Shown: positions 1 to 64,000 of the stretch, piece after piece
How the letters are laid out: each line of letters starts with the position of its first letter
How positions within the stretch are numbered: the stretch's first letter is position 1
DNA from: Patescibacteria group bacterium
Lineage (GTDB): Bacteria > Patescibacteriota > Microgenomatia > UBA10105 > UBA927
DNA length: 64,000 bases
Assembly: GCA_023379025.1 (NCBI GenBank)
Contig: JAMCTH010000004.1
Coordinates: 19,740-83,739, forward strand
Direction: 5' to 3'
Translations under genes and position numbers: made by a program
The notes under the pieces: generated by a model
Databases searched by the model: none
Seen by the model: the letters and a program-made list of their open reading frames with translations, nothing else
What the model was told of the DNA's origin: nothing

Positions 1-143
1 TACGCTCATATTCTCGCACCCGTCAAACGGCAAGGAAATCTCCATAAGCGGTGCAGGCGCTCTGTTCACCGAAGTGACCAACAGCCTGAGCATTTTGCAG
101 TAGCGGCCGACCCAGGGAGTAATAGCAACTATCTCCCGCCTCC

Positions 144-185
144 GATTCAACAACTTACCGCGACCGCTGTAAATCGTTGAAGCTA
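144..185 (+). promoter_or_regulatory. 42-nt conserved motif copy A (GATTCaacaa-N-CGCGACCGC-N-TTGAAGCTA)
   Basis: Near-identical to the copies at 30693-30734 and 51909-51950. Contains an imperfect palindrome TTACCGCGACCGCTGTAA. Overlaps the 3' end of the PaaX-like gene. Confidence 0.5.
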
Positions 186-932
186 ATCAGAAAGACCGAA
201 ATACTGGAGCAACATCCTGTCATCCTCAATTCTCTCCGCGAGAATATATCGCACCCTCATCGGGACGCCGTACAGTTCCCGCAAAAACTCAATCTCATCA
301 AAACACTGATACGGAGAAACGTATACACTTTTTTGAAGTTGATAGAGATTGAGTTGCCGAAGCCTTTTCCGAAAAATGTCGCGTATCTGCTTGCTTTCTT
401 CAGGAATATCAAATATTACTATTCTCCATTTCTTATCCCAATGCGTTGGTTTCCGCAAAGAAAGTGAGTCGAGCTTAAACGTGAGCGCCCGCTCCATGCC
501 ATGCTTGGTTATGTATACCGTAATTGATCCGTCGCTCTGTTTTTTCGTCGTGATATAACGTTGTTTTTCCATCTGGGCGATCCGTTGCTTTATCCTCCAG
601 GATGAAACGTCTTTTTCGTAAAGATCATACCCATGGATAAATGCCCTCCCCCGCTCTTCGGCTTCGAAAACAAAAAGCATTCCTTCTCCCGCTGCCTTGG
701 CCGCGTAACAAAGAATATCCTTCACGGAGGGAAACTTGTATGATTTATGTTGGGGAGGTGAGGAATTCTCGAAAAGCTGTTTTGCTTTATTGAGCTGTAT
801 GTTCGCAAATGGATGACCACCTCGGTTCTTACCCGACCTCTTACCCACTTTCTTACTTACCTTCCTGGCGTCACTCATACCCGAAAGATGCGAATATATA
901 TTTACTTCTTGTACTCTATCAGAAATATTCAA
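183..932 (-). CDS. PaaX-like transcriptional regulator (winged-helix N-terminus plus PaaX_C-like C-terminus)
   Basis: C-terminal stretch WDKKWRIVIFDIPEESKQIRDIFRKRLRQLNLYQLQKSVYVSPYQCFDEIEFLREL resembles the PaaX C-terminal domain. The true start may be an internal Met. Both ends of the gene are bracketed by the 42-nt GATTC-N30-GAAGCTA motif. Confidence 0.5.
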   Translation of the reverse strand: MNISDRVQEVNIYSHLSGMSDARKVSKKVGKRSGKNRGGHPFANIQLNKAKQLFENSSPPQHKSYKFPSVKDILCYAAKAAGEGMLFVFEAEERGRAFIHGYDLYEKDVSSWRIKQRIAQMEKQRYITTKKQSDGSITVYITKHGMERALTFKLDSLSLRKPTHWDKKWRIVIFDIPEESKQIRDIFRKRLRQLNLYQLQKSVYVSPYQCFDEIEFLRELYGVPMRVRYILAERIEDDRMLLQYFGLSD

Positions 933-938
933 GAAATA

Positions 939-961
939 ACAGCGGTCGCGGTAAGTTGTTG
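939..961 (-). promoter_or_regulatory. Partial inverted copy of the 42-nt motif (ACAGCGGTCGCGGTAAGTTGTTG)
   Basis: A 23-nt exact reverse-complement match to the core of copy A. It sits immediately upstream of the PaaX-like start codon at 932. Confidence 0.5.
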
Positions 962-1322
962 TGCGTAAAAGAAGCTTTTATAGATCAATACAGAGCATAA
1001 AGCCTGACAACATACCGTCAATACATTGATGTCAAATTCTCTAGCCAGAAGCACGATACACCATCTCGTCTCTCTGTCTCATGCACATACCAACCATGAT
1101 ATAATGCAGGAGAAACGGGAATTAGTCCTATAATAAACGCGATTCAGGACAGAAATTATTGAAACATCTCATGACATGTGCATTGTATCGACCGACTCTC
1201 TCATCTCGCATCAGGTGGCACACAAGGGCAACAGAAAGTCGTACGGTACAAAATGGAAACGGATGTCGGTAAATAGCGATGGCGGCCTCAGAATTCCGCC
1301 GGAGCAGGGATTAGGTAAAATG

Positions 1323-2921
1323 CTAGCATGAGGGTCTCAATCCCATCATGCCATTAGGTCCGTAGTTAAATGGTATAACAGAGGTCTCCAAAACCTCTAT
1401 TGGGGGTTCGATTCCCTCCGGACCTGCTGAGAGAGAAATTGAGGCCGCGCCGGTCTGCCGGCTCTGCGCGGGTGGGGTCGCGCAGAGTGTTTTGAAGGGC
1501 TCGCGGAAAACGGCTGAGAGCCGCCGGTCTTTCAAAAAGAAGTTCGAGCCGATACGTTTGGCGAAGATTGCCAAATCTTCGCAGGCATTGTCTGCGCGCG
1601 CGATTTTATGCGCCTGAAAGGCGCTGTCTATAAATTCCTTCATGCGTTCGAGCCGTTTATTTTTCCCCGATAAATTGTCTTTCTTTTCTTCTTCCATCTG
1701 ACGCTTTACTTCTGAAAGCGTATTTTTCTTTTTCCGGTATGTTTCTTGGTCGATTGTTTGATCAAGAAGTCCATCAAGCAATACATCGAGTTTTCTGCTT
1801 ATTTCCACTAACTTTAATTCCAAAATTTGCTTTCGCTTTTCTACTCCACTCGTTTCCGATTCCGAATCGGCAACAAATTTTTGCCGCCACTCGTCCTCCC
1901 ACTCCGGCGGCAATCCCACAGAAGCAATCAAGAGACGAATCTGTTTCTCAAATTCGGAATCGGTTAGATATTTACTGAAACACGGACCGAATTTCTTTGT
2001 ACATCGGTAATATGTGTATGTGACCTTACCTCGCGTCGTGCGGTAGTATTTTGTATGGATTTCTCCTGTAATTGCTCCACCGCACTCTCCGCACCGCGCA
2101 AGTCCGACGAATGGAAAGTGATGCCCCTTAAAATGCGGCCGCTCGATCCGTATAAGCTCTGTCTGCACTTTATGAAACAAATCGCGGCTAATAATCTGTT
2201 CATGCGTGCCGTCATAATATTCGCCGAGGTGAACCATTTGACCGATATAAAATCTATTAGCAAGCATATTGCGAATGGTGTTGATATGAATGATGCGGCC
2301 GCTTTTCCTCCGAATGCCGCTATCTGCAAACATACGCGCAATATCAGTAAAAGAAACAGTACGCGTGGCAAATCGTTCAAACGATTTCTGCACGAGCGGC
2401 GCAGTCTTCGGATCAACGAGAATGGTATGTGCTTTGAGGTCATTCAGATACCCAAGTGGTGCATTATGCGGCCACACTCCGTTTCGCAATTTCTGCCGGA
2501 TGCCGCGCTTCACATTTTCCGAAAGGTTATCGACGTAATACTTAGACTGGCCGAACGCGATCGACAGCATAAATTTCCCCTGTGGTGTGTTATCAAACCA
2601 AAACGTCGGAAACTTGAGCCCTGCGAGCTTACCTGTGTCGATAAGGTAGATAATCCGACCGCCGTCTATAGAATTGCGTGCAAGCCTATCCGGATGCCAT
2701 GCGATAATACCCGCGGCCAATCCCCGTTCAATTTTACCTATAAGATCGGCAAATAGCGGACGGCCAGGTTCTTTGGCGGTTCTGGATTCGGTGATGAATT
2801 CGGAAATTTCTACTTGTTCCCGTTTCGCATATTCATTTATTTCTGCAACTTGTGCCTCTATGGATAAAACCTGCCTATCTTTCTCATCAGTCGATCTTCT
2901 GCAGTATGCGATGTATTTCAT
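1323..2921 (-). CDS. Large serine recombinase (resolvase catalytic domain, recombinase domain and zinc ribbon)
   Basis: N-terminal YCRRSTDEKDRQVLSIEAQ carries the catalytic Ser motif. WHPDRLARN follows. A C-terminal Cys cluster LARCGECGG...YYRC is present. The last ~68 codons read through repeat A' and the tRNA, so the true stop is uncertain. Confidence 0.85.
   Translation of the reverse strand: MKYIAYCRRSTDEKDRQVLSIEAQVAEINEYAKREQVEISEFITESRTAKEPGRPLFADLIGKIERGLAAGIIAWHPDRLARNSIDGGRIIYLIDTGKLAGLKFPTFWFDNTPQGKFMLSIAFGQSKYYVDNLSENVKRGIRQKLRNGVWPHNAPLGYLNDLKAHTILVDPKTAPLVQKSFERFATRTVSFTDIARMFADSGIRRKSGRIIHINTIRNMLANRFYIGQMVHLGEYYDGTHEQIISRDLFHKVQTELIRIERPHFKGHHFPFVGLARCGECGGAITGEIHTKYYRTTRGKVTYTYYRCTKKFGPCFSKYLTDSEFEKQIRLLIASVGLPPEWEDEWRQKFVADSESETSGVEKRKQILELKLVEISRKLDVLLDGLLDQTIDQETYRKKKNTLSEVKRQMEEEKKDNLSGKNKRLERMKEFIDSAFQAHKIARADNACEDLAIFAKRIGSNFFLKDRRLSAVFREPFKTLCATPPAQSRQTGAASISLSAGPEGIEPPIEVLETSVIPFNYGPNGMMGLRPSC
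1356..1426 (+). tRNA. tRNA-Trp (anticodon CCA)
   Basis: Manual cloverleaf: acceptor AGGTCCG/CGGACCT, D-arm GTTA-AATGGTA-TAAC, anticodon stem GAGGT/ACCTC with loop CTCCAAA, T-arm GGGGG-TTCGATT-CCCTC, discriminator G. No CCA is encoded. The 3' end abuts island repeat A. Confidence 0.7.
1427..1526 (+). repeat. Island repeat A' (attL arm): reverse complement of 2967-3066
   Basis: About 100 nt, perfect reverse-complement match to the left half of the central repeat block. It starts right after the tRNA-Trp discriminator, with CTG as the junction core. Confidence 0.8.
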
Positions 2922-2966
2922 ATAATTAAAAGAAATTTTTGCGGGGTCTTTCCTTCTTTTTGCTTT

Positions 2967-3172
2967 CGGCGGCTCTCAGCCGTTTTCCGCGAGCCCTTCA
3001 AAACACTCTGCGCGACCCCACCCGCGCAGAGCCGGCAGACCGGCGCGGCCTCAATTTCTCTCTCAGCAGTGATTTATGAAAAAGTTCGAACCTATTTTCT
3101 CGTTAACTCCTAGCTCGCCCCGCCTGCGGCGGGGATCGCATGGTCGGCGCGTCGCCCCCGCCCGACGCGCCT
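2967..3172 (+). repeat. Central composite repeat A|B (inverted attP-like block)
   Basis: The left half is the reverse complement of 1427-1526. The right half is the reverse complement of 7604-7714 with one mismatch. The two halves overlap at a CAG/CTG core at ~3063-3066. Confidence 0.8.
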
Positions 3173-3242
3173 GCAAACGCATCGGCTCGAAATTTTAAAT
3201 TCCAAAGACCCCGCAGAAATTTCTGTAGGTATCTTTTTTCGT

Positions 3243-3291
3243 ATTGCTAACTATAGTATGTAGAACTAAAGTTAGCAAGTGGCTATAATTC
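3243..3291 (+). promoter_or_regulatory. Candidate C-box/operator and -10 box upstream of the XRE (C-protein) gene
   Basis: Inverted repeat TGCTAACT-N15-AGTTAGCA followed by GCTATAAT, immediately 5' of 3279. Confidence 0.3.
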
Positions 3292-3509
3292 CCGTTAGAA
3301 CAATGAAAAAAGATGTCCTCATCAAATTCGGACAAAAAGTTCGCGAAGAAAGGTTAAAACGAAAACTTTCGCAAGAAGAGTTTGCCGATATTGCCGGTGT
3401 TCATCGTACATATATAGGCATGATTGAGAGAGCCGAAAAAAATATTACACTTGAAAACATCGAAAAAATAGCCAAAGCATTTAACTTTAATATCAAAAAT
3501 CTTTTTTAA
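3279..3509 (+). CDS. XRE-family HTH regulator, candidate RM controller (C) protein
   Basis: LSQEEFADIAGVHRTYIGMIERAEKNITLENIEKIAKAF matches an HTH_XRE domain. It is 76 aa and sits directly upstream of the putative REase. Confidence 0.6.
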   Translation: MAIIPVRTMKKDVLIKFGQKVREERLKRKLSQEEFADIAGVHRTYIGMIERAEKNITLENIEKIAKAFNFNIKNLF

Positions 3510-3517
3510 AAATTTCT

Positions 3518-4366
3518 ATGCTTCCTAACCCAAAATATTTAATTTCTGATAAGAGTTTTTGGGCGCATATTAAGTTTTTGTCTGAAAATTTAGGCTATTC
3601 TGACAGAGGAACCTCAAAACTAAAATCTTACACTAAAGAAGAAATTCTGAAAGTAATGCAACTAACAGGCCTAGACACTTCACACTTAACAAAAAATACA
3701 ATCCATGAAGATACTTACTTAAACACAATTGTAGGTTATTTGAACTACCGATCAAAAATTCTAGAGTCGGAAGTTGAAAAACAACTGATGACAAGAGAGA
3801 ACGCCAAGGAAATTTTTGAGGATTTGAAAAAAACATTAAAACCAAAATGTAAGCTTCCAATGAATAAACAAAGGGGTAAAAAGAAACATTACGCCTACCT
3901 GACTTGTATCGTAAACATGTTAACGGAAGCTACCCTAAAAAAGGCTACTTTTGACCAAGATCCACATTCCTTAACAATAATAACTAAAAATAAAATGCCG
4001 TTACGAACATTTACACGAAGATTTGATGGCGCATATCCAACGATACTCAATCCGTTAGCGATTTGGGAAATTAAAGAATACTACGGAACCACTACGTTTG
4101 GCAGTAGAGTGGCAGATGGTATATACGAATCAATCCTTGACGGAGAAGAATTATCTGAATTAAAGGAGAATGAACATATAGAAGTATTTCACTATTTGAT
4201 GGTTGATGATCATTTCACTTGGTGGATCAAAGGAAAATCATATCTTTGTAGAATAATTGACCTATTGCATATGGGGTTTGTAACTGAGGCAATATTTGGA
4301 AGAGAAGTATTAACTCGCTGGCCAATAGTTGTTGAAAGTTGGAAAAAAATCAGTTTACCACGTTAA
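3518..4366 (+). CDS. Putative type II restriction endonuclease, assigned by context
   Basis: Nine-nt gap after the C-protein gene and convergent with the Dam-family MTase. RRFDGAYPTILNPLAIWEIKEY gives a plausible PD-(D/E)xK arrangement (D ... EIK). No recognisable family beyond that. Confidence 0.35.
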   Translation: MLPNPKYLISDKSFWAHIKFLSENLGYSDRGTSKLKSYTKEEILKVMQLTGLDTSHLTKNTIHEDTYLNTIVGYLNYRSKILESEVEKQLMTRENAKEIFEDLKKTLKPKCKLPMNKQRGKKKHYAYLTCIVNMLTEATLKKATFDQDPHSLTIITKNKMPLRTFTRRFDGAYPTILNPLAIWEIKEYYGTTTFGSRVADGIYESILDGEELSELKENEHIEVFHYLMVDDHFTWWIKGKSYLCRIIDLLHMGFVTEAIFGREVLTRWPIVVESWKKISLPR

Positions 4367-5263
4367 AAGCAATCTCTCTTTAACGAATTCTCCATCCATA
4401 TTTTCTCCGGATTTCTGAAAACGTTTCAGCATGGAATGCCCATTATCTATAAATAATTCACGCTTAAACAAGTCTAACGGAAACTCAAAACTTAACACTT
4501 TATTTCCAGACTTTTTTGTGCCGTCGATTGACAAAGCCACCTTAGCTCCCTTTCTTACACAATCTTCAATCGCTGTAAAAAGATCTTTTAACTTAAAAGA
4601 TTGAGCGCCATATAGAATTGCTTGGCTATCTACATATGGTGGGTCGCAATATATTATATCCCCTTTTTCGGCTAAACGCATTGTTTCTCGATAGTCTGCA
4701 TGAAGAAACTTTGTATTTTTAACTCTGGAATTCCAGATGGCAACTCTATTTTCAAATGACTCTGGGGGTACTGGTTTGTGAGGTCCAATTGGAGTACTAA
4801 TTTTCCCTTCTTTTGTAAAACGCATGACACCACCATAACAAGTTCTTGAAATGAACAATAAATCAAGAGGATTCGGGTGAGCGTTATAGCTGTTTTTTAC
4901 TTTTTCGTAATGAGACTTTCGATCGGCTACAAATTGATTCCAATTTAAACTATAACTCTCAACTAATTTATCCGGAAAGTTTTGCAACAATTCCATCAAC
5001 TCAATTAAGGGCTTAAGCATATCACCAGCAATTGCTTTAGTTGGATTAAAAGTCGCCAAGACGGCCCCTGTCCCAACAAAAGGTTCTATGTATTTGTTAT
5101 AGTCTGCAGGAAACATTGAAACTATTTTTTCTGCAAATCTATGCTTATTACCCACCCACTTAAGTAATTGTGGCGGTGATCCAATAACTAGTGGTGTATC
5201 ATCAAACATTCTATTTTGAGTATATGTGGTAAATGACGAGATTGGAAGGACAAAAGGATTCAT
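4355..5263 (-). CDS. N6-adenine DNA methyltransferase, Dam/D12 class
   Basis: LKWVGNK, EPFVGTGAV (motif I) and IYCDPPY (motif IV) line up with E. coli Dam LKWAGGK / EPFVGAGSV / YCDPPY. Confidence 0.85.
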   Translation of the reverse strand: MNPFVLPISSFTTYTQNRMFDDTPLVIGSPPQLLKWVGNKHRFAEKIVSMFPADYNKYIEPFVGTGAVLATFNPTKAIAGDMLKPLIELMELLQNFPDKLVESYSLNWNQFVADRKSHYEKVKNSYNAHPNPLDLLFISRTCYGGVMRFTKEGKISTPIGPHKPVPPESFENRVAIWNSRVKNTKFLHADYRETMRLAEKGDIIYCDPPYVDSQAILYGAQSFKLKDLFTAIEDCVRKGAKVALSIDGTKKSGNKVLSFEFPLDLFKRELFIDNGHSMLKRFQKSGENMDGEFVKERLLLTW

Positions 5264-5266
5264 ACT

Positions 5267-5866
5267 TCAATTATTTCTTAATAAACCACAAAATACTCCT
5301 CTAATTTCGAGCTCTTTTGGATAGATATTAGAAAGTGTTTTATTTCGAGGCTCTAAATAGACTTTTCCATTTCTATTCCTAAAAACTTTGAGCGTGGCGC
5401 CCTTTTCCGTAATTGCGACTACTCTGTCTCCATCCTGTGCAGTTTTCTGATGCCGGACGACTATAACGTCGCCATCAAGGATATTATCATCCTGCATGCT
5501 TGTCCCTTTTACTTCAAGCGCATAATAATCACCCTTCCTGCTTATCATGGACAATGGTACATCGATCGGCTCCGGATTCTCGATCGGCTCTATTGGATTG
5601 CCAGCCGCTATAATGCCGAGCTTGAATATACGGCCAAACTGCTGAACAGTCGTACTGATACCGCGGGCTATATTATCTGTTTTTTGAAGAAATCCCCTCG
5701 TTTCAAGCTCTTCAACGAAATGCTGGGCAGTACTGACGGATTTTCGGAAATTTCCAGCAATCTCATGGAGCGAAGGTGAATACCCTTTGTTTTTGACGAA
5801 ATTTTTGATGAAATCCAACACCTGCTTCTGCTTCGGTGTGATTGTCATGGAAGTATTGACTTTCAT
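5267..5866 (-). CDS. LexA-like / S24 peptidase-family repressor
   Basis: N-terminal wHTH (KQKQVLDFIK...) is followed by an S24 domain GDYYALEVKGTSMQDDNILDGDVIVVRHQ with a downstream Lys. Transcribed divergently from the TIR-like gene. Confidence 0.75.
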   Translation of the reverse strand: MKVNTSMTITPKQKQVLDFIKNFVKNKGYSPSLHEIAGNFRKSVSTAQHFVEELETRGFLQKTDNIARGISTTVQQFGRIFKLGIIAAGNPIEPIENPEPIDVPLSMISRKGDYYALEVKGTSMQDDNILDGDVIVVRHQKTAQDGDRVVAITEKGATLKVFRNRNGKVYLEPRNKTLSNIYPKELEIRGVFCGLLRNN

Positions 5867-5925
5867 ACGCAGTTGTCCTATTATTAATTTATTACTTTTT
5901 TATGACTTTTGTCAATACTCAAAAT
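5867..5925. promoter_or_regulatory. Divergent promoter/operator region between the S24 repressor and the TIR-like gene
   Basis: Short AT-rich intergenic stretch containing a TGAC-N4-GTCA palindrome (atgacttttgtcaat) and a TATTGAC...GTCAATA inverted pair. Confidence 0.3.
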
Positions 5926-6520
5926 GAATGACCAATACCTATCACCGCTATTATCTCAAATTTTGAACGTGCCTGAAAAGCACAAGGTATTCGTAAGCTT
6001 CCATCACGAAGACCAAGCATATCGTGACCAATTTGATCAATTTTATAGTCAATATTTCATAAGCAAGTCTGTGGATTTTGGCGACATAGAACCGGACAAT
6101 AGTGACGAATATATCAAACGACTGATTCAAGAAGAGCACATCTCCGATACCAGCGTAGTTGTGGTTCTATATGGAGCAAGCACATGGAAAAGAAAACATA
6201 TCGACTGGGAGATGTCAGCGGCGCTTCAAGAAAAAGTCGGCGGACATTCTGGCTTAATACTCATGATCCTTCCCACATTCCCCGTCCGCCCGTACAACGC
6301 ATACGGTCAGTACGACGAATCGTTCCTGCATCCGTATTTTCATCCGAGAGCTTCTGCGAATCTGAAATCGGGGTATGCGACTCTATTATATTGGCCGGGC
6401 TTATATCCCAGCCTGCCTGCCGTACAAATGACTGATGCAATCCAAAACGCGTTTGACCGGCGAATAACCCATAAGAAACTTATTGACAATTCTCACCCGC
6501 AATATCAAAATAACCGCTAA
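5909..6520 (+). CDS. TIR-like domain protein (DUF1863 / ThsB-like)
   Basis: KVFVSFHHEDQAYRD and SVVVVLYGASTWKRKHIDWEMSAALQEK parallel the ThsB blocks RVFFSFHYQD and SVTCVLIGSQTFNRRWVRYEIMKSIEKG. Confidence 0.65.
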   Translation: MSILKMNDQYLSPLLSQILNVPEKHKVFVSFHHEDQAYRDQFDQFYSQYFISKSVDFGDIEPDNSDEYIKRLIQEEHISDTSVVVVLYGASTWKRKHIDWEMSAALQEKVGGHSGLILMILPTFPVRPYNAYGQYDESFLHPYFHPRASANLKSGYATLLYWPGLYPSLPAVQMTDAIQNAFDRRITHKKLIDNSHPQYQNNR

Positions 6521-6522
6521 GC

Positions 6523-7152
6523 ATGAACTTGAGTAATTTATTACGAATTTATGTCGATCATTACGCGCTAAACATAGAAATAGGTCTTATCCCTATCGGT
6601 ATCGCGATCGGTCTTGTTGTGATCCTTGTATTAAAAAAAGCTTTTAACTGGAATTTTGGTTTCAATGAAGTTGAACTTAATATAAATCTGGGCGGAATTG
6701 GAAATGTAAAAATCACGCCCAATCATGAGGTAAGGCAAATTGCTCATAAAGCATGGACAGAATTGGTTACGCGAAAGGCCGGTCTTCTATTTGAGGCGGA
6801 ACACGATGTAATCATCGAGGTGTATAACTCGTGGTATCAACTATTTAAAGAAATCAGACTGATGATAAGGAGCGTCCCGGCATCCCAGTTAAAAAATAAC
6901 GACACGAAACGCTTGATAGAAATTCTGGTAAAATCACTCAATCTTGGAATGAGGCCGCACTTAACAAAATGGCAAGCGAGATTTAGACGATGGTATGAGG
7001 CAGAATCTAAGAAGCCTAAAAACGCAGAAAAAAGCCCACAAGATATTCAAAAAAAATATGCGCGTTATGATGAACTCGTGGCAGACTTAATAAAAATAAA
7101 CGGCCAGCTTATTGAATATACTGAAGAACTGAAAAAACTATCCCTAAAATAG
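6523..7152 (+). CDS. Single-pass membrane protein of unknown function; putative partner/effector of the TIR-like protein
   Basis: Three-nt gap after the TIR gene suggests translational coupling. One TM helix (IGLIPIGIAIGLVVILVL), then a ~165-aa predicted soluble domain with a K/E-rich tail. No recognisable family. Confidence 0.5.
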   Translation: MNLSNLLRIYVDHYALNIEIGLIPIGIAIGLVVILVLKKAFNWNFGFNEVELNINLGGIGNVKITPNHEVRQIAHKAWTELVTRKAGLLFEAEHDVIIEVYNSWYQLFKEIRLMIRSVPASQLKNNDTKRLIEILVKSLNLGMRPHLTKWQARFRRWYEAESKKPKNAEKSPQDIQKKYARYDELVADLIKINGQLIEYTEELKKLSLK

Positions 7153-7603
7153 GCGGCGTCCGCCGCCCCCGCTCCCCCGGATAGTACTAGCTGAAAAGCG
7201 TGCGTCTCCGCACGCTCTATCCACGACCCGAACGTGGTGCGCAGCGTGCTCAAATAATTTCTTTGCGCGAAGCGCTAACCTATAAGTGGGCGCGCAAGCC
7301 GTACGAACGCTGGACAGGGATACGATATGAGCGGCGGGGGCGAAAAGCGGATCATCCCGTCGACTGCAGGACGTACTAAATCAAAATAGACTACGGTAGA
7401 GACTGAAAAAGTAAATAAACCACCTGAACATTGGCGAGGCGCCCCCTAGGGCGCCCTCTCGCACAAAGGCGGGGTCGCCGCCATCCGCTCTTGTTTTGGG
7501 TGGGAGGGTGATACGGAATCAAGAAAGCATTGGCTTTGTGTTAATATTAATCCATCAATGCTCGCTCCCTAGCGAGAACGCGCGCGCAGACAGTGCCTTA
7601 GGC

Positions 7604-7714
7604 GCGTCGGGCGAGGGCGACGCGCCGACCATGCGATCCCCGCCGCAGGCGGGGCGAGCTAGGAGTTAACGAGAAAATAGGTTCGAACTTTTTCATAAAT
7701 CACTGCCATAACAA
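7604..7714 (+). repeat. Island repeat B' (attR arm): reverse complement of 3063-3172
   Basis: About 110 nt with one mismatch. It ends at ...aatcaCTG|ccataac. Confidence 0.8.
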
Positions 7715-7790
7715 CGACGTGGCTTGTAGAGAAGGTATGTTTTATTTCTATATTCTTAATTCTTAGTTTAAATGCCATAACCGGTTGCTT

Positions 7791-8474
7791 TCAGCGTGAA
7801 TGTGGGTCTTGATCGCGGGTCAGCAGTCGCCACGCTCTCCGGAGATTCCCATGGGTATACCACCAATGACGCGTGAGTCCCGTTGGGGAATACGTTTTTT
7901 CTTTCAACATAAAGCCATACTGTTTTTCCCACCGCGTGAACGCAGCTTGCCATATATGAGGATCTGTTGGCTTCTCGACGAGCATCAGAAGCGACGCCAC
8001 GCGTCTGAGCGCCTGCGTTGCTTCGAACGGGCTATGGAGCGGCAAAAGCCGCTTCGCTTGTCGATCGACGTGGGCAAGACACCGTTGATGGGGAATGTTC
8101 CCGAAATGGGAAGCTACTCCTGCCACAATGGATCCTTTCCAATCGCTCACTGCTCCCATGGGGAGATGGGTTCCCAAAAGTCCAGCAAGAACGGTGAGAT
8201 CCCGATGCATCGCTTCATAGGTCTCACTCGGAATGAATGACCACCAGAGATGTTCTTTCGTCGTCACGTTGCGGTGAATGAAAAAGACACCGACTCTCCC
8301 AAGCCACTTTCCATCGCACCCGTAGACCCACGGTGCATGGTTTGGAGCAGTTTTCGGAGGCAGGATGTGCCACACATCGGATGCCGTCAGTGGATGATCA
8401 AGGAATTGCCCAAAACGAAGAGAAAGTGTTGGACGGGACCAATCGTTGACGGAAAGAATTTCTTCCCGATTCAC
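7791..8474 (-). CDS. Transposase-like protein (possible DDE-family remnant)
   Basis: HQRCLAHVDRQAKRLLP resembles C-x2-H...R motifs of IS transposases. It lies directly adjacent to the island's right end and looks truncated relative to full-length transposases. Confidence 0.3.
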   Translation of the reverse strand: MNREEILSVNDWSRPTLSLRFGQFLDHPLTASDVWHILPPKTAPNHAPWVYGCDGKWLGRVGVFFIHRNVTTKEHLWWSFIPSETYEAMHRDLTVLAGLLGTHLPMGAVSDWKGSIVAGVASHFGNIPHQRCLAHVDRQAKRLLPLHSPFEATQALRRVASLLMLVEKPTDPHIWQAAFTRWEKQYGFMLKEKTYSPTGLTRHWWYTHGNLRRAWRLLTRDQDPHSR

Positions 8475-8684
8475 CCGTCCGCGGACAAACCGGGTAAACG
8501 CACCGAAATCTGCCCACGTTACGGACGGACGGGGGAATCGAACAAAGGATCGTGCACATACGAGACAGTTTTAGCAAAGGTTTGGGAGGTTGTGAAGGGC
8601 TAAACTGTTAATTCAAGACACTTTTTTCTTTACTTAAGCCGACTTTCTCTAGCATTATACCCCACATATCCCTATACTACGTCT

Positions 8685-9596
8685 ATGAAGAAGCTTTCTA
8701 CTCCGGCCGGATCGGTCATTCTCATCCTCGCGCTGGCTCTCGTTAGTCTTGCGGTCCTTTCCATGACGTTCAGAAACGGCCTCTACAACCACTCAGAGGG
8801 CCGTCCGGTCACGGAACTGCCGCCGGACGTCAAACGCACGCTTACCCCGTCCCCCGCCGCCGCTTCCGACTCAGCGACACCCCAAGTAAAACCTGTCCGT
8901 TACCCCATCCTCATGTACCACTACGTCGAAATCGTGAAAGACCGCCGCGATACCATCCGCCAATCTCTCGATACGCAGCCGGGAGTTCTTCAAAAACAGA
9001 TTGAGACGCTCAAATCCGCAGGGTATACCTTCATCACGCCGTCCGAAGCGACAGACATGATACTCGGCAGGAAACCATGGGTTCAGAAACCCATCACCCT
9101 CTCCTTCGATGACGGCTACGGGGACTTCTACACCGACGTCTTCCCTATCCTCCAAAAAGAAGGGGTGAAAGCGGTGTCGTACGTGGTGCCGGGCTTCATA
9201 GATCATCCGAATTATATGACGCTTCCGGAGCTTCTGGATGTTGCCTCTGACCCCAGGATCGAAATCGGCGCCCATACCATGCACCACGTGTGGCTCAAGG
9301 GCGCCCGCGAGGCCGTTGCCTGGACCGAGATAGACGGCAGCCGTGCGGCCCTGGAAACGCTCCTCAAGCGCCCGATCGTGTCCTTTGCCTACCCGTACGG
9401 GGCCTTTGACAAAGAAACACTGGCGCTTGTTGCCCGCGCCGGTTTTACCAATGCCGCTTCCACGGTTCCCGGCATCGAGCAGTCAGAAGCGAACCGCTTT
9501 TTCCTCTACCGCCTCAGGCCAGGGGCCCGGACCGGCAATATTCTCCTCACCTGGCTCAAGCAGGGCACCTTCAAGGCGTACCCATCTTCCCTTTAG
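8685..9596 (+). CDS. Polysaccharide deacetylase (CE4/NodB homology) with N-terminal signal/anchor
   Basis: ITLSFDDGYGDFYTDVFPILQKEG...HTMHHVWL contains the NodB TFDDG motif and the His motifs. N-terminal hydrophobic segment is present. Confidence 0.8.
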   Translation: MKKLSTPAGSVILILALALVSLAVLSMTFRNGLYNHSEGRPVTELPPDVKRTLTPSPAAASDSATPQVKPVRYPILMYHYVEIVKDRRDTIRQSLDTQPGVLQKQIETLKSAGYTFITPSEATDMILGRKPWVQKPITLSFDDGYGDFYTDVFPILQKEGVKAVSYVVPGFIDHPNYMTLPELLDVASDPRIEIGAHTMHHVWLKGAREAVAWTEIDGSRAALETLLKRPIVSFAYPYGAFDKETLALVARAGFTNAASTVPGIEQSEANRFFLYRLRPGARTGNILLTWLKQGTFKAYPSSL

Positions 9597-9623
9597 CCTG
9601 TCAGAACGGTATAATTATCGGTC

Positions 9624-10235
9624 ATGGCTCATAGAGTATCGACCGAAATGGAACGATATCGGACGGAAGAACGACAGGCAGATGCACGCGCACGGGAGGC
9701 CTGGCTTACGGATGTGGCCTTCCGGTATGAAACGGATCATTGCGCCAGCGTCGCACTTATCGCACTGTTCGGTCCGGAACCTATCGATTTACGTCGAAAG
9801 GATGACCGTCAAAACACATATGATACGATTGAAGAAATCCGTCGGCTCGCCCAAGAGCACGGATACGCTGTTTCGTATCCTACATCTGTGATTGACTTTA
9901 TCTCCGAATTAGAAAAACCTGCTTGCCGGGGGGCAGTCATCATCATGGATAGCGTCTACGGAGATGAGGTTTTGCACTACATGACCCTTATTCCGACATG
10001 GGATATCGATGAATCTTCAGGAACAGCCACCCGCGCATACCTTCTGGTCGATGTTCCTAGTCCACAAATCAGAAGCACGGAAGCCTACCAAATTGCCAAT
10101 ATCAAATTTCATAAATTTAATGCAGGTGATGTCGCCGAAATGTATGGTTACTCGCAGTTTATGACGTTTGCAGACGGAACCGACCCGCGGTCAATCCTGA
10201 TTTTGCATGATGAATACGGAAATGACGGAGTTTAG
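9624..10235 (+). CDS. Hypothetical protein
   Basis: Long ORF in coding-like context. No recognisable motif. Confidence 0.4.
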   Translation: MAHRVSTEMERYRTEERQADARAREAWLTDVAFRYETDHCASVALIALFGPEPIDLRRKDDRQNTYDTIEEIRRLAQEHGYAVSYPTSVIDFISELEKPACRGAVIIMDSVYGDEVLHYMTLIPTWDIDESSGTATRAYLLVDVPSPQIRSTEAYQIANIKFHKFNAGDVAEMYGYSQFMTFADGTDPRSILILHDEYGNDGV

Positions 10236-10852
10236 GTTCCGGCAGCCTGAAGTTTCCGGTACACGTAACCGGTGGCAAGGAGTGTAACCGGAAGTGTTAC
10301 CAGTACGCCAACCCCGAGAGCAAGTATTCCAAGAAGCATAATACAGGCAGCAACGATATCAAATGCAATAAGCTTAAAAACGTGTCCTTCCGTCAAGCCC
10401 CAGCTCATCCGGAGTGAATCTTTCGCACCAAGATGTTTGTCTATAAGACAAAATGCCCAAAACTGAAACCGAATCGAAAGATACAACCCTGGAACAAACA
10501 GACACAGATAACCCACCACAAGGAGGATACTGTAGCAAAAAAGCCCAGTAAAATACTTCAAAACCAGACGATAATTCACCAGAAGTTCGGAAAATTTAGC
10601 TGTTTTTCCGTCAAGCACCGTTAGCGTAATTGTCAGTTTGCCGATTGTTACAATCATCTGGGCTATCCAAAAAAACAGCGATACTCCTACACCTATAAGG
10701 ATTGCGTTATGGTCGATAAGTCTTCTGACGAGAAAACCGGGGATATATGTGATAGACAGGAGTGTAACCGTCAACGGCACCCAAAAACCCCAGTGACCGC
10801 TCAATACGGTCCATCCGTAAGAAATCGCTTCTTTAATCGAAAATTGTTTCAT
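10232..10852 (-). CDS. Polytopic membrane protein, unknown function
   Basis: Several hydrophobic helices. Overlaps the upstream ORF by 4 nt. Confidence 0.5.
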   Translation of the reverse strand: MKQFSIKEAISYGWTVLSGHWGFWVPLTVTLLSITYIPGFLVRRLIDHNAILIGVGVSLFFWIAQMIVTIGKLTITLTVLDGKTAKFSELLVNYRLVLKYFTGLFCYSILLVVGYLCLFVPGLYLSIRFQFWAFCLIDKHLGAKDSLRMSWGLTEGHVFKLIAFDIVAACIMLLGILALGVGVLVTLPVTLLATGYVYRKLQAAGT

Positions 10853-10972
10853 ACGATCATTTTTCCGAACAGTCTCCCGTATGTCAAGACTTCATCGCGT
10901 TCCTCTTTTACCATATCTTTCGATTAATAATAAAATCAAACCTATATATCTACACATCAAACTGATCTGCCA

Positions 10973-13900
10973 TCAACGAACCACTGTCATCGCTGATGCC
11001 GTTGCCATATAGGAAAATGTTTGCTGTGTATATGCTTGGATTGTTTGATCATTCGCAATTGCCGTAAAAACAGGATCGTTCGGATAAATCGAATAACCGT
11101 CAATGCCATTACTGTCCTGAAGCTGACTAAATTGCCACAAGAGCACTCCGCCATTGTCCTTCGTGAATTTTTTTACTGCTGACGCAAGCGCCTGTGCGCG
11201 GCCGGCAAACTGTTCCGGAGTACAGCTCGGTGTTCCTGATGCAGAAGAACAGCTGGGCTCACAGTCTTTACAGACTGGCGGTCCATTACCGTGGTCTCCC
11301 AGTTCCCCGACATAAAATACCTTTCCAAGGCTTTGTGTCACTGCCTGAGCCTGCTGGCATTCACGGACACTCTCCGGACTATCGAGATATGCATGGCACG
11401 TCCCGGCGGAGATAAACGGTATCTGCATAATTTTTGTGTACTGAACCCCTCCGTCGGGGTAGGCAAGCACGTTGGTATTAAAACCCATAAGACCGGGAGA
11501 GATTAACACAGTCGGATTACTCTCGTGAATGATTTGCGCGGCATCGGTCATAAGAGCAATTTCTGCCGTACCGCATTCAGCCGTATCGCAGTGGGGCTCG
11601 TTAAACAGTTCAACAGCCAAGATTCGTTTGTTATATACGGTATTGGCCAAAACCGAATTTGAAATCTGTTTGATATACGGAATATAACTATCGTACGCTC
11701 CCTTCTGAAACCATTTCATGCGGCTTCCGGTACATGCGGGCGGATCCGTACACTGATACTGGGGATCGATCTCACCGAAATTGGCGAGGGAGATAATAAA
11801 CTTCATATCCGGTGCGTCGGCCGGTACATGATCCAGTACCGCCAGGATGGATTGTTCATCGAAACCGAATATCCGTACCACGGTAACTCCCTGCGCATGA
11901 AGATACGAAAGGGTTTTTGCCACTTGTTCCGGCGACCCTTTTCCGAGATTAAACGAGTTGAATCCGATAAAGTTGTTTTGTGTTACGGTAATGGCAGTGC
12001 CGGACGCTTTCGTTTGCGGAGAAGGACATGGTTCCGATTCACTACCGCATTGTATAATCGCATGGTTCGTGCTTCTGACGTCCGCAACATACCCCGGAAG
12101 ATAACCTTTCCCACCTCTTAAACCGCTTGACGAAGTAACAGGAAGACGAATGATGCGCTGAATAGACGTCACTATGGCATTCCATACCGATGCCAGAAAT
12201 TCCCAACCGCGCCGGAATATCCCCGACAGTGCGTTCCGTAACCCGTCAAGGAACCCCGGACCCTCTGGCTTTTCTTTGACATTTTTAAGCGGCATCGTTA
12301 CCGGTGTCGGGGTGGGTGTCACGGATGACAAGCCAGGGATAAGCGTCGGGGATGCATACGGTTCTGAACCGGTAGGACTCGGAAGAAGTGCAATATTGCC
12401 CCGGTAGAGGTAGGGTGTCGGGGTCGGAGCTCTTGCAACCGGAGGGTAATAATAGGTGTTTTGTCCGGTTTGATACGGAGTAGGGGTTGCGGTTGGAGCG
12501 GGTGTCGGCGTTGCCGTCGGAACGGGCGTCGGTGTTGCGGTAGGCGTCGGTGTTGGTGTAGGGGTGGGAGTTGCGGTCGGAATTGGCGTGGGTGTTGCCG
12601 TCGGAACGGGAGTGGGCGTTGCGGTAGGCGTCGGTGTTGGTGTAGGGGTGGGAGTTGCTGTCGGCAAGAGATATACCAGTGCCGGACCTCCTCCTATCGG
12701 CCCGGAAACCGCCGCGGAAGCTTGTGCCTGTATTCCGCCGCTTGATTGATTGGTCCCTCCGCCGCCGGACGACGAGGACGGCGATGAAGGCGTTTGCGGA
12801 GCCACAGATGATGCTCCCGGAGCCGGAGCCGGCGCAGGCGTCACATGAGGAAGATTCACCAAACCGGACAAACCAACCGTCGGCCAGGTAGGCAGGGAAT
12901 AGCCTGTTTCAGCGTTCTGAGGCAGAAGCGCACCAGTCACTGACTGCGCACTTCCCAATGACTGTGCCCGGGCAGTTTGGACGATCGTCTCCAGAATATT
13001 TTCTCCCTGGCCGATATATTCCCTGCCGTTAAACACCTTGGTCTTGTAATAGTCATAGAGGAGCGGAAAATCGTTTTTGAGCTGCTCGGGATGGACGACA
13101 TACTGGGTACCCGCACAGGCGAAGAATTCCATCCTTCCGCCAACGCTGCAGTTATAATCATGACTCAGAACTGTGTTCGCCGAATAGGCGGCTGCCTTCC
13201 CGTCACCCGGACGGAACTCGATATTATATGTTGCCAAAATCGCCCGGTAATCGCTTCTCTCACTGGCTAACCCCACCATCGTCCCTCCCTGATTTGGCGC
13301 GGATAATACCGCATACCGCTGCATATCCCAGGTATGAATGAGCTCATGGATGATCGCGGAAGCATAAGATTCTCTATAATAATTATCGTCAGGGCGTAAC
13401 GGCCATGGAATCATGATTGAGGAGTTTCCCCATGCCTCGCCGCCGAGATATCCCTGATCTACATTCGAGCGCATCATGAGATCAATTAACCGGCCGGTCG
13501 AGAGATTTGGCGGGAGGATAGCAAGCGTATTATCGAGGATATTGAGCTCATCCGGCGTCCAGTAACCTCTTGTCGCCAAAACCTTTATATTGTATTTTGC
13601 ATCCAACGCCAATTGCTGCGCTACCGTTGAATAAGCCAGTTGGGCTATTTCCCCCGCACGCTGTACATCGGTAATGATGGTAAACGTATAATCCGATCCG
13701 CATTCTAGTGTATGTCCGGAGGTATCGAGCATATAATCACCCGGCAGGCACTCACCGTTCCATTTCTTCTCGGGCGTACAGGTTACGACCCGGGTCTTAC
13801 TCGGGAGTACTTCCATATCCCCGGTTGTGCATGTTTGGTTAGCCAATTCGGCCAGTCGGGCTTTGTCTGCCGCATCAATTGCTGCGATGGCACTGTTCCT

Positions 13901-16900
13901 TTGTAAATCCTGGGCAGAAAGACCGCTGAGTCTCAGGCGTATAGCATCAACCGGAGGCAGTATGTTGTCGCAAAGCCATTCCGATACCGGTTCACCGGTA
14001 TTCAGACAATAGGCTTCCGACGCTCCCGCAATACCAACAGTTATACCGCCTGCTAATAAAAGTTTTCTTCCGTTGATGGCAGGTAATTGTATCGCGCCGC
14101 CTCTTCCCGTATTGGAGGCCAATTCTTCCGCCGTCAGGGTAAAGACATCCGGATCCCGTCCCGGGTTAAGGATGCTTATCCTCAGGCTGGACGATGCCGG
14201 ATTTTGAGCGCTCGTGCGGGCGGTATTGATGGCTTGCACCGCCTCCTGATCATTCATAGGATGGGCGACTATTCTGTTCACTTCCTTGCCGTTTTCATCA
14301 AACACCGTGATGGTCACTTCCGATCCGGTTCCGATCGGGTGCTCCTCCCGCACGAGCCCACCGAGATAGCGTTTTTCTATGGTGAGGACGGGATTTTCTA
14401 CAGGAGGCTGTTCTTTGATGCCGAAGATACGCCGTATCGTCTGCCCTGGGGTTCTCCCGGCAAGTTCCTGACTACTGAGAGGCGCCACCGTTGTAACCGT
14501 CTGACCTTCTGCTGGTGTCAAATGCATGGGGCTTTCAACTGCTCCTGCAGGATGCGGTCCGGGAAGGATGGTAATCCTGTCTCCCTGAAATCGGACCGGA
14601 ATTTCTGATCCGTCAATGCGTTGAATGATAATCTGGTCACCGTAGGATACCGGAGTCGTACCCAGGGATATTTCTGTCCGGACAATGTTTCCGCCGGGAT
14701 CCCTTGTCATCCGGAAGAGTTTATCTTCAGGGAGAAATCCGACTTCCGGCTGATCTCCTATGAGCACTCTTGTACCGGGTCGTGGAGTAAATGTAGTTAC
14801 GGGGTGTTCCATCCCAACCAATTCCTGCTGCACGGCATCTACCCGCGCCCGCGCGATATCGAGCCGGGATTGCGCGGCATTCCTTGCCTCGGCGGTAGTA
14901 GTACCCGTATAGGCATTGGTGGCATCGACGAGCTCACGCTCGGCCGCCTCCACTTCAGCCTGTACGGCCGCAAGTGTTCTGGTTGCTGCACCTGTCGGAA
15001 CCCCGCCGGTGCCGCCCAACAATGTCGGGCGCTCATTCCAGAGTGTGCGGAGCCGACCAAGAATTCCGCCGGATCCGGCTCCTCCGGCAGTTTCCATCGG
15101 TACCAGACCGGACTGCGCAAGAGATGCGGCAGCGGCCTGCTGTCGGGCTTCTCGAGTAATCAAATCAACCAACTTTTGGTTCTCTTGTGCAATTTTGGAC
15201 CTCAAAACCGGAGCTACCGGCTTCCCTGCCGCTTCTGCAGTTGTCTGCTCGGTAATAAGCTCTGATAGATTCTTTCTAGTAGCTTCCAAATCCGCCTCCG
15301 TTTGGGCAATTAATGCATTAAGATCTGAAGAACTTGTTGTAACTACGGGTTCAACTGCTGGTGCTGTACCGGTTACAGGTACTCCTCCTGCTGTCGTTGG
15401 CGTCACGACACTTACCCCCCTGCCTCCGGGTGTCTCAAACCGGAGAGAGCCATCCCGGGAAAGGATCTGGATCGAGTCGACAGAGGCGGTCGGGACATTG
15501 GCAACGGTTGGGGTGGTCCCGACCGGAAACTCCCGGGTAGCGCCATTGGTAAACCGGATGACCACGCGGTCTCCGTCTGCCAAGGCCGGAGAGGTAATTG
15601 CATTGCCACTCGCGTTGGTCGTTCTCACGGTTTGCCCCGGACGGAAGTCAGAAATCGTTGCACCGGAAACAGTTTCACCACTTGGTTGAAGTGCTGGTTC
15701 TCCAGAATAAAGCACATTTGCTTTAATTTTATTTGCGATTTCTTCACTCTGATAAAATAATTGCGTTTGTGGATCATAAAAATACCCACCTGCTTCTTTT
15801 CCTAGCTGTATTGGATCAATCGGTCTGCCTTCTGGAAGTTTCCCTTCCATTATTTGATAGACTTCTGCATATGTTAATGGTCTGTACTGTCCTACTGTCG
15901 GAAATGCTTGATCTTGAAATTGACTTGTAATAGCAAGCATTTGATCTTCTACTTGCACAGCTGTTGTTTCGGCACTAACAGGAATTTCAAATCTATAAAC
16001 ATTATCAGCTTCGAGATATCTCGCACCTAGGCGTACAGCAATAGCTTTATTCTCTGCAGATAATCCGTCTGCTGGTATCTCTAAATACGCTACACTACCT
16101 ACGTTTTTACCATTAGCACTGGTCACGGATGTAGGAATATTCTTATCCCATAAGTCTCTTGTTGGTCTTAACAATGGCGCTTCAATGATATCATCGAGTT
16201 GTGCTCTAGAACGAATAATATCGGCACTTACTTCTATTGCGGGCACATCCCTAACCAGTAAGTTATCTGCAAATGGTCTGGATCCCAAAGAATTGAAAAC
16301 TAGTTGTGTTTGTGTGCTTGGTGTCACGACGCTCACGCCTCGTCCACCTGGGGTCTCAAACCGGAGGGAGCCATCCCGGGAAAGGATCTGGATCGAGTCG
16401 ACAGAGGCGGTCGGGACATTGGCAACGGTTGGGGTGGTCCCGACCGGAAACTCCCGGGTAGCGCCATTGGTAAACCGGATGACCACGCGGTCTCCGTCTG
16501 CCAAGGCCGGAGAGGTAATCGCGTTGCCACTCGCGTTGGTCGTTCTCACGGTTTGCCCCGGACGGAAGTCGGAGATTACATCTCCGGCTGTCGGACGGAC
16601 CGAACTGGTCACCGGCTGGACCGCCGGTGGTCGTGGCGGTGTGGTACCGAGTCCGGAGCGGGCATATGAAGCTGCGGCTGCCTCCTGACGGGTCAACTGC
16701 GACGAAAGATCCGTTGCTTGCTGCTCCAGTCGTGCGAGTTGCTGCTCAAGCGCGGGATCTACAGTCTGTCCCGCAGTACGAAGCGCCGTAATCTGACGAT
16801 CCAGATCTCCTGCGGCAACCCGTACGCTTGCTAAATCATATTGTGTCTGCCGTACCAAAGAGCTTATCATAGCCTCTGATGAATCCAGTGGCGGCACGCC

Positions 16901-19900
16901 GGGTCTGCCGCTTGGCCGGTAAAAAAGATCCCGGATACGCTCGAGGAGACTTCTGTCTGTTACCGATAGTTGCGCGCTTGACGCAGCAAATGACTGCTTA
17001 CCCGGCGGGGATATAACCACTCCGTCTCCAGGTAAAATTCTCAGGGGTGCTTCCGTCCCGCCTATCGTTCCGGTTCCTGTCGGACGGCCGAAACGGTCAT
17101 AGACCGTTACCGTATCCCCGTTGTGAAGGATGACAGTATCAGTCACGGCACCATCAGGAGAAGTTTTGAGAAGCTTCATCCCGGAAGTGAGGACGGTTCC
17201 CTCAGAAGGTGCGGCTACAATAGGCGGCACCGTCACCTGAGAAACGACGGGTAAAGCGCTTCCGGAAGGCGCAACGACGACATTCGGCACATACTCTGAC
17301 GCCCGGAATACTTCAACTCCTTTGCCGGGAAGTACGACCACGTTTGTTGATGCGGTACCGCTCGTGACCCGTACGGCCGTCACATCACTCGGGTCATACC
17401 TGAGCCCTATGGGTTCTGCACCAACAGTGATCGTTTGGCGTTCAGGGATAAGACCAAGAATTTTTTCACGATAGGTGACGGTAACGACATCACCGGCCCG
17501 CAATTCCTGACCGATATTCTGGTAAGTAACGCCGTTTCTCGGAGTCATAATCCGGTCACCCGCTACAAGGCTATATGACGTTCTCGGCCCAGTGATCGTC
17601 GGAGGCATCTCCGAGTCAACAATTGCAGCCCATTGCGAATCAACCGATACCCCTCTGACCACCACGGGGAAACGGTTCCCCGTCACGTCTGCCGCAGCAA
17701 ACCCAAGTGAATCTCCCTGTGTATCATAAAGTACATAAGCGCGCAGGTCTCCGTTCTGAATCTGTTGAATAACATCTCCCGGGAGTTCCTGCAGCGCTTC
17801 CGGAGAAGATGCGGCAAACTCGGGGGTAACCGGTGTCGCGACAACACTTCCCCGTACGGTGACGGTGCCCGGTGAGGGCGCCTCAGGCGGTACCGGCGGA
17901 ATTTCTACCGGTGCCGTAGCAACTACCGGTGCCGGGGACACCGGAGGCTCAGCCGGAGGACGATAAAAGATATCGCGGATACGTTCGAAAATAGTTCTGC
18001 TTGACTGTTGGATTTCCGTGCGCGCTGCAGCAAATGACGGCTCACCCGGCGGAGTGATTACCACGCTGTCCGAGCCGGATAGCGTAAGCGGAGCCTGAAT
18101 CTGACCCAACGGCTGAGACTGCACAATCGGCCGGCCGGCACCGTCATACATCGATATCCTGTCTCCGGTATGTAGAATAATGCTGTCCGTGACCGTTCCG
18201 TCAGGAGAGACTTTCACGAGTTTCATCCCCGGTTGCAGTGCAAGTTCCGTATCCTGCGCGGTTAGTGAGACCTGCGGAATTGTGGCTGTCGGATATTGGC
18301 GCTCGAGAGTAGCTAGGTTTTCATTAAAACGCGCGACCACATTCTGGCTTGTGTATGCCGGCTCCGCGGATACGAGAAAGTCCGTTACTTGACGATCTGC
18401 ATAGACTGCTACCCCATCTGCAGTCATTCTGAAATTTACCGGAGCCATATCCGCGACGAAGCCGTGCTCTGCTAATGCCTCGGCGGTCCGGACGACACCC
18501 GGAATATCAGCTAGTTCCGGCTGAGATCCTTCAAGATAACGCGTCAGGATAAGCACAGAGCCATCGGGTTGAGAAATGACTTCTGTTGGGGGAATAAGTC
18601 CTTCTAAATCCCGGACGCGCAGCTGTACCTGCTGTATATTGCTTCCTACCGCCCGCTGGTAGACAACATATCGGGAACCGTTTGCGCGGCGGATGAGGTT
18701 CAGTTCAATTCCGTCGTTCTGAATGACCCGATCAATACCGGTTATGTCAGGTACGGAATCGAGAGCACGTGAAATTGCCCGATTAAACGGCTGGCTTCTA
18801 AATTCTGGAACCGTATATGATTTTGTAATGGCTTCAAGATGACTCAGTGCGTAATCGGAAAGAGCGACATATACATCAGGTGTTAGGAGCGTTGCCGTAT
18901 TTGCTCGAATATAGGCAATCTTGTCCGGTATCGACAGACCAAAATACTCACTCGGTAATTTCCCGGGTTCTATAAACGATTCAAGTTGCCTGAGCATGGC
19001 ATCGCTCACTCCGCTGCCTTGCGGCTGATCCGTAAACCGCGTCGCTATGTTTAACCACTCGTCAGCAACCGTTCTCCCATACGACTGCGGTGTCAGGATC
19101 CCCGGCGGTGTCAGGTGTTGGCCTTCTGTAAGCTGTGGGGCCTGTACAGGTGGTTCGATAATCGGTGGTTCCGGCGGACGTGCGAGCGTCGGAACATGCT
19201 CTGCATCCAGTATTGCCCCCCACTGCTTGAAATTGTCTACATGGACTGCCGGAGCAAACAGTGTGCCGTCGGTAGTCCGTGTCGCAAAGCCGAGCGAGTG
19301 GCCGTTTGTATCGGAGATGACGTAGACGGTCGCTCTCCCTGAAATGACGTCGTTTCTCAGTGTCTGCGGTACCGATGCCCATGCTTCCTCAGACCCCTGC
19401 GCAAATGCAGGCGTGACCGGCGTCGCTATGACATCCCCGGTATAGGGCACGATCCCTACCGCACCCGAAGAAACCGTCACCGGCGCTGCGCCTGGGGATT
19501 CAAAGGTCATGACTCCCCTGCTATTGACGACACGGATGCCCGCAATATCGGACTCCGGAACATTCACGGCCACCGGATCCGAACCCACGGCAAACTCCCG
19601 GGTCGCCGTTGTTCCTTTAAATGAAACCACCACGCGGTCACCCTCCTGAAGGGTCGTTGTAACGGGCAACGGATTTCCCGGTTCCCGGGAAAGTAACGTC
19701 TGTCCCGGACGGAAATCGGCAATAACCTCTGAACCCGGCAGCGCTTCTGCCGGGATTGACCGTGATGGTGGCACGACAGCCGGTGCAACCGGAGCTTCCG
19801 GTGCCGGAACTGCCGGTTCCTTCGGACCGAAAAACCGGTTCCACAGCGCCTGCAACGGATTCTGTCTGGGTACGGCGGGCACCCCTGCCTGAGCAACAGG

Positions 19901-22900
19901 AATTTCCTGTGCCTGCCGTAGCGATTCCGGAACCGGCACAACTTCAACCCGGGTCAGTGTCACGTCGACCGGGGCGTTCCCCACAATCTTCGTATTACCG
20001 GCTGCATCCGTCACCCGGATATTCGAAACGCGTTCTCCAACCCGTATGTCGGTGAATATATGCGGCTGCTCCTGGTAGACGGTCGCAGATACCCGCCTCC
20101 CGGTCGAAAGCGTCAACTCTACAGTGTCGCCTACATCAATCTTGCCTGTATCCAACACCGTCTGCACACCGTCCTGCTCTCTCAGTGTTATTCTGTCCCC
20201 GACTTGAAGGGAAAAGGGATTTTCGGGTGTAATCGGTTCGTTGGCCGCAGAGCGGGTAAGTACCCGGACCTGCGTCGGGCCGGCCTCAGCAGATGCGCCG
20301 GCTCCCGGACCGATTGTTGGCGCGTGTTCGGCATCGAGGATTGCCGCCCACTGCGTATCAACCGGTACATCAGAGACCACAACCGGAAGCCTGTTCGTCC
20401 GGACATTGCCGACGGCAAATCCGAGTGAACTCCCTTGGGTATCCGAAAGTACATACGCCGTCAGCTCTCCGCTTCTGATCTGGTCAATCACATCTGCCGG
20501 AATAGCATCCAAGGCTTCCGGAGATGTTGCCGCAAAGTCAGCAGTTACCGGTGTAGCAACCACGCGGCCTTTGACCGTAGCAGCGTCCTCAAGAACCACC
20601 GGTGCATCCGCCGGAGGCGCGATAGCCGGTATCTCAGGTGCTCCGGCAAGCTGCTGCGCCGGACGGACCGCCGGTTGTCTGTTAAACCAACGGTCAAAGA
20701 GAGACGGCGTATCCGTCCGGACGAACCCGTATGCCGTATCCGGCGCCGGAGCGCGGAAGGTCTGGACGCGGGCGTTTGCAGCATCCGGGACAAAGCGAAT
20801 CTGCTGTCCACGGACGGTTTCGTAACTTGCCGCAAGAGATGTTGCCGTCGTTTCATCTAGCCGCGCCGCGCGAAGCACCGTTCCGCTGTCGTCCAGAATC
20901 TGGATCTCTCCGGCAACACCGCTGTTTCTGATCCCGGTATACACGCGGTCCAGCGTATTGGTCACCGCCATCTGATCCTGGAATTTCGGAATCGGCGATG
21001 AAGAGAATCTGTTTTCAATGGCAAGCACCGCATCCTCTGCTTTACTCAAAGTCCGCGTAATCGCGCTGTCACTCCCGAAAATCTTACTGCTTATGACCGA
21101 AGCCGCACCCGGAAGCTGATGCAACATCGGACCTTCCTGTGCCAATGCAACCGGCTGCTGGACCACGCGCATACGCGGTATCGACGTTGCCTGCCCTACG
21201 TCCACCGTCGCATGACCCCCGCCACTAGTCTGTGATTCAAGAAACTTACCCCGGGTCACACCTTGTCCACCTGCTCGGTCTGCGTAGTATTCTGACAATC
21301 CACCGTCAATATTCGTTACCCTCGGATCTATAGGCACTCCTCCTTCGCTATGCCCATGCACGATCCCTTTCCCTCCGTATTGCCGAAGCATCATATCCAC
21401 ACCCTGGGAATTCAATTGACCTCGAGTTGTCAAGTCACCGGCTAATTCGCGAAGGGTCTTCGTCACGGTCCTGCCGGATGCATCGGTGAATGTTGCACTG
21501 CCTTTTTGTAAAATCGTACGGATATTGGCATTCACCTCGTCTACCGTCCGCCCGTATTGCAGATAGTTCACGGTATCGGCATGAAAATATAGGAGTCCAT
21601 CATTCAAATCAATCGCCTTAAGTGATTTCAGAAACTGCGCAACCTGTGGCTTCCCGTGAAGTTCAATGAGATCTGCAACGGTTGCGCCCGGATCGATGGG
21701 AGAAGTCTGCGCGGCAAGTTGAGCCGCTTCCTGAATACTCATGCCTCGACTAATAAAACTTTCCATTTGGTCATAGCTATAGACCATAGCCGCATCATGA
21801 TTGCCGAGAAACGTCTTAACCCGAAGCTGTCCTGTTGTTGGATTTACACCCGCCTCCCGCTGCAGATTCATAATCCGTTCTGCGGTTCCGACGGATGAAA
21901 CGCCTGTCGGCGCCCGGTCCACAAAATCACCGGTTAAGACCAGTTCATCATTCGGACCGCCGATCCAATGTCCTGACGGATCAAGGAGTTGCTTCCCAAC
22001 AACTTTTCCTTCAACGGATCTGGACTGTCCGCTCGTCATCCGGACGAGTTGATCCCAATCACCATGAACATCTCCTACGGCTACAGAAGTTCTCCCAACG
22101 CCTGCAGTAGCACGTACTGTAATCCTCTGGTTCAAACTATCCAAAAACTGTTGCCTTGCGCCCTTGAGCGTTTGCTCTACATCGGTGGCAAGCGTCTGGT
22201 TTGAAAGCATGCGCTGCGCCTCATTCCTTGCCCAGCCGGAACCGATGATTTGCCGGTCAAAATACTCCCCGGCAGCCCGCTGTATTTCCTGGCGGATTAC
22301 CCTTTCGTCAGTGATGCCCTGCGCAATCAGTTCCTGTGCCCTGTTTCTTGCAGCAGCATTTAGGCCTTCATTAATATTTGGTGCGATACCTTTGGAAACA
22401 TCTCCTATCTGCGATTGGGCCGATCTAGCCAGTCGGACTGGCTCAGCAACCGGAGCAGGCGGGGCTACAACCCGTGGTTGAACCCGCAGATAGTACCGTA
22501 CTCCTGCCGGCGTGGTAACAGCATCTACCGTAGCTCTTCCTATCTGATTATTGACAATGTCGCCAGTGAGTCCCCGAATTTGCTGCTCAACCTGCCGAGC
22601 TATACCCAAATCTCCCGTTGTCGCATAGACCTGGTCAAATACCAGGGAATTACCGCTTCTACTTGGATTGGTTCTGGGATCCAGCCACGCATTCACCCGG
22701 TCGCGGATCGCCTGCCGGGTTGCGGTATTTAGTTGATCCACCGATGCAGCTCCCTGAGTATTCGTCCGCCCGGCAAATTGCTGCAACTGTGTGTCCAGGT
22801 CATCTGTTATCCCGTTGATAATTGGTCGCACTTGCGTATCGACCACATTTTTGGGAATATTTCTGTTGATCCGCATGGTCACTGCTGCTTCTTCCGGTGT

Positions 22901-34684: not shown

Positions 34685-35590
34685 TTATACCCTGAGGTTT
34701 TTGAGGAAACTCCGAAACTCGCCGTTCAAGTCTTTGTGTTCGAGGGCAAACTCGACGACGGTTTTGAGATACTCGAGCTTGTTGCCGGTATCATAGTATT
34801 TGCCCCCGGCTATCTCGCAGGCAATCATGCGTTTTTTGTCGGCAAGCATAAGCTTCAAGGCGTCGTTGTAGTAGAACTCTTCACCCTCGGAAAGGTTTTC
34901 GAGCGCGCGGTCGAGGTATTCAAAGATATCCGGGGTAAAAAGGTAGCCGCTCACGATCGCCGTATCCGACGGCGCGTTGTTTTTCCCCGGCTTTTCAATG
35001 ACGGTCCTGACGTCGATAAGGCCGTTCCTGATGGTTTTGCCTCCGGCAAACCCGTAGCGGGCGTAATCTTCGTCTTTGGTCGCTTTGATGCCGGCAAGGA
35101 TCGAGCAGCCGAATTCGTTATAAAGGTCGATAAGCTGCCGGAAGCGGCTCTTGGGCCGGGCCGCGATAAAATCGTCGCTGAAGGCGTAAATGAACGGCTC
35201 CTCGCCGATAAGTTCCCGGGTATTGAGAAGCGGCGTACCGTTCCCGTACGGCCCTTTCTGCCGGACGTAGATAAAGTTTGCAAGCTCGGAAATCTTCTCT
35301 ATCTCCTCAAGGAGCGGCAATTTTTTAGGGCCGCCCATCCTGAGGTTTTCGATAAGCTCCATGCTCGGGCGGTCGAAGTGGTCCTCGATCGTCCGCTTGT
35401 GATAGCCCGTGACGATCACGATGTCCTCTATCCCCGCTTCAACCAGCTCTTCCACGATGTACTGGATGATGGGCTTATCCACAATCGGGAGCATCTCCTT
35501 GGGCATGGCCTTGGTCTGCGGAAGGAACCGCGTCCCGAAACCAGCCGCCGGAATGACTGCTTTACGGATTTTCTTCGAAGATGGTTTCAT
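34685..35590 (-). CDS. galU: UTP--glucose-1-phosphate uridylyltransferase
   Basis: KAVIPAAGFGTRFLPQTKAMPKEMLPIVDKPIIQY is the canonical GalU N-terminus. Start placed at the internal Met MKPSSKK. Confidence 0.85.
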   Translation of the reverse strand: MKPSSKKIRKAVIPAAGFGTRFLPQTKAMPKEMLPIVDKPIIQYIVEELVEAGIEDIVIVTGYHKRTIEDHFDRPSMELIENLRMGGPKKLPLLEEIEKISELANFIYVRQKGPYGNGTPLLNTRELIGEEPFIYAFSDDFIAARPKSRFRQLIDLYNEFGCSILAGIKATKDEDYARYGFAGGKTIRNGLIDVRTVIEKPGKNNAPSDTAIVSGYLFTPDIFEYLDRALENLSEGEEFYYNDALKLMLADKKRMIACEIAGGKYYDTGNKLEYLKTVVEFALEHKDLNGEFRSFLKNLRV

Positions 35591-36135
35591 AACTCTCGCT
35601 GACACCCTGATACGTTGATACTCTGACACTATCATCACGTATCAATGTGTCAATGATCTTTCGGGTCCCTTGATTGTAGCGGCGGGGAAAAGCCTTTGTC
35701 AATCTCACCCCTTGATTTTTGCCGTCCGCACCGTATAATAAAACCCTTCTGTCCGTTTTTCCCGTGCATGAGCGCTAGGATCTATGCTTCCCTGCGGCTC
35801 CATACGGGCCGGAAACGGATGCACATTTACAGGGCAAAACGAACAAACGAGAAGGCAATACAAGCTTGTGAGGTGACGCGGGAGGCGAACTTTTTCGAGC
35901 ACCGTCATGCGCCGGGACTGGACGCGGGTCCTGTCTCGGTTTTTCCCCCAAGAAAACCCACAAGGGGACCCCTTCTTGGGGGTCCCCCGAACCGAGCCAC
36001 CCGCCAGGAAGCGCCTGACGGATGCGCAAAAAAAGTTTGCCGACCAAAGCGGCGCCGATGCGTTGCCGGGAGTGAAAACGGCAAGGATATGAACTGATCA
36101 CAAACAGTGGTCGGCTGATCTCTTTGCCGTCACAT

Positions 36136-36209
36136 TCCTCGGTAGCTCAATTGGATAGAGCAGGGGGCTGTTAACCCCTATGTTCCAGGTTCGAATCCTG
36201 GCCGAGGAG
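36136..36209 (+). tRNA. tRNA-Asn (GTT)
   Basis: Manual fold: acceptor TCCTCGG/CCGAGGA, D-arm GCTC...GAGC, anticodon stem GGGGG/CCCCT with loop CTGTTAA, T-arm CCAGG-TTCGAAT-CCTGG. Confidence 0.7.
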
Positions 36210-36283
36210 TAGTTCGACTGCCTCCGGTAACCCCAACAAAATAACCCGGCAAGGTATTTATTGGGCGCATCGGAGGCAGGAAT

Positions 36284-36355
36284 GCGGGAGTAGTTCAGCG
36301 GCAGAACGCGCGTCTCCAAGACGCGAGGTCCTGGGTTCGAGTCCCAGCTTCCGCT
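36284..36355 (+). tRNA. tRNA-Trp (CCA)
   Basis: Acceptor GCGGGAG/CTTCCGC, anticodon stem CGCGT/ACGCG with loop CTCCAAG, T-arm CTGGG-TTCGAGT-CCCAG. Canonical position upstream of secE. Confidence 0.7.
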
Positions 36356-36383
36356 TTTTATAGTCGGTTCGTGCTGATCTTTT

Positions 36384-36457
36384 GGGGAGGAAGTTCATAT
36401 GGCTTGAACGCGAGGCTTTCAACCTCGAGCTTGCGGGTTCAAATCCCGTCCTCCCCA
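36384..36457 (+). tRNA. tRNA-Glu (TTC)
   Basis: Acceptor GGGGAGG/CCTCCCC, anticodon stem CGAGG/CCTCG with loop CTTTCAA, T-arm GCGGG-TTCAAAT-CCCGT. Position 8 is A, which is atypical. Confidence 0.6.
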
Positions 36458-36463
36458 TTTCGT

Positions 36464-36535
36464 GCCCCCGTAGCTCAGGTGGCAGAGCACCTGCTTCTAA
36501 GCAGAAGATCGCGAGTCCGAGTCTCGCCGGCGGCG
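36464..36535 (+). tRNA. tRNA-like, Arg(TCT)-like, with an atypical anticodon arm
   Basis: D-arm TAGCTCAGGTGGCAGAGC is canonical. T-arm GCGAG-TCCGAGT-CTCGC. The anticodon region CCTGC-TTCTAA-GCAGA has only a 6-nt loop. Acceptor has one C:C mismatch. Confidence 0.4.
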
Positions 36536-36651
36536 TTCGAGGAGGTGGGTCGCAGAAACGAGTAGCCCGTAGCTTAACGAGCTTCCTAGGAGCTTACTCG
36601 CTTCTCACTCGCCTCCTCGATAATTTCGTTTGTTCGCTTGTGGTCGTACGT

Positions 36652-36725
36652 CGGGGTGTAGCGCAGCCTGGCAGCGCGGTCCGCTTGGTACGGACAGGTC
36701 GTAGGTTCAAATCCTACCGCCCCGA
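36652..36725 (+). tRNA. tRNA-Pro (TGG)-like
   Basis: Acceptor CGGGGTG/CGCCCCG, anticodon stem GTCCG/CGGAC with loop CTTGGTA (position 37 = T, atypical), T-arm GTAGG-TTCAAAT-CCTAC. Confidence 0.5.
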
Positions 36726-36729
36726 CCTC

Positions 36730-36786
36730 GCAGGAGGTGCGATGATTCAGTCAGGGTCTTTCTGACTTCATTGTTCACCTCCTGCG
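36730..36786 (+). other. Long imperfect hairpin downstream of the tRNA cluster
   Basis: CGCAGGAGGTG ... CACCTCCTGCG is an 11-bp outer stem with a nested GTCAG/CTGAC stem. No T-tract follows. Confidence 0.4.
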
Positions 36787-36793
36787 ACCACAT

Positions 36794-36863
36794 CGGTGGG
36801 TTTTACGGAACAAAAAAGGGGGCTTTTGCTCATCTTCTTCTCCCTTTTCCCGTAAAACCCACC
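36794..36863 (+). other. Hairpin with 15-bp stem upstream of secE
   Basis: CGGTGGGTTTTACGG ... CCGTAAAACCCACCG flanks a 41-nt loop. Confidence 0.4.
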
Positions 36864-37015
36864 GCCCAGCACTTTATGAAAAGGTTGTGTTGATCTGGGA
36901 CCTCCGGAAATTGACCCCCACTCGCTTCTTTACTTTCCCCCGCCATTTCTGCTATGATGCCCATATCAACCCCTGGGAGGGGGTTTTTGGAAGGGAAAAA
37001 GAGTACAATACCCGT

Positions 37016-37231
37016 ATGGACACCCGAGTAGCCGGAACATCGCCATCCGTCCCGCCGGTCCAATTCATGCGGGAAGTCGTGTCAGAACTCAAAAAAGTCA
37101 CCTGGCCGACCCGTGATGAGACCGTCAAGCTGACAGTCGTCGTCATCGCCATTTCGGCAATCGTCGGGCTTTTTATCGGCGGACTCGACATCGTCATGGT
37201 CAAGCTGACCGGAATAGTGTTTAAGAAATAA
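37016..37231 (+). CDS. secE: Preprotein translocase subunit SecE
   Basis: FMREVVSELKKVTWPTRDETVKLTVVVIAISAIVGLFIGGLDIVM is typical of SecE. Start set at MDTRVAG; the ORF extends to 36887. Confidence 0.8.
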   Translation: MDTRVAGTSPSVPPVQFMREVVSELKKVTWPTRDETVKLTVVVIAISAIVGLFIGGLDIVMVKLTGIVFKK

Positions 37232-37237
37232 CGCCCT

Positions 37238-37894
37238 ATGGCCGATACCGATCAAACCACGCCAACGCCTTCTCCGGAAACGAAATCCGGGGCGCCTCCC
37301 GCGGCCCCGAAGGCGGAAGGACCGGCTCCCGCCGCTTCTCCCCAAACGCACACGGCGGCTTCCGATGTCCCCGGCTCCAAGTGGTACGTGGTCCACACGT
37401 ACTCCGGGCATGAGAACAAAGTAGCGACGAACCTGCGCCAGCGCATCGAAACGATGAAGCTCGAGGGGCAGATTTTTGATATCGTCGTCCCGACCAGGAA
37501 CATCGTCACGGTCCGTCACGGCAAAAAAGAAGAGCTCAAGGAAAAGATTTTCCCGGGATACATCCTCGTCAAGATGATCTTAAACGACCAGACCTGGCTT
37601 GCGGTCCGGACGACCCAGGGAGTGACGGCCTTCGTCGGGGCGGGCAATAAGCCGACTCCGATTTCCGAAAAAGAAGTCGCGACGATTCTCAAGTTCATGG
37701 CCCTTGAGGCTCCGAAGTACAAGGCGACCTTCACGGTCGGTGAGGCGGTCAAGATCGTGGACGGACCGTTTGCGGACTTTCTCGGGACTATCGATAACAT
37801 CGACGAAACCAAAGGCAAGGTCAAAGTCCTCGTTTCGATCTTCGGACGGGAAACGCCGGTTGAGCTCGATTTCCTGCAGGTCAGTAAATTATAA
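37238..37894 (+). CDS. nusG: Transcription termination/antitermination factor NusG
   Basis: KWYVVHTYSGHENKV (NGN domain) and a C-terminal KOW (GEAVKIVDGPFADFLGTI). N-terminal Pro/Ala-rich extension. Confidence 0.9.
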   Translation: MADTDQTTPTPSPETKSGAPPAAPKAEGPAPAASPQTHTAASDVPGSKWYVVHTYSGHENKVATNLRQRIETMKLEGQIFDIVVPTRNIVTVRHGKKEELKEKIFPGYILVKMILNDQTWLAVRTTQGVTAFVGAGNKPTPISEKEVATILKFMALEAPKYKATFTVGEAVKIVDGPFADFLGTIDNIDETKGKVKVLVSIFGRETPVELDFLQVSKL

Positions 37895-37906
37895 TCAACC
37901 ATCCGT

Positions 37907-38335
37907 ATGGCAGCCAAAAAAGTCAAAACCATCATCAAACTCAATCTTCCGGCAGGAGAAGCGACCCCCGCGCCACCGGTCGGACCGGCTCTCGGCCAGC
38001 ACGGACTCCCGATCATGGAATTCGTGAAGACGTATAACGCCAGGACGGAAAAAATGAAAGGCCAGACGATCCCGGCCGTCATCACGGTTTACGAAGACCG
38101 GACGTTTTCGTTTATCACCAAGCTTCCGCCGGTAGCCGCACTCATAAAAAAGGCGCTCGCCATCACGAAAGGAAGCGGAAAAGCCGGACGGGAATCGGCA
38201 GGGACGCTTACGAAAGAGCAGACCGAAGCAATTGCCAAAGAAAAGCTCGCGGATCTTAATACCGATGATGTTGCGGCCGGCGCCAAAATCGTAGCCGGCA
38301 CGGCACGGAGCATGGGGATTGACGTGGAAGGGTAA
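37907..38335 (+). CDS. rplK: 50S ribosomal protein L11
   Basis: [33 protein letters not shown] is canonical L11. Confidence 0.95.
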
Positions 38336-38339
38336 TCAT

Positions 38340-39194
38340 ATGGGAAAAATCAGAGTCGCAAAATTAGGGGACGCGGAAGAAACCGAGCTCAAACGCCGGG
38401 CGGATGCACGCCGCCAGACCAAAAAGTCCAAAAAAGCCAAAGTAGAAGGCGTAGGTCTCCACGGCGGAGAGCGCGTTTCGGTGGTAGAGGGGACGGATAT
38501 AAAGCCGGAATTCAAAAAACTCGCCGAAGAAGTGGAAGAAGGTGCCGGAGAGAAAACGGAAAAGGCGAAAAAAAAGAAAACCTCCAAAACAAAAGTCCGG
38601 TCCAAACGCTACCGGGAAGCACTGCACCGCATTGACCGGACCAAGCTCTATGAGATGAGCGATGCGGTCGCGCTCGTCAAGGAAACCAGTCTCACGAAAT
38701 TTGACGGCACCGTAGAGCTTCATGTAAATCTCAATACGGGAACTATCGGCGAGAAAAAAGATTTCCGCGGATCCGTCCGGCTGCCCCACGCTACCGGCAA
38801 AACCGTACGCGTTGCCATAGCCGATGACGCCATCCTCGAAAAAATTCAGGCCGGAAAACTCGAGTTTGACGTTCTCGTCGCCCACCCATCCATGATGCCG
38901 AAGCTTGCGAGAGTCGCCAAAATTCTGGGCCCCCGGGGCCTCATGCCCAACCCCAAAAACGGCACGGTATCGCCTGACCCGGAAAAACGCGCCAAGGAAC
39001 TGTCTGCCGGCGAGGTCAATTTCAAATCAGAGCCCGGCCAGCCGATCCTGCACCTGACCGTCGGGAAAGTCTCGGCAAAAGATACGGAACTTCTTGAAAA
39101 TATCGCGGCGTACCTTGATGCCATCGGACGCAGTAAAATCCTCCGCGCCACCCTCTCGGCCACCATGGGACCGGGCATCCGGCTCCGGCTCTGA
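38340..39194 (+). CDS. rplA: 50S ribosomal protein L1 with a ~85-95-aa Lys/Glu-rich N-terminal extension
   Basis: The L1 core begins around SKRYREALHRIDRTKLYEMSDAVALVKET. Preceding it is a K/E-rich segment (KKSKKAKVEG...KAKKKKTSKTKV) that L1 usually lacks. Confidence 0.85.
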   Translation: MGKIRVAKLGDAEETELKRRADARRQTKKSKKAKVEGVGLHGGERVSVVEGTDIKPEFKKLAEEVEEGAGEKTEKAKKKKTSKTKVRSKRYREALHRIDRTKLYEMSDAVALVKETSLTKFDGTVELHVNLNTGTIGEKKDFRGSVRLPHATGKTVRVAIADDAILEKIQAGKLEFDVLVAHPSMMPKLARVAKILGPRGLMPNPKNGTVSPDPEKRAKELSAGEVNFKSEPGQPILHLTVGKVSAKDTELLENIAAYLDAIGRSKILRATLSATMGPGIRLRL

Positions 39195-39336
39195 GCAACC
39201 GAGTAATCAACCCGGCGGGTTTTTTACGTTTAAACCTTTGGGATATCTGCACGGAAACGAGGCGGCACCCCGTCAGGAATCCGGTAGGGCTCCCGTGACA
39301 GATACCGGTTCCCCGATCTCTGCTATACTATGGCCC

Positions 39337-40155
39337 ATGTTGTGGACAGAATTGGATTCAGCACAGGAAATACCGCTGTACGGAGAGGTCAGCGAATTTG
39401 CCGCCACTCTTGAAGAGCGGTCTTTGCCAATCCGGCACGAAAGAGCGATCGCATTCGGCAACTGGGCCGCAGTTCAGGGAGACTATCCGGAGGGAGCTCT
39501 TATCCGGCTCGCACAGGGCCTTACCTACATCAAGAGAGTCCAGACGGAGGAAGCATTTCGTGTTCTAAGCGCACGTTTTACAGAAGACTTTTCTGGGAAT
39601 CTGACGTACTCGCAACTGTTTTATCCGGGCGGAGAGAGCGAACACTGGATGTATGAAGCACTTCTCCAACAAACTTCCATAGGGCAAGCCGATTGCCGCG
39701 TCGCCATCTCTGAAGCAAAGCGGCTCCCCATGAGTATGGCCCAAGAACTCAACCTCGTCCTTTTTGACACGTGGGTAGTAAGCGGAAGGAAGCTCAACAA
39801 GTTATTTGACCAACTCAACGTACCATTCCGGATCTATATATTGTTTCTCAATACCAGCGCCGGTATCACGGTGTCGGAGCGGACGCCGTTTTTTGCAGCA
39901 GACACATTTTCTGCTCCTATGGCCCGCGAAGTTATTGGCACAGACGATCTTCTCTTCTGGAATACGTTAGGAATGGAAAATAAAGCCGATATAGAATTCG
40001 CGTACAACGCAAACGTCGTAGACTTCTTCGCCCCGCTTCAGGCAGCGCATCCTATTGACCACCTCGTTTGGTCTGACTGGCGTGTACCGGACAATATGCC
40101 TGCTGTCGTCCTCTACCTCCTTGATCGGCCCGCACGACAATATCCTCACCAATGA
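39337..40155 (+). CDS. Hypothetical protein inserted between rplA and rplJ
   Basis: Long ORF. The start was chosen to avoid overlap with rplA. No recognisable motif. Confidence 0.4.
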   Translation: MLWTELDSAQEIPLYGEVSEFAATLEERSLPIRHERAIAFGNWAAVQGDYPEGALIRLAQGLTYIKRVQTEEAFRVLSARFTEDFSGNLTYSQLFYPGGESEHWMYEALLQQTSIGQADCRVAISEAKRLPMSMAQELNLVLFDTWVVSGRKLNKLFDQLNVPFRIYILFLNTSAGITVSERTPFFAADTFSAPMAREVIGTDDLLFWNTLGMENKADIEFAYNANVVDFFAPLQAAHPIDHLVWSDWRVPDNMPAVVLYLLDRPARQYPHQ

Positions 40156-40236
40156 GAGAAGAGTAAAATTTTATACGAGACTTAGGGAATCGGACCGGGA
40201 ATAAAGACCGGCGAGATAATAGAAATAGAGCTTTAT

Positions 40237-40857
40237 TTAGGTCTTGATACTACGTATTGAGGATAATCTGACTACATCTCCGAAATACCGGTCGATCGTA
40301 AAAAGCGATGATTCCTGCTCGCGCCGGGTATTGGTTGCGACGCATTCGCGGGGGACGATGACACGGTATCCCTTGTGGTAGGCTGTCCGCACCGTCGACT
40401 CCACGCACCCGTTCGTCTTGACGCCGGAGACGATAAGCGTCGTTATCCCCTTTTCTTTGAGAATCGTTTCAAGTGTGGTGCATTCAAACGCATCATAACT
40501 ATGTTTAATGACAACCGTATCGCCTTTGTCGGGTACGATATCACAGAACTCGCTGCCTTTACTTCCTTCCCTGCAACACAAATGTTGCTCGCTCAGTTCC
40601 TTTTTCTCAAACATGTGCCGACCCGCTGCATTTCTATACCGCAGGCCGTCGATAAACCGGATGAATATGACGGGAAGAGTGTTTTCCCGAGCAAAGACAA
40701 TGAGCCTCCGGATAGGACCGATGACGCGGCGCATGCGGGCTACATCCTGCCCCGCTTTCCCGAGGACACCCGAGGGATCCAGAAAATCCCGCTGGAGGTC
40801 TATGAGGATAAGCGCGGTGGTCCGCGGATCTAGCCGGTGTACCCCGGTTTGTGCCAT
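40237..40857 (-). CDS. Isochorismatase-family (cysteine) hydrolase
   Basis: ALILIDLQRDF...LIVSGVKTNGCVESTVRTAYHKGYRVIV is the isochorismatase-like fold with a catalytic Cys. Confidence 0.75.
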   Translation of the reverse strand: MAQTGVHRLDPRTTALILIDLQRDFLDPSGVLGKAGQDVARMRRVIGPIRRLIVFARENTLPVIFIRFIDGLRYRNAAGRHMFEKKELSEQHLCCREGSKGSEFCDIVPDKGDTVVIKHSYDAFECTTLETILKEKGITTLIVSGVKTNGCVESTVRTAYHKGYRVIVPRECVATNTRREQESSLFTIDRYFGDVVRLSSIRSIKT

Positions 40858-40979
40858 ATAGGGAAAGTATAGCAGACATCGCAAAAAGAACGGTTCGTAC
40901 GCGCTTCGGGTGCGGTTGACAAACAAAACCCTATTGACTATAACGGTAAAACCCCGAAAGGGCAGACGTCTGTCGCGTA

Positions 40980-41363
40980 TTGATCGTTGGGATTCCTATG
41001 CAGCACCAAACGGAATTTTTGACGGAGGGTATTGAGTTTGAAACCCTTCATATAAATCCGTCAAACACTATTGAAGCGGTAAAAAGAGGCCAGCTCCTCA
41101 TGCTTCTTGGACAGGAGACGTTCATCGTTATCACCGCTCCGGATACGTACCAAACGGCGGCAACATGGCTCGGCGGCCCGGATATGCTGTCGGAAGTAAT
41201 CCAAAATGCCTATGAGATGCTTGCGGCACATCACGGATCGAAGGATGAGATGCAGAATACGCTCATGCCCTTCGGAGTAACCGCAATCCCCTACGGCGAC
41301 ATTCCGCGGGATGTCCTCTTCCGGCTCTTCCCGGAACTGGCCGGCATGGAACGGGATGACTGA
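40980..41363 (+). CDS. Hypothetical protein
   Basis: ORF only. Confidence 0.35.
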   Translation: MIVGIPMQHQTEFLTEGIEFETLHINPSNTIEAVKRGQLLMLLGQETFIVITAPDTYQTAATWLGGPDMLSEVIQNAYEMLAAHHGSKDEMQNTLMPFGVTAIPYGDIPRDVLFRLFPELAGMERDD

Positions 41364-41548
41364 CAGCCGCGGGAGAACCCGGGTGTTGCACGTGCAGAAC
41401 TATTCTGCTAGTATTACCGTTATCCTTAAGACCGTAGGTTGAGCGAAGCGACATAAATCCTACCGAGGGACAAAAAAATCGTCAGTTCGTTCGTTACTTC
41501 GTACATTCGGATAACGAAACACGAAAAGGCGAACTGACTTTTTTTGTA

Positions 41549-41572
41549 CCCCCGCTTATGGCGGGGTTTTTT
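41549..41572 (+). terminator. Rho-independent terminator/attenuator-like hairpin upstream of rplJ
   Basis: CCCCCGC-ttatg-GCGGGG followed by TTTTTT. Confidence 0.45.
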
Positions 41573-41587
41573 ATTTCTCATTAGCAT

Positions 41588-42115
41588 TTGATAATTTTAT
41601 TTATGGCTACCCAGAAGAAAATAGACACCATAACCAGGCTGACCGGCAAAATCGGCCGTGCAAAGGCCATGGTATTCACCGACTACCGCGGTCTCAAGCA
41701 TAAGCAACTTGAGGAACTGCGCCGCACACTCAAAAAAACCGAGGGGGAATTCGTGGTTGCCAAAAACAGGCTGATCATCCGCGCGCTCGGGGAAAAGGGA
41801 GAAGGGGTCAAGCCATCCCTTTCCGATACGACCGCCATCCTGTTTGCGTATGCGGACGAGGTGGCGCCCCTCAAAGCACTCATGAAATTCATGAAAGACG
41901 CGGGACTTGGGAAAACCAAAGCCGGCATCCTGGGAAACGACGTACTCGCCGAGGCAGACGTCACGCGCCTTGCTGCCCTCCCCAGCCGGGAAATGCTCCT
42001 CGGTCAACTGGTCGGACAGCTCAATGCCCCGATCCAGGGGCTCCACTATGCGCTGAGTTGGAATATCAACAAGCTGGTCTGGGCACTCAATAGTATAAAA
42101 AATTCGAAATCCTAA
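41588..42115 (+). CDS. rplJ: 50S ribosomal protein L10
   Basis: L10 family sequence, and canonical position before rplL. Confidence 0.85.
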   Translation: MIILFMATQKKIDTITRLTGKIGRAKAMVFTDYRGLKHKQLEELRRTLKKTEGEFVVAKNRLIIRALGEKGEGVKPSLSDTTAILFAYADEVAPLKALMKFMKDAGLGKTKAGILGNDVLAEADVTRLAALPSREMLLGQLVGQLNAPIQGLHYALSWNINKLVWALNSIKNSKS

Positions 42116-42239
42116 GTACGAAATACGAAATAAATTCAAAATAGTCAATTCGGAATAAAATATTTATTTTTTTGCATTAGAATTTTGAAATTATTTCGGA
42201 TTTATAAATTCGAATTTCCGATGAATTTACTGAAGGGAG

Positions 42240-42638
42240 GTGTATATGGCAAAATTAACCAAAGATGAAATTCTTAAAGCAGTTGAGGACATGTCCGTTC
42301 TTGAGCTTTCCGATCTCGTGAAGGCCCTTGAGGAAAAATTCGGCGTTTCCGCGGCACCGGTCGCGGTTGCGGCAGCAGGTGCGGCAACAGGGGCAGCTGA
42401 CGGCGGAGAACCGAAGGAAGAGCAGACCATCTTCAACGTCGTCCTTGCGGCAACCGGAGACAACAAAATCGGCGTCATCAAGGCGGTCCGTGAGCTCGTC
42501 CCGACCCTGGGACTTCAGGAAGCCAAGGCACTTGCTGAATCCGCGCCCAAAGACGTTCTAACCGGCGTCAATAAAGCCGCGGCAGAGGAAGCCAAGAAAA
42601 AGTTAGAGGCCGCCGGGGCAAAAGTCGAACTCAAGTGA
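42240..42638 (+). CDS. rplL: 50S ribosomal protein L7/L12
   Basis: [32 protein letters not shown] ... Ala-rich hinge ... [26 protein letters not shown]. Confidence 0.95.
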
Positions 42639-42709
42639 TATTGATTAAGGGTCCGACCCTGAAGCCTATAATTAGGCTCCGGCTGCACTTCATGCTATAC
42701 TTCCCCCAT

Positions 42710-43312
42710 ATGGACTGGCCTGAAACCGAAGAAACGCCGGTCGGAGGCGAGTGTTTTGTGCCTGCCTACCTTTCGCCCGGACAGAATATCCTCGACCAGC
42801 CGCCCTATAGTTGGGTTGAAACTGTTCTGGAGCTGCCGAAGGATTATTTCGTGGACGATACGCACGGGTATACTCTCCTCCTCCGTGCTGTCGCCTACCG
42901 CGAAGCAGAACGTGCCAGAATGCCCGCGTCCGGGTGGTGGAAGCTGAGCGCGCTTACGTATCACATACAGAGCCGTTACCGGTCAACCGTCTCGTTAACG
43001 GCACAACGGACGTATGACTGGCTCGCACGCAATTACCCGGGATCGGCAGAATATCTCTACCTCTATTGGGCATCCCAGGAACAGGACTGGACCGAACGGG
43101 GCGAACCTACCGGCAGAAGAAACGATCCCGTTTTATCCTACGCTGGCTGGGCCGGCCGGCAGCAGGGGCTCCGGGCGGGGCTTCTCGAAGCCGGGATCTA
43201 TGAAACGGCGCCGGACTCATTTTCAACCCCGGATGATATCGCCTCTTCCCTTCCTCCCAAAGGCGAAGTAAACCGCCGGTTCCGCATGCTCCACTCCGGA
43301 GCACTTGATTAA
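42710..43312 (+). CDS. Hypothetical protein, paralog 1 of a tandem pair
   Basis: Shares the blocks EYLP..D.PV.NQPP..W.ET and YL.L.W.SQ with 43368-44012. Confidence 0.45.
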   Translation: MDWPETEETPVGGECFVPAYLSPGQNILDQPPYSWVETVLELPKDYFVDDTHGYTLLLRAVAYREAERARMPASGWWKLSALTYHIQSRYRSTVSLTAQRTYDWLARNYPGSAEYLYLYWASQEQDWTERGEPTGRRNDPVLSYAGWAGRQQGLRAGLLEAGIYETAPDSFSTPDDIASSLPPKGEVNRRFRMLHSGALD

Positions 43313-43367
43313 TTGCAGGGAGGCTCCTTGAAACGTTCACGTTTTAGGCGGAAAATGCTATCATGAC

Positions 43368-44012
43368 ATGCCCGCGTCAACCATGACCACAGGAAGAGAA
43401 TCCGTACAACCCGGAGAGGAAATCTGGGTGGCTGAGTATCTTCCTCGCGATGAACCGGTCACGAACCAGCCCCCGATGACCTGGATCCTGGAAACCGATG
43501 AACTCGTGCCGTCGGACCTCTTCTCGGATTACCTGCGGGAAGAGGGCGAAGGGAGATTATTTTGGGCTGTGGCACGCACCACACTGCCGGGTTTTTCCGT
43601 GTGGGATACGGAAAAAGAACGCCGCTATGCACGAGGACTCATACAGTGTTTTTCCCGGGAATTTCGCAATGTGGCTACGGGGATCTATATCCTCAACCGG
43701 GTAACGGATCATGTCCGCACGTATTATCCCTATTTGCCTGAGTATCTGATGCTCAACTGGGTCTCGCAGCCGTATTTCAACAAAGACGGACACCGCCGGC
43801 TCGGCTCGGAGCCGGCCCATATCAAAACATATGCCGCCTTTGCCGCGCAACAACAGTCCATGGATGCGCGGAGCAGGTTTATCGGCCTGGGCGACGTACT
43901 TCCCAGAACCTACGCGGCGGCAGACGACGTCAGAGAGGCTGTCGACGCATCCGGAAAACCCCGGGAAAACCGGTTCTTCCGCCTCGTACGGTCTTCCGAA
44001 GCAATGCAATAA
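43368..44012 (+). CDS. Hypothetical protein, paralog 2 of a tandem pair
   Basis: See paralog 1. Confidence 0.45.
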   Translation: MPASTMTTGRESVQPGEEIWVAEYLPRDEPVTNQPPMTWILETDELVPSDLFSDYLREEGEGRLFWAVARTTLPGFSVWDTEKERRYARGLIQCFSREFRNVATGIYILNRVTDHVRTYYPYLPEYLMLNWVSQPYFNKDGHRRLGSEPAHIKTYAAFAAQQQSMDARSRFIGLGDVLPRTYAAADDVREAVDASGKPRENRFFRLVRSSEAMQ

Positions 44013-44093
44013 CGGTAACCAAGCCATCCGTCCAGTTCCAACGGCCTGGCCTCATCTTGACAAACACCTCACCCCCACAGTACAGTACCCTCG

Positions 44094-44408
44094 ATGGATG
44101 AAACGGAAGAAACCCTGCATTACGACGAATACGGTTCTCTCTTTGGAGACATTACGGAGTGGATCACCCATGAATTGGCCGAAGGCGCCGTCTCCTTTGC
44201 CGAGCTTGTGGGATCAATAGAACTGGCGAAGTATGCGGCCCCCCACACAGCGCTTCCCCCGGTGGAACTGGACGCCATTATGGGAAGAATCATCCTCAAC
44301 GCGGCGCAAACCGCTTTTTCGGAAGGAAACACTCCGCGGGGCGACGCACTCCTTCATGAATGGCTCATGACCTACAGCGGAAGCTCAGTGCTCCCGCACG
44401 CGGAATAG
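44094..44408 (+). CDS. Hypothetical small acidic protein
   Basis: ORF only. Confidence 0.3.
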   Translation: MDETEETLHYDEYGSLFGDITEWITHELAEGAVSFAELVGSIELAKYAAPHTALPPVELDAIMGRIILNAAQTAFSEGNTPRGDALLHEWLMTYSGSSVLPHAE

Positions 44409-44978
44409 CTCCCCTTTTCTCCGTATGCGGGACGTTCCCGTACCGAGGAGTATGTCAGACACGCGAAAACCACCCGCACGATATCCACGTGTTGCCTATT
44501 TTTCCCTTTCCAGATAATGAGAGGCATTTATCGCCACACCCTCATAACAGGCCGAACCCATCTCCTGATCACAGCGACCGGAACCCATGGCCTTAACAAC
44601 CGGCACTCCGTCTCTGGTCTGTATGCCGTTAATCACATTCATCGCTTTCCAGCGGCAAAATCCGTCCTCCCCCCACACGCAGCCGGAGAGATTGAAAAAA
44701 TATTGAAAATCTTCCAGCCCCGTCAGATCATCTTCTGTAATACGTTGTTGATCCAAAAAATACTCCGCCATGATACGTCACTATACGCATAAGCGGTTTG
44801 AAATGCAATAACCGGTTTTCTCTTCTCTCTATACAATAACCATCAAACCATATCAAATAAACTGCATACTTTTGATGCATCTTGACAACATATGACCAGA
44901 GATGATACGTTGTGATAAATAATGATTTACTCGCCCGCCCGGAGAATAGGTATTCGTCTTCGTCTTCTTTTTCGTTTT

Positions 44979-45008
44979 GCGAACTAACGAAGCAACGAAC
45001 TCACGAAT
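44979..45008. promoter_or_regulatory. CGAACTAA-like motif site upstream of the Xis-like HTH gene
   Basis: gcgaactaacgaagcaacgaactcacgaataa, located 15 nt before the ATG at 45023. Confidence 0.35.
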
Positions 45009-45022
45009 AACTATATAGAACT

Positions 45023-45223
45023 ATGGCTCTCGGAGATAACTGGCCTGACCTTTTGACGGTCCGCGAAGTAGCAAAAATTTTACGTGTTTCCCCGCTCACC
45101 ATCAAACGCTGGGGTAAACGCGGCAAGCTCCCGGCAATCCGCATCAACTCAAGGGGAGACCGCCGCTACAAAAAAGAAGCGGTCATGTGGTTATTAGGTC
45201 TTCAGCAGAAAAGCGCACTCTAA
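45023..45223 (+). CDS. Excisionase/MerR-family HTH DNA-binding protein
   Basis: LLTVREVAKILRVSPLTIKRWGKRGKLPAIRINSRGDRRYKKEAV is the HTH_17/Xis-like signature. Confidence 0.65.
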   Translation: MALGDNWPDLLTVREVAKILRVSPLTIKRWGKRGKLPAIRINSRGDRRYKKEAVMWLLGLQQKSAL

Positions 45224-45283
45224 AACGTTATTTCGCAAGAAAGGTTACTTCGTTATTTCGAAAACACGGATAAGAGCGGTCCA

Positions 45284-45649
45284 TTACGGAGACGCAACGT
45301 TGCGCTTCAAAGAAGTGATCATTCGAGCAAGGTGATTTATCCGATCATACAACTCGATATATTGTTGATCAGTAAGCAGCTGTTGTTTCCGAGCAATCAT
45401 TACAATAGGTATACATTCGTAACACGAACCCCGGGCTATCGTGAGAAAATGACGGAAATCACGGGTGGTTCTACTTGAACCTTCAGCAATATTCAACGCT
45501 ATTGATAGAGCTGCTCGCTGGAACTGATCCGCAAGACTGTATTTAAACATTCCCACCCATGATTTTGTCACGGTAAATACATCACTTGATAATGAAATTG
45601 CCTCCTGATATACATGAAGGTCTTCAAATTTGAACCGTACCACGTTCAT
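45284..45649 (-). CDS. Four-helix-bundle protein (23S rRNA intervening-sequence protein family)
   Basis: FEDLHVYQEAISLSSDVF ... ALSIALNIAEGSSR...RDFRHFLTIARGSCYEC matches this family's signature. Confidence 0.65.
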   Translation of the reverse strand: MNVVRFKFEDLHVYQEAISLSSDVFTVTKSWVGMFKYSLADQFQRAALSIALNIAEGSSRTTRDFRHFLTIARGSCYECIPIVMIARKQQLLTDQQYIELYDRINHLARMITSLKRNVASP

Positions 45650-45657
45650 GCGAATAT

Positions 45658-45677
45658 CGAACTAACGAACTAACGAA
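45658..45677. promoter_or_regulatory. CGAACTAA direct-repeat motif site (cgaactaacgaactaacgaa)
   Basis: Perfect tandem of the 8-nt unit, between galT and the four-helix-bundle gene. Confidence 0.4.
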
Positions 45678-46527
45678 AAATTATCTCCTTCAGCTTCTCC
45701 GCGGCTTCTGTAGGGTCGAAGATGTTGACATTGAGGCCTGTCCCGAGTTCAAAGCCCGCGCGGTGGATAAACCGGGGGATGATGCGGATATACCAGTTGG
45801 CCCCGTGATAGATATAGAAGTTATACCCGAAGGGGTTTGTGTTGTGGATCTCGGAGAGCGTAGGGTCATGATAGACCGCTTCAATGCGCTGGAGCGCCCG
45901 CTTGAGGACGCCGGCCAGATCAGGAATTTCGCTGTCCGTCGTATCCCCGAACTTCGTACCGATGCCTTTAGGCGCGATCCAGATCTCAAACGGCCATTGG
46001 GAAAAATCCGGGCAGTAGGTGAGGAAGTGATGGTTTTCGTCAACGACATTCCCTACCGGTTCACGGGCAAGGGTATCGAGATTTATCTGGCGGGGCACCA
46101 CCACAAGCTGCGCGTGCGGGTGCTTGAGACTGGCTCCGGCGTGCAGGCCGTGGTTGCAGAAAATAAGCACCTGCCCGTCGTTTTCGTGCGCGCGGTACCG
46201 GTCGCGGTAACAGGACAAAATGCGTGTCACCTGATCCAGAGGCAGCGTCTCGATATCGTCGGTGTCGCTCGGGCTGTGAATAATCACTTCGTGGGTATCG
46301 GTAATCGGGTATTTATTCGGCACCACGCGTACCTGCCACCCCTCCCCGTCTTTTGTCCCTGGCCCGATCCGGTAGACTTCCGGCGGGGTAAGCGCCTCAT
46401 TTCCCGGACAAAACGGACAAACCGGCGGTTTTACCTCCTTTTTCTCCTCATCCATGGGGCGGGTAGCGCGTTTCGGAGCTATGACGACCCAGCGCTGCGT
46501 TTTGACATCGGGAACGTATTTGGCCAT
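45670..46527 (-). CDS. galT: Galactose-1-phosphate uridylyltransferase (HIT-family GalT)
   Basis: CPFCPGNE zinc motif, and HPHAQLVVVP as the H-x-H-x-Q active site. Confidence 0.75.
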   Translation of the reverse strand: MAKYVPDVKTQRWVVIAPKRATRPMDEEKKEVKPPVCPFCPGNEALTPPEVYRIGPGTKDGEGWQVRVVPNKYPITDTHEVIIHSPSDTDDIETLPLDQVTRILSCYRDRYRAHENDGQVLIFCNHGLHAGASLKHPHAQLVVVPRQINLDTLAREPVGNVVDENHHFLTYCPDFSQWPFEIWIAPKGIGTKFGDTTDSEIPDLAGVLKRALQRIEAVYHDPTLSEIHNTNPFGYNFYIYHGANWYIRIIPRFIHRAGFELGTGLNVNIFDPTEAAEKLKEIIFR

Positions 46528-46539
46528 CTCACGTTTATC

Positions 46540-47589
46540 CTACGTGAACAGCCGCAAAAGTTCAATCACCTTTTGTCGTACTGCCTCCGTTATCACGACC
46601 TCCACCATGCCCTCGCCGGGTTGGCCGTAATAGACATGTGCGCCGTGAGGCGCGTACCGTATTGCACAAAGTGCCAAAAGATCTTCCTCTCCATCTACCT
46701 CTATCACGACCCCCCTCTTCCTCTCTTCCCCTCTTCCCCGCTGTACCGCATTTTTAACTGCCACGGTGGCTTCTGCACTTATAAACCCCGGGCCGCTCTT
46801 TACTCTAATACTATGTAGTATTAGAGTATTGAACAGGGATCGGAGCGGCGCGTACTCTTTCCTTCCGACGCGATGATCAATGATCATAATGTCAGGAGTG
46901 ACGCCTGATTTGAGAAACCGCTCGGTCGTCACGTCGCCGACGGTAATCAGTGGGCGTTTTTGATGGGAAAGAATAGTATTAAAATCCTTTTCCGACAGTA
47001 TTTTCCCCAGTGGTTGAGATAAGATTGTGCGCAGGCTTTCCGGCATGATCAACCTGCCATTGCTATCAATTTCACGATTGCGAATCCGTGAAGACGAAAT
47101 AGGATTGCCGTCATGTGCATCAACCAACGGCACTTCGATAAGAACTAATTGCGCAAGTCCTCGGGATTTCCGAATCTCATTTATCTCCATCCCCCGTTTC
47201 TTGGTTTCCGTCGAGACCACAAGCGCATCGATATCAGTCCGTGACGATCCCGGCTCATACGGATCATCAATAGGATGGACTGTGGCTCGATTGATATAGC
47301 GGTTTTGTTTCAACCATCGTTCTAGTTCTGATTTTCGCTCACGATACGATTGCAACTCGTAATCTGAAAAGGTGAGACCCTTTGAGGCTAAATGGGAATT
47401 TTGGAACTGGTTTGAGATTTGGTCATTGGGATTTGGGATTTGGGATTTATATTTAGTAATGAATCTGTCGCTCGTCAACCCGATCGTCACCTGCTCGCCC
47501 ACCGCGAACGCTTTCCGGAGGATCGCCTCATGACCGCGGTGCAGCCGGTCAAACGTCCCCCCGACCAATACATGCGGATACTTCTTCAT
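46540..47589 (-). CDS. Archaeal-type phosphopantetheine adenylyltransferase-like domain fused to a DUF359-like domain (putative GTP-dependent dephospho-CoA kinase)
   Basis: N-terminal VLVGGTFDRLHRGH...GLTSDRF is a cytidylyltransferase/PPAT signature. C-terminal PLITVGDVTTE resembles the DUF359 GDV motif. The ~37-nt shared insert at 47411-47447 adds IPNPNDQIS in-frame. Confidence 0.5.
   Translation of the reverse strand: MKKYPHVLVGGTFDRLHRGHEAILRKAFAVGEQVTIGLTSDRFITKYKSQIPNPNDQISNQFQNSHLASKGLTFSDYELQSYRERKSELERWLKQNRYINRATVHPIDDPYEPGSSRTDIDALVVSTETKKRGMEINEIRKSRGLAQLVLIEVPLVDAHDGNPISSSRIRNREIDSNGRLIMPESLRTILSQPLGKILSEKDFNTILSHQKRPLITVGDVTTERFLKSGVTPDIMIIDHRVGRKEYAPLRSLFNTLILHSIRVKSGPGFISAEATVAVKNAVQRGRGEERKRGVVIEVDGEEDLLALCAIRYAPHGAHVYYGQPGEGMVEVVITEAVRQKVIELLRLFT
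47411..47447. repeat. ~37-nt shared element copy 1 (tttgagatttggtcattgggatttgggattt), in-frame in the PPAT/DUF359 gene
   Basis: A 19-nt identical core plus a similar tail, matching 63878-63914. Encodes IPNPNDQIS on the minus strand. Confidence 0.6.
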
Positions 47590-47784
47590 GGCTCTATCCT
47601 ACACAGAGCGACGCTATTAGTAAACCGGATCTCATATGCGTCCCAAAAATTCTCCTCCATTACCTGTCCCTTTTTCATGAAGTTTAGTGTAAATGAATCG
47701 ATTCATTTACACTAACTATACGTGCGGAGCGTGGGGGCGCAATGTTTAAAAAAGGATTGGGTTAAAAAAAGTGGTTGAGAAACT

Positions 47785-48711
47785 TTATCCCACCACCGTC
47801 TGCCAGTCGGCCCAGAATTTAGCTACACCGGCCGTGGTCAGATCGTGGCTCGTGTCGTACTCGTGCCAGTCGAGGTCAAGCGTCATTTCTTCATAGGCAA
47901 TATCCGTGAGACCCGGTACATCGTAGATAAAATCAGCTGCCGGAAGTATGAAGGGCTCTCGCCCTGAATCTTTCGGAGGAACTGCCCATTCCTTAAATAC
48001 CGTAAACGGGATCGTAATGACATCGCTTTTGAGAAATAGCGCATAGAGGATATGTCTGACAGTGCGCACGCTTGCAGTCAGCACCCGCACATGCCCGTCT
48101 CCGAGCTTCCGGTACATCGCAAGGATGTTGGCGACCACATCCATGCCGTTTTCTCCCCGGTCATCGAGCCTGCCGACAAACGGCGACACGAATACATCAT
48201 ACGGTTTACCATCCGGGGATCTTCCGTGCCCGGCTGTCGCGCTATAAACGGCTGCGGCCTGTGCCTGGGAAAAGGCAAGCGTCATATTGACCGGTCCCTC
48301 TTCACAAAACTCCGAAGCTGCCGTAAGCCCCGCCGCGGTACAGGGAAACTTGATGACGCCATTGGGGATCCAGCTGATCCGCTCGCGGGCTTCCGAAAGC
48401 ATCTCTTTGGCCGTCATGTCCGGGCCGCCCGTCACTTGGATGGATATGGGGCCGGTCGTCACCCGTGCCATCTCCCGGACCGTCTCCCGGTAAAACGATA
48501 CCGCATGTGCCGTCGTCACTTTTCCCCCGGCTCCTTCGCCGTGATGCACGGCAACCGAACGCTCGGCGATGAGGCTCGGATTGGTGGTCTGGCCGTCCAA
48601 ACCGTGGTATCCTGCTTTTTTGAGTAATTTGTCGGCCTGCCTGGTCTCTTCCGGGTCGCCGCCGTCGAGGAATAATTTGGAGGGAAATTGCATATAGGCT
48701 CTTTCCATCAT
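47785..48711 (-). CDS. tal: Transaldolase / fructose-6-phosphate aldolase family
   Basis: KLFLDGGDPEE ... LDGQTTNPSLIA is the family's signature. Start may be at MQFPSKL (48693). Confidence 0.8.
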   Translation of the reverse strand: MMERAYMQFPSKLFLDGGDPEETRQADKLLKKAGYHGLDGQTTNPSLIAERSVAVHHGEGAGGKVTTAHAVSFYRETVREMARVTTGPISIQVTGGPDMTAKEMLSEARERISWIPNGVIKFPCTAAGLTAASEFCEEGPVNMTLAFSQAQAAAVYSATAGHGRSPDGKPYDVFVSPFVGRLDDRGENGMDVVANILAMYRKLGDGHVRVLTASVRTVRHILYALFLKSDVITIPFTVFKEWAVPPKDSGREPFILPAADFIYDVPGLTDIAYEEMTLDLDWHEYDTSHDLTTAGVAKFWADWQTVVG

Positions 48712-48716
48712 ACCGC

Positions 48717-49100
48717 ATGAAAACCCGGATTACAAAAAACGGAAAAAACGCTATACTCACCTTAATCGGTATGAACGAAAACGGGCTCCTTCTCGGGACG
48801 GTGGTACTTTCTGAATTTGACGCGTTGAAGGTTCTTGCAGATCTCGATCCTTCGGTTCTCCACACGCATACTCTCCCAGAACAAACGTTCAGGTGGGTAC
48901 CTCCGGAGGGTACAAGTGTCGAAACCATTGCCGGCAGCCTGTATGAATTCTTGGGAACCGAGCGTGATCTCGACGCGCTTTCACAGGAATTAGCATTACA
49001 CGGACTCCCGCCGCTTGCGCTTTCGGATGAAAACGTGATGCCGGGAGATATACCTGAAGGGTGGAGCGGGCTCGGCGGGAACCGGTTCGACTGGAACTGA
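48717..49100 (+). CDS. Hypothetical protein
   Basis: ORF only. Confidence 0.3.
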   Translation: MKTRITKNGKNAILTLIGMNENGLLLGTVVLSEFDALKVLADLDPSVLHTHTLPEQTFRWVPPEGTSVETIAGSLYEFLGTERDLDALSQELALHGLPPLALSDENVMPGDIPEGWSGLGGNRFDWN

Positions 49101-49114
49101 CCGAACCCACCGCG

Positions 49115-49615
49115 CTACTCAGAAGACGCGCCCGGTGACGGCACCAGAAGTGCGGTCAACTGAACATAATCAGCATCAGAAACTTCCCCCTGAATGACGT
49201 AGTCGACAATTGGTCTTGCTTCCGGTTGTTCCGCTCCGGTTAAGGTTTGGAGAATACTATGAGCAACTTTATCATCTGCATCTACCCTGTCCGTTGCCAA
49301 TATGACCGTCATGGTCGGCTCCTGATGCCGGAGACGCGTTAATGCATCGAGTGTTTGGGTAGTCAGCGGGAGATCGGCAACAACCGCAAAATACCCTGAG
49401 TGAGAGAGATCCAGCATGTACCACCAGGCGCCTTGAGAAGCATCATAATGATAGGCATAATCGTAACCAACAGTATTCCAGACACAACACATAAGTTGAC
49501 CTAAACGGCTCCCCGGCAGGTGTTCGTCAAATGTTCCGACAAGGGCAACCTTATGTTCTTGAAAAGGCATATCGATCCTCTGCCGGATTGTAATCAAACG
49601 CTCTACCAGTGTCAA
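49115..49615 (-). CDS. Hypothetical protein
   Basis: ORF only. Confidence 0.35.
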   Translation of the reverse strand: MTLVERLITIRQRIDMPFQEHKVALVGTFDEHLPGSRLGQLMCCVWNTVGYDYAYHYDASQGAWWYMLDLSHSGYFAVVADLPLTTQTLDALTRLRHQEPTMTVILATDRVDADDKVAHSILQTLTGAEQPEARPIVDYVIQGEVSDADYVQLTALLVPSPGASSE

Positions 49616-49703
49616 TTAGCGCCGTTCTGACGCCACCTCCCGCGGATATTTTGTTTCTTCCGGATTACCTGTTACAGTATGCCTATCCTGTTCGTTATCT
49701 CTT

Positions 49704-50249
49704 ATGAAGGCTTTGCATATCGACCGCGCTGACATCACCGCCGCAAAAGAGGGCGATAGCGACGCGTTCGGCAGGATCTATGATGCATACCTGGATCGGC
49801 TGTACCGGTTTGTCTATTACCGGGTATCCGACCGGGCAACGGCAGAAGACCTGACCGAAGACATTTTTGTCAAAGCGTTTGAAACGTTGCCCGGGTACCA
49901 TGATATCGGCCTGCCGTTTGAGGCGTGGCTCTTTCGTGTGGCCAGAAACCACGTGATCGACTATTACCGGACGAAAAAGGATCACACGGGTCTGGAGGAA
50001 GCACTGGATGTCCCCTCCGGGACGCCGACACCGCTTGAGGAGGCCGAACGTACGCTGAACGGGGAAATACTCCGGCAGGCCATGGCAAAACTCCGCAACA
50101 GCTACCGGGAGGTACTCATTATGAAATATATGGAAGACCGTGACACATGCGACATAAGTCATATGCTCAAAAAACCCGAAGCGCACGTACGGGTGCTGGT
50201 AAGCCGTGCCGTTGCCGCGCTTCGCGCCATACTCTATGAAACACGATGA
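49704..50249 (+). CDS. ECF-type sigma-70 family RNA polymerase sigma factor
   Basis: Region 2 (YDAYLDRLYRFVYYRV...EDLTEDIFVKAF) and region 4 (YREVLIMKYMEDRDTCDISHML...RVLVSRAVAALR). Confidence 0.85.
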   Translation: MKALHIDRADITAAKEGDSDAFGRIYDAYLDRLYRFVYYRVSDRATAEDLTEDIFVKAFETLPGYHDIGLPFEAWLFRVARNHVIDYYRTKKDHTGLEEALDVPSGTPTPLEEAERTLNGEILRQAMAKLRNSYREVLIMKYMEDRDTCDISHMLKKPEAHVRVLVSRAVAALRAILYETR

Positions 50250-51099
50250 TGATAGTCTGATATCGTTGTTTGCCCGGCTCCGCGACGATCCGGCGGCTAT
50301 ACCTACGGATTCCTTCCGTACCAATGCCAGGATCCGGGTGCTGAACCGCATCCGGCCGACTCCTGCCGCCGCACGGCACATCCGAATGCCCAAGAAGGTG
50401 TGGCAAATTCTGACCGGCGCTGTCGCCGTGCCGGCACTCTTAGGCGCCGGCATCGTTCTTGCCGCCCAGTCGAGCGGTCCGGCAAATCCGCTTTACCCCG
50501 TCAAAATCGCAAGCGAACGGGCAGCGCTTGCCGCGGCCCCTGGCGGCGCCCTCAAAACATCCATTGCCGTCGGTATCCTGAAACGCCGGGCAGACGAGCT
50601 CACCGCTGCCACGAAAACGGCAAACACGAAACGCGAAGAGGATGCGCGCTCTGCCGCGACAGAAAGCCTCCGGTCTATCCGGGACACGAAACAGGTATCG
50701 GAAACTGCGGTCAATACGCTCATCCGGGAAGAACCGATACTCCGAAAAGCATTCGGCGGATCTGCCCCGTCGGGAGAGGACACGCCTCGGACGCCGACGG
50801 AAACGCCGTCATCCGGCCAAGGAGAAGGTACTCACTCCCGACCGGGTACGCACACGGAACGGCAAAGCGGAAGCGAAGGATCCCTGCCGTCTACCCCGGA
50901 ACCCTCCATCACTCCCGAGTCCGCCGGAGCAAGCGGTGAATCCATGCTGAAGAGCGAGGTAAAAGGTGTCGAAACGACGCTCTCCCCCGCCGGGCCAGCT
51001 TCCCGGGAAAGCGGCTCTTCCGACAACCAACGATCCTACAGTCATGACGCTACACCGGCCCCCACTATCTCCGCCTTCCCCGCCGGAGAAAAAGAGTAA
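50236..51099 (+). CDS. Putative anti-sigma factor / membrane protein
   Basis: Overlaps the sigma gene's end. One TM helix (VWQILTGAVAVPALLGAGIVLAA), then an extracytoplasmic Ser/Thr/Pro-rich region. Confidence 0.5.
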   Translation: MKHDDDSLISLFARLRDDPAAIPTDSFRTNARIRVLNRIRPTPAAARHIRMPKKVWQILTGAVAVPALLGAGIVLAAQSSGPANPLYPVKIASERAALAAAPGGALKTSIAVGILKRRADELTAATKTANTKREEDARSAATESLRSIRDTKQVSETAVNTLIREEPILRKAFGGSAPSGEDTPRTPTETPSSGQGEGTHSRPGTHTERQSGSEGSLPSTPEPSITPESAGASGESMLKSEVKGVETTLSPAGPASRESGSSDNQRSYSHDATPAPTISAFPAGEKE

Positions 51100-51184
51100 T
51101 CCCGCCGATTCCGTCCGCCCCATCCCGATACTGTTACGTTTTCCGGATATGATCGTTTCTTTCACTAGAGAAGGAGGTGATTCT

Positions 51185-51619
51185 ATGCAGGCACTTTTAG
51201 GGGTTTTACTCACACTCGCATTAAGTATCGGCGCAGTCAGGTTGATGGCCGATGATGTTTCCAATGGCCATGCCGGGGCAACGCCCAGGGTACTCGTCAG
51301 TGCTGACACAACCGGCGCGACAGGCACAAGCGGTCCTACAGGTGCGACTGGAACATCCGGTGCATCCGGACCTACCGGAGCAACCGGCATCCTTTCCGTC
51401 TCGGGCCCGACCGGCATCATCCTTCCGGCAGGCCGGGAAGACGCCGGAAGCCGTGAGGACGACCACGGAGAAAACGAACGCGAAGCACACGCGTCCGTTC
51501 ATGCGGCATTCGGGCTTTCGGTCGCGGGATCAAACGAAACCCGGGAAGACGCGCATGAAAGCGCTCATTCGTCAGCGCAGAGCCAACTGACGGTCACGGC
51601 AGGCGGAGAAAACGAGTAG
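51185..51619 (+). CDS. Secreted protein with Gly-x-Thr (collagen-like) repeats
   Basis: Strong SD (gaaggaggtgattctATG). Signal peptide MQALLGVLLTLALSIGAV. Repeat block GATGTSGPTGATGTSGASGPTGATG. Confidence 0.55.
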   Translation: MQALLGVLLTLALSIGAVRLMADDVSNGHAGATPRVLVSADTTGATGTSGPTGATGTSGASGPTGATGILSVSGPTGIILPAGREDAGSREDDHGENEREAHASVHAAFGLSVAGSNETREDAHESAHSSAQSQLTVTAGGENE

Positions 51620-51908
51620 TATGAATGATCAACGATCATGGTCCGAAAAAACCCGGGGAGAGAAGAAGGCAGGAAAGCGGCCGGGAGGCCGCTTTCCTGC
51701 GGATGACCCGGAAAGCCCGAAACCGCTGCTCGGCATGCTCCGGGAGCTCTATATCCTTTTCTTTTCCGATCCGGATGAACGTGCCCCGAATGATGATGGT
51801 TTTGCTCATCTCAAACGGGAATGGAAGAATTGAATATCTATCTTTCCCGCGTCTATCGCACTGATACTACCTTGATATCCGATGCCCATACTGTGTGATT
51901 TGTGTATA

Positions 51909-51950
51909 TATCCAACAAATAAGCGCGACCGCGCTAACTCGTTGAAGCTA
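51909..51950 (+). promoter_or_regulatory. 42-nt conserved motif copy C
   Basis: ATCCAACAAataAGCGCGACCGCGCTaactcgTTGAAGCTA. The central stem shows compensatory changes (AGCGCG/CGCGCT). Confidence 0.45.
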
Positions 51951-52118
51951 AAAAACCCGGAGCCGGGTCAGACGACCATGCAAATGGCAGGGAAATATAT
52001 GGTCTGTAGATATATCGTACGCCGGTGCCGCAAACACATATGTGAATATTAAGACATACATGAGTGCCCGACAGTCATTCCGAACCGGAACATGAAAGAG
52101 GTAGCTTGGAGTCCTCTA

Positions 52119-52778
52119 TCACTTTTTAAGGGTGGCAATCGCGTGTCCCACGGCGTCCGGAGTAAGGGTTTTGAATATATATGACGTTACGACCGCGCGC
52201 GTTGCTCCCGCTTCCGCGATCACGCGGATGGTCTTCTCATTTATGCCTTCATCAACTTCAATCGGCAGATCCGCAAAGTGATTTCTGATCGAACGCACCT
52301 TCTCCACATTCTCCGCCTGAAGGGTAAGGCCCGACGCACCGGCTTCTGCCATCATGACGAGCACTACATCGATCTCTTCAAAAAACGGCTCGATCACCTC
52401 CAGTTCCGTCGGCCCGTCGATGGCAAGTCCGGTCTCGACGCTCTCATACTGGGTCTGCTCAAGGAACAGCCGCGGGTCGTTTGCCTCAATGTGTCCGATG
52501 ATGCGCTTGAACCCGGCTTCTGCAAGCGGGCGGATGTACTTTTCGGGATTCCCGACCATAAGGTGCGCTTCAAAACCCACCTTTTTCCCGCCTGTCTCAA
52601 GCTCTTTGATGATCGGCGCAAACTTGGGAATATCGAGAAATGTAACCGGCGGCACAAGCGTGCCGTCTGCCATATCAATCTGCACCCACTCAACGTGGGG
52701 CGCCACGAGCCGGATTTTTGTCTCAATGTCCGGCCATGTTTTTTCGGACATCCCGATGCCGGGTATGATATCTACCAT
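52119..52778 (-). CDS. rpe: Ribulose-phosphate 3-epimerase
   Basis: VQIDMADGTLVPPVTF ... EAHLMVGNPEKYI is the Rpe signature. Confidence 0.8.
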   Translation of the reverse strand: MVDIIPGIGMSEKTWPDIETKIRLVAPHVEWVQIDMADGTLVPPVTFLDIPKFAPIIKELETGGKKVGFEAHLMVGNPEKYIRPLAEAGFKRIIGHIEANDPRLFLEQTQYESVETGLAIDGPTELEVIEPFFEEIDVVLVMMAEAGASGLTLQAENVEKVRSIRNHFADLPIEVDEGINEKTIRVIAEAGATRAVVTSYIFKTLTPDAVGHAIATLKK

Positions 52779-52976
52779 ATATATAAAAGGAAGCTAGAAG
52801 TTATCTCAAATCTCGAAAAGATATTGTTCGAACGCACGTGAGAACTTCTCGCTACGCTCGAAGAATAGGTTTGGAGATGGCTTCTAGTTTGTTAGTTCGC
52901 AAAACGCGTTACTTGGACGGCACGACTTACGCGCATTGCAAGTCACGTTTGTTGCGAATAACCTTTCCCCCTCTTC

Positions 52977-53429
52977 CTATCTCCCCCTCTCCCGCTCCGC
53001 AATCTTTCTGAGCCTTCTCACATACCGCTCTTTCCCTGAAAATGCTGTCGAGAGAAATACTTCAACACAGGCCTTTGCTTCCTCCTGGGTCATATAGTCG
53101 GCGGGGAGGGCCAGAATGTTTATGTCATCGTCGGTTCTGTTCCTCCGTACTTCCCCGGCCGTCCCCGCCACCGCGCAGCGGATACCGGCGATTTTGTTGG
53201 CCGCAATCGCGACCCCTCCGCCGGACCGGCAGATGAGGATGCCCCGGCTTCCCGGCTCCGCCGCCACCCGGTCGGCCACGGCGAAGGCATAGTCGGGAAA
53301 GTCGTCTTCCGCTTCAAACCGTTTGTCCCCGCAATCCGTCACGGCATACCAGGGGTCGGCCAGGAGCCACTGCATGAGGCTACCTTTCAGTACGAACCCT
53401 CCGTGATCGGCGCCGAGAAACACGTGCAT
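52977..53429 (-). CDS. rpiB: Ribose-5-phosphate isomerase B (RpiB/LacAB family)
   Basis: MHVFLGADHGGF ... ILICRSGGGVAIAANKIAGIRCA. Start at the internal Met. Confidence 0.8.
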   Translation of the reverse strand: MHVFLGADHGGFVLKGSLMQWLLADPWYAVTDCGDKRFEAEDDFPDYAFAVADRVAAEPGSRGILICRSGGGVAIAANKIAGIRCAVAGTAGEVRRNRTDDDINILALPADYMTQEEAKACVEVFLSTAFSGKERYVRRLRKIAERERGR

Positions 53430-53498
53430 ATGTGTATTGTTACCCAAAGCTGAGACGTATGTAAACAAGGAATTGTGGGACGGATGCAAAAAAGATGA

Positions 53499-53840
53499 TT
53501 ACCGATACGATTGGAGACTACCGGAGAGACTGTCGTATTTGCCGTCTAATTTTTTGAATGTCTCATCGTCAAGAAGTCCTCTGCCCCATGCAACGGCCAT
53601 ATGGGTCCGTGTCTTTGCCACTTCACCGACTGCGTCAACCATGAGATCATGCGCCATCCGCTGGTCCCGGCGGGTCAGGCTGTCGGCAATCGTTGCGGCA
53701 ACGATTTCCGCTGATTCAAGCAGATCGTTAACCACCTCACGGTCATGGGGATCGACATCAACGGTCTCAAGCGCCGTATGAAGATCCATAAGAGTCACAT
53801 ACGATGCCTGCCAGAGCTTGTGTTCGTGAAAATTAACCAT
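53499..53840 (-). CDS. Hypothetical protein
   Basis: ORF only. Confidence 0.3.
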   Translation of the reverse strand: MVNFHEHKLWQASYVTLMDLHTALETVDVDPHDREVVNDLLESAEIVAATIADSLTRRDQRMAHDLMVDAVGEVAKTRTHMAVAWGRGLLDDETFKKLDGKYDSLSGSLQSYR

Positions 53841-53846
53841 AGCGTA

Positions 53847-55346
53847 TTATACCAAAAACCACTGCCTCCCGTCTTTTGCGATACGCTTGCCCGCGGCATG
53901 CGGTCCCCACGTCCCTTTCCGGTACGGGTAGAGTGGCGGGCGGTAGCGTTTCCAGCCGTCAAGGATTTTCGTCACGAACTGCCAGCTCGCCTCAATTTCA
54001 TCCGTCCGGGCAAACAGCGTCTGGTCGCCCCGGATGCCGTCAAGGAACAGCCGTTCGTATGCGTCGTGGGAGGTTTTTTCCGGGAATGCATCGCGGTAGT
54101 TCATGGTCATCTCTTTCCGGGTAAGGGAAAGCATGCCGAGTCCGGGTTCCTTCACCATAAACCGGAGGCTGATCCCCTCCTCCGGCTGGATACGGAGCGA
54201 AAGGACATTGCGATACACATTTTCCTCATTGAACAGACAAAGCTTACCGTAGCACACGACCGGCTTTTTGTAGTGAAGGGAAATCTCCGTCACGCGATTC
54301 GCGAGCATTTTTCCGGTCCGGATGTAAAACGGTACGCCGCGCCAGCGCTCATTGCCGATCGCAAACCTCATGGCGGCAAACGTTTCCGTCCGTGAACCTG
54401 CGGCCACACCGGGCTCCCGGAGGTACCCTTCGTACTGCCCGCGCACTACCAACTGGGAGACAAACCGGGGGTCGATACAGTCGATGTCTTCCATGGCGGA
54501 GACGCGCGCGTTGCGGATGGAGGCCGCGTCGAAAGCGCGCGGGCGCTCCATGGCGATGAGCGACACCATCTGCAGGACATGATTCTGCACGACATCGCGG
54601 AGAGCCCCGACGCCGTCGTAGAACGCCCCGCGCGTGCCGATGCCGCCCTCCTCGGCAAGCGTCACCTGCACGTGGTCGACAAAATCGCGGTTCCACGTCG
54701 GCTCAAAGATGCCGTTTCCGAACCGGAATGCGAGTATATTTTGTACTGTTTCTTTGCCGAGATAATGGTCAATACGGTATATCTGGTGCTCATCAAAAAC
54801 AGCGGAAAGGAGCGCTTCCAGATGGTGCGCCGTCGCGAGGTCGCTGCCGAAGGGTTTTTCGATAAAGACACGGGAAGCGCGATTGCCCGACTTTTTTACC
54901 CTGGCTGATGCGTCTTTCGGCATGCATCCTTCGGATAATCCGCTGTTCTTCAGGTTCGTCAGGATCGCTTCATAGTGGGCCGGCGGAGTCGCAAGATAGA
55001 AAAACCGGGGAATACATGCACCGGCCATATGATCAAAATTGCCAATCAACCCCCTCACCCCGCCGTAGAGCGGCGCATCCTCAAAGAGACCTTGCTGGTA
55101 CTCTAATCCGTCAAGGATTTTCTTCCAGACCGATGCTGAAAAGTCGCTCCCGACGGTATCGCGGACTGCTTTTACCATGAGTTCCGCAAACTGGTCGCGG
55201 GTCAGATGCCGCCTCCCGACGCCGACCGTAAAAAACGGCGGCTCGATAGCCCGGTCCCGCACCAGCCGGTAGAGCGCGGGCATAAGCTTCCGGTGGGTGA
55301 GGTCGCCGGTCGCGCCGAAGATGACAAGGATAAACGGCGAGCGCAT
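53847..55346 (-). CDS. zwf: Glucose-6-phosphate 1-dehydrogenase
   Basis: IFGATGDLTHRKLMPALY (NADP site) and RIDHYLGKE as the active-site signature. Confidence 0.9.
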   Translation of the reverse strand: MRSPFILVIFGATGDLTHRKLMPALYRLVRDRAIEPPFFTVGVGRRHLTRDQFAELMVKAVRDTVGSDFSASVWKKILDGLEYQQGLFEDAPLYGGVRGLIGNFDHMAGACIPRFFYLATPPAHYEAILTNLKNSGLSEGCMPKDASARVKKSGNRASRVFIEKPFGSDLATAHHLEALLSAVFDEHQIYRIDHYLGKETVQNILAFRFGNGIFEPTWNRDFVDHVQVTLAEEGGIGTRGAFYDGVGALRDVVQNHVLQMVSLIAMERPRAFDAASIRNARVSAMEDIDCIDPRFVSQLVVRGQYEGYLREPGVAAGSRTETFAAMRFAIGNERWRGVPFYIRTGKMLANRVTEISLHYKKPVVCYGKLCLFNEENVYRNVLSLRIQPEEGISLRFMVKEPGLGMLSLTRKEMTMNYRDAFPEKTSHDAYERLFLDGIRGDQTLFARTDEIEASWQFVTKILDGWKRYRPPLYPYRKGTWGPHAAGKRIAKDGRQWFLV

Positions 55347-55992
55347 GTACCGCTATACTAGCGCGTTTCGTCGAAAAATTCATGAAGCAATATGCCATCA
55401 CCCAACTGTATGTAACCGTCAGGATAGTATTGCATTCGGTTTCATATTGCGATATGTTCAAAAAGGCTTGATGCACGTTACCAATTTGTTCAAATGTTTC
55501 CTGAAGGCGGCCTCGCAAGAGGGGTCCTGCAGTTCGATCGTAGGAATGGGATCCGCTACCGATTGATGTTGGGAGGTGCGTATGCGACACAATGAATCGC
55601 ACGAAACAGTCGATTGCTTTGGCACGAAGGACGGTCTCGCCGGTCAGAACGACGGCGGCTACATGATCAAGGAGGCCGGCATCGGCTGAGTCCGGCGTGG
55701 ACTCTGAGGTGCCACAACCGCCTCCTTTTCCGAACCGACAGAGGATCCTTTGCCAACCCATCAGGGGATCCTCTCTAAGCTCTCGATTCTTTGCGCACCC
55801 GCAGCGTTTTTGCTGCACATGTATTCAGGAACATTTGGGGAAAAGGCGCGTGGTTTGTATTTTGGAGGCTTCAATTGCATTCATTGATCCCTGCAACCGC
55901 ACAAACCACGCGGACCTGGTCGCGCATCAAACTATAATCCCCTCCTCCGGATATGCCGGAGACAAGGGGGTTATTTTTTTGGCCGAAGATTC

Positions 55993-57435
55993 CTATGCTC
56001 GGAGGAGCTTGCGGTACAGACGCAGGTACCCGCGCGCGCTTTTTACCCAGGAATTATCAATTGCCATAATCCTGAGGACCATCCGGCGCCACCCGGCGGG
56101 CTTCCCGTTTTGGAGCGCATGGGCTCCGCGCATGGCTTGCGCCAATGCTTCCGCCCGGTACTCATGAAAGACAAATCCGGTTTTCCCCTGTTCCACCGTA
56201 TCGGCGAGCCCGCCGGTTTCCCGGACGACCGGCACGGTCCCGTAGCGCATGGCTATCATCTGCGTAAGCCCGCACGGCTCGAACTTGGAAGGCACGAGAA
56301 GCGCGTCCGCTCCGGCATAGATCCTGCGCGCCAGCCGCTCGTCAAACGTATGGAAAAATGCCACGTGGCCGCGGTGACGGCCCGCCAGGTTTTCGAGGAT
56401 ATCGACCTGCGCCTTCGGTCCGGTGCCGAGGATCACGAGCTGACCCGGAAGCTTTTCGAGGAAAGACGATTCTACCATCTCCTCCACCAGCTCTATCCCC
56501 TTCTGCCGGACCTCAAGCCTGCTCACGTATCCGAAGAGCATGATATCGACCCTCGGCAGCTGAAATACGGTCTGGATGTGTTCTTTGTTCGCCGCTTTCG
56601 CGGCAAATACGCTCTCCCGGTCGTACTGCCGCCAGAGATACTCATCGCTCCCCGGATTCCACCGGTCGAAACTGATGCCGTTGAGAATTCCGGCCACGCG
56701 GTCCCGGCGGCGGGCAAGGACGCCGTTGACATGCTCTCCGTAGTCGCTCGTCAGTATTTCGCGGGCATAGGTCGGGGATACCGTGGAAATGACATCCGCA
56801 TATTCCAGCCCTTCCCGGAGGATATTGACGGACGGCCCCTGCTTTCCCGGATACACATGCAAAAGTCCCCGCGGGATGCCGGCCCGGTCCGTAGTCTCTG
56901 CTCCCGTGACCCCCTGATACAGGAGATTATGGATCGTGAGGATGGTCCGCGTCGCCCGGGACTGGAGCGATATCTTGCTTCTTCTCCCCAGTTTGTTTTC
57001 TTCACCGATAAGAAGCGGTACCAGCGCCGTATGCCAATCCTGACAATGGACTATATCGTAGGTATATCCCGCCGTCGCCTTCCCTCCGGCGTAGTATGCG
57101 GCAACCGCACGGCTGAAAAAAACAAACACGTCCTGGATGGGCTTCCCGTGATAATCGTTGAGTCTCGGATGACGGAACAGTATGACGTTTGCGGCAGATT
57201 TGCCGAGCGGTCTGCGGAAAAGGAATACGAGCTCCCGTTTGCCGTCGTAATCCACGGCGAGACTTCCCATACAACGGGTGCGAACGGTTTGCTTGATTTT
57301 CGTGTAATACGGGATGGCGATATCAACGTGTACGCCAAGCCTGGTGAGAGCTATCGGGAGCGCGTAACTGACATCTCCGAGCCCCCCGAGCTTGTAGAGG
57401 TTCGCGACCTCGCTCGTGACAAAAAGAACGTGCAT
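55993..57435 (-). CDS. glgA: Glycogen/starch synthase (GT5)
   Basis: MHVLFVTSEVANLYKLGGLGDVSYALPIAL is the canonical GlgA N-terminus. Confidence 0.85.
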   Translation of the reverse strand: MHVLFVTSEVANLYKLGGLGDVSYALPIALTRLGVHVDIAIPYYTKIKQTVRTRCMGSLAVDYDGKRELVFLFRRPLGKSAANVILFRHPRLNDYHGKPIQDVFVFFSRAVAAYYAGGKATAGYTYDIVHCQDWHTALVPLLIGEENKLGRRSKISLQSRATRTILTIHNLLYQGVTGAETTDRAGIPRGLLHVYPGKQGPSVNILREGLEYADVISTVSPTYAREILTSDYGEHVNGVLARRRDRVAGILNGISFDRWNPGSDEYLWRQYDRESVFAAKAANKEHIQTVFQLPRVDIMLFGYVSRLEVRQKGIELVEEMVESSFLEKLPGQLVILGTGPKAQVDILENLAGRHRGHVAFFHTFDERLARRIYAGADALLVPSKFEPCGLTQMIAMRYGTVPVVRETGGLADTVEQGKTGFVFHEYRAEALAQAMRGAHALQNGKPAGWRRMVLRIMAIDNSWVKSARGYLRLYRKLLRA

Positions 57436-57512
57436 ACACCCATGATAACACGCGGCTAGAGAAGAGAGGCGTTTCGTTAGTTCGCTAGTTTGGAAAAAAC
57501 GTTTGTTGCGGT

Positions 57513-58616
57513 CTACTCTGTGGCGCGAATAACCCGTCCATATACCCGTTCATAGCCTTCCACCATGTTGTCGACCGAAAAATATTGTTTAACACGATTG
57601 CGACAAACAGCACGGTTAATCTCTCCGACTCTTTTGATGGCTTCTACAATACCTTCAATTCCTTGTTTCTTTATTATCCAGTTTCCTCTGCCGGGCCTGT
57701 CACTGTTATCTTCGTCTACAATAAACCCTGTCAGTCCGTCTTGCACAATTTCCGATACGCTGCCTCGATTATATGCAATGACCGGTGTTCCGCAGGCCAT
57801 GGCCTCTACCATCACGAGTCCAAACGGTTCTTCCCAGTGAATCGGGAAAAGTAAGGCTTTAGCATTTCCTAAAAAGGAATATTTTTCCTCACCGATCATG
57901 CGGTCAAGTAACCGTATCATCGCGCCGTCTTCCTGATCTTTTACCTTATTAAGGTATTCCGCGTTTCCGGGTTGTTCAAACCCGACGAGTAAAAGCACGT
58001 CTCCTACGAGTTTTGCTGCACCAATGGCATCAAGTGCTCCCTTGGTATCTGAAAATCTCCCCATCCAGCCAAGATATGCCGGCTCTTGCGGATTTGCAGT
58101 AAATCGGGCTTCTTCTGTGTGAATGCCGTTGTAAACTACCGTTGAAAAATGTATGTATGGGAGTGCCCGTATTGCTGCTTTTGACAAAGCAACATAAGTA
58201 TATTGCTGGTAACGCTGAAACAACGCTTGCACACGATTATCGAATCCGGCTCCATGGATGGTCGACACAACGGATGGTTGAAGTTCTGATATCCACGGTA
58301 ACAATGCGTGTTCCATATGACTATGAACGATATCAAAATCGTGAAGCTTTGGGAGAAGCGCACGAGCGTATTCCTGTTGTATCTGCAATGATTCCGGGGA
58401 ATTGAGAGGGATATGTTGGTCTTTCAAGGATTTCCCACCATAAATCATTGACATTCCGGAAAATTCCGAACCCTCCGGTGCTACAAAGGTAACGCTGTGT
58501 CCATGCATCTGAAGTCCCCGGGCCAGATCACGGGCAACCGCTTTTATACCGATTGCCTCTGTATCCGTAAACCTGCTCCAACATGGAACGAGCTGAGCAA
58601 TTTTGAGGCTCTTCAT
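57513..58616 (-). CDS. Glycosyltransferase family 4
   Basis: EPFGLVMVEAMACGTPVIAYNRGSVSEIV is the GT4 E-x7-E region. Confidence 0.8.
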   Translation of the reverse strand: MKSLKIAQLVPCWSRFTDTEAIGIKAVARDLARGLQMHGHSVTFVAPEGSEFSGMSMIYGGKSLKDQHIPLNSPESLQIQQEYARALLPKLHDFDIVHSHMEHALLPWISELQPSVVSTIHGAGFDNRVQALFQRYQQYTYVALSKAAIRALPYIHFSTVVYNGIHTEEARFTANPQEPAYLGWMGRFSDTKGALDAIGAAKLVGDVLLLVGFEQPGNAEYLNKVKDQEDGAMIRLLDRMIGEEKYSFLGNAKALLFPIHWEEPFGLVMVEAMACGTPVIAYNRGSVSEIVQDGLTGFIVDEDNSDRPGRGNWIIKKQGIEGIVEAIKRVGEINRAVCRNRVKQYFSVDNMVEGYERVYGRVIRATE

Positions 58617-59755
58617 ACTCGCTGATACACCCGCTCATACCCTTCTACCATCCGCTCTATTGAAAAATTTTCCTCAACGTGCCGCCGGCATTGGGCTCGG
58701 TCAATCTCCCCGATACGCCGTATCGCCTCAACAAATCCGTCTATCCCCTGCTTCCTGATAACCCATGAACCTTTTCCCGGATAATCGGTATCATCAGGAT
58801 CAATGATGAAGCCGGTCACACCATCCTTTACCACCTCCGGAACGCTTCCCCTGTTATAGGCGATGACCGGCGTTCCGCAACTCATGGCCTCTATCATGAC
58901 CATTCCAAAGGGTTCTGCCCATTGGATCGGGAAAAGCAGCGCCCGTGCATGTTGATAAAACCGTACAAGATCGTCACCGGACATCAAACTATTTATCTGT
59001 ATATCATTCCCATCAACAACTGGTGCAATTTTCTCCACATAATATGTACTTGCTTTTATCGTGTCATTGAGCCATGTTGCCATCCTGAGTTTTTGCCCGG
59101 CAGCCTTCACTGCAGCAATAGCTGCATCGTGACCTTTTACCGGCTGCATTCTTCCCGATGTAATAAAACAGTCTCCTCCTTCCGGATTGTACGCAAATCT
59201 GTCTACGTCGATACCGTTATAGACGGTATCAAAAAAATACTGTTTTAACTCACCTTCCTGTTGATGCTTGCTTATGGAAAGGAACCTATGCGTCGGAAAG
59301 CGTTTAAAAATCCAGTATTCGAGCATATCCGGCGTCGGAACCGGATCATGAAGGGTGTAGAGCGTCGGTATGCCGCTTTCCTCTTCATAAAAATGACTGA
59401 GGTGCCCAAAAGACTGAAAATCATGCATGACCGTGATGCCTTCTTTCCGCGCCTCCGTGTATGCCCGGGTCAGAAGATCGCTCTCATAGTACATTTTTGT
59501 CGCAAAAAGAGAGGTTTTGTCACGATTTGTGAGATCCTGAAATACACGGATCTTCAGGTCGTCTTCAAGAAGTATACGGTCCCCGGGGGTAAGCTGCACA
59601 TCCGTTTCCTCCGGAGCACTAAACCAAAAGACATCATGCCCCCGGCGTTTAAGACCGGTGACAATGTGCCGTGCAAGCGGCCCGGGCGCGAAAATCCGCT
59701 CCGAATACCGCTTCTCATACATGTAGATAGAAGGCGTAAGAAATCCGATTTTCAT
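58613..59755 (-). CDS. Glycosyltransferase family 4
   Basis: EPFGMVMIEAMSCGTPVIAYNRGSVPEVV. Paralogous to 57513-58616. Confidence 0.8.
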   Translation of the reverse strand: MKIGFLTPSIYMYEKRYSERIFAPGPLARHIVTGLKRRGHDVFWFSAPEETDVQLTPGDRILLEDDLKIRVFQDLTNRDKTSLFATKMYYESDLLTRAYTEARKEGITVMHDFQSFGHLSHFYEEESGIPTLYTLHDPVPTPDMLEYWIFKRFPTHRFLSISKHQQEGELKQYFFDTVYNGIDVDRFAYNPEGGDCFITSGRMQPVKGHDAAIAAVKAAGQKLRMATWLNDTIKASTYYVEKIAPVVDGNDIQINSLMSGDDLVRFYQHARALLFPIQWAEPFGMVMIEAMSCGTPVIAYNRGSVPEVVKDGVTGFIIDPDDTDYPGKGSWVIRKQGIDGFVEAIRRIGEIDRAQCRRHVEENFSIERMVEGYERVYQRV

Positions 59756-59832
59756 ACGAAGAAACCGCGTTCATATCTTATCGTAGCACAGAGCTAGCTT
59801 CCGGGGAATCTGAAAAAATAGGGTAAGTAAAG

Positions 59833-61020
59833 CTACCAGAGAAGGAATACATCCCGGTAGAGCTTGTCAAACCGTTCGGCGATTTTGGTCCAGGTAAACT
59901 TCGCTTCGACGATTGCGCGTCCGCGCTCGCCCATTTTTTTACAAAGGTCGGGATTTGCAAACAAACGGTTGACGGCGCTGGCAATCTCGTTGCTATTCCT
60001 GGGTCGGACAAAAAGTCCGGTCTGCTTATCCTTGACCGCCATGGTCACCCCGCCTTTCCTCGTGACGATGACCGGAGTCCGGGAAGACATGGCTTCGATA
60101 ATCGTGAGCCCCAAGGGTTCGTCCCAGACAGCCGGCGACACGAAAACATCAGCCAGGTAATAGAGATCCAGAAATTCCTCGTATTTGTGGACAAACGGCA
60201 GGATGCGGACATTGGTGAGCTTCATGGTGCTGATGAGATCTTCAAGATGCTTCCGCTGCGGCCCGTCCCCGGCAATGACGACTTCCCCTTCGATCTTCCG
60301 GGCAGCTTTGACGAGATATTCGACGCCTTTTTCCGTTACTATCCGGCCGGTAAACAGTGCGATCTTTTTGTTGCCGAGCTTGTACTTGTCCCGGAGGTGG
60401 CCGACCGGGCGCGATTTCGGGAAAAGGGAAAGCCGTACCCCGCCCGGAATGGTCCGGGTTTTGGCGGAAAGTTCGCGACCGAAGGTTTTGAGAAGTTTCC
60501 CCCTCGTATCGCCGGAGACGACGGTGATGGCGTTTGCGGCGCGGAGGGCATCGCGGCTCATCCGGAAATACCTGCGGTCGCGGCTTATGGCCTGTATACA
60601 GCTCCCGTGAGAGGTGAGGATGAGTTTGGTGCCGTAAAGGGAACGCGCAAGCCGCGCGGCCCAGCTGTTGACCATGACATGGTGGACATGGATAAGGTCG
60701 GGCTTGAATTTTTCGACCGCATCGATCGTGCCTTGCACAAAGGCGCTGTAGAGTTCGCCTATTTCGCGGTTCGTAAGATCCGCGTAGCGCTTGGCGCCTT
60801 CAAGACCCGGTCGCCCCAGGTAGACCGGCGTCTGCGGGAGACGGAGTTTGATGTGTTCAATATTGTCCACGATCTCTTCATCCGGCGCGGCGATCGCCAG
60901 ATCATAGTGGTAGGCTTCCTTAAGCCGGAGGGACAGATACTTGACATACGCCCCGCTGCCGCCGCCGTGGAGGGGGAAATCATAGAGCATCAGGACGCGG
61001 GGTTTCCTTTCTGCCGCCAT
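59833..61020 (-). CDS. Glycosyltransferase family 4
   Basis: EPLGLTIIEAMSSRTPVIVTRKGG. Start at MAAERKPRVLML; the ORF extends to 61074. Confidence 0.8.
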   Translation of the reverse strand: MAAERKPRVLMLYDFPLHGGGSGAYVKYLSLRLKEAYHYDLAIAAPDEEIVDNIEHIKLRLPQTPVYLGRPGLEGAKRYADLTNREIGELYSAFVQGTIDAVEKFKPDLIHVHHVMVNSWAARLARSLYGTKLILTSHGSCIQAISRDRRYFRMSRDALRAANAITVVSGDTRGKLLKTFGRELSAKTRTIPGGVRLSLFPKSRPVGHLRDKYKLGNKKIALFTGRIVTEKGVEYLVKAARKIEGEVVIAGDGPQRKHLEDLISTMKLTNVRILPFVHKYEEFLDLYYLADVFVSPAVWDEPLGLTIIEAMSSRTPVIVTRKGGVTMAVKDKQTGLFVRPRNSNEIASAVNRLFANPDLCKKMGERGRAIVEAKFTWTKIAERFDKLYRDVFLLW

Positions 61021-61439
61021 GGGTCCATTATACCATGTTCCCTGTCCCGGCTTTTCAATCCGGATTTTTTGCACCAGCGTGATAGTTGACTATTGTAGCC
61101 TATAATTTGCATTTCCGGGCATATTGTGGTAGAGTCCGGGAAGTTTTCCCTGCCACAAACCATGAATTCAAGGTCTATTGGGATGTTTGAGGGGTTTTCC
61201 TCCCAAACATAGTACGCGTATACTCAAGACCATTCCGACGGCGAAGTGCTCTTTAACATATCGGTAGTAGGGATTCTCGGCAATTAGATTGAGTACGGAA
61301 ATTAGCCCGCACTGATAATCTAATTCCTGAATTTACCTACTACCGCGCAAACGAATAGTTCATGTATATCCAAACCGGGCCGCTTCGCGGCTCCACTCAA
61401 CCCTCGCAAACGCGGGGGGAAATTTCGAAGGAGGACAGC

Positions 61440-61997
61440 ATGTCTGGCACGGATCTTGTGTTCGGCCTGTTCGGCTCGATCGGCTTCCTCGGCGCGCTCG
61501 TCACAATTTCTGGCTCCGTCCTGATCGTGGTCTACCTTATCCAACAACGCGGTGCAGAAAGCGTCGACGAGCAGTTTTTGCCGCCAATTGCAATAGGCGG
61601 GGCACCGGCGCTGATCAGGATTCCTTTTGCACCACACACGAAGTTCGTCCGTTACCTATCCGTGGAAGCGACGGATGAGTATCGGGAACTGGGGTCAGTT
61701 ACCATCACCGCAAACGACCCCACAGAAGGAGACTACCGCGACGGCGTGATTCTCTTGAAATTGTTCGGAGGGTATCAACAAGAACAGCAACTCAGTTACG
61801 CGTTGGTATCATACAACCCTTTCACGGACCCACATATGCCGGCGGCCTGCATTGAAAATGTCCATAGCAGGGGTGGTCAGATGACGATTGAATTCAGTGC
61901 ATTCTCGCTTCAGCTCACGACCGAGACGAAGCGTCTGCAGGGTAACCGTTTCGAACTCGTCGCTTTCTGGCTTTCCGCGTTCAAGGAGGGCACATGA
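61440..61997 (+). CDS. Membrane-anchored hypothetical protein
   Basis: SD aggagg precedes MSGTDLV. N-terminal TM helix. Confidence 0.45.
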   Translation: MSGTDLVFGLFGSIGFLGALVTISGSVLIVVYLIQQRGAESVDEQFLPPIAIGGAPALIRIPFAPHTKFVRYLSVEATDEYRELGSVTITANDPTEGDYRDGVILLKLFGGYQQEQQLSYALVSYNPFTDPHMPAACIENVHSRGGQMTIEFSAFSLQLTTETKRLQGNRFELVAFWLSAFKEGT

Positions 61998-62128
61998 ACA
62001 TCGTAAATCCTTTCTTCGGATTTGTCGGTGTGCTAATCGGACTCGCCGCGATCGCCCTGTTGGCGGTCGTGTTCAACCAAAGTTTGAAGGCTTTGGGCTC
62101 GATCCTCGAACCGAAAGCCAAAAACTGA
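61994..62128 (+). CDS. Small (44-aa) hydrophobic peptide
   Basis: ATGA start/stop overlap with the upstream gene. SD aaggaggg. Sequence: MNIVNPFFGFVGVLIGLAAIALLAVVFNQSLKALGSILEPKAKN. Confidence 0.4.
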   Translation: MNIVNPFFGFVGVLIGLAAIALLAVVFNQSLKALGSILEPKAKN

Positions 62129-62167
62129 TTCATCCCGGACCGTAAAGTCCGGATTCTGGAGGAGAAC

Positions 62168-62797
62168 GTGGACAAAATGACTTTAGTGCTTGCACTCACG
62201 GCTTTCAACATCGCCATTGCCCTCGCCATCATCGCCGTATCGCTCATCCGCTACTTTACTGCCATCAAGACAATAAAGCGGCTCGAGGAGCAGATACGCA
62301 AAGAGCTAGTACAGAAAACGATTGCACGACAAGAAGCGCGCACCGTTGCACATACGATCGACGCCGGATCTTTGAGCGTCGACATTGGATTCACTCGCGA
62401 TGACTGCAAACAGTTCGTTCGTCTTCTTGATGCAGGCAGGAGTGTGATCGGATATATCACGTTTCTGACCTATCATGAATCGCATCCCGATCCCAGACTC
62501 CACTTGAAAGAAGAATATGTCGGCAGGGTCGTCTTCATCGAATTGGCGGTCGCACCCGAAATACGGGATACAATCTATCTCGTGGGCGAGGAACTGCTCG
62601 ACGACGACTATCTCATTACAAAATGTCCAATTCAAGTGCTTGATGGAACCGGACACGGCGAACTCACAGTTGCCGGTATCAAGCTGCAGTGGTACGCGGT
62701 CGCGACGCTCAACACGGCGACTGGCAAGTGGACAAGCGTCCACTTCGATCTGACACCGACGAGCGTCGACGAATCACCTGTAGAAACCGGTGCCTGA
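62168..62797 (+). CDS. Membrane-anchored hypothetical protein
   Basis: SD ggagg. N-terminal TM helix (LVLALTAFNIAIALAIIAVSLI), then a soluble domain. Confidence 0.45.
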   Translation: MDKMTLVLALTAFNIAIALAIIAVSLIRYFTAIKTIKRLEEQIRKELVQKTIARQEARTVAHTIDAGSLSVDIGFTRDDCKQFVRLLDAGRSVIGYITFLTYHESHPDPRLHLKEEYVGRVVFIELAVAPEIRDTIYLVGEELLDDDYLITKCPIQVLDGTGHGELTVAGIKLQWYAVATLNTATGKWTSVHFDLTPTSVDESPVETGA

Positions 62798-63020
62798 TTC
62801 CGAATCACGAATTCACGAACTATCGAACTAACGATTCTCACGAGACTGCCGCCCATCGGGCAAAAAATACGTTTGCGCGGCAGTTCTCTTTTCTGTCTCC
62901 CCTCCTGGAAACGGCTTCCATGCTGACCCGTTAATTGATCTTTATTCTAATTTAGCATCAACGTTTCATGCTGACATTGAGCAACTTCGCCAACAAGAAT
63001 TCGTAACGTATGGATTTTCC

Positions 63021-63341
63021 ATGCCCGAAGACTTGCTTTGTGACCTCCCTGATCTACTCCAAATAGCGTGGGCTGAGAGAAACCCTGTTGTCGCAGTACT
63101 GGAACACGGACTTGTCAGACACATGACCCAAGATAATAGAGCGGCACTTTTTGCATTCCTTGCTGATAATCACATTCCGGCAATCGGACTCATGGAAGAC
63201 AGCCCAGATCCTGAAGGCATACCATATGACGGCACCATTCAGCGGGCCCAGATGGCTACGGGCTTTGAACTCCGACCATCGATTGAGGGAATCATAGCTT
63301 CATACAGCGCTGGTCCAACCGGCAACGAAACCTTATGCTGA
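63021..63341 (+). CDS. Hypothetical protein
   Basis: ORF only. Confidence 0.3.
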   Translation: MPEDLLCDLPDLLQIAWAERNPVVAVLEHGLVRHMTQDNRAALFAFLADNHIPAIGLMEDSPDPEGIPYDGTIQRAQMATGFELRPSIEGIIASYSAGPTGNETLC

Positions 63342-63430
63342 AGCCTCCCCAATTTCACCATTGCAAAGCTTAGCTTTGAAATGCTCCGGAGCGTCAGGAC
63401 CACCCATAATAATTGCACTGCCTCTTAGCG

Positions 63431-64000
63431 TCAATCCTGTTCTTGTTTTTGCATCATTTCCTTCAATACTAGCAGTCCGAAGGTGCCGAGTGCTAATTGC
63501 CGGCGCCACCGCCAGGGCTCATGGATAAGCCTCCAGAGCCATTTAACGCCCAGATCGTTTACAACCGCCGGTGCTCCGGGCACTCTCCCGCTTATCTCAT
63601 CAAAGGATCCGCCGACGGACATGAAAACACAGGATTGGGAGAGAGGGAGAGAGGGAGAGAGGGAGAGATATTGTATGAATTGAGCAATGAGATATTCCTG
63701 CTTGGGAGCGCCAAGACCGACAAAAACCATGCGAACTCCCGTTACCCTGATCTTTTCAGCAATCCTTACAACATACGGCTTATCAAGGTTTATTTCAGAT
63801 TGTTCCATTGCGACATTGTCGGATTGATTGAGAATGTTCGTATGTTGCGTATGCCTTCGTTGCTCTTCAAAGGCTTTTTTTGAGATTTGGTCATTGGAAT
63901 TTGAGATTTCTATCTCCGGTCCGTCTTCTGCCCAGCCGCGGAGGCCGGAATACGCTGCCTGTAAGCACTCAAGCGTCTTAACTGCTAATCCTCCCCTTCC
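63431..64000 (-). CDS. WecB/TagA/CpsF-family glycosyltransferase (GT26), partial; continues past the window edge
   Basis: VFVGLGAPKQE ... VGGSFDEISG ... LGVKWLWRLIHEPWRWRRQ is the family signature. The reading frame stays open upstream to position 64000. It contains an 8-nt simple repeat and the ~37-nt shared insert. Confidence 0.6.
   Translation of the reverse strand, partial: GRGGLAVKTLECLQAAYSGLRGWAEDGPEIEISNSNDQISKKAFEEQRRHTQHTNILNQSDNVAMEQSEINLDKPYVVRIAEKIRVTGVRMVFVGLGAPKQEYLIAQFIQYLSLSPSLPLSQSCVFMSVGGSFDEISGRVPGAPAVVNDLGVKWLWRLIHEPWRWRRQLALGTFGLLVLKEMMQKQEQD
63637..63668. repeat. Simple sequence repeat (GGGAGAGA)x4 inside the WecB/TagA-family gene
   Basis: Four perfect 8-nt units. On the minus strand they encode SLSPSLPLSQ, inserted between the conserved KQE and VGGSFD blocks. 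Confidence 0.8.
63878..63914. repeat. ~37-nt shared element copy 2, in-frame in the WecB/TagA-family gene
   Basis: tttgagatttggtcattggaatttgagatttc. Encodes EISNSNDQIS on the minus strand. Confidence 0.6.

What the first reader, a model, noticed from the sequence alone, without database searches (positions are those of the whole stretch)
144..51950. Recurrent 42-nt GATTC-N30-GAAGCTA element, two copies of which bracket the PaaX-like regulator gene: candidate operator or regulon signal
Copies at 144-185, 30693-30734 and 51909-51950 share GATTCAACAA...CGCGACCGC...TTGAAGCTA. They also show a central imperfect palindrome TTAC-N10-GTAA, whose stem carries compensatory changes in copy C (AGCGCG/CGCGCT). 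A 23-nt inverted partial copy at 939-961 lies just upstream of the PaaX-like start. The gene is therefore flanked by inverted copies. The outer half-sites GATTC ... GAAGC, about 30 nt apart, resemble the E. coli PaaX operator layout (TGATTC-N27-GAATCA) as I recall it. This points to autoregulation plus extra targets, including the membrane protein at 30084-30668. Alternatives are a small structured RNA or a MITE-like element.
Basis: partly seen in the sequence, partly recalled or inferred. Interest (0 to 1): 0.55.

Follow-up and report, generated by a model that had tools for sequence, protein, structure and literature searches.

The report
Self-bracketing operator of a mini-PaaX regulator
The repeated 42-base element is most likely the DNA docking site of the small PaaX-like protein whose gene it brackets; the same gene-between-two-sites layout, with a different site sequence in each genome, appears in all 11 related Patescibacteria loci I could examine.

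Summary
The window holds exactly four copies: A 144-185(+), B 30693-30734(+), C 51909-51950(+) and D 924-966(-). D is a near-full copy, not a 23-nt fragment. No weaker copies exist: the PWM scores are at least 52 bits against a next-best 2.9.

The element is a composite DNA palindrome: a 7-8 bp arm, a 7-8 bp spacer, an 8 bp core (GCGACCGC), then spacer and arm.

The bracketed gene (183-878, minus strand) encodes a truncated PaaX-type protein: a MarR-like winged helix plus a Cas2-fold domain, with no C-terminal effector domain. Its best structural match is E. coli PaaX (8A39).

In 10 further loci from Gottesmanbacteria/Microgenomates, homologues (33-53% identical) are each bracketed by two copies of a genome-specific palindrome with the same architecture. 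Arm sequence tracks the N-terminal residues of the recognition helix; a prediction made from the helix was met in L020. Three genomes share synteny (tRNA-Trp | module | 164-176 aa gene) but have three different site sequences, which points to co-evolution in place rather than transposition. Hairpin potential and covariation are not conserved.

Best reading: a cognate operator giving autoregulation, with B a plausible extra target. The role of the downstream copy and of the solo copy C is unresolved. No binding has been tested.

The parts
144..185 (+). Copy A. Composite palindrome (symmetric part about 145-182: ATTCAACA-ACTTACC-GCGACCGC-TGTAAAT-CGTTGAAG), immediately 3' of the PaaX-like gene. 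Its last 3 nt (CTA) are the gene's TAG stop on the minus strand. It lies between convergent genes.
924..966 (-). Copy D. Near-full inverted copy upstream of the PaaX-like gene, with its centre 67 nt before ATG 876-878. It has no hairpin potential as a single strand (-1.6 kcal/mol, z +0.69), yet keeps the arm and core sequence.
   Evidence: (I3: 34 nt, 88%)
30693..30734 (+). Copy B. Solo copy in the divergent intergenic region, 25 nt upstream of the start of membrane-protein ORF 30084-30668(-), with the AAGGAG Shine-Dalgarno abutting the site. It is 130 nt upstream of ORF 30865-31362(+).
51909..51950 (+). Copy C. The most diverged solo copy, between convergent genes. It abuts a terminator-like hairpin (51954-51969, minus strand) downstream of rpe (52119-52778, minus strand).
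183..878 (-). Gene for the truncated PaaX-type protein, 231 aa from ATG 876-878 (the mechanical ORF extends to a TTG at 932). It comprises a basic N-terminal tail, a MarR-like winged helix and a Cas2-fold PaaX_M domain, with no PaaX_C domain.
   Evidence: PaaX_M E 6e-21; 8A39 PaaX top fold hit
1356..1427 (+). tRNA-Trp, divergent from the PaaX-like gene. The same adjacency is found in L016 and L017, marking the module as a conserved chromosomal locus.
30084..30668 (-). Membrane-protein ORF (no family match). It is followed on the same strand by the 6332-aa ORF 10973-29971. This is the candidate extra target of copy B, inferred from position only.

Best explanation
The 42-nt element is the cognate double-stranded DNA binding site (operator) of the protein encoded between copies D and A.

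The protein is a short PaaX-family member. It has a MarR-like winged-helix DNA-binding domain joined to a Cas2-fold domain; in PaaX the corresponding region has been described as a dimerisation motif. A symmetric dimer, or a dimer of dimers, is inferred to read the two outer 7-8 bp arms, whose centres are about 30 bp (three helical turns) apart, and the central 8 bp core. The 7-8 bp spacers are largely free to vary.

The upstream copy lies on or next to the gene's promoter, so occupancy should feed back on the gene's own transcription; autorepression is the most likely sign. The downstream copy may cooperate by looping. Alternatively it may act as a roadblock or insulator against convergent transcription or, where the next gene is co-directional (L019), as that gene's operator. 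Copy B is placed to control the membrane-protein and giant-protein transcription unit. Copy C has no evident target.

Shown: the anatomy of the sites, the bracketing in 11 of 11 loci, the correspondence between helix and arm, and synteny with diverged site sequences. Inferred: the binding itself, stoichiometry, the sign of regulation, and the role of the downstream and solo copies.
For: 1. Protein identity. Pfam PaaX_M matches at E 6e-21. The AF2 model (pLDDT 80) has E. coli W PaaX 8A39 as its best PDB fold match (E 4e-4, 208 columns), followed by Cas2 structures for the C-terminal domain. A family profile weakly matches the MarR recognition helix and wing.

2. Bracketing. Each homologue (33-53% identical in alignment A3) is tightly bracketed by two copies of a palindrome built as arm-spacer-8 bp core-spacer-arm:
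- L010/L014: TTGACAA/GCGGCCGC
- L006: ATTCATC/GCATATGC
- L012/L018: CCCCACA/GCTATAGC
- L016: TTCACTA/GTACGTAC
- L017: TTGACAA/GCGGTCGC
- L015: AACACA..CGATCG
- L019: CTTACACT/GCTATCGC
- L020: TTGACAA/GCGGCCGC
. Where measured, site centres lie 17-67 nt before the start codon and 15-73 nt after the stop codon (the L006 upstream value comes from the manually located site).

3. Specificity tracks the recognition helix. WG(M/V)RR goes with TTGACAA in four proteins, including L020, which I fetched as a test of this prediction. WKTKQ goes with CCCCACA. W-R/Q-x-K/R-Q goes with ATTCA-type arms.

4. Conservation pattern fits protein contacts, not a hairpin. Arms and core are invariant between L012 and L018 while a spacer changes. 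In the TTGACAA group, the site is the only alignable island in the intergenic region. L006 spacers are not palindromic. D and the L012 downstream copy do not fold (z +0.69 and -0.42). There is no covariation.

5. Promoter overlap in relatives. L012/L018 have TTGAGT (inside the site)-17 nt-TATAAT. L014/L017 have the arm TTGACA as a -35-like hexamer. In L019 both copies are followed directly by TATATT or TATAAT (read from sequence).

6. In-place co-evolution. The window, L016 and L017 share tRNA-Trp | module | 164-176 aa gene. Module identity (46.5%) is similar to that of the flanking orthologues (50-53%), yet the three genomes have three different site sequences.

7. Precedent. E. coli PaaX binds TGATTC-N27-GAATCA and represses its own promoter Px (PMC9493321).
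Against: - No binding data exist.
- Two of the four window copies (A and C) lie between convergent genes, where a classical operator has nothing to regulate. Nothing shown here explains why a downstream copy is kept in every locus.
- In the window, the only promoter-like match near D lies just downstream of the site rather than under it, and such matches are not above chance (3 found against 2.2 expected).
- In some genomes the two copies are nearly identical, spacers included (L014 40/42, L017 38/42). This could reflect DNA-level homogenisation rather than selection for binding.
- The Cas2-fold domain keeps the invariant FDIPE aspartate typical of Cas2, so a nuclease role is not excluded.
- The genome-wide copy number is unknown, because the source genome is not in the searchable DNA collections.
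Confidence: 0.65

Rival explanations
1. A selfish or domesticated palindrome-bounded module, analogous to REP/RAYT 'REPtrons' or IS ends. The Cas2-fold/wHTH protein would act enzymatically on its flanking palindromes (nicking, copying or recombining them). Solo copies B and C would be dispersal products or empty sites.
For: - The geometry is that of a gene tightly bounded by two copies of a roughly 36-40 bp palindrome in 11 of 11 loci.
- The two copies are near-identical, spacers included, in L014 and L017.
- Solo copies lie in extragenic, partly convergent positions, as REPs do.
- The Cas2-type aspartate (FDIPE) is invariant.
- Partial Cas2 HMM hits were found.
- Many Logan hits sit on contigs of about 1 kb holding only this gene, and contig L013 starts 5 nt before the site. 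This is compatible with a repeat, though it is equally expected from two identical flanking 36-mers.
Against: - The syntenic position is conserved next to tRNA-Trp in three genomes. Module divergence equals that of the flanking genes, yet the site sequences differ, which indicates in-place evolution.
- The module is stable in two further syntenic pairs, L012/L018 and L010/L014.
- Copy number is very low: 2 solo copies in 63 kb here and 0 in about 100 kb elsewhere.
- No target-site duplications are visible at A, B or C.
- The relative orientation of the two copies is not conserved: inverted in the window, direct in L012 and L017.
- There are no relatives on viral contigs.
- The fold is that of PaaX, where the corresponding region has been described as a dimerisation motif.
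Confidence: 0.12
2. The protein binds the sites, but their main role is architectural. Bound sites would act as roadblock terminators or insulators at gene boundaries, protecting the small gene from read-through, rather than as promoter operators.
For: - A downstream copy is present in every locus. In the window and six of the ten other loci (L006, L010, L012, L016, L017, L018) the downstream neighbour is convergent.
- A and C lie in convergent intergenic regions, and C abuts a terminator-like hairpin.
Against: - Upstream copies overlap promoter-like hexamers in several relatives.
- In L019 the downstream copy sits directly in front of a -10-like box of a co-directional gene.
- This reading does not explain B, which sits in a divergent promoter region.
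- It is not exclusive of the best explanation.
Confidence: 0.1
3. RNA-level element. The palindromes would be transcribed as 5' and 3' UTR hairpins that stabilise or terminate the mRNA, or that are cleaved by the Cas2-like domain acting as an RNase.
For: - Several copies fold better than shuffled sequence (A z -2.35, C -2.53, L014 -7.3, L017 -5.3).
- C is flagged as terminator-like on the minus strand.
- Some Cas2 proteins and VapD are RNases (established knowledge).
Against: - D and the L012 downstream copy do not fold (z +0.69 and -0.42), although their arm and core sequences are conserved.
- The 8-bp cores are perfect palindromes with no loop (GCGGCCGC, GCATATGC, GCTATAGC), which is typical of duplex recognition.
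- L006 spacers are not complementary.
- There is no covariation.
- There is no Rfam match.
- Sequence, not pairing, is what is conserved.
Confidence: 0.06
4. Recombination (att) sites of the neighbouring large serine recombinase (1323-2921, minus strand). These would be imperfect palindromes with an asymmetric central dinucleotide (AC), allowing inversion or excision of the PaaX-like gene.
For: - A serine recombinase gene lies 400 nt from D.
- The site length (about 40 bp) and the asymmetric central AC resemble serine-integrase att sites (established knowledge).
- A and D are in inverted orientation.
Against: - The bracketing palindromes travel with the PaaX-like gene in 10 other loci, none of which has an adjacent serine recombinase.
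- Most cores are perfectly symmetric.
- The recombinase belongs to a separate element bounded by its own 103-107 nt inverted repeats next to tRNA-Trp.
Confidence: 0.02

Closest known systems
PaaX repressor and its operators (E. coli, Pseudomonas; PDB 8A39, 3L09)
   Same: - The domain order is the same: winged helix followed by a Cas2-fold PaaX_M domain.
- Both use a long operator of about 40 bp with inverted distal half-sites about 30 bp apart. E. coli has TGATTC-N27-GAATCA; here A reads GATTC-N29-GAAGC (N30 in L006), and L006 carries the GATTC/GAATC half-sites themselves.
- Both have a site at the regulator's own gene; PaaX represses its own promoter Px.
   Different: - There is no PaaX_C domain, and the Pfam PaaX N-terminal model is not matched.
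- The score is far below the TIGR02277 cutoff (16.7 against 264.6 bits).
- No paa genes were seen among the ORFs I scanned, and the organism is a Patescibacterium.
- The sites carry an additional conserved 8-bp central core.
- Sites bracket the gene on both sides.
- Site sequence is re-specified between genomes at about 50% protein identity.
REP elements with their RAYT (REP-associated tyrosine transposase) genes
   Same: A gene is flanked by two copies of a roughly 35-nt imperfect palindrome, the palindrome's sequence co-varies with the protein, and further solo copies sit in extragenic DNA.
   Different: - The protein is not a Y1/HUH transposase.
- Copy number is tiny: 4 per 64 kb here, and none beyond the flanking pair in about 100 kb elsewhere.
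- Hairpin formation is not conserved.
- The locus is syntenic and evolves in place.
Cas2 and CRISPR repeats
   Same: - The domain has the Cas2 ferredoxin-like fold and keeps the conserved aspartate at the end of beta-1.
- It is associated with palindromic repeats of about 36 bp.
- Some databases annotate family members as Cas2.
   Different: - Only the first 40 or so positions of the Cas2 models match.
- I saw no cas1 and no CRISPR-like array in the window.
- There are two repeats around a 0.7-kb gene rather than an array of short spacers.
- The repeats are symmetric operators, and the protein carries a wHTH.
MarR-type autoregulators with palindromic operators
   Same: The recognition helix and wing weakly match MarR. 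A dimeric wHTH reads a palindrome overlapping its own promoter.
   Different: - Dimerisation is through a Cas2-fold domain rather than the MarR helical bundle.
- The operator is roughly twice as long and tripartite.
- There is a second copy downstream of the gene.

Membership tests
PaaX family transcriptional regulator (TIGR02277; Pfam PaaX + PaaX_M + PaaX_C) | Central Cas2-like PaaX_M domain | tested here: met
   PF20803 matches at E 6.1e-21, 74.8 bits against a cutoff of 24, over aa 163-235 of the 249-aa ORF. The best fold match is PaaX 8A39.
PaaX family transcriptional regulator (TIGR02277; Pfam PaaX + PaaX_M + PaaX_C) | N-terminal PaaX-type winged-helix domain (PF07848) | tested here: inconclusive
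   There is no Pfam hit at E<=0.01. However, the AF2 model aligns with 8A39 over 208 columns that include the N-terminal part, and the family profile weakly matches a MarR recognition helix and wing (E 0.058).
PaaX family transcriptional regulator (TIGR02277; Pfam PaaX + PaaX_M + PaaX_C) | C-terminal PaaX_C helical domain, and an equivalog-level full-length score | tested here: not met
   The protein ends right after the Cas2-fold domain. TIGR02277 scores 16.7 bits against a cutoff of 264.55.
PaaX family transcriptional regulator (TIGR02277; Pfam PaaX + PaaX_M + PaaX_C) | Association with phenylacetate (paa) catabolic genes and phenylacetyl-CoA as inducer | tested here: not met
   None of the neighbouring or scanned ORFs is a paa gene (gene lists). 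The inducer cannot be tested in silico.
PaaX family transcriptional regulator (TIGR02277; Pfam PaaX + PaaX_M + PaaX_C) | Operator with two inverted half-sites about 27 bp apart, including one at its own promoter | tested here: met
   This is met in silico only. Inverted arms lie about 22-24 bp apart at their inner edges (GATTC-N29-GAAGC in A, GATTC-N30-GAATC in L006), upstream of the protein's own gene in 11 of 11 loci. The reference site comes from PMC9493321.
Cas2 (CRISPR adaptation) | Full-length Cas2 homology | tested here: inconclusive
   TIGR01573 scores 25.1 bits against a cutoff of 24.5, but covers only model positions 2-40 of 96. PADLOC Cas2 models match the same roughly 38 residues. 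Foldseek matches Cas2 structures at TM about 0.5-0.65 of the target.
Cas2 (CRISPR adaptation) | Neighbouring cas1 and a CRISPR array | tested here: not met
   No CRISPR-like repeat array appears in the repeat scan. I saw no cas1 among the ORFs I scanned or in the neighbour lists of the fetched loci.
REP/RAYT (REPtron) | Flanked gene encodes an IS200/IS605-like Y1 (HUH) transposase | tested here: not met
   Only PaaX_M and Cas2-like matches were found.
REP/RAYT (REPtron) | Tens to hundreds of dispersed extragenic copies able to form hairpins | tested here: not met
   There are four copies in 64 kb and no solo copies in about 100 kb of other genomes. Hairpin potential is absent in D and in the L012 downstream copy. 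The whole-genome count is not available.
MITE | Terminal inverted repeats with target-site duplications and many copies | tested here: not met
   No direct repeats flank A, B or C, similarity ends at the roughly 42-nt element, and there are only four copies.
Large-serine-recombinase att site | Site co-occurs with, and is used by, a serine recombinase | tested here: not met
   A recombinase is adjacent only in the window. Ten other bracketed loci lack one next to the module.
Structured RNA / intrinsic terminator | Conserved base-paired structure with covariation, and a U-tract for a terminator | tested here: not met
   One double-sided change occurs in 19 pairs, and the covariation score equals the shuffle mean. 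There is no Rfam hit. Folding z-scores range from -7.3 to +0.69. Only C is flagged as terminator-like.

The most novel reading that the evidence does not exclude
The gene plus its two palindromes is a previously unrecognised kind of repeat-associated module in Patescibacteria. In it, a Cas2-fold protein with its own DNA-targeting winged helix acts catalytically on, or copies, the palindromes that bound it: a REP/RAYT-like or proto-CRISPR-repeat-like system built on Cas2 rather than on a transposase. The solo copies B and C would be its footprints. The evidence here does not exclude this, because the invariant Cas2-type aspartate is retained, the flanking copies are sometimes identical in their spacers too, and a downstream copy is kept in all 11 loci without an obvious regulatory target.
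Probability: 0.1. Interest if true: 0.85.

Novelty: new variant of a known kind. Interest (0 to 1): 0.6.

Why it matters
Gene regulation in the uncultivated Patescibacteria (CPR) is almost unexplored. This finding gives a concrete, testable repressor-operator pair for a large family: 740 clusters at 50% identity with E<=1e-30, and 2936 with E<=1e-10. Some databases currently label family members 'hypothetical' or mis-label them 'Cas2'.

The family offers a natural series of protein/site pairs whose specificity has been rewritten repeatedly at a fixed chromosomal locus. That makes it useful for studying how a transcription factor and its operator co-evolve, for reading a winged-helix recognition code, and as a source of orthogonal repressor-operator pairs.

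The invariable second site downstream of the gene is unusual for an autoregulator and calls for an explanation: looping, insulation, or an activity of the Cas2-fold domain. Full-text searches of the held library for PaaX together with Patescibacteria or Candidate Phyla Radiation returned nothing.

Tried and rejected
- **DNA pattern scans.** I searched CAACAA-N5-CGCGACCGC-N10-TTGAA in the genome and metagenome collections. Each returned two hits, all in unrelated sequence without the palindrome (Planctomycetota and others), i.e. chance.
- **Fetching the source contig.** The 128-kb NCBI contig carrying the 99%-identical protein P0001 could not be fetched. Only a 19-kb Logan contig covering copy B was found, so the genome-wide copy number stays unknown.
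- **Rfam.** Only tRNAs were found.
- **PDB sequence search with the single protein.** No hits.
- **Viral contigs.** No relatives.
- **Literature.** Searches for PaaX together with Patescibacteria or CPR returned nothing. The paper on the 8A39 PaaX structure was not found in the library.
- **Regulon test.** tblastn of the genes next to B and C against the fetched loci found only one orthologue (orf309 in L016), with no site nearby.
- **Extended similarity of A and B beyond the element (possible longer repeat).** It is not supported by alignment.
- **loxP/FRT-like recombination site (13+8+13 layout).** Rejected because the cores are symmetric in most genomes and the orientation of the pair is not conserved.
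- **Integron attC.** Rejected: no cassette array and no extrahelical-base architecture examined.
- **Helical phasing between the two copies.** Centre-to-centre distances range from 693 bp (L006, from the site coordinates) through 712-876 bp, with no common phase.

Full report
**1. Observation**

Reading the three stated intervals confirms the copies:
- A, 144-185: GATTCAACAACTTACCGCGACCGCTGTAAATCGTTGAAGCTA
- B, 30693-30734: GATTCAACAAGTTAACGCGACCGCTGTTAATAATTGAAGCTA
- C, 51909-51950: TATCCAACAAATAAGCGCGACCGCGCTAACTCGTTGAAGCTA

A degenerate 38-nt pattern finds exactly these three, with none in 100 shuffles. The repeat finder shows that the 'partial' inverted copy is in fact near full length: 928-961, 34 nt, 88% complementary to A. 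A PWM built from the four copies scores them at 52.7-63.9 bits. The best other position in 64 kb scores 2.9 bits, and shuffled sequence reaches at most 13 bits. There are therefore four copies and no degenerate family. The remaining CGCGACCGC 9-mers are coding and lack the arms. Similarity does not extend beyond about 42 nt.

**2. Anatomy**

Each copy is an imperfect palindrome around a central AC. It is best described as arm (ATTCAACA) - spacer (7-8 nt) - 8-bp core (GCGACCGC) - spacer - arm (GTTGAAG). In register, 68% of the 19 symmetric positions pair, against 29-42% when the partner is slid. Only one pair changes on both sides, and covariation equals the shuffle mean. As single strands, A, B and C fold modestly (z about -2.1 to -2.5). 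D does not fold at all (-1.6 kcal/mol, z +0.69), although it keeps the arm and core sequence.

Positions of the four copies:
- D has its centre 67 nt upstream of the likely start codon of the bracketed gene.
- A overlaps that gene's stop codon and lies between convergent genes.
- B is in a divergent intergenic region, 25 nt upstream of a membrane-protein ORF. The 6332-aa ORF follows that ORF on the same strand.
- C lies between convergent genes, next to a terminator-like hairpin downstream of rpe.

**3. The protein**

ORF 183-932(-) most likely starts at ATG 876-878, giving 231 aa; homologues align from there. Evidence on its identity:
- It matches Pfam PaaX_M, 'PaaX central Cas2-like domain', at E 6e-21, and nothing else.
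- It is far below the PaaX equivalog cutoff and touches Cas2 models only over about 40 residues.
- An AlphaFold2 model built from 37 homologues (pLDDT 80) has E. coli W PaaX (8A39) as its top PDB match over 208 columns. Cas2 structures follow for the C-terminal domain.
- The family profile weakly matches a MarR recognition helix and wing.

It is thus a 'mini-PaaX': winged helix plus Cas2-fold domain, without the C-terminal domain. The source organism is a Patescibacterium. The closest database protein (99% identical) is annotated as from a 'Patescibacteria group bacterium', and the other named homologues come mostly from Gottesmanbacteria.

**4. Comparative test (the decisive evidence)**

I fetched the genomic context of ten homologues, 33-53% identical to the window protein. 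Every gene is tightly bracketed by two copies of a palindrome with the same tripartite architecture and a genome-specific sequence:

| Locus | Arm | Core |
|---|---|---|
| L010/L014 | TTGACAA | GCGGCCGC |
| L006 | ATTCATC | GCATATGC |
| L012/L018 | CCCCACA | GCTATAGC |
| L016 | TTCACTA | GTACGTAC |
| L017 | TTGACAA | GCGGTCGC |
| L015 | AACACA | CGATCG |
| L019 (the most distant, a 180-aa member) | CTTACACT | GCTATCGC |
| L020 | TTGACAA | GCGGCCGC |

Further points:
- Where measured, site centres lie 17-67 nt before the start codon and 15-73 nt after the stop codon.
- Arm sequence follows the first residues of the predicted recognition helix. WG(M/V)RR goes with TTGACAA in P0032, P0046, P0049 and P0101. 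WKTKQ goes with CCCCACA in P0074 and P0060. RIKQ/RFKQ/QTRQ go with ATTCA-type arms. I fetched L020 specifically to test the WGxRR-to-TTGACAA prediction, and it held.
- Between the syntenic pair L012/L018, the arms and core are invariant while a spacer changes. In the TTGACAA group the site is the only alignable part of the upstream intergenic region.
- The L006 spacers are not self-complementary, and several cores are loop-less perfect palindromes. This fits duplex recognition by a symmetric protein, not a hairpin.

**5. Mobility**

The window, L016 and L017 share the arrangement tRNA-Trp (divergent) | module | convergent 164-176-aa gene. The window's truncated left-end ORF matches the C-termini of those genes. 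Between L016 and L017, module protein identity (46.5%) is like that of the flanking orthologues (53% and 50%), yet the three genomes carry three different site sequences. This indicates vertical inheritance, with the protein and both sites co-evolving in place.

Other observations that argue against a MITE, REP or IS reading:
- No solo copies occur in about 100 kb flanking the homologues.
- No target duplications are visible.
- The family is absent from viral contigs.
- The relative orientation of the two copies is not conserved: inverted here, direct in L012 and L017.

The adjacent serine recombinase belongs to a separate element and is absent from the other loci.

**6. Mechanism**

The most likely mechanism is a cognate operator. 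In relatives the upstream copy overlaps promoter-like hexamers:
- L012/L018: TTGAGT inside the site, then 17 nt, then TATAAT.
- L014/L017: the arm TTGACA serves as a -35-like box.
- L019: -10-like boxes directly follow both copies, the downstream one in front of a co-directional gene.

This fits autorepression, as known for E. coli PaaX at Px, whose site is TGATTC-N27-GAATCA (PMC9493321). In the window itself the promoter evidence is weak. What the obligatory downstream copy does is not shown; looping, roadblock or insulation, and control of the next gene are all possible. B is well placed to control the membrane-protein and giant-protein unit. C has no obvious target.

**7. Comparison and novelty**

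The element works like a PaaX operator, but the protein fails two defining PaaX features (the C-terminal domain and the paa context). It is also not a Cas2 in the CRISPR sense. The family is large: 740 clusters with E<=1e-30. Full-text searches for PaaX together with Patescibacteria or CPR found nothing in the held library.

I rate it a new variant of a known kind: a truncated PaaX-type regulator with a self-bracketing, rapidly re-specified, tripartite operator. The retained Cas2-type aspartate and the spacer-level identity of the paired copies in some genomes keep a more exotic reading alive, at roughly 10%: a Cas2-fold protein acting on its flanking repeats.

**8. Limits**

All functional statements are inferred from sequence. 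The genome-wide copy number in the source organism could not be obtained. Eleven loci are a small sample of the family.

Noticed in passing
window 1323-7706: An apparent integrative defence island lies next to tRNA-Trp. Its genes are a large serine recombinase (1323-2921, minus strand, whose 3' end reads through the tRNA on the opposite strand), a type II restriction enzyme (3518-4366; DUF7687/DUF7690, PADLOC REase_II), a Dam-like methyltransferase (4355-5263, minus strand), a LexA-like S24 repressor (5267-5866, minus strand) and a ThsB-type TIR protein (5909-6520). The island is structured by two abutting pairs of near-perfect inverted repeats: 1424-1526/2967-3069 (103 nt, 100%) bracketing the recombinase gene, and 3066-3172/7600-7706 (107 nt, 99%) bracketing the cargo genes. 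It is not known whether these repeats mark invertible segments.
   Followed up: partly
window 10973-29971 (minus strand): A single 6332-aa ORF lies directly downstream of the membrane-protein gene that follows copy B. It contains internal repeats: 12453-12668 with 12-24 nt periodicity, and 15392-15655/16313-16576 (264 nt, 94%).
   Followed up: no
window 36135-36727: A cluster of five tRNA genes includes a second tRNA-Trp (36284-36355). It is only 32/72 identical to the one at 1356-1427. The cluster also holds a tRNA (36463-36536) for which ARAGORN reports an abnormal anticodon ('ct', tRNA-???), although Rfam scores it as a tRNA at 48 bits.
   Followed up: partly
window 30773-30815, 46711-46753, 52967-53001: A CT-rich motif of about 35 nt (CCCTTTCTTCCCATCTTCCCCTCTTCT-like) recurs in intergenic DNA. 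One copy lies 40 nt from copy B and another about 1 kb from copy C (family D3).
   Followed up: no
window 47411-47441 and 63879-63909: A 31-nt repeat, TTTGAGATTTGGTCATTGGGATTTGGGATTT, is present twice at 94% identity. It is partly tandem at the first site (family D7).
   Followed up: no
window 51669-51700 (minus strand): A strong 14-bp GC-rich hairpin (GCAGGAAAGCGGCC-TCCC-GGCCGCTTTCCTGC) sits inside a small, doubtful ORF region 200 nt from copy C.
   Followed up: no
one search hit list; L013 1-43: Many homologues from Logan assemblies sit on contigs of about 0.9-1.4 kb that hold only this gene, and contig L013 begins 5 nt before the upstream site. This is what a de Bruijn assembler would produce if the gene is flanked by two identical 36-mers or longer. 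It indirectly suggests that the bracketing is widespread in the family.
   Followed up: partly

What the first reader, a model, noticed from the sequence alone, without database searches (positions are those of the whole stretch)
1356..7714. Site-specific island at the 3' end of tRNA-Trp, with attL/attR arms plus an internal inverted attP-like copy
Three repeat blocks are related by reverse complementarity. Block 1427-1526 is the reverse complement of 2967-3066 (perfect, ~100 nt). Block 7604-7714 is the reverse complement of 3063-3172 (one mismatch, ~110 nt). The central block is therefore A|B, with the two halves meeting at a CAG/CTG core. The junctions read ggacCTG|ctgagaga on the left, which is the tRNA discriminator region followed by arm A'. 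On the right they read aaatcaCTG|ccataac, which is arm B' followed by chromosome. This is what integration of attP = aaatcaCTGctgagaga into attB = tRNA-Trp...ggacCTGccataac would produce, and the tRNA 3' end is regenerated. A large serine recombinase gene (1323-2921) sits right next to attL and reads through it. The anomaly is the internal block, which is a complete attP in inverted orientation sitting between the recombinase gene and the cargo. It splits the element into two arcs, each bracketed by ~100-bp perfect inverted repeats. One explanation is a recombinase-mediated invertible switch. Others are a composite of two elements, or a cointegrate/resolution intermediate.
Basis: seen in the sequence. 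Interest (0 to 1): 0.7.

Follow-up and report, generated by a model that had tools for sequence, protein, structure and literature searches.

The report
Serine-integrase island with spare attP
A 6.3-kb mobile defence island sits at the end of a tRNA-Trp gene and, like most of the several dozen relatives examined in Patescibacteria genomes, keeps a second, intact, inverted copy of its own attachment site, a design I could not find described for serine integrases.

Summary
The arms are 1424-1526/2967-3069 (103 nt, 100%) and 3066-3172/7600-7706 (107 nt, 1 mismatch). They share a 4-bp core, CTGC, with the 3' end of tRNA-Trp.

It is an island (1424-7706) integrated by a large serine recombinase (LSR, 1323-2921, minus strand). 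Cargo is a type II restriction-modification system with its controller, a LexA-like repressor, and a ThsB-like TIR protein with a membrane partner.

The internal inverted attP is not a one-off rearrangement.
- Two 87%-identical relatives with different cargo have the same three sites.
- In 53 species-level loci (rec 42-60% identical), 48 have the recombinase gene flanked by ~100-nt inverted repeats.
- 38 abut an antisense tRNA gene, covering 12 isotypes.
- 25 of 36 have the second, abutting repeat pair.

The half-sites follow LSR rules. The P half-site mimics the tRNA T-arm but lies 4-5 nt further from the core.

The internal attP lies in a symmetric divergent control region and is recombination-proficient in relatives. 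Almost all chromosomal copies share one arrangement, and rare alternatives exist. The composite and cointegrate readings are rejected. The switch reading is partly supported. Why the second attP is kept is inferred, not shown.

The parts
1356..1426 (+). tRNA-Trp (CCA), the target gene. Its T-arm GGTTCGA and acceptor 3' end form the left (B-type) half of attB.
   Evidence: ARAGORN; Rfam tRNA 66.9 bits. T-arm motif starts 19 nt from the core.
1424..1427 (+). attL core CTGC (crossover probably at TG).
   Evidence: The 4 nt are shared by all three sites.
1424..1526 (+). a' arm, the P' arm of the attP copy that was used for integration. It encodes the last ~34 conserved-length codons of the recombinase on the minus strand. 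On the plus strand it carries a GC hairpin followed by TGTTTT just after the tRNA.
   Evidence: Inverted repeat I2, 103 nt, 100%; sequence.
1542..1550 (-). p2, an extra copy of the half-site 9-mer GGCTCGAAC inside the recombinase gene (codons G-S-N of GSNFF), 120 nt from the attL core.
   Evidence: Third codon positions are invariant in 29/29 homologues. The motif sits at about +120 in 13 or more loci.
1646..1654 (-). p4, the same 9-mer in another reading frame (codons R-L-E-R here, W-L-E-P in most relatives), 224 nt from the core.
   Evidence: Motif scan: a peak at +220 to +225 in most loci.
1323..2921 (-). Large serine recombinase gene (532 aa as integrated). The last 35 codons are antisense tRNA-Trp. 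Across an intact attP the ORF would end ...SLSA-VIYEKVRTYFLVNS.
   Evidence: Pfam PF00239, PF07508, PF13408; A118 integrase C-terminal domain hit; 89% identical to P0001; tail analysis.
2931..2951 (-). 21-nt motif AAAGACCCCGCAAAAATTTCT, 10 nt upstream of the recombinase start codon. Left arm of the bracket around the internal attP.
   Evidence: Inverted repeat I4. A family-wide bracket is present in 40/49 loci, consensus GAAGAAAAACGCAAAAATTT.
2967..3172 (+). Internal intact attP in inverted orientation: A arm 2967-3069, core GCAG 3066-3069, B arm 3066-3172 (reverse-complement P half-site TGATTTATGAAAAAGTTCGAACC followed by GC hairpins).
   Evidence: Inverted repeats I1 and I2. Conserved in L002 and L084 and family-wide.
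3184..3192 (+). p3, an extra half-site-like 9-mer GGCTCGAAA on the cargo side, 121 nt from the internal core. It lies within a ~36-nt paralogue of the recombinase 3' coding sequence.
   Evidence: Inverted repeat I6. Motif at +105 to +147 in about 20 of the 30 loci listed (17 within +105 to +127).
3204..3224 (+). Right arm of the 21-nt bracket, upstream of the cargo operon.
3279..5263 (.). Type II restriction-modification module: controller HTH 3279-3509 (+), restriction endonuclease 3518-4366 (+), D12 adenine methyltransferase 4355-5263 (-).
   Evidence: Pfam. PADLOC: Control_protein 1e-21, REase_II 8e-67, MTase_II 1e-64.
5267..5866 (-). LexA-like S24 repressor. It is also present in relative L084.
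   Evidence: Pfam; 83% DNA identity to L084.
5909..7152 (+). ThsB-like TIR protein (5909-6520) and a 209-aa membrane protein (6523-7152).
   Evidence: PF08937 3.5e-17; PADLOC ThsB hits.
7153..7599 (+). 'G' region: a conserved GC-rich non-coding module and candidate structured RNA. Its last 20 nt (7579-7598) repeat recombinase codons ARADNA (1583-1602) in inverted orientation.
   Evidence: Conserved in 10 other loci, always next to the outer arm except in the recombinase-less L003. Covariation. No Rfam match. Inverted repeat I7.
7600..7706 (+). b' arm (P arm) and attR core CTGC (7703-7706). P half-site GGTTCGAACTTTTTCATAAATCA begins 23 nt from the core.
   Evidence: Inverted repeat I1.

Best explanation
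Window 1424-7706 is an integrated copy of a mobile element from a very large, Patescibacteria-wide family driven by a large serine recombinase (Rec).

Integration (shown by sequence logic). Rec joined an attP (b'|a') to an attB. The attB is made of the T-arm and acceptor 3' end of tRNA-Trp plus the downstream flank. The shared core is CTGC, with crossover probably at TG. This produced attL (tRNA|a') and attR (b'|chromosome) and left the tRNA intact. The attP copy that was used overlaps the 3' end of rec, so in the integrated state the ORF runs on into antisense tRNA.

The second attP (shown by comparison). The element is built with a second, inverted copy of the whole ~210-bp attP block, which stays intact after integration. 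It lies between rec and the cargo, at the centre of a quasi-symmetric control region from which rec and the cargo diverge. The order is: 21-nt motif, arm, core, arm, extra half-site, 21-nt motif. The free form is therefore inferred to be a circle split into a recombinase arc and a cargo arc by two long inverted repeats.

Activity of the internal copy (shown in relatives). In two genomes the recombinase arc is flanked by two opposed isoacceptor tRNA genes. That is the product expected if the internal attP recombined with a second attB. A few loci carry the arcs in other orientations.

Proposed function (inferred).
- The internal attP is a Rec-binding site in rec's own divergent control region, so it can regulate rec and the cargo.
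- It also makes both arcs invertible.
- The nearly universal arrangement, with rec converging on and reading into the tRNA gene, is the quiescent resting state.
- Arrangements in which rec reads into a whole attP are active or transitional states.
- The arms are kept near-identical by gene conversion or repeated recombination.
For: - Domains and catalytic serine.
- Exact arms and common core.
- Close relatives: L002 and L084 are about 87% identical in DNA. Both have 108-nt and 103-nt arm pairs that are 100% identical within each element, both sit at tRNA-Trp, and both carry unrelated cargo.
- Family survey: 48/53 loci have the recombinase gene flanked by inverted repeats (median 107 nt, 97.6% identity). 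38 have an antisense tRNA abutting the distal arm, covering 12 isotypes. 25/36 have the second abutting pair. Repeat-1-only loci still show a complete internal attP.
- Half-site geometry: the P half-site motif starts 23-24 nt from the core and the tRNA T-arm motif 19 nt, an offset of 4 (13 loci) or 5 (7 loci). This matches the 5-bp zinc-ribbon-motif shift reported for LI integrase (PMC3783163).
- Control-region layout: the 21-nt bracket is present in 40/49 loci. The cargo ORF nearest the internal site points away from it in 26/33 arcs, p=0.0013.
- Extra half-site copies with invariant synonymous positions.
- Fixed arrangement: no locus has the second repeat pair downstream of rec, and G lies next to attR in 10/10 recombinase-bearing loci. 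About 80 of 93 homologues read into antisense tRNA.
- Live internal attP and alternative arrangements: L049, L068, L069; L087; L089 and L085; L003.
Against: - No empty attB and no unambiguous circular junction was recovered. The collection scans were limited.
- Canonical serine integrases recombine only attP x attB (or attL x attR with a directionality factor) and need no auxiliary DNA (PMC3783163). Rec-catalysed flipping between attL or attR and the internal attP would therefore be unorthodox. RecA acting on 100-nt repeats could explain the rare isomers instead.
- The quiescent-state and regulatory roles are inferences from layout only. There are no expression or binding data.
- The short contigs L085 and L089 could be mis-joins across a 100-nt repeat.
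- Arm identity may be inflated by assembly collapse.
- Only a ~50-bp site would be needed for Rec binding, so the ~100-nt arms are not explained by function alone.
Confidence: 0.55

Rival explanations
1. Recombinase-driven phase switch, Hin-like. Rec routinely inverts the recombinase arc and/or the cargo arc between the three sites, and the main purpose of the layout is to toggle gene expression.
For: - Each arc is bounded by inverted sites and rec lies inside one arc.
- Alternative orientations exist: L087 has a flipped recombinase arc. L069 has the 5' end of rec next to the tRNA. L003 has the cargo arc in the opposite sense. L089 and L085 show rec reading into an intact attP.
Against: - About 45 of 49 chromosomal loci, 10/10 G modules, and every p3 motif detected in the 30 loci scanned are in one orientation. 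A working phase switch would give mixed consensus orientations.
- Rec is a large serine integrase, not a small invertase with an HTH and enhancer.
- attL x attP and attP x attR pairings are not known substrates (PMC3783163).
Confidence: 0.2
2. Passive by-product. An ancestral inverted duplication of the attP region persists by RecA-mediated gene conversion and has no function. The rare isomers are neutral or mildly harmful accidents.
For: - The arms are far longer than a serine-integrase site.
- Within-element identity with between-element divergence (92-96% in the close trio) is the signature of concerted evolution.
Against: - The layout is retained across recombinases only 42-60% identical, whose arms are unrelated in sequence.
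- The internal copy always keeps a complete P half-site.
- The internal copy is bracketed by conserved motifs and an extra half-site.
- A functionless 200-bp repeat that can cause chromosomal inversions (L049, L068) should be lost in streamlined genomes.
Confidence: 0.1
3. 2-micron-like replicon. The free circle replicates using the conserved structured G region as an origin or primer RNA. Rec-mediated inversion between the two attP copies amplifies copy number.
For: - The inferred circle is split into two arcs by long inverted repeats that each contain the recombination target.
- G is the only conserved non-coding module and is more conserved than rec in L006.
- The layout of contig L089 fits a 2.7-kb circle.
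Against: - No replication protein is present.
- There is no coverage evidence.
- attP x attP is not a known serine-integrase reaction.
- Most loci have no detectable G homologue.
Confidence: 0.06
4. Composite of two elements, or an unresolved cointegrate.
For: Tandem chains of family elements do occur (L087, L036, L053).
Against: - The recombinase arc contains nothing but rec. The cargo arc has no recombinase.
- The identical three-site layout recurs in dozens of independent genomes with different tRNA targets and different cargo.
Confidence: 0.03
5. Assembly artefact caused by mixing integrated and excised forms.
For: Many contigs of relatives break at the arms (10 start within 20 nt of the arm). 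Logan contigs of this element break near the repeats.
Against: - Unique sequence links to both sides of every arm.
- The same structure appears in independent assemblies made with different assemblers, including complete MAG chromosomes (CP055307.1, CP174360.1, OZ246414.1).
- The orientation is non-random.
Confidence: 0.01

Closest known systems
Serine-integrase prophages and islands (phiC31, Bxb1, A118/LI integrase)
   Same: - Resolvase, recombinase and zinc-ribbon domain architecture.
- attP x attB logic with a short common core.
- P-type half-site motif displaced 4-5 nt outward relative to the B-type half-site (5 bp in LI integrase, PMC3783163).
- Recombinase gene adjacent to attP.
   Different: - A second, inverted, intact attP is retained inside the integrated element.
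- The arms are ~100 nt, not ~25 nt.
- Extra half-site copies sit at fixed distances, two of them inside the recombinase ORF.
- The ORF crosses the crossover point, so its C-terminal tail changes on integration.
- No directionality factor was identified.
tRNA-targeting genomic islands, including tycheposons of Prochlorococcus (bioRxiv 10.1101/2020.12.28.424599; comparison from my own knowledge, the paper was listed but not read)
   Same: - Insertion at a tRNA gene with the tRNA kept intact.
- Integrase gene at the tRNA-proximal end.
- Highly variable cargo on a conserved backbone.
- Tandem arrays.
   Different: The inverted internal attachment site and the repeat-flanked integrase gene are not features of those islands, as far as I know.
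Hin/Gin/Cin/Pin invertible segments
   Same: A recombinase gene inside (Hin) or next to a segment bounded by inverted crossover sites. Serine chemistry.
   Different: - Those are small invertases with an HTH domain and a Fis-dependent enhancer, and both orientations coexist.
- Here the enzyme is a large serine integrase, the element is mobile, and one orientation dominates.
Yeast 2-micron plasmid FLP/FRT
   Same: A circle divided into two unique arcs by long, identical inverted repeats. Each repeat contains the recombinase target, and the recombinase gene lies in one arc.
   Different: The 2-micron plasmid uses a tyrosine recombinase and is an autonomous eukaryotic plasmid whose inversion serves copy-number amplification. 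No replication function is shown here.
Tn3 / gamma-delta res site
   Same: The recombination site lies in the intergenic region between divergently transcribed genes, where the serine recombinase also acts as repressor. There are accessory binding sites beside the crossover site.
   Different: res sites act in direct repeat to resolve cointegrates, and the enzyme is a small resolvase.
Engineered inverted-attP landing pads for cassette exchange (e.g. MiMIC; bioRxiv 10.1101/2020.08.13.249656)
   Same: A cassette flanked by inverted phiC31-type attP sequences, so that it cannot be looped out.
   Different: That design is man-made. Here only one flank of each arc is a whole attP and the other is attL or attR.

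Membership tests
Large serine recombinase (serine integrase) integrative elements | N-terminal resolvase-type catalytic domain with nucleophile serine | tested here: met
   PF00239 E=1.4e-19 over residues 4-150. S10 is invariant in 105 aligned homologues.
Large serine recombinase (serine integrase) integrative elements | C-terminal recombinase domain plus zinc-ribbon domain | tested here: met
   PF07508 2e-15 and PF13408 5.5e-07. A118 integrase C-terminal domain, 4kis, E=3e-4. The coiled-coil insert was not tested explicitly.
Large serine recombinase (serine integrase) integrative elements | attL and attR are reciprocal hybrids of attP and attB and share only a short core | tested here: met
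   tRNA|a' and b'|chromosome with the common core CTGC. The intact b'|a' sequence is present as the internal copy. Cores of 1-15 nt are seen in 30 relatives.
Large serine recombinase (serine integrase) integrative elements | The same recognition motif in attP and attB half-sites, shifted about 5 bp towards the centre in attB | tested here: met
   GGYTCGA starts 23-24 nt from the core in the P arm and 19 nt in the tRNA. The offset is 4 in 13 loci and 5 in 7 loci. Reference: PMC3783163.
Large serine recombinase (serine integrase) integrative elements | Simple sites of 40-50 bp with no auxiliary DNA sequences | tested here: inconclusive
   The arms are about 100 nt. Extra copies of the half-site 9-mer lie at about +120 and +224 (inside rec, with invariant synonymous positions) and at about +105 to +127 beside the internal site. 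Whether they are needed is unknown.
Large serine recombinase (serine integrase) integrative elements | Excision controlled by a separate recombination directionality factor | not tested
   No candidate was recognised in the conserved backbone, which holds only rec, the arms and the non-coding G region.
Large serine recombinase (serine integrase) integrative elements | Empty attB and/or a circular attP junction observable in populations | tested here: inconclusive
   No empty site was recovered. L089 and L085 carry rec reading into an intact attP, which fits a circle, a flipped isomer or a mis-join.
Serine DNA invertase switches (Hin/Gin/Cin/Pin) | Small (~190 aa) serine recombinase with a C-terminal HTH | tested here: not met
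   The protein is 532 aa with recombinase and zinc-ribbon domains.
Serine DNA invertase switches (Hin/Gin/Cin/Pin) | Segment bounded by inverted crossover sites and found in both orientations | tested here: inconclusive
   Inverted sites are present. One orientation is found in about 45/49 loci. Exceptions are L069, L087 and L089.
2-micron-type inverted-repeat plasmids | Tyrosine recombinase (FLP) and autonomous replication | tested here: not met
   The recombinase is of the serine type. No replication gene is present in the element. Replication itself cannot be tested here.
tRNA-gene-targeting genomic islands | Insertion at the 3' end of a tRNA gene that leaves a complete tRNA, with the integrase gene at the tRNA-proximal end and cargo that differs between relatives | tested here: met
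   A full-length tRNA-Trp model match. rec abuts the tRNA. Cargo differs among the window, L002, L084 and L003.
Tn3-family res/resolvase modules | Crossover site with accessory sites in a divergent control region, acting in direct repeat with a small resolvase | tested here: not met
   The layout resembles it: divergent genes in 26/33 arcs and bracket motifs in 40/49 loci. But the sites are inverted and the enzyme is a large serine recombinase.

The most novel reading that the evidence does not exclude
The family runs a self-contained directionality system that needs no directionality factor. Three att-type sites, extra half-sites embedded in the recombinase's own codons, and a dedicated ~440-nt structured RNA (G) together decide whether the element integrates, locks or leaves. 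Recombination itself rewrites the enzyme's C-terminal tail. In the integrated state the tail is antisense T-arm with the motif G-x-E-P. Opposite a whole attP it is a P-arm-encoded tail of the type YEKVRTYF. Arc inversion moves promoters and accessory sites between the two attP copies.
Probability: 0.15. Interest if true: 0.9.

Novelty: new variant of a known kind. Interest (0 to 1): 0.72.

Why it matters
**Challenge to the simple-site view.** Serine integrases are valued in genome engineering because they are thought to need only two short sites and, for reversal, one extra protein. This work points to a very large natural family: more than 7,800 related proteins, with relatives confirmed at 573 of 599 candidate stretches in a species-level genome collection. 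In it the element keeps a second live attP, 100-nt homogenised arms, half-site copies written into its own coding sequence, and often a conserved structured RNA. If these parts control direction or activity, that would be a new principle for serine recombinases.

**A source of natural site pairs.** The family may supply many natural attP/attB pairs built on one trick. A constant P arm mimics the universal tRNA T-arm, and a variable P' arm goes with the tRNA that is targeted.

**Relevance to Patescibacteria.** For these ultra-small bacteria the elements appear to be a main vehicle for defence genes. They can cause chromosomal inversions. They are also a systematic cause of contig breaks in metagenome-assembled genomes.

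Tried and rejected
**Searches that found little**
- The scan of viral contigs with a 37-nt B-arm pattern found nothing.
- Exact-protein look-ups of the window's recombinase and of the upstream PaaX-like protein found no record.
- Look-ups of cargo and flank proteins returned only short Logan contigs that break near the repeats.
- Rfam found nothing in the island except the tRNA, even at E<=10 for the G region.
- Five literature searches found no natural description of this layout, only engineered inverted-attP pads.

**Apparent exceptions that dissolved**
- L005 and L070 seemed to have the second repeat pair downstream of rec. These are opposed tRNA genes. L046's low-identity downstream repeat is not an abutting pair either.

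**Ideas considered and dropped**
- That the distal end of the a' arm is a second crossover point next to p2. The homology actually fades gradually into the flanks, so there is no sharp boundary.
- That single-stranded DNA folds the two copies into one double-stranded attP, as in CTX phage. Concerted double-strand cleavage by a serine recombinase would then break the chromosome into hairpin ends.
- That homologous recombination between two elements could create the tRNA-rec-tRNA loci L049 and L068. It cannot place tRNA junctions on both sides of rec.
- Composite, cointegrate and assembly-artefact readings (see the rival explanations).

Full report
**1. Observation**

The two inverted-repeat pairs are real.
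- Pair 1: 1424-1526 with 2967-3069 (103 nt, 100%).
- Pair 2: 3066-3172 with 7600-7706 (107 nt, one mismatch).

The inner arms overlap by 4 nt (GCAG, 3066-3069). The same tetranucleotide, CTGC, ends tRNA-Trp at 1424-1427 and ends the right arm at 7703-7706. Each arm occurs only twice in the window, with none in 100 shuffles. tRNA-Trp is at 1356-1426.

**2. Anatomy in the window**

I use these names: a' = 1424-1526, A = 2967-3069, B = 3066-3172, b' = 7600-7706.

The order is: tRNA | a' - rec (minus strand) - A|B - cargo - G - b' | chromosome.

- rec (1323-2921, 532 aa) has resolvase, recombinase and zinc-ribbon domains. It matches the A118 integrase C-terminal domain distantly.
- Its last 35 codons are antisense tRNA. 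The 34 codons before them are the a' arm.
- Cargo is a controller protein, a type II endonuclease and a D12 methyltransferase, then a LexA-like repressor, then a ThsB-like TIR protein with a membrane protein.
- Positions 7153-7599 ('G') are GC-rich and non-coding.

**3. Close relatives**

- L002 (recombinase 89% identical, DNA 87%) and L084 sit at tRNA-Trp in other genomes. Both have the same two abutting arm pairs, each 100% identical within its own element. Arm identity between elements is 87-96%: 92-96% for both arms of L002 and the B/b' arms of L084, and 87% for the A/a' arms of L084.
- Their cargo is unrelated to the window's. L002 carries DUF3800 and a 341-aa protein. L084 carries a C5 methyltransferase, Vsr and DUF2130, among others.
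- The conserved backbone is rec, the arms, about 55 nt beyond B, and G.
- L003 is a recombinase-less derivative at tRNA-Trp. Its order is tRNA | a' - 80 nt of the rec 3' end - G reversed - other cargo - b' | chromosome.
- L003 equals the window type with the cargo arc flipped, followed by a deletion between 20-nt repeats. Those repeats are 1583-1602 and 7579-7598, and they are direct only in the flipped state.

**4. Family survey**

- The recombinase has more than 7,800 homologues.
- A scan of one genome per species confirmed relatives at 573 of 599 candidate stretches. Nearly all are Patescibacteria or MAGs from binning projects with doubtful labels.
- Of 53 loci with enough flank, 48 have rec flanked by inverted repeats (median 107 nt, 97.6% identity).
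- 38 have a tRNA gene abutting the arm at the rec 3' end. It is always antisense to rec, and 12 isotypes are represented.
- 25 of 36 with at least 3 kb upstream have the second pair abutting the first (median 100 nt, 99.1% identity).
- Cargo arcs range from 556 to 8,705 nt. Recombinase arcs range from 1,318 to 1,554 nt.
- Loci without a detectable second pair still show a complete attP (A arm plus reverse-complement P half-site) upstream of rec.
- About 80 of 93 homologue tails contain the antisense T-arm peptide G-[FIVL]-E-P or a close variant (66 by the strict pattern).

The three-site layout is therefore a design of the family. It is not an accident of this locus.

**5. Site logic**

- The P half-site is conserved across the family whatever the tRNA target, roughly GTTCGAAnTTTTTC..AAA.. 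and then the core. The P' arm varies with the target.
- GGYTCGA starts 23-24 nt from the core in the P arm and 19 nt from the core in the tRNA T-arm. The offset is 4 nt in 13 loci and 5 nt in 7 loci.
- This is the attP/attB relationship described for LI integrase, where the zinc-ribbon motif is shifted 5 bp toward the centre in attB (PMC3783163).
- The window's site has local dyad symmetry, TCAC-TG-CTGA. This suggests TG as the crossover dinucleotide (inference).

**6. Further conserved cis features**

- **p2 and p4.** The 9-mer GGCTCGAAC recurs inside rec at about +120 from the attL core (codons GSN of the invariant GSNFF) and at about +224 in a different frame (WLEP or RLER). At p2 the third codon positions are invariant in 29/29 sequences, for example TCG for Ser every time. 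This argues for selection on the DNA.
- **p3.** A third copy lies at +105 to +127 on the cargo side of the internal site in 17 of 30 loci.
- **21-nt bracket.** A motif with consensus GAAGAAAAACGCAAAAATTT brackets the internal attP in inverted orientation in 40/49 loci. One copy is just upstream of rec and one is on the cargo side.
- **Cargo direction.** The first cargo ORF points away from the internal site in 26/33 arcs (p=0.0013).
- **G region.** G has homologues in 10 other loci. It lies just inside the outer arm in the same orientation in every recombinase-bearing locus, and is reversed only in the recombinase-less L003. In L006 it scores 469 bits although the recombinase there is only 55% identical.
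- **G structure.** An 8-sequence consensus structure has 89.8% of cells paired, against 39-52% when the partners are slid. Nine pairs show double changes. The covariation score exceeds all 500 shuffles. There is no Rfam match.

**7. Arrangements**

The standard arrangement has the rec 3' end at the tRNA, and p3 and the motif beside the internal site, with G beside attR. It holds in about 45 of 49 loci. No locus has the second pair downstream of rec.

Exceptions:
- **L069.** An intact tRNA-Ala lies next to the 5' side of rec, and rec reads into a whole attP.
- **L049 and L068.** The recombinase arc is flanked on both sides by tRNA|a' junctions belonging to two opposed isoacceptor genes (Glu-TTC/Glu-CTC and Ser-CGA/Ser-TGA). 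This is the product expected from internal attP x second attB, a canonical serine-integrase inversion.
- **L087.** A chain of two elements at tRNA-Lys with alternating attP orientations, in which the inner recombinase arc is flipped.
- **L089 and L085.** Low-coverage contigs from two groundwater samples in which rec reads through the arm into a whole attP. In L089 that attP is followed by p3, the motif and cargo. These fit a circle, a flipped isomer or a mis-join.
- **L003.** See section 3.

**8. Interpretation**

Shown:
- This is an LSR island integrated by attP x attB at tRNA-Trp.
- The second inverted attP is a conserved part of the element.
- It is embedded in a symmetric divergent intergenic region.
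- In relatives it has recombined with a second attB.
- One arrangement strongly dominates.

Inferred:
- The free form is a circle with two inverted attP copies.
- The internal copy acts as a Rec-binding control site and makes both arcs invertible.
- The dominant arrangement, with rec convergent with a strongly transcribed tRNA gene and its ORF ending in antisense tRNA, is the quiescent state.
- The arms are homogenised by gene conversion.

Whether flips are made by Rec or by RecA is open. Standard serine integrases do not pair attP with attL or attR (PMC3783163).

**9. Rivals**

- A balanced phase switch is contradicted by the orientation bias.
- A functionless relic is contradicted by conservation of the layout across arms that are unrelated in sequence, and by the associated motifs.
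- A 2-micron-like replicon is not excluded but has no positive evidence.
- The composite, cointegrate and artefact readings are rejected (section 4).

**10. Comparison and novelty**

By domains and site logic the element is a member of the serine-integrase integrative elements and of the tRNA-targeting islands. It differs in several ways:
- the retained inverted attP;
- long, identical arms;
- half-site copies at fixed distances, including inside the ORF;
- an ORF that crosses the crossover point;
- a co-travelling structured non-coding module.

In layout it recalls Hin segments, the 2-micron plasmid, the Tn3 res control region and engineered inverted-attP pads, but it belongs to none of them. 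Five full-text searches found no description of this natural layout. I rate it a new variant of a known kind.

**11. Caveats**

- No empty site or proven circle was found.
- Arm identity may be inflated by assembly collapse.
- The orientation of an arc between 100-nt repeats relies on reads or read pairs that span the arm. The strong non-randomness argues that assemblers did resolve it.
- Functional statements about regulation and quiescence rest on layout alone.

Noticed in passing
window 7153-7599 (+); homologues L002 159-604, L084 4478-4940, L003 3744-4210, L006 4947-5403, L004 624-1054, L022 5704-6217, L039 4614-5031: A ~440-nt GC-rich non-coding module with long-range stems and covarying hairpins. 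It has no Rfam match. An AT-rich -10-like box precedes a conserved GGCGGC start. It is a candidate new structured RNA that travels with this recombinase family.
   Followed up: partly
proteins P0002-P0017 (~865-920 aa); L053 sites: Sixteen protein clusters listed together in the homologue search, fifteen of 865-921 aa and one of 718 aa; only P0002 was aligned. P0002 is a full recombinase fused in frame to a second copy that lacks its first ~115 residues. This suggests that one family member has inserted into the conserved FGQSKYY-coding region of another's recombinase gene, so the elements may target each other.
   Followed up: partly
window 139-194, 928-961 (inverted), 30688-30743, 51904-51959: A dispersed 34-56-nt repeat (CAACAAnTTAnCGCGACCGCTGT.AAT..TTGAAGCTA). 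Two copies flank the PaaX/Cas2-like gene at 183-932 in inverted orientation. It may be an operator or a small mobile unit.
   Followed up: no
window 36135-36727: A cluster of five tRNA genes (Asn, a second and quite different tRNA-Trp, Glu, one with an unreadable anticodon, Pro). The second tRNA-Trp lacks the CTGC core and is not occupied.
   Followed up: partly
window 12453-12668 and 15392-15655 / 16313-16576: A G-rich array with 6/12/18/24-nt periodicity, and a 264-nt direct repeat (94% identity) 921 nt apart. Neither was examined.
   Followed up: no
window 5267-5866 (-) and L084 6696-7298: The LexA-like S24 repressor is conserved (83% DNA identity) between two elements whose restriction-modification systems are unrelated. 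It may belong to the element's own regulation rather than to the cargo.
   Followed up: no
L012, L014, L016, L017 (site tables): Elements targeting four different tRNAs (Arg-TCG, Leu-CAG, Arg-GCG, Tyr-GTA) share nearly identical P arms but have different P' arms and cores. This suggests a modular split between a constant T-arm-mimic half and a target-specific half.
   Followed up: partly
L011, L018, L033, L042, L054, L058, L059, L064, L071, L072: Ten contigs of genome assemblies begin within 20 nt of the arm upstream of the recombinase gene. These elements are a systematic cause of contig breaks in Patescibacteria MAGs.
   Followed up: partly

Follow-up and report, generated by a model that had tools for sequence, protein, structure and literature searches.

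A probable type VI Thoeris system beside a lexA restriction-modification cassette in a Patescibacteria genome

In the window, by which we mean the whole 64-kb stretch of DNA analysed here and to which all positions refer, a gene for a TIR protein is followed by a gene for a membrane protein, and a lexA-like gene runs divergently from them. It is of interest to ask what the two genes encode, and whether lexA belongs to the same system. On the whole, our analysis indicates that positions 5909-7152 very probably constitute a two-gene type VI Thoeris anti-phage system, carried on a mobile island of about 6 kb in a Patescibacteria (CPR) genome. The reading frames of all three genes (lexA-like, TIR and membrane protein) run where the first-pass annotation of this DNA had placed them.

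The TIR protein and its membrane partner

The first gene, thsB (5909..6520, forward strand), encodes a ThsB-family TIR protein of 203 aa when read from the TTG at 5909; the alignment with homologues suggests that the ATG at 5924 is the likelier start. The first-pass annotation had proposed this family from two motif blocks, KVFVSFHHED and SVVVVLYGASTWKRKHIDWEMSAALQEK, and had called for a Pfam HMM search. Both blocks are found in the translation, and the search matches ThsB_TIR (PF08937) with an E-value of 3.5e-17 and 63 bits against a cut-off of 21, and the PADLOC ThsB models match as well. In the alignment of homologues E101 is invariant, and it aligns with the Glu of the RRWVRYEI segment in ThsB of B. 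cereus MSX-D12, so that it is the putative catalytic Glu. The features by which a Thoeris ThsB is generally recognised, a TIR domain and a catalytic glutamate, are accordingly both present in the window gene, the latter as a putative assignment.

The second gene, thsG (6523..7152, forward strand), encodes 209 aa and starts 2 nt after the TIR stop, measured to the next ATG, and not 3 nt as had been stated. The protein has a single hydrophobic segment, which spans roughly residues 18-40 (Kyte-Doolittle maximum 2.68), and its AF2 monomer model (pLDDT 89.8) places a helix at 22-40 together with a confident helical bundle, the cytoplasmic domain being at 68-208; this is in accordance with the one N-terminal TM helix read earlier from the letters. 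No family match was found in Pfam, PADLOC, NCBIfam or PHROGs, and the weak matches to FTA4, DUF6684 and CARF_HEPN were taken as noise. Neither a SIR2-SLOG nor a Macro domain is present, which agrees with the earlier view that the protein differs from the ThsA of types I and II, and the domain search of the neighbouring genes likewise found no SIR2, SLOG or Macro.

The identity of the pair is provided by a recent preprint. There, type VI Thoeris is defined as ThsB with an effector ThsG ("DUF6650 and TM") and 2'cADPR as the signal (Yirmiya et al., bioRxiv 10.64898/2025.12.03.692087, December 2025). A type VI system protecting E. coli from SECphi18 is entered in Table S1/S2 of the preprint, with Ga0209396_100023224 as its TIR and Ga0209396_100023225 as its effector; type VI TIRs produce 2'cADPR, and 2'cADPR arrests the growth of cells carrying the Ga0209396 system (bioRxiv 10.64898/2025.12.03.692087). 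We recovered this validated scaffold (metagenome 3300025731, Gammaproteobacteria) as locus L081, by way of a protein that matches the listed TIR domain with 100% identity. The window ThsB is 46% identical to the validated ThsB (L081:4001-4561; E 2e-56), and the window ThsG is 44% identical over 196/209 residues to the validated effector (L081:4561-5196, which is Ga0209396_100023225; E 9e-52), showing that the effector is a homologue of a tested ThsG. In addition, the window TIR matches the type VI TIRs of E. coli S1 and ACN001 with E-values of about 1e-19, against 7e-7 for type I ThsB, and it falls with the TIR clade of the validated type VI systems. Since both proteins are homologous over their full length to a tested type VI system, the pair is no longer undescribed, as it had been called before the match with the December 2025 preprint was made.

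The exact signal could nevertheless differ, because the two proteins share no more than 44-46% of their residues with the tested system. The pair might then be a Thoeris-like system of the same family using 3'cADPR, canonical cADPR or another ADPR derivative, a functional variant and not strictly type VI. The 46% identity of the two ThsB proteins leaves room for this, as do two observations reported in the preprint: TIR clusters can be closely related and yet have different effector partners, and some variants inside one Thoeris type give no response to the molecule expected (bioRxiv 10.64898/2025.12.03.692087). We nevertheless regard it as unlikely, considering that TIR and effector are both full-length homologues of a system responding specifically to 2'cADPR, and that the pocket residues of the effector are strongly conserved family-wide. 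These invariant basic and aromatic residues are R84, K85, R112, R144, H146, W150, W157 and Y158, and they would fit a nucleotide-binding pocket between protomers; ThsG has been modelled as a hexameric tube with basic pockets in that place (bioRxiv 10.64898/2025.12.03.692087).

The DUF6650 label of the TM variant is not reproducible by hmmscan, as no match to PF20355 is obtained in the window ThsG (E up to 0.1) or in 33 family members with the window protein included (E up to 10), and even the validated effector gives none (E up to 0.01). A link between the TM-bearing family and the TM-less DUF6650 was also sought: the best 150 matches of a representative search are all close relatives, a TM-less 165-aa homologue beside a TIR_2 protein on a Calothrix plasmid is likewise without a PF20355 match, and a C. 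perfringens plasmid match, considered as a TM-less ThsG link, proved to be a caspase-type (type IV) system. Since current Pfam models fail to detect the family, annotation pipelines will miss TM-bearing ThsG.

Spread of the pair and its probable mode of action

The TM-bearing ThsG family is large and spread over many phyla, with 901 homologues in 783 clusters at 50% identity and relatives encoded in 305 species genomes; none was found in the phage collection searched. We fetched 80 genome loci, in 79 of which genes could be called. A ThsB-like TIR is present in 70 of the 80. It lies immediately beside ThsG on the same strand in 53 of 79 loci, where the median gap is 0 nt, and within three genes in 15 more of the 79. 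A TIR is also found in 55 of 67 additional loci, comprising 65 from the metagenome scan and two copies of the validated scaffold. Overall, the effector gene is conserved in the TIR operon across many phyla, and the first-pass suggestion that the two genes are coupled, for which a co-occurrence survey had been proposed, holds well. The window adds a CPR/Patescibacteria member to type VI Thoeris, whose definition goes back no further than late 2025.

The TIR side of the operon is more varied. Two ThsB-like TIR genes lie within three genes of ThsG in 10 of 79 loci, and the Bacillus-type type VI TIRs form a second TIR clade beside the same effector family. Multiple TIR genes per effector are common in Thoeris.

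By homology with the validated system, ThsB would sense phage infection, and from NAD+ its TIR active site (Glu101) would make a cyclic isomer of ADP-ribose, most probably 2'cADPR. ThsG, with its one N-terminal helix as the predicted membrane anchor, would oligomerise and bind the signal in pockets of positive charge that lie between protomers; signal-bound ThsG would then compromise the membrane, so that the infected cell would cease to grow and the phage to replicate. For the window system, the nature of the signal, the oligomer and the damage to the membrane are all carried over from the tested homologue.

The roles might also be reversed, the TIR itself being the NAD+-depleting killer, as in CBASS, Pycsar and pAgo-associated TIRs, and the membrane protein being a sensor, an anchor or an antitoxin. 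NADase action is indeed common among bacterial TIRs, and the partner has no recognisable SLOG, Macro or SAVED signal-binding domain. However, the product of the homologous system is a signalling nucleotide, cells carrying that system are arrested by added 2'cADPR, and the occurrence of several different TIR genes beside one effector fits a pattern of many sensors with one effector. We therefore give this reversal almost no credence and keep to ThsB as the sensor and ThsG as the effector.

lexA and the restriction-modification island

The gene facing thsB is lexA (5267..5866, reverse strand; 199 aa), with an HTH (PF01726) and an S24 autopeptidase domain (PF00717), as expected from the LexA/CI-like S24 repressor that had been read divergently from the pair. 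It matches the lexA equivalog TIGR00498 with 146 bits against a cut-off of 111, and the translation keeps the Ala88-Gly89 cleavage site, Ser123 and Lys160; judged by these residues, it is a catalytically intact canonical LexA. It heads a lexA-methyltransferase operon: 3 nt downstream and co-oriented lies a Dam-type (D12 class) N6-adenine DNA methyltransferase (4355..5263, reverse strand; PF02086, E 2.4e-35; PADLOC MTase_II, E 1e-64). Convergent with the methylase is a type II restriction endonuclease of DUF7690 and DUF7687 (3518..4366, forward strand; PADLOC REase_II, E 7.6e-67), and upstream of the endonuclease a controller (C) protein of HTH_3 type (3279..3509, forward strand; PADLOC Control_protein, E 1.2e-21). 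A large serine recombinase (1323..2921, reverse strand), having Resolvase, Recombinase and Zn_ribbon_recom domains, is the probable island integrase and overlaps at its 3' end with a tRNA-Trp gene (1356-1427, forward strand). The island has a G+C content of 33-44% against 52% for the whole window. As possible att repeats, copies of tRNA-Trp sequence were sought around the right-hand island end, and this gave only an opposite-strand 11-mer at 8533, which is unconvincing. The genes and the low G+C content bear out the mobile island beside a restriction-modification (RM) system described before.

Among CPR genomes, lexA heads a mobile cassette of lexA-methyltransferase and C-protein-endonuclease, and the same gene order of partner, lexA, methylase, endonuclease, C protein and recombinase is seen in locus L156. 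The divergent neighbours of the cassette vary, including Thoeris VI, CBASS (CBASS-Cap15), AAA ATPases, TIR+8xMP and others, and in a Saccharibacteria genome (L002) LexA and the methyltransferase form one fusion protein. LexA is part of the RM cassette, not of Thoeris proper.

The shared divergent promoter region (5856..5923) is conserved at the DNA level in nine lexA loci having different divergent partners, in line with a lexA promoter region of about 60 nt conserved across the CPR cassette loci. On the reverse strand a promoter-like site for lexA has its -35 TTGACA at 5915-5910 and its -10 at 5891-5886; on the forward strand that for thsB has its -35 TTGACT at 5856-5861, inside lexA codons 2-4, and its -10 TATTAT at 5879-5884. 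The conserved element AGTAATAAATTAATAAT (5880-5896) lies between the -35 and the start codon in the nine loci, of which L083 and L156 alone have it as a perfect TAGTA-N6-TACTA palindrome, and it has no second copy within the 64-kb window. A different palindrome, TGACTTTTGTCA (TGAC-N4-GTCA), had been noted in this region and does occur at 5903-5914. Its role as an operator is rejected: 0.76 sites are expected per window, at least one appears in 54 of 100 shuffles, and it is kept in only three of the nine related promoters.

It had also been proposed that lexA, thsB and thsG form one dedicated, DNA-damage-inducible three-gene defence unit. The divergent layout with a shared promoter region of about 60 nt does recur in L083/L084 and L002, LexA and ThsG of L083/L084 are 68% and 76% identical to those of the window, and an S24 protein precedes thsBG in L091. 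However, of the 80 genome loci just one has LexA adjoining ThsG, and the arrangement is confined to CPR; elsewhere this lexA (79-87% identical) keeps its promoter and faces CBASS, AAA_15 ATPases, DUF8370, TIR+8xMP or DUF2130; in every case lexA is joined to a DNA methyltransferase, by co-transcription or by fusion; and the TGAC-N4-GTCA palindrome is at chance level. The dedicated unit is therefore very improbable and largely refuted. What stands of the proposed LexA switch is its co-regulatory part: since the conserved lexA promoter region faces thsB, LexA may co-repress thsBG, and LexA control of the divergent operon of an otherwise separate type VI Thoeris system is plausible.

More tentatively, and with rather less than even confidence, the Microgenomates/CPR cassette (serine recombinase, C protein, endonuclease, methyltransferase and lexA) may carry a bidirectional LexA-controlled promoter serving swappable abortive-infection-type systems (Thoeris VI; CBASS-Cap15, TIR+8xMP, AAA_15 ATPases), such that DNA damage would cleave LexA and raise both the methylase and the suicide system. 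If so, restriction breaks or phage attack would lead through LexA cleavage to a wired two-layer defence, and the LexA-methyltransferase fusion in L002 would be a Rosetta-stone sign of a functional link. The lexA-methyltransferase operon with its swappable partners suggests an SOS coupling of RM as the first line to abortive infection as the second line in small-genome bacteria, and this by-product may outweigh the Thoeris finding in interest. Literature searches for LexA-RM-defence cassettes in CPR returned nothing relevant, which does not prove their absence.

Comparison with known systems

Type I Thoeris consists of ThsB and a SIR2-SLOG ThsA, with 3'cADPR as the signal. The window system shares with it the ThsB TIR family PF08937, the catalytic Glu and the signalling logic, but its locus has no SIR2 or SLOG, and the effector is membrane-bound and not an NADase. 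Type II Thoeris combines ThsB with a TM-Macro effector and signals by His-ADPR. Here the likeness is a TIR sensor with an effector that is anchored in the membrane and presumably breaches it, whereas the window effector lacks Macro, having a single TM helix with a helical domain that is unrelated, and the TIR belongs to a different clade.

For the regulator, the nearest parallels are CapH/CapP and CapW/BrxR, DNA-damage-responsive regulators found beside CBASS, BREX and other defence systems. As in these, a damage-responsive repressor stands divergent from an abortive-infection-type system and is found beside several unrelated ones. Unlike these, the window regulator is a canonical LexA (HTH and S24) that is linked to an RM methyltransferase by co-transcription or by fusion, and its regulatory role here is putative.

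The closest relative is type VI Thoeris itself. The putative window system differs from the published ones in its CPR/Patescibacteria host, not named in the preprint text among the type VI phyla, and in the setting of its operon against the promoter of a lexA-RM cassette, an arrangement absent from the preprint (bioRxiv 10.64898/2025.12.03.692087). With the validated example it shares the two-gene operon of TIR and then effector, the overlapping or abutting genes, the effector made of an N-terminal TM helix and a helical domain of about 165 aa, and the location on a mobile island.

The thsB-thsG pair

Our analysis recovers lexA (5267-5866, minus strand), thsB (5909-6520, plus strand) and thsG (6523-7152, plus strand) exactly where the first-pass annotation placed them, and its recognition of thsB and thsG as a TIR-based defence pair proves to be a real finding. 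The 203-aa ThsB matches PF08937 (ThsB_TIR) with an E-value of 3.5e-17, together with several PADLOC ThsB models, and alignment with its relatives suggests the ATG at 5924 as the real start. Its Glu101 is invariant and aligns with the Glu of B. cereus ThsB. The thsG gene begins 2 nt past the TIR stop codon, and its 209-aa product, with a single strongly hydrophobic segment at about residues 18-40, has no credible match in Pfam, PADLOC, NCBIfam or PHROGs.

Thoeris types V-XI have been defined by Yirmiya et al. (bioRxiv 10.64898/2025.12.03.692087), with type VI consisting of ThsB and an effector ThsG, which is annotated as DUF6650 (PF20355) and in some proteins carries N-terminal TM helices. According to the same preprint, type VI TIRs produce 2'cADPR on infection, 2'cADPR in the medium arrests the growth of type VI-carrying cells, and in an AF3 model six ThsG protomers form a tube with basic pockets at their interfaces. 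One validated system in that study, from metagenome 3300025731, combines the TIR Ga0209396_100023224 with the effector Ga0209396_100023225 ("DUF6650 and TM" in its Table S2) and protects E. coli against SECphi18 (bioRxiv 10.64898/2025.12.03.692087).

The window TIR is 50% identical to the TIR domain sequence given for this system in Table S1. The validated scaffold was recovered via P0121 as locus L081, with a full-length protein 100% identical to the listed TIR domain, and there the TIR gene (4001-4561) is directly followed by a 211-aa gene (4561-5196). The window ThsB matches the L081 ThsB with E 2e-56, and ThsG matches the L081 effector over 196 residues with E 9e-52. In addition, the window TIR resembles the type VI TIRs of E. 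coli S1 and ACN001 (E ~1e-19) far more than it does type I ThsB (7e-7), and type VI TIRs of the second clade, the Bacillus type, likewise adjoin this effector family, as on an Aureispira plasmid with three TIR genes and ThsG. Because of the homology to both L081 proteins, the type VI-like TIR and the Bacillus-type TIRs beside the same effector family, the window pair is, as judged by sequence, a type VI Thoeris system. With hmmscan, PF20355 is detected neither in the window ThsG nor in any of 33 aligned family members (E up to 10), and the validated effector likewise has no hit; the DUF6650 label of the TM variant is not reproduced, and membership rests on direct homology to the tested protein. 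The module had been put forward as undescribed, whereas at 46% (ThsB) and 44% (ThsG) identity to the validated pair it is a CPR-borne member of a described type.

The two proteins present an invariant Glu101 in the TIR, tight operon coupling, and an effector that crosses the membrane once and has a conserved helical domain. By homology, infection would trigger the synthesis of 2'cADPR from NAD+ by ThsB, oligomeric ThsG would bind the signal, and its action would lead to membrane damage and growth arrest; at this level of identity, the exact isomer could be different from 2'cADPR.

The ThsG family and its TIR neighbours

The ThsG family is large, with 901 homologues that measure about 210 aa and of which not one has a precomputed Pfam domain; in a library clustered at 50% identity, it accounts for 783 clusters at E <= 1e-3. 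Its alignment shows the near-invariant blocks AHKAW-EL-TRKAGL, DV-EVY-SWY-LF, LN-G-RPHLTKWQA-FR-WY and PQ-IQ, and the conserved helical domain is rich in invariant Arg, Lys, His, Trp and Tyr residues. In a scan of one genome per species, relatives are found in 305 species, including Patescibacteria, Acidobacteriota, Bacillota, Bacteroidota, Pseudomonadota, Planctomycetota, Actinomycetota and others.

A ThsB-like TIR gene is present at 64 of 80 fetched ThsG loci by phmmer and at 70 by profile. Among the 79 loci that allowed gene calling, the TIR gene is the immediate same-strand neighbour of thsG in 53 (upstream in 40, downstream in 13), with a median gap of 0 nt, and lies within three genes in 15 further loci; 10 loci have two ThsB-like TIR genes within that distance. 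Eleven loci are without a ThsB-like TIR, and at least five of them have thsG at a contig end, while in two a gene for a larger protein with a C-terminal TIR_2 domain comes immediately before thsG. A TIR is also found at 55 of 67 additional loci (65 metagenome loci and two copies of the validated scaffold). The pair thus shows the co-occurrence across genomes that the first-pass annotation had set as a check.

Some loci show other arrangements. A protein of about 370 aa that ends in a TIR_2 domain precedes the ThsG relative at L009 (3937-5049) and L012 (4698-5828), and a 1296-aa nSTAND1-WD40 protein does so at L027 (1954-5844), in each case with no ThsB-type neighbour. In Clostridium (L017, 3333-5296; also L018, L020, L026, L028, L036), the order is ThsG, a DUF1883-TIR_2 protein and a ThsB-type TIR, directly after an Eco47II-type restriction endonuclease gene. 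In Bacteroidota (L039, 472-4442; also L032, L044, L069, L077), ThsG and a ThsB-like TIR lie inside a cluster with genes of thymidine hypermodification pathways, namely a 5-hmdU DNA kinase (HMUDK_hel), a thymidylate-synthase-like gene, Nmad1 (DUF1599) and Nmad2.

The island and its surroundings

The proposed setting, a mobile island with a restriction-modification (RM) system, is confirmed. Beside the pair are a C protein (3279-3509, plus strand), a type II endonuclease (3518-4366, plus strand) and a Dam-type methylase (4355-5263, minus strand), a large serine recombinase gene overlaps a tRNA-Trp gene, and the G+C content of the island is 33-44% against 52% for the whole window. That tRNA-Trp gene (1356-1427) lies on the strand opposite the recombinase gene, with which it overlaps at the 3' end of the latter, and so it may mark the site of integration or belong to the island; no att repeat turned up at the far end of the island.

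Several other features were noted in the window. A second tRNA-Trp(CCA) gene (36284-36355) is identical to the first at only 32 of 72 positions, and the tRNA cluster (Asn, Trp, Glu, Pro) includes an ARAGORN tRNA-like gene with a two-base anticodon ('ct') at 36463-36536. Just outside the right edge of the low-GC island, a 227-aa fragment (7791-8474, minus strand) shows a relationship to transposases of the IS1249/IS256 family, with scores far short of the full-length cut-offs of the models. Left of the recombinase and tRNA-Trp genes, a 249-aa protein (183-932, minus strand) has a PaaX central Cas2-like domain (PF20803). At 10973-29971 (minus strand), a single ORF of 6332 aa contains numerous internal repeats, linkers rich in proline and threonine, and a membrane segment predicted at the N terminus; it resembles the giant surface proteins that are typical of CPR genomes.

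A lexA cassette with exchangeable defence genes

The 199-aa LexA has LexA_DNA_bind and Peptidase_S24 domains and scores 146 bits against TIGR00498, the NCBI lexA equivalog (cut-off 111); its translation, read directly, keeps the Ala88-Gly89 cleavage site, Ser123 and Lys160. It had been suggested as a switch controlling the TIR pair. LexA does not generally accompany this module: a LexA homologue is near ThsG in only one of 80 genome loci (L002, a Saccharibacteria genome). In the close CPR relatives L083/L084, lexA is again divergent from thsB-thsG, with LexA 68% and ThsG 76% identical to the window proteins, and in L091 an S24 protein of 278 aa is encoded immediately before thsBG.

Homologues of the window LexA with 65-90% identity number in the hundreds in Microgenomates (Gottesmanbacteria and Collierbacteria among them), and in 9 of 10 distinct loci examined a DNA methyltransferase immediately follows lexA or is fused to LexA. 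The exception is L151/L152, where a 60-aa ORF and a gene for an HNH_2 endonuclease come after lexA. At all loci that can be read past the methylase, an endonuclease gene converges on it, in most cases with a C-protein gene ahead of the endonuclease gene. On the divergent side, the partners vary. Downstream of lexA, the window and L153 share a D12 methylase and the same RM system, and their divergent genes are Thoeris VI and an AAA_15/21/23 ATPase, respectively. Vsr and a C5 methylase are found opposite CD-NTase and Cap15 (CBASS) in L148 (Collierbacteria), Thoeris VI in L083, DUF2130 in L157, and AAA_15 with DUF2130 in L156, where a large serine recombinase follows, as it does in the window; a C5 methylase is found opposite DUF8370 in L154 and ThsB_TIR with 8xMP in L155. 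In L002, LexA_DNA_bind, S24 and a D12 adenine methyltransferase form a single 500-aa chain (1231-2733, minus strand), followed by a second D12 methylase gene and divergent from two TIR genes and ThsG. The cassette, in which lexA is co-transcribed with the RM methyltransferase or, in L002, fused to it, spans 3279-5923 in the window and recurs at L148, L153-L157, L083 and L002. Housekeeping genes outside it vary between loci; this variation, the low GC and the recombinase all point to a mobile cassette and not to a fixed host lexA locus.

About 60 nt upstream of lexA are conserved as DNA in nine loci, whichever the divergent partner. This region has promoter-like features for lexA (-35 TTGACA and a -10-like box) and the element AGTAATAAAYTAATAAT, which becomes a perfect TAGTA-N6-TACTA palindrome in L083 and L156 and has no second copy in the window. 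The opposite strand carries a promoter-like TTGACT-N17-TATTAT, with its -35 within the conserved first codons of lexA. The start codon of the partner gene is about 10-30 nt past the lexA -35, and therefore repressor binding in the space that separates the two -10 boxes could block transcription both ways. The palindrome of the first-pass annotation, TGACTTTTGTCA, is present at 5903-5914, overlapping the lexA -35, but palindromes of this type occur at chance level (0.76 sites expected per window; present in 54 of 100 shuffles) and it is kept in only 3 of 9 lexA loci.

LexA control of thsBG is a plausible and interesting possibility, but one that would belong to the cassette and not to Thoeris. 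Our literature search found no paper describing a LexA-RM-defence cassette, and LexA is absent from the text of the type VI preprint; compared with the Thoeris pair itself, the cassette is the more novel lead.
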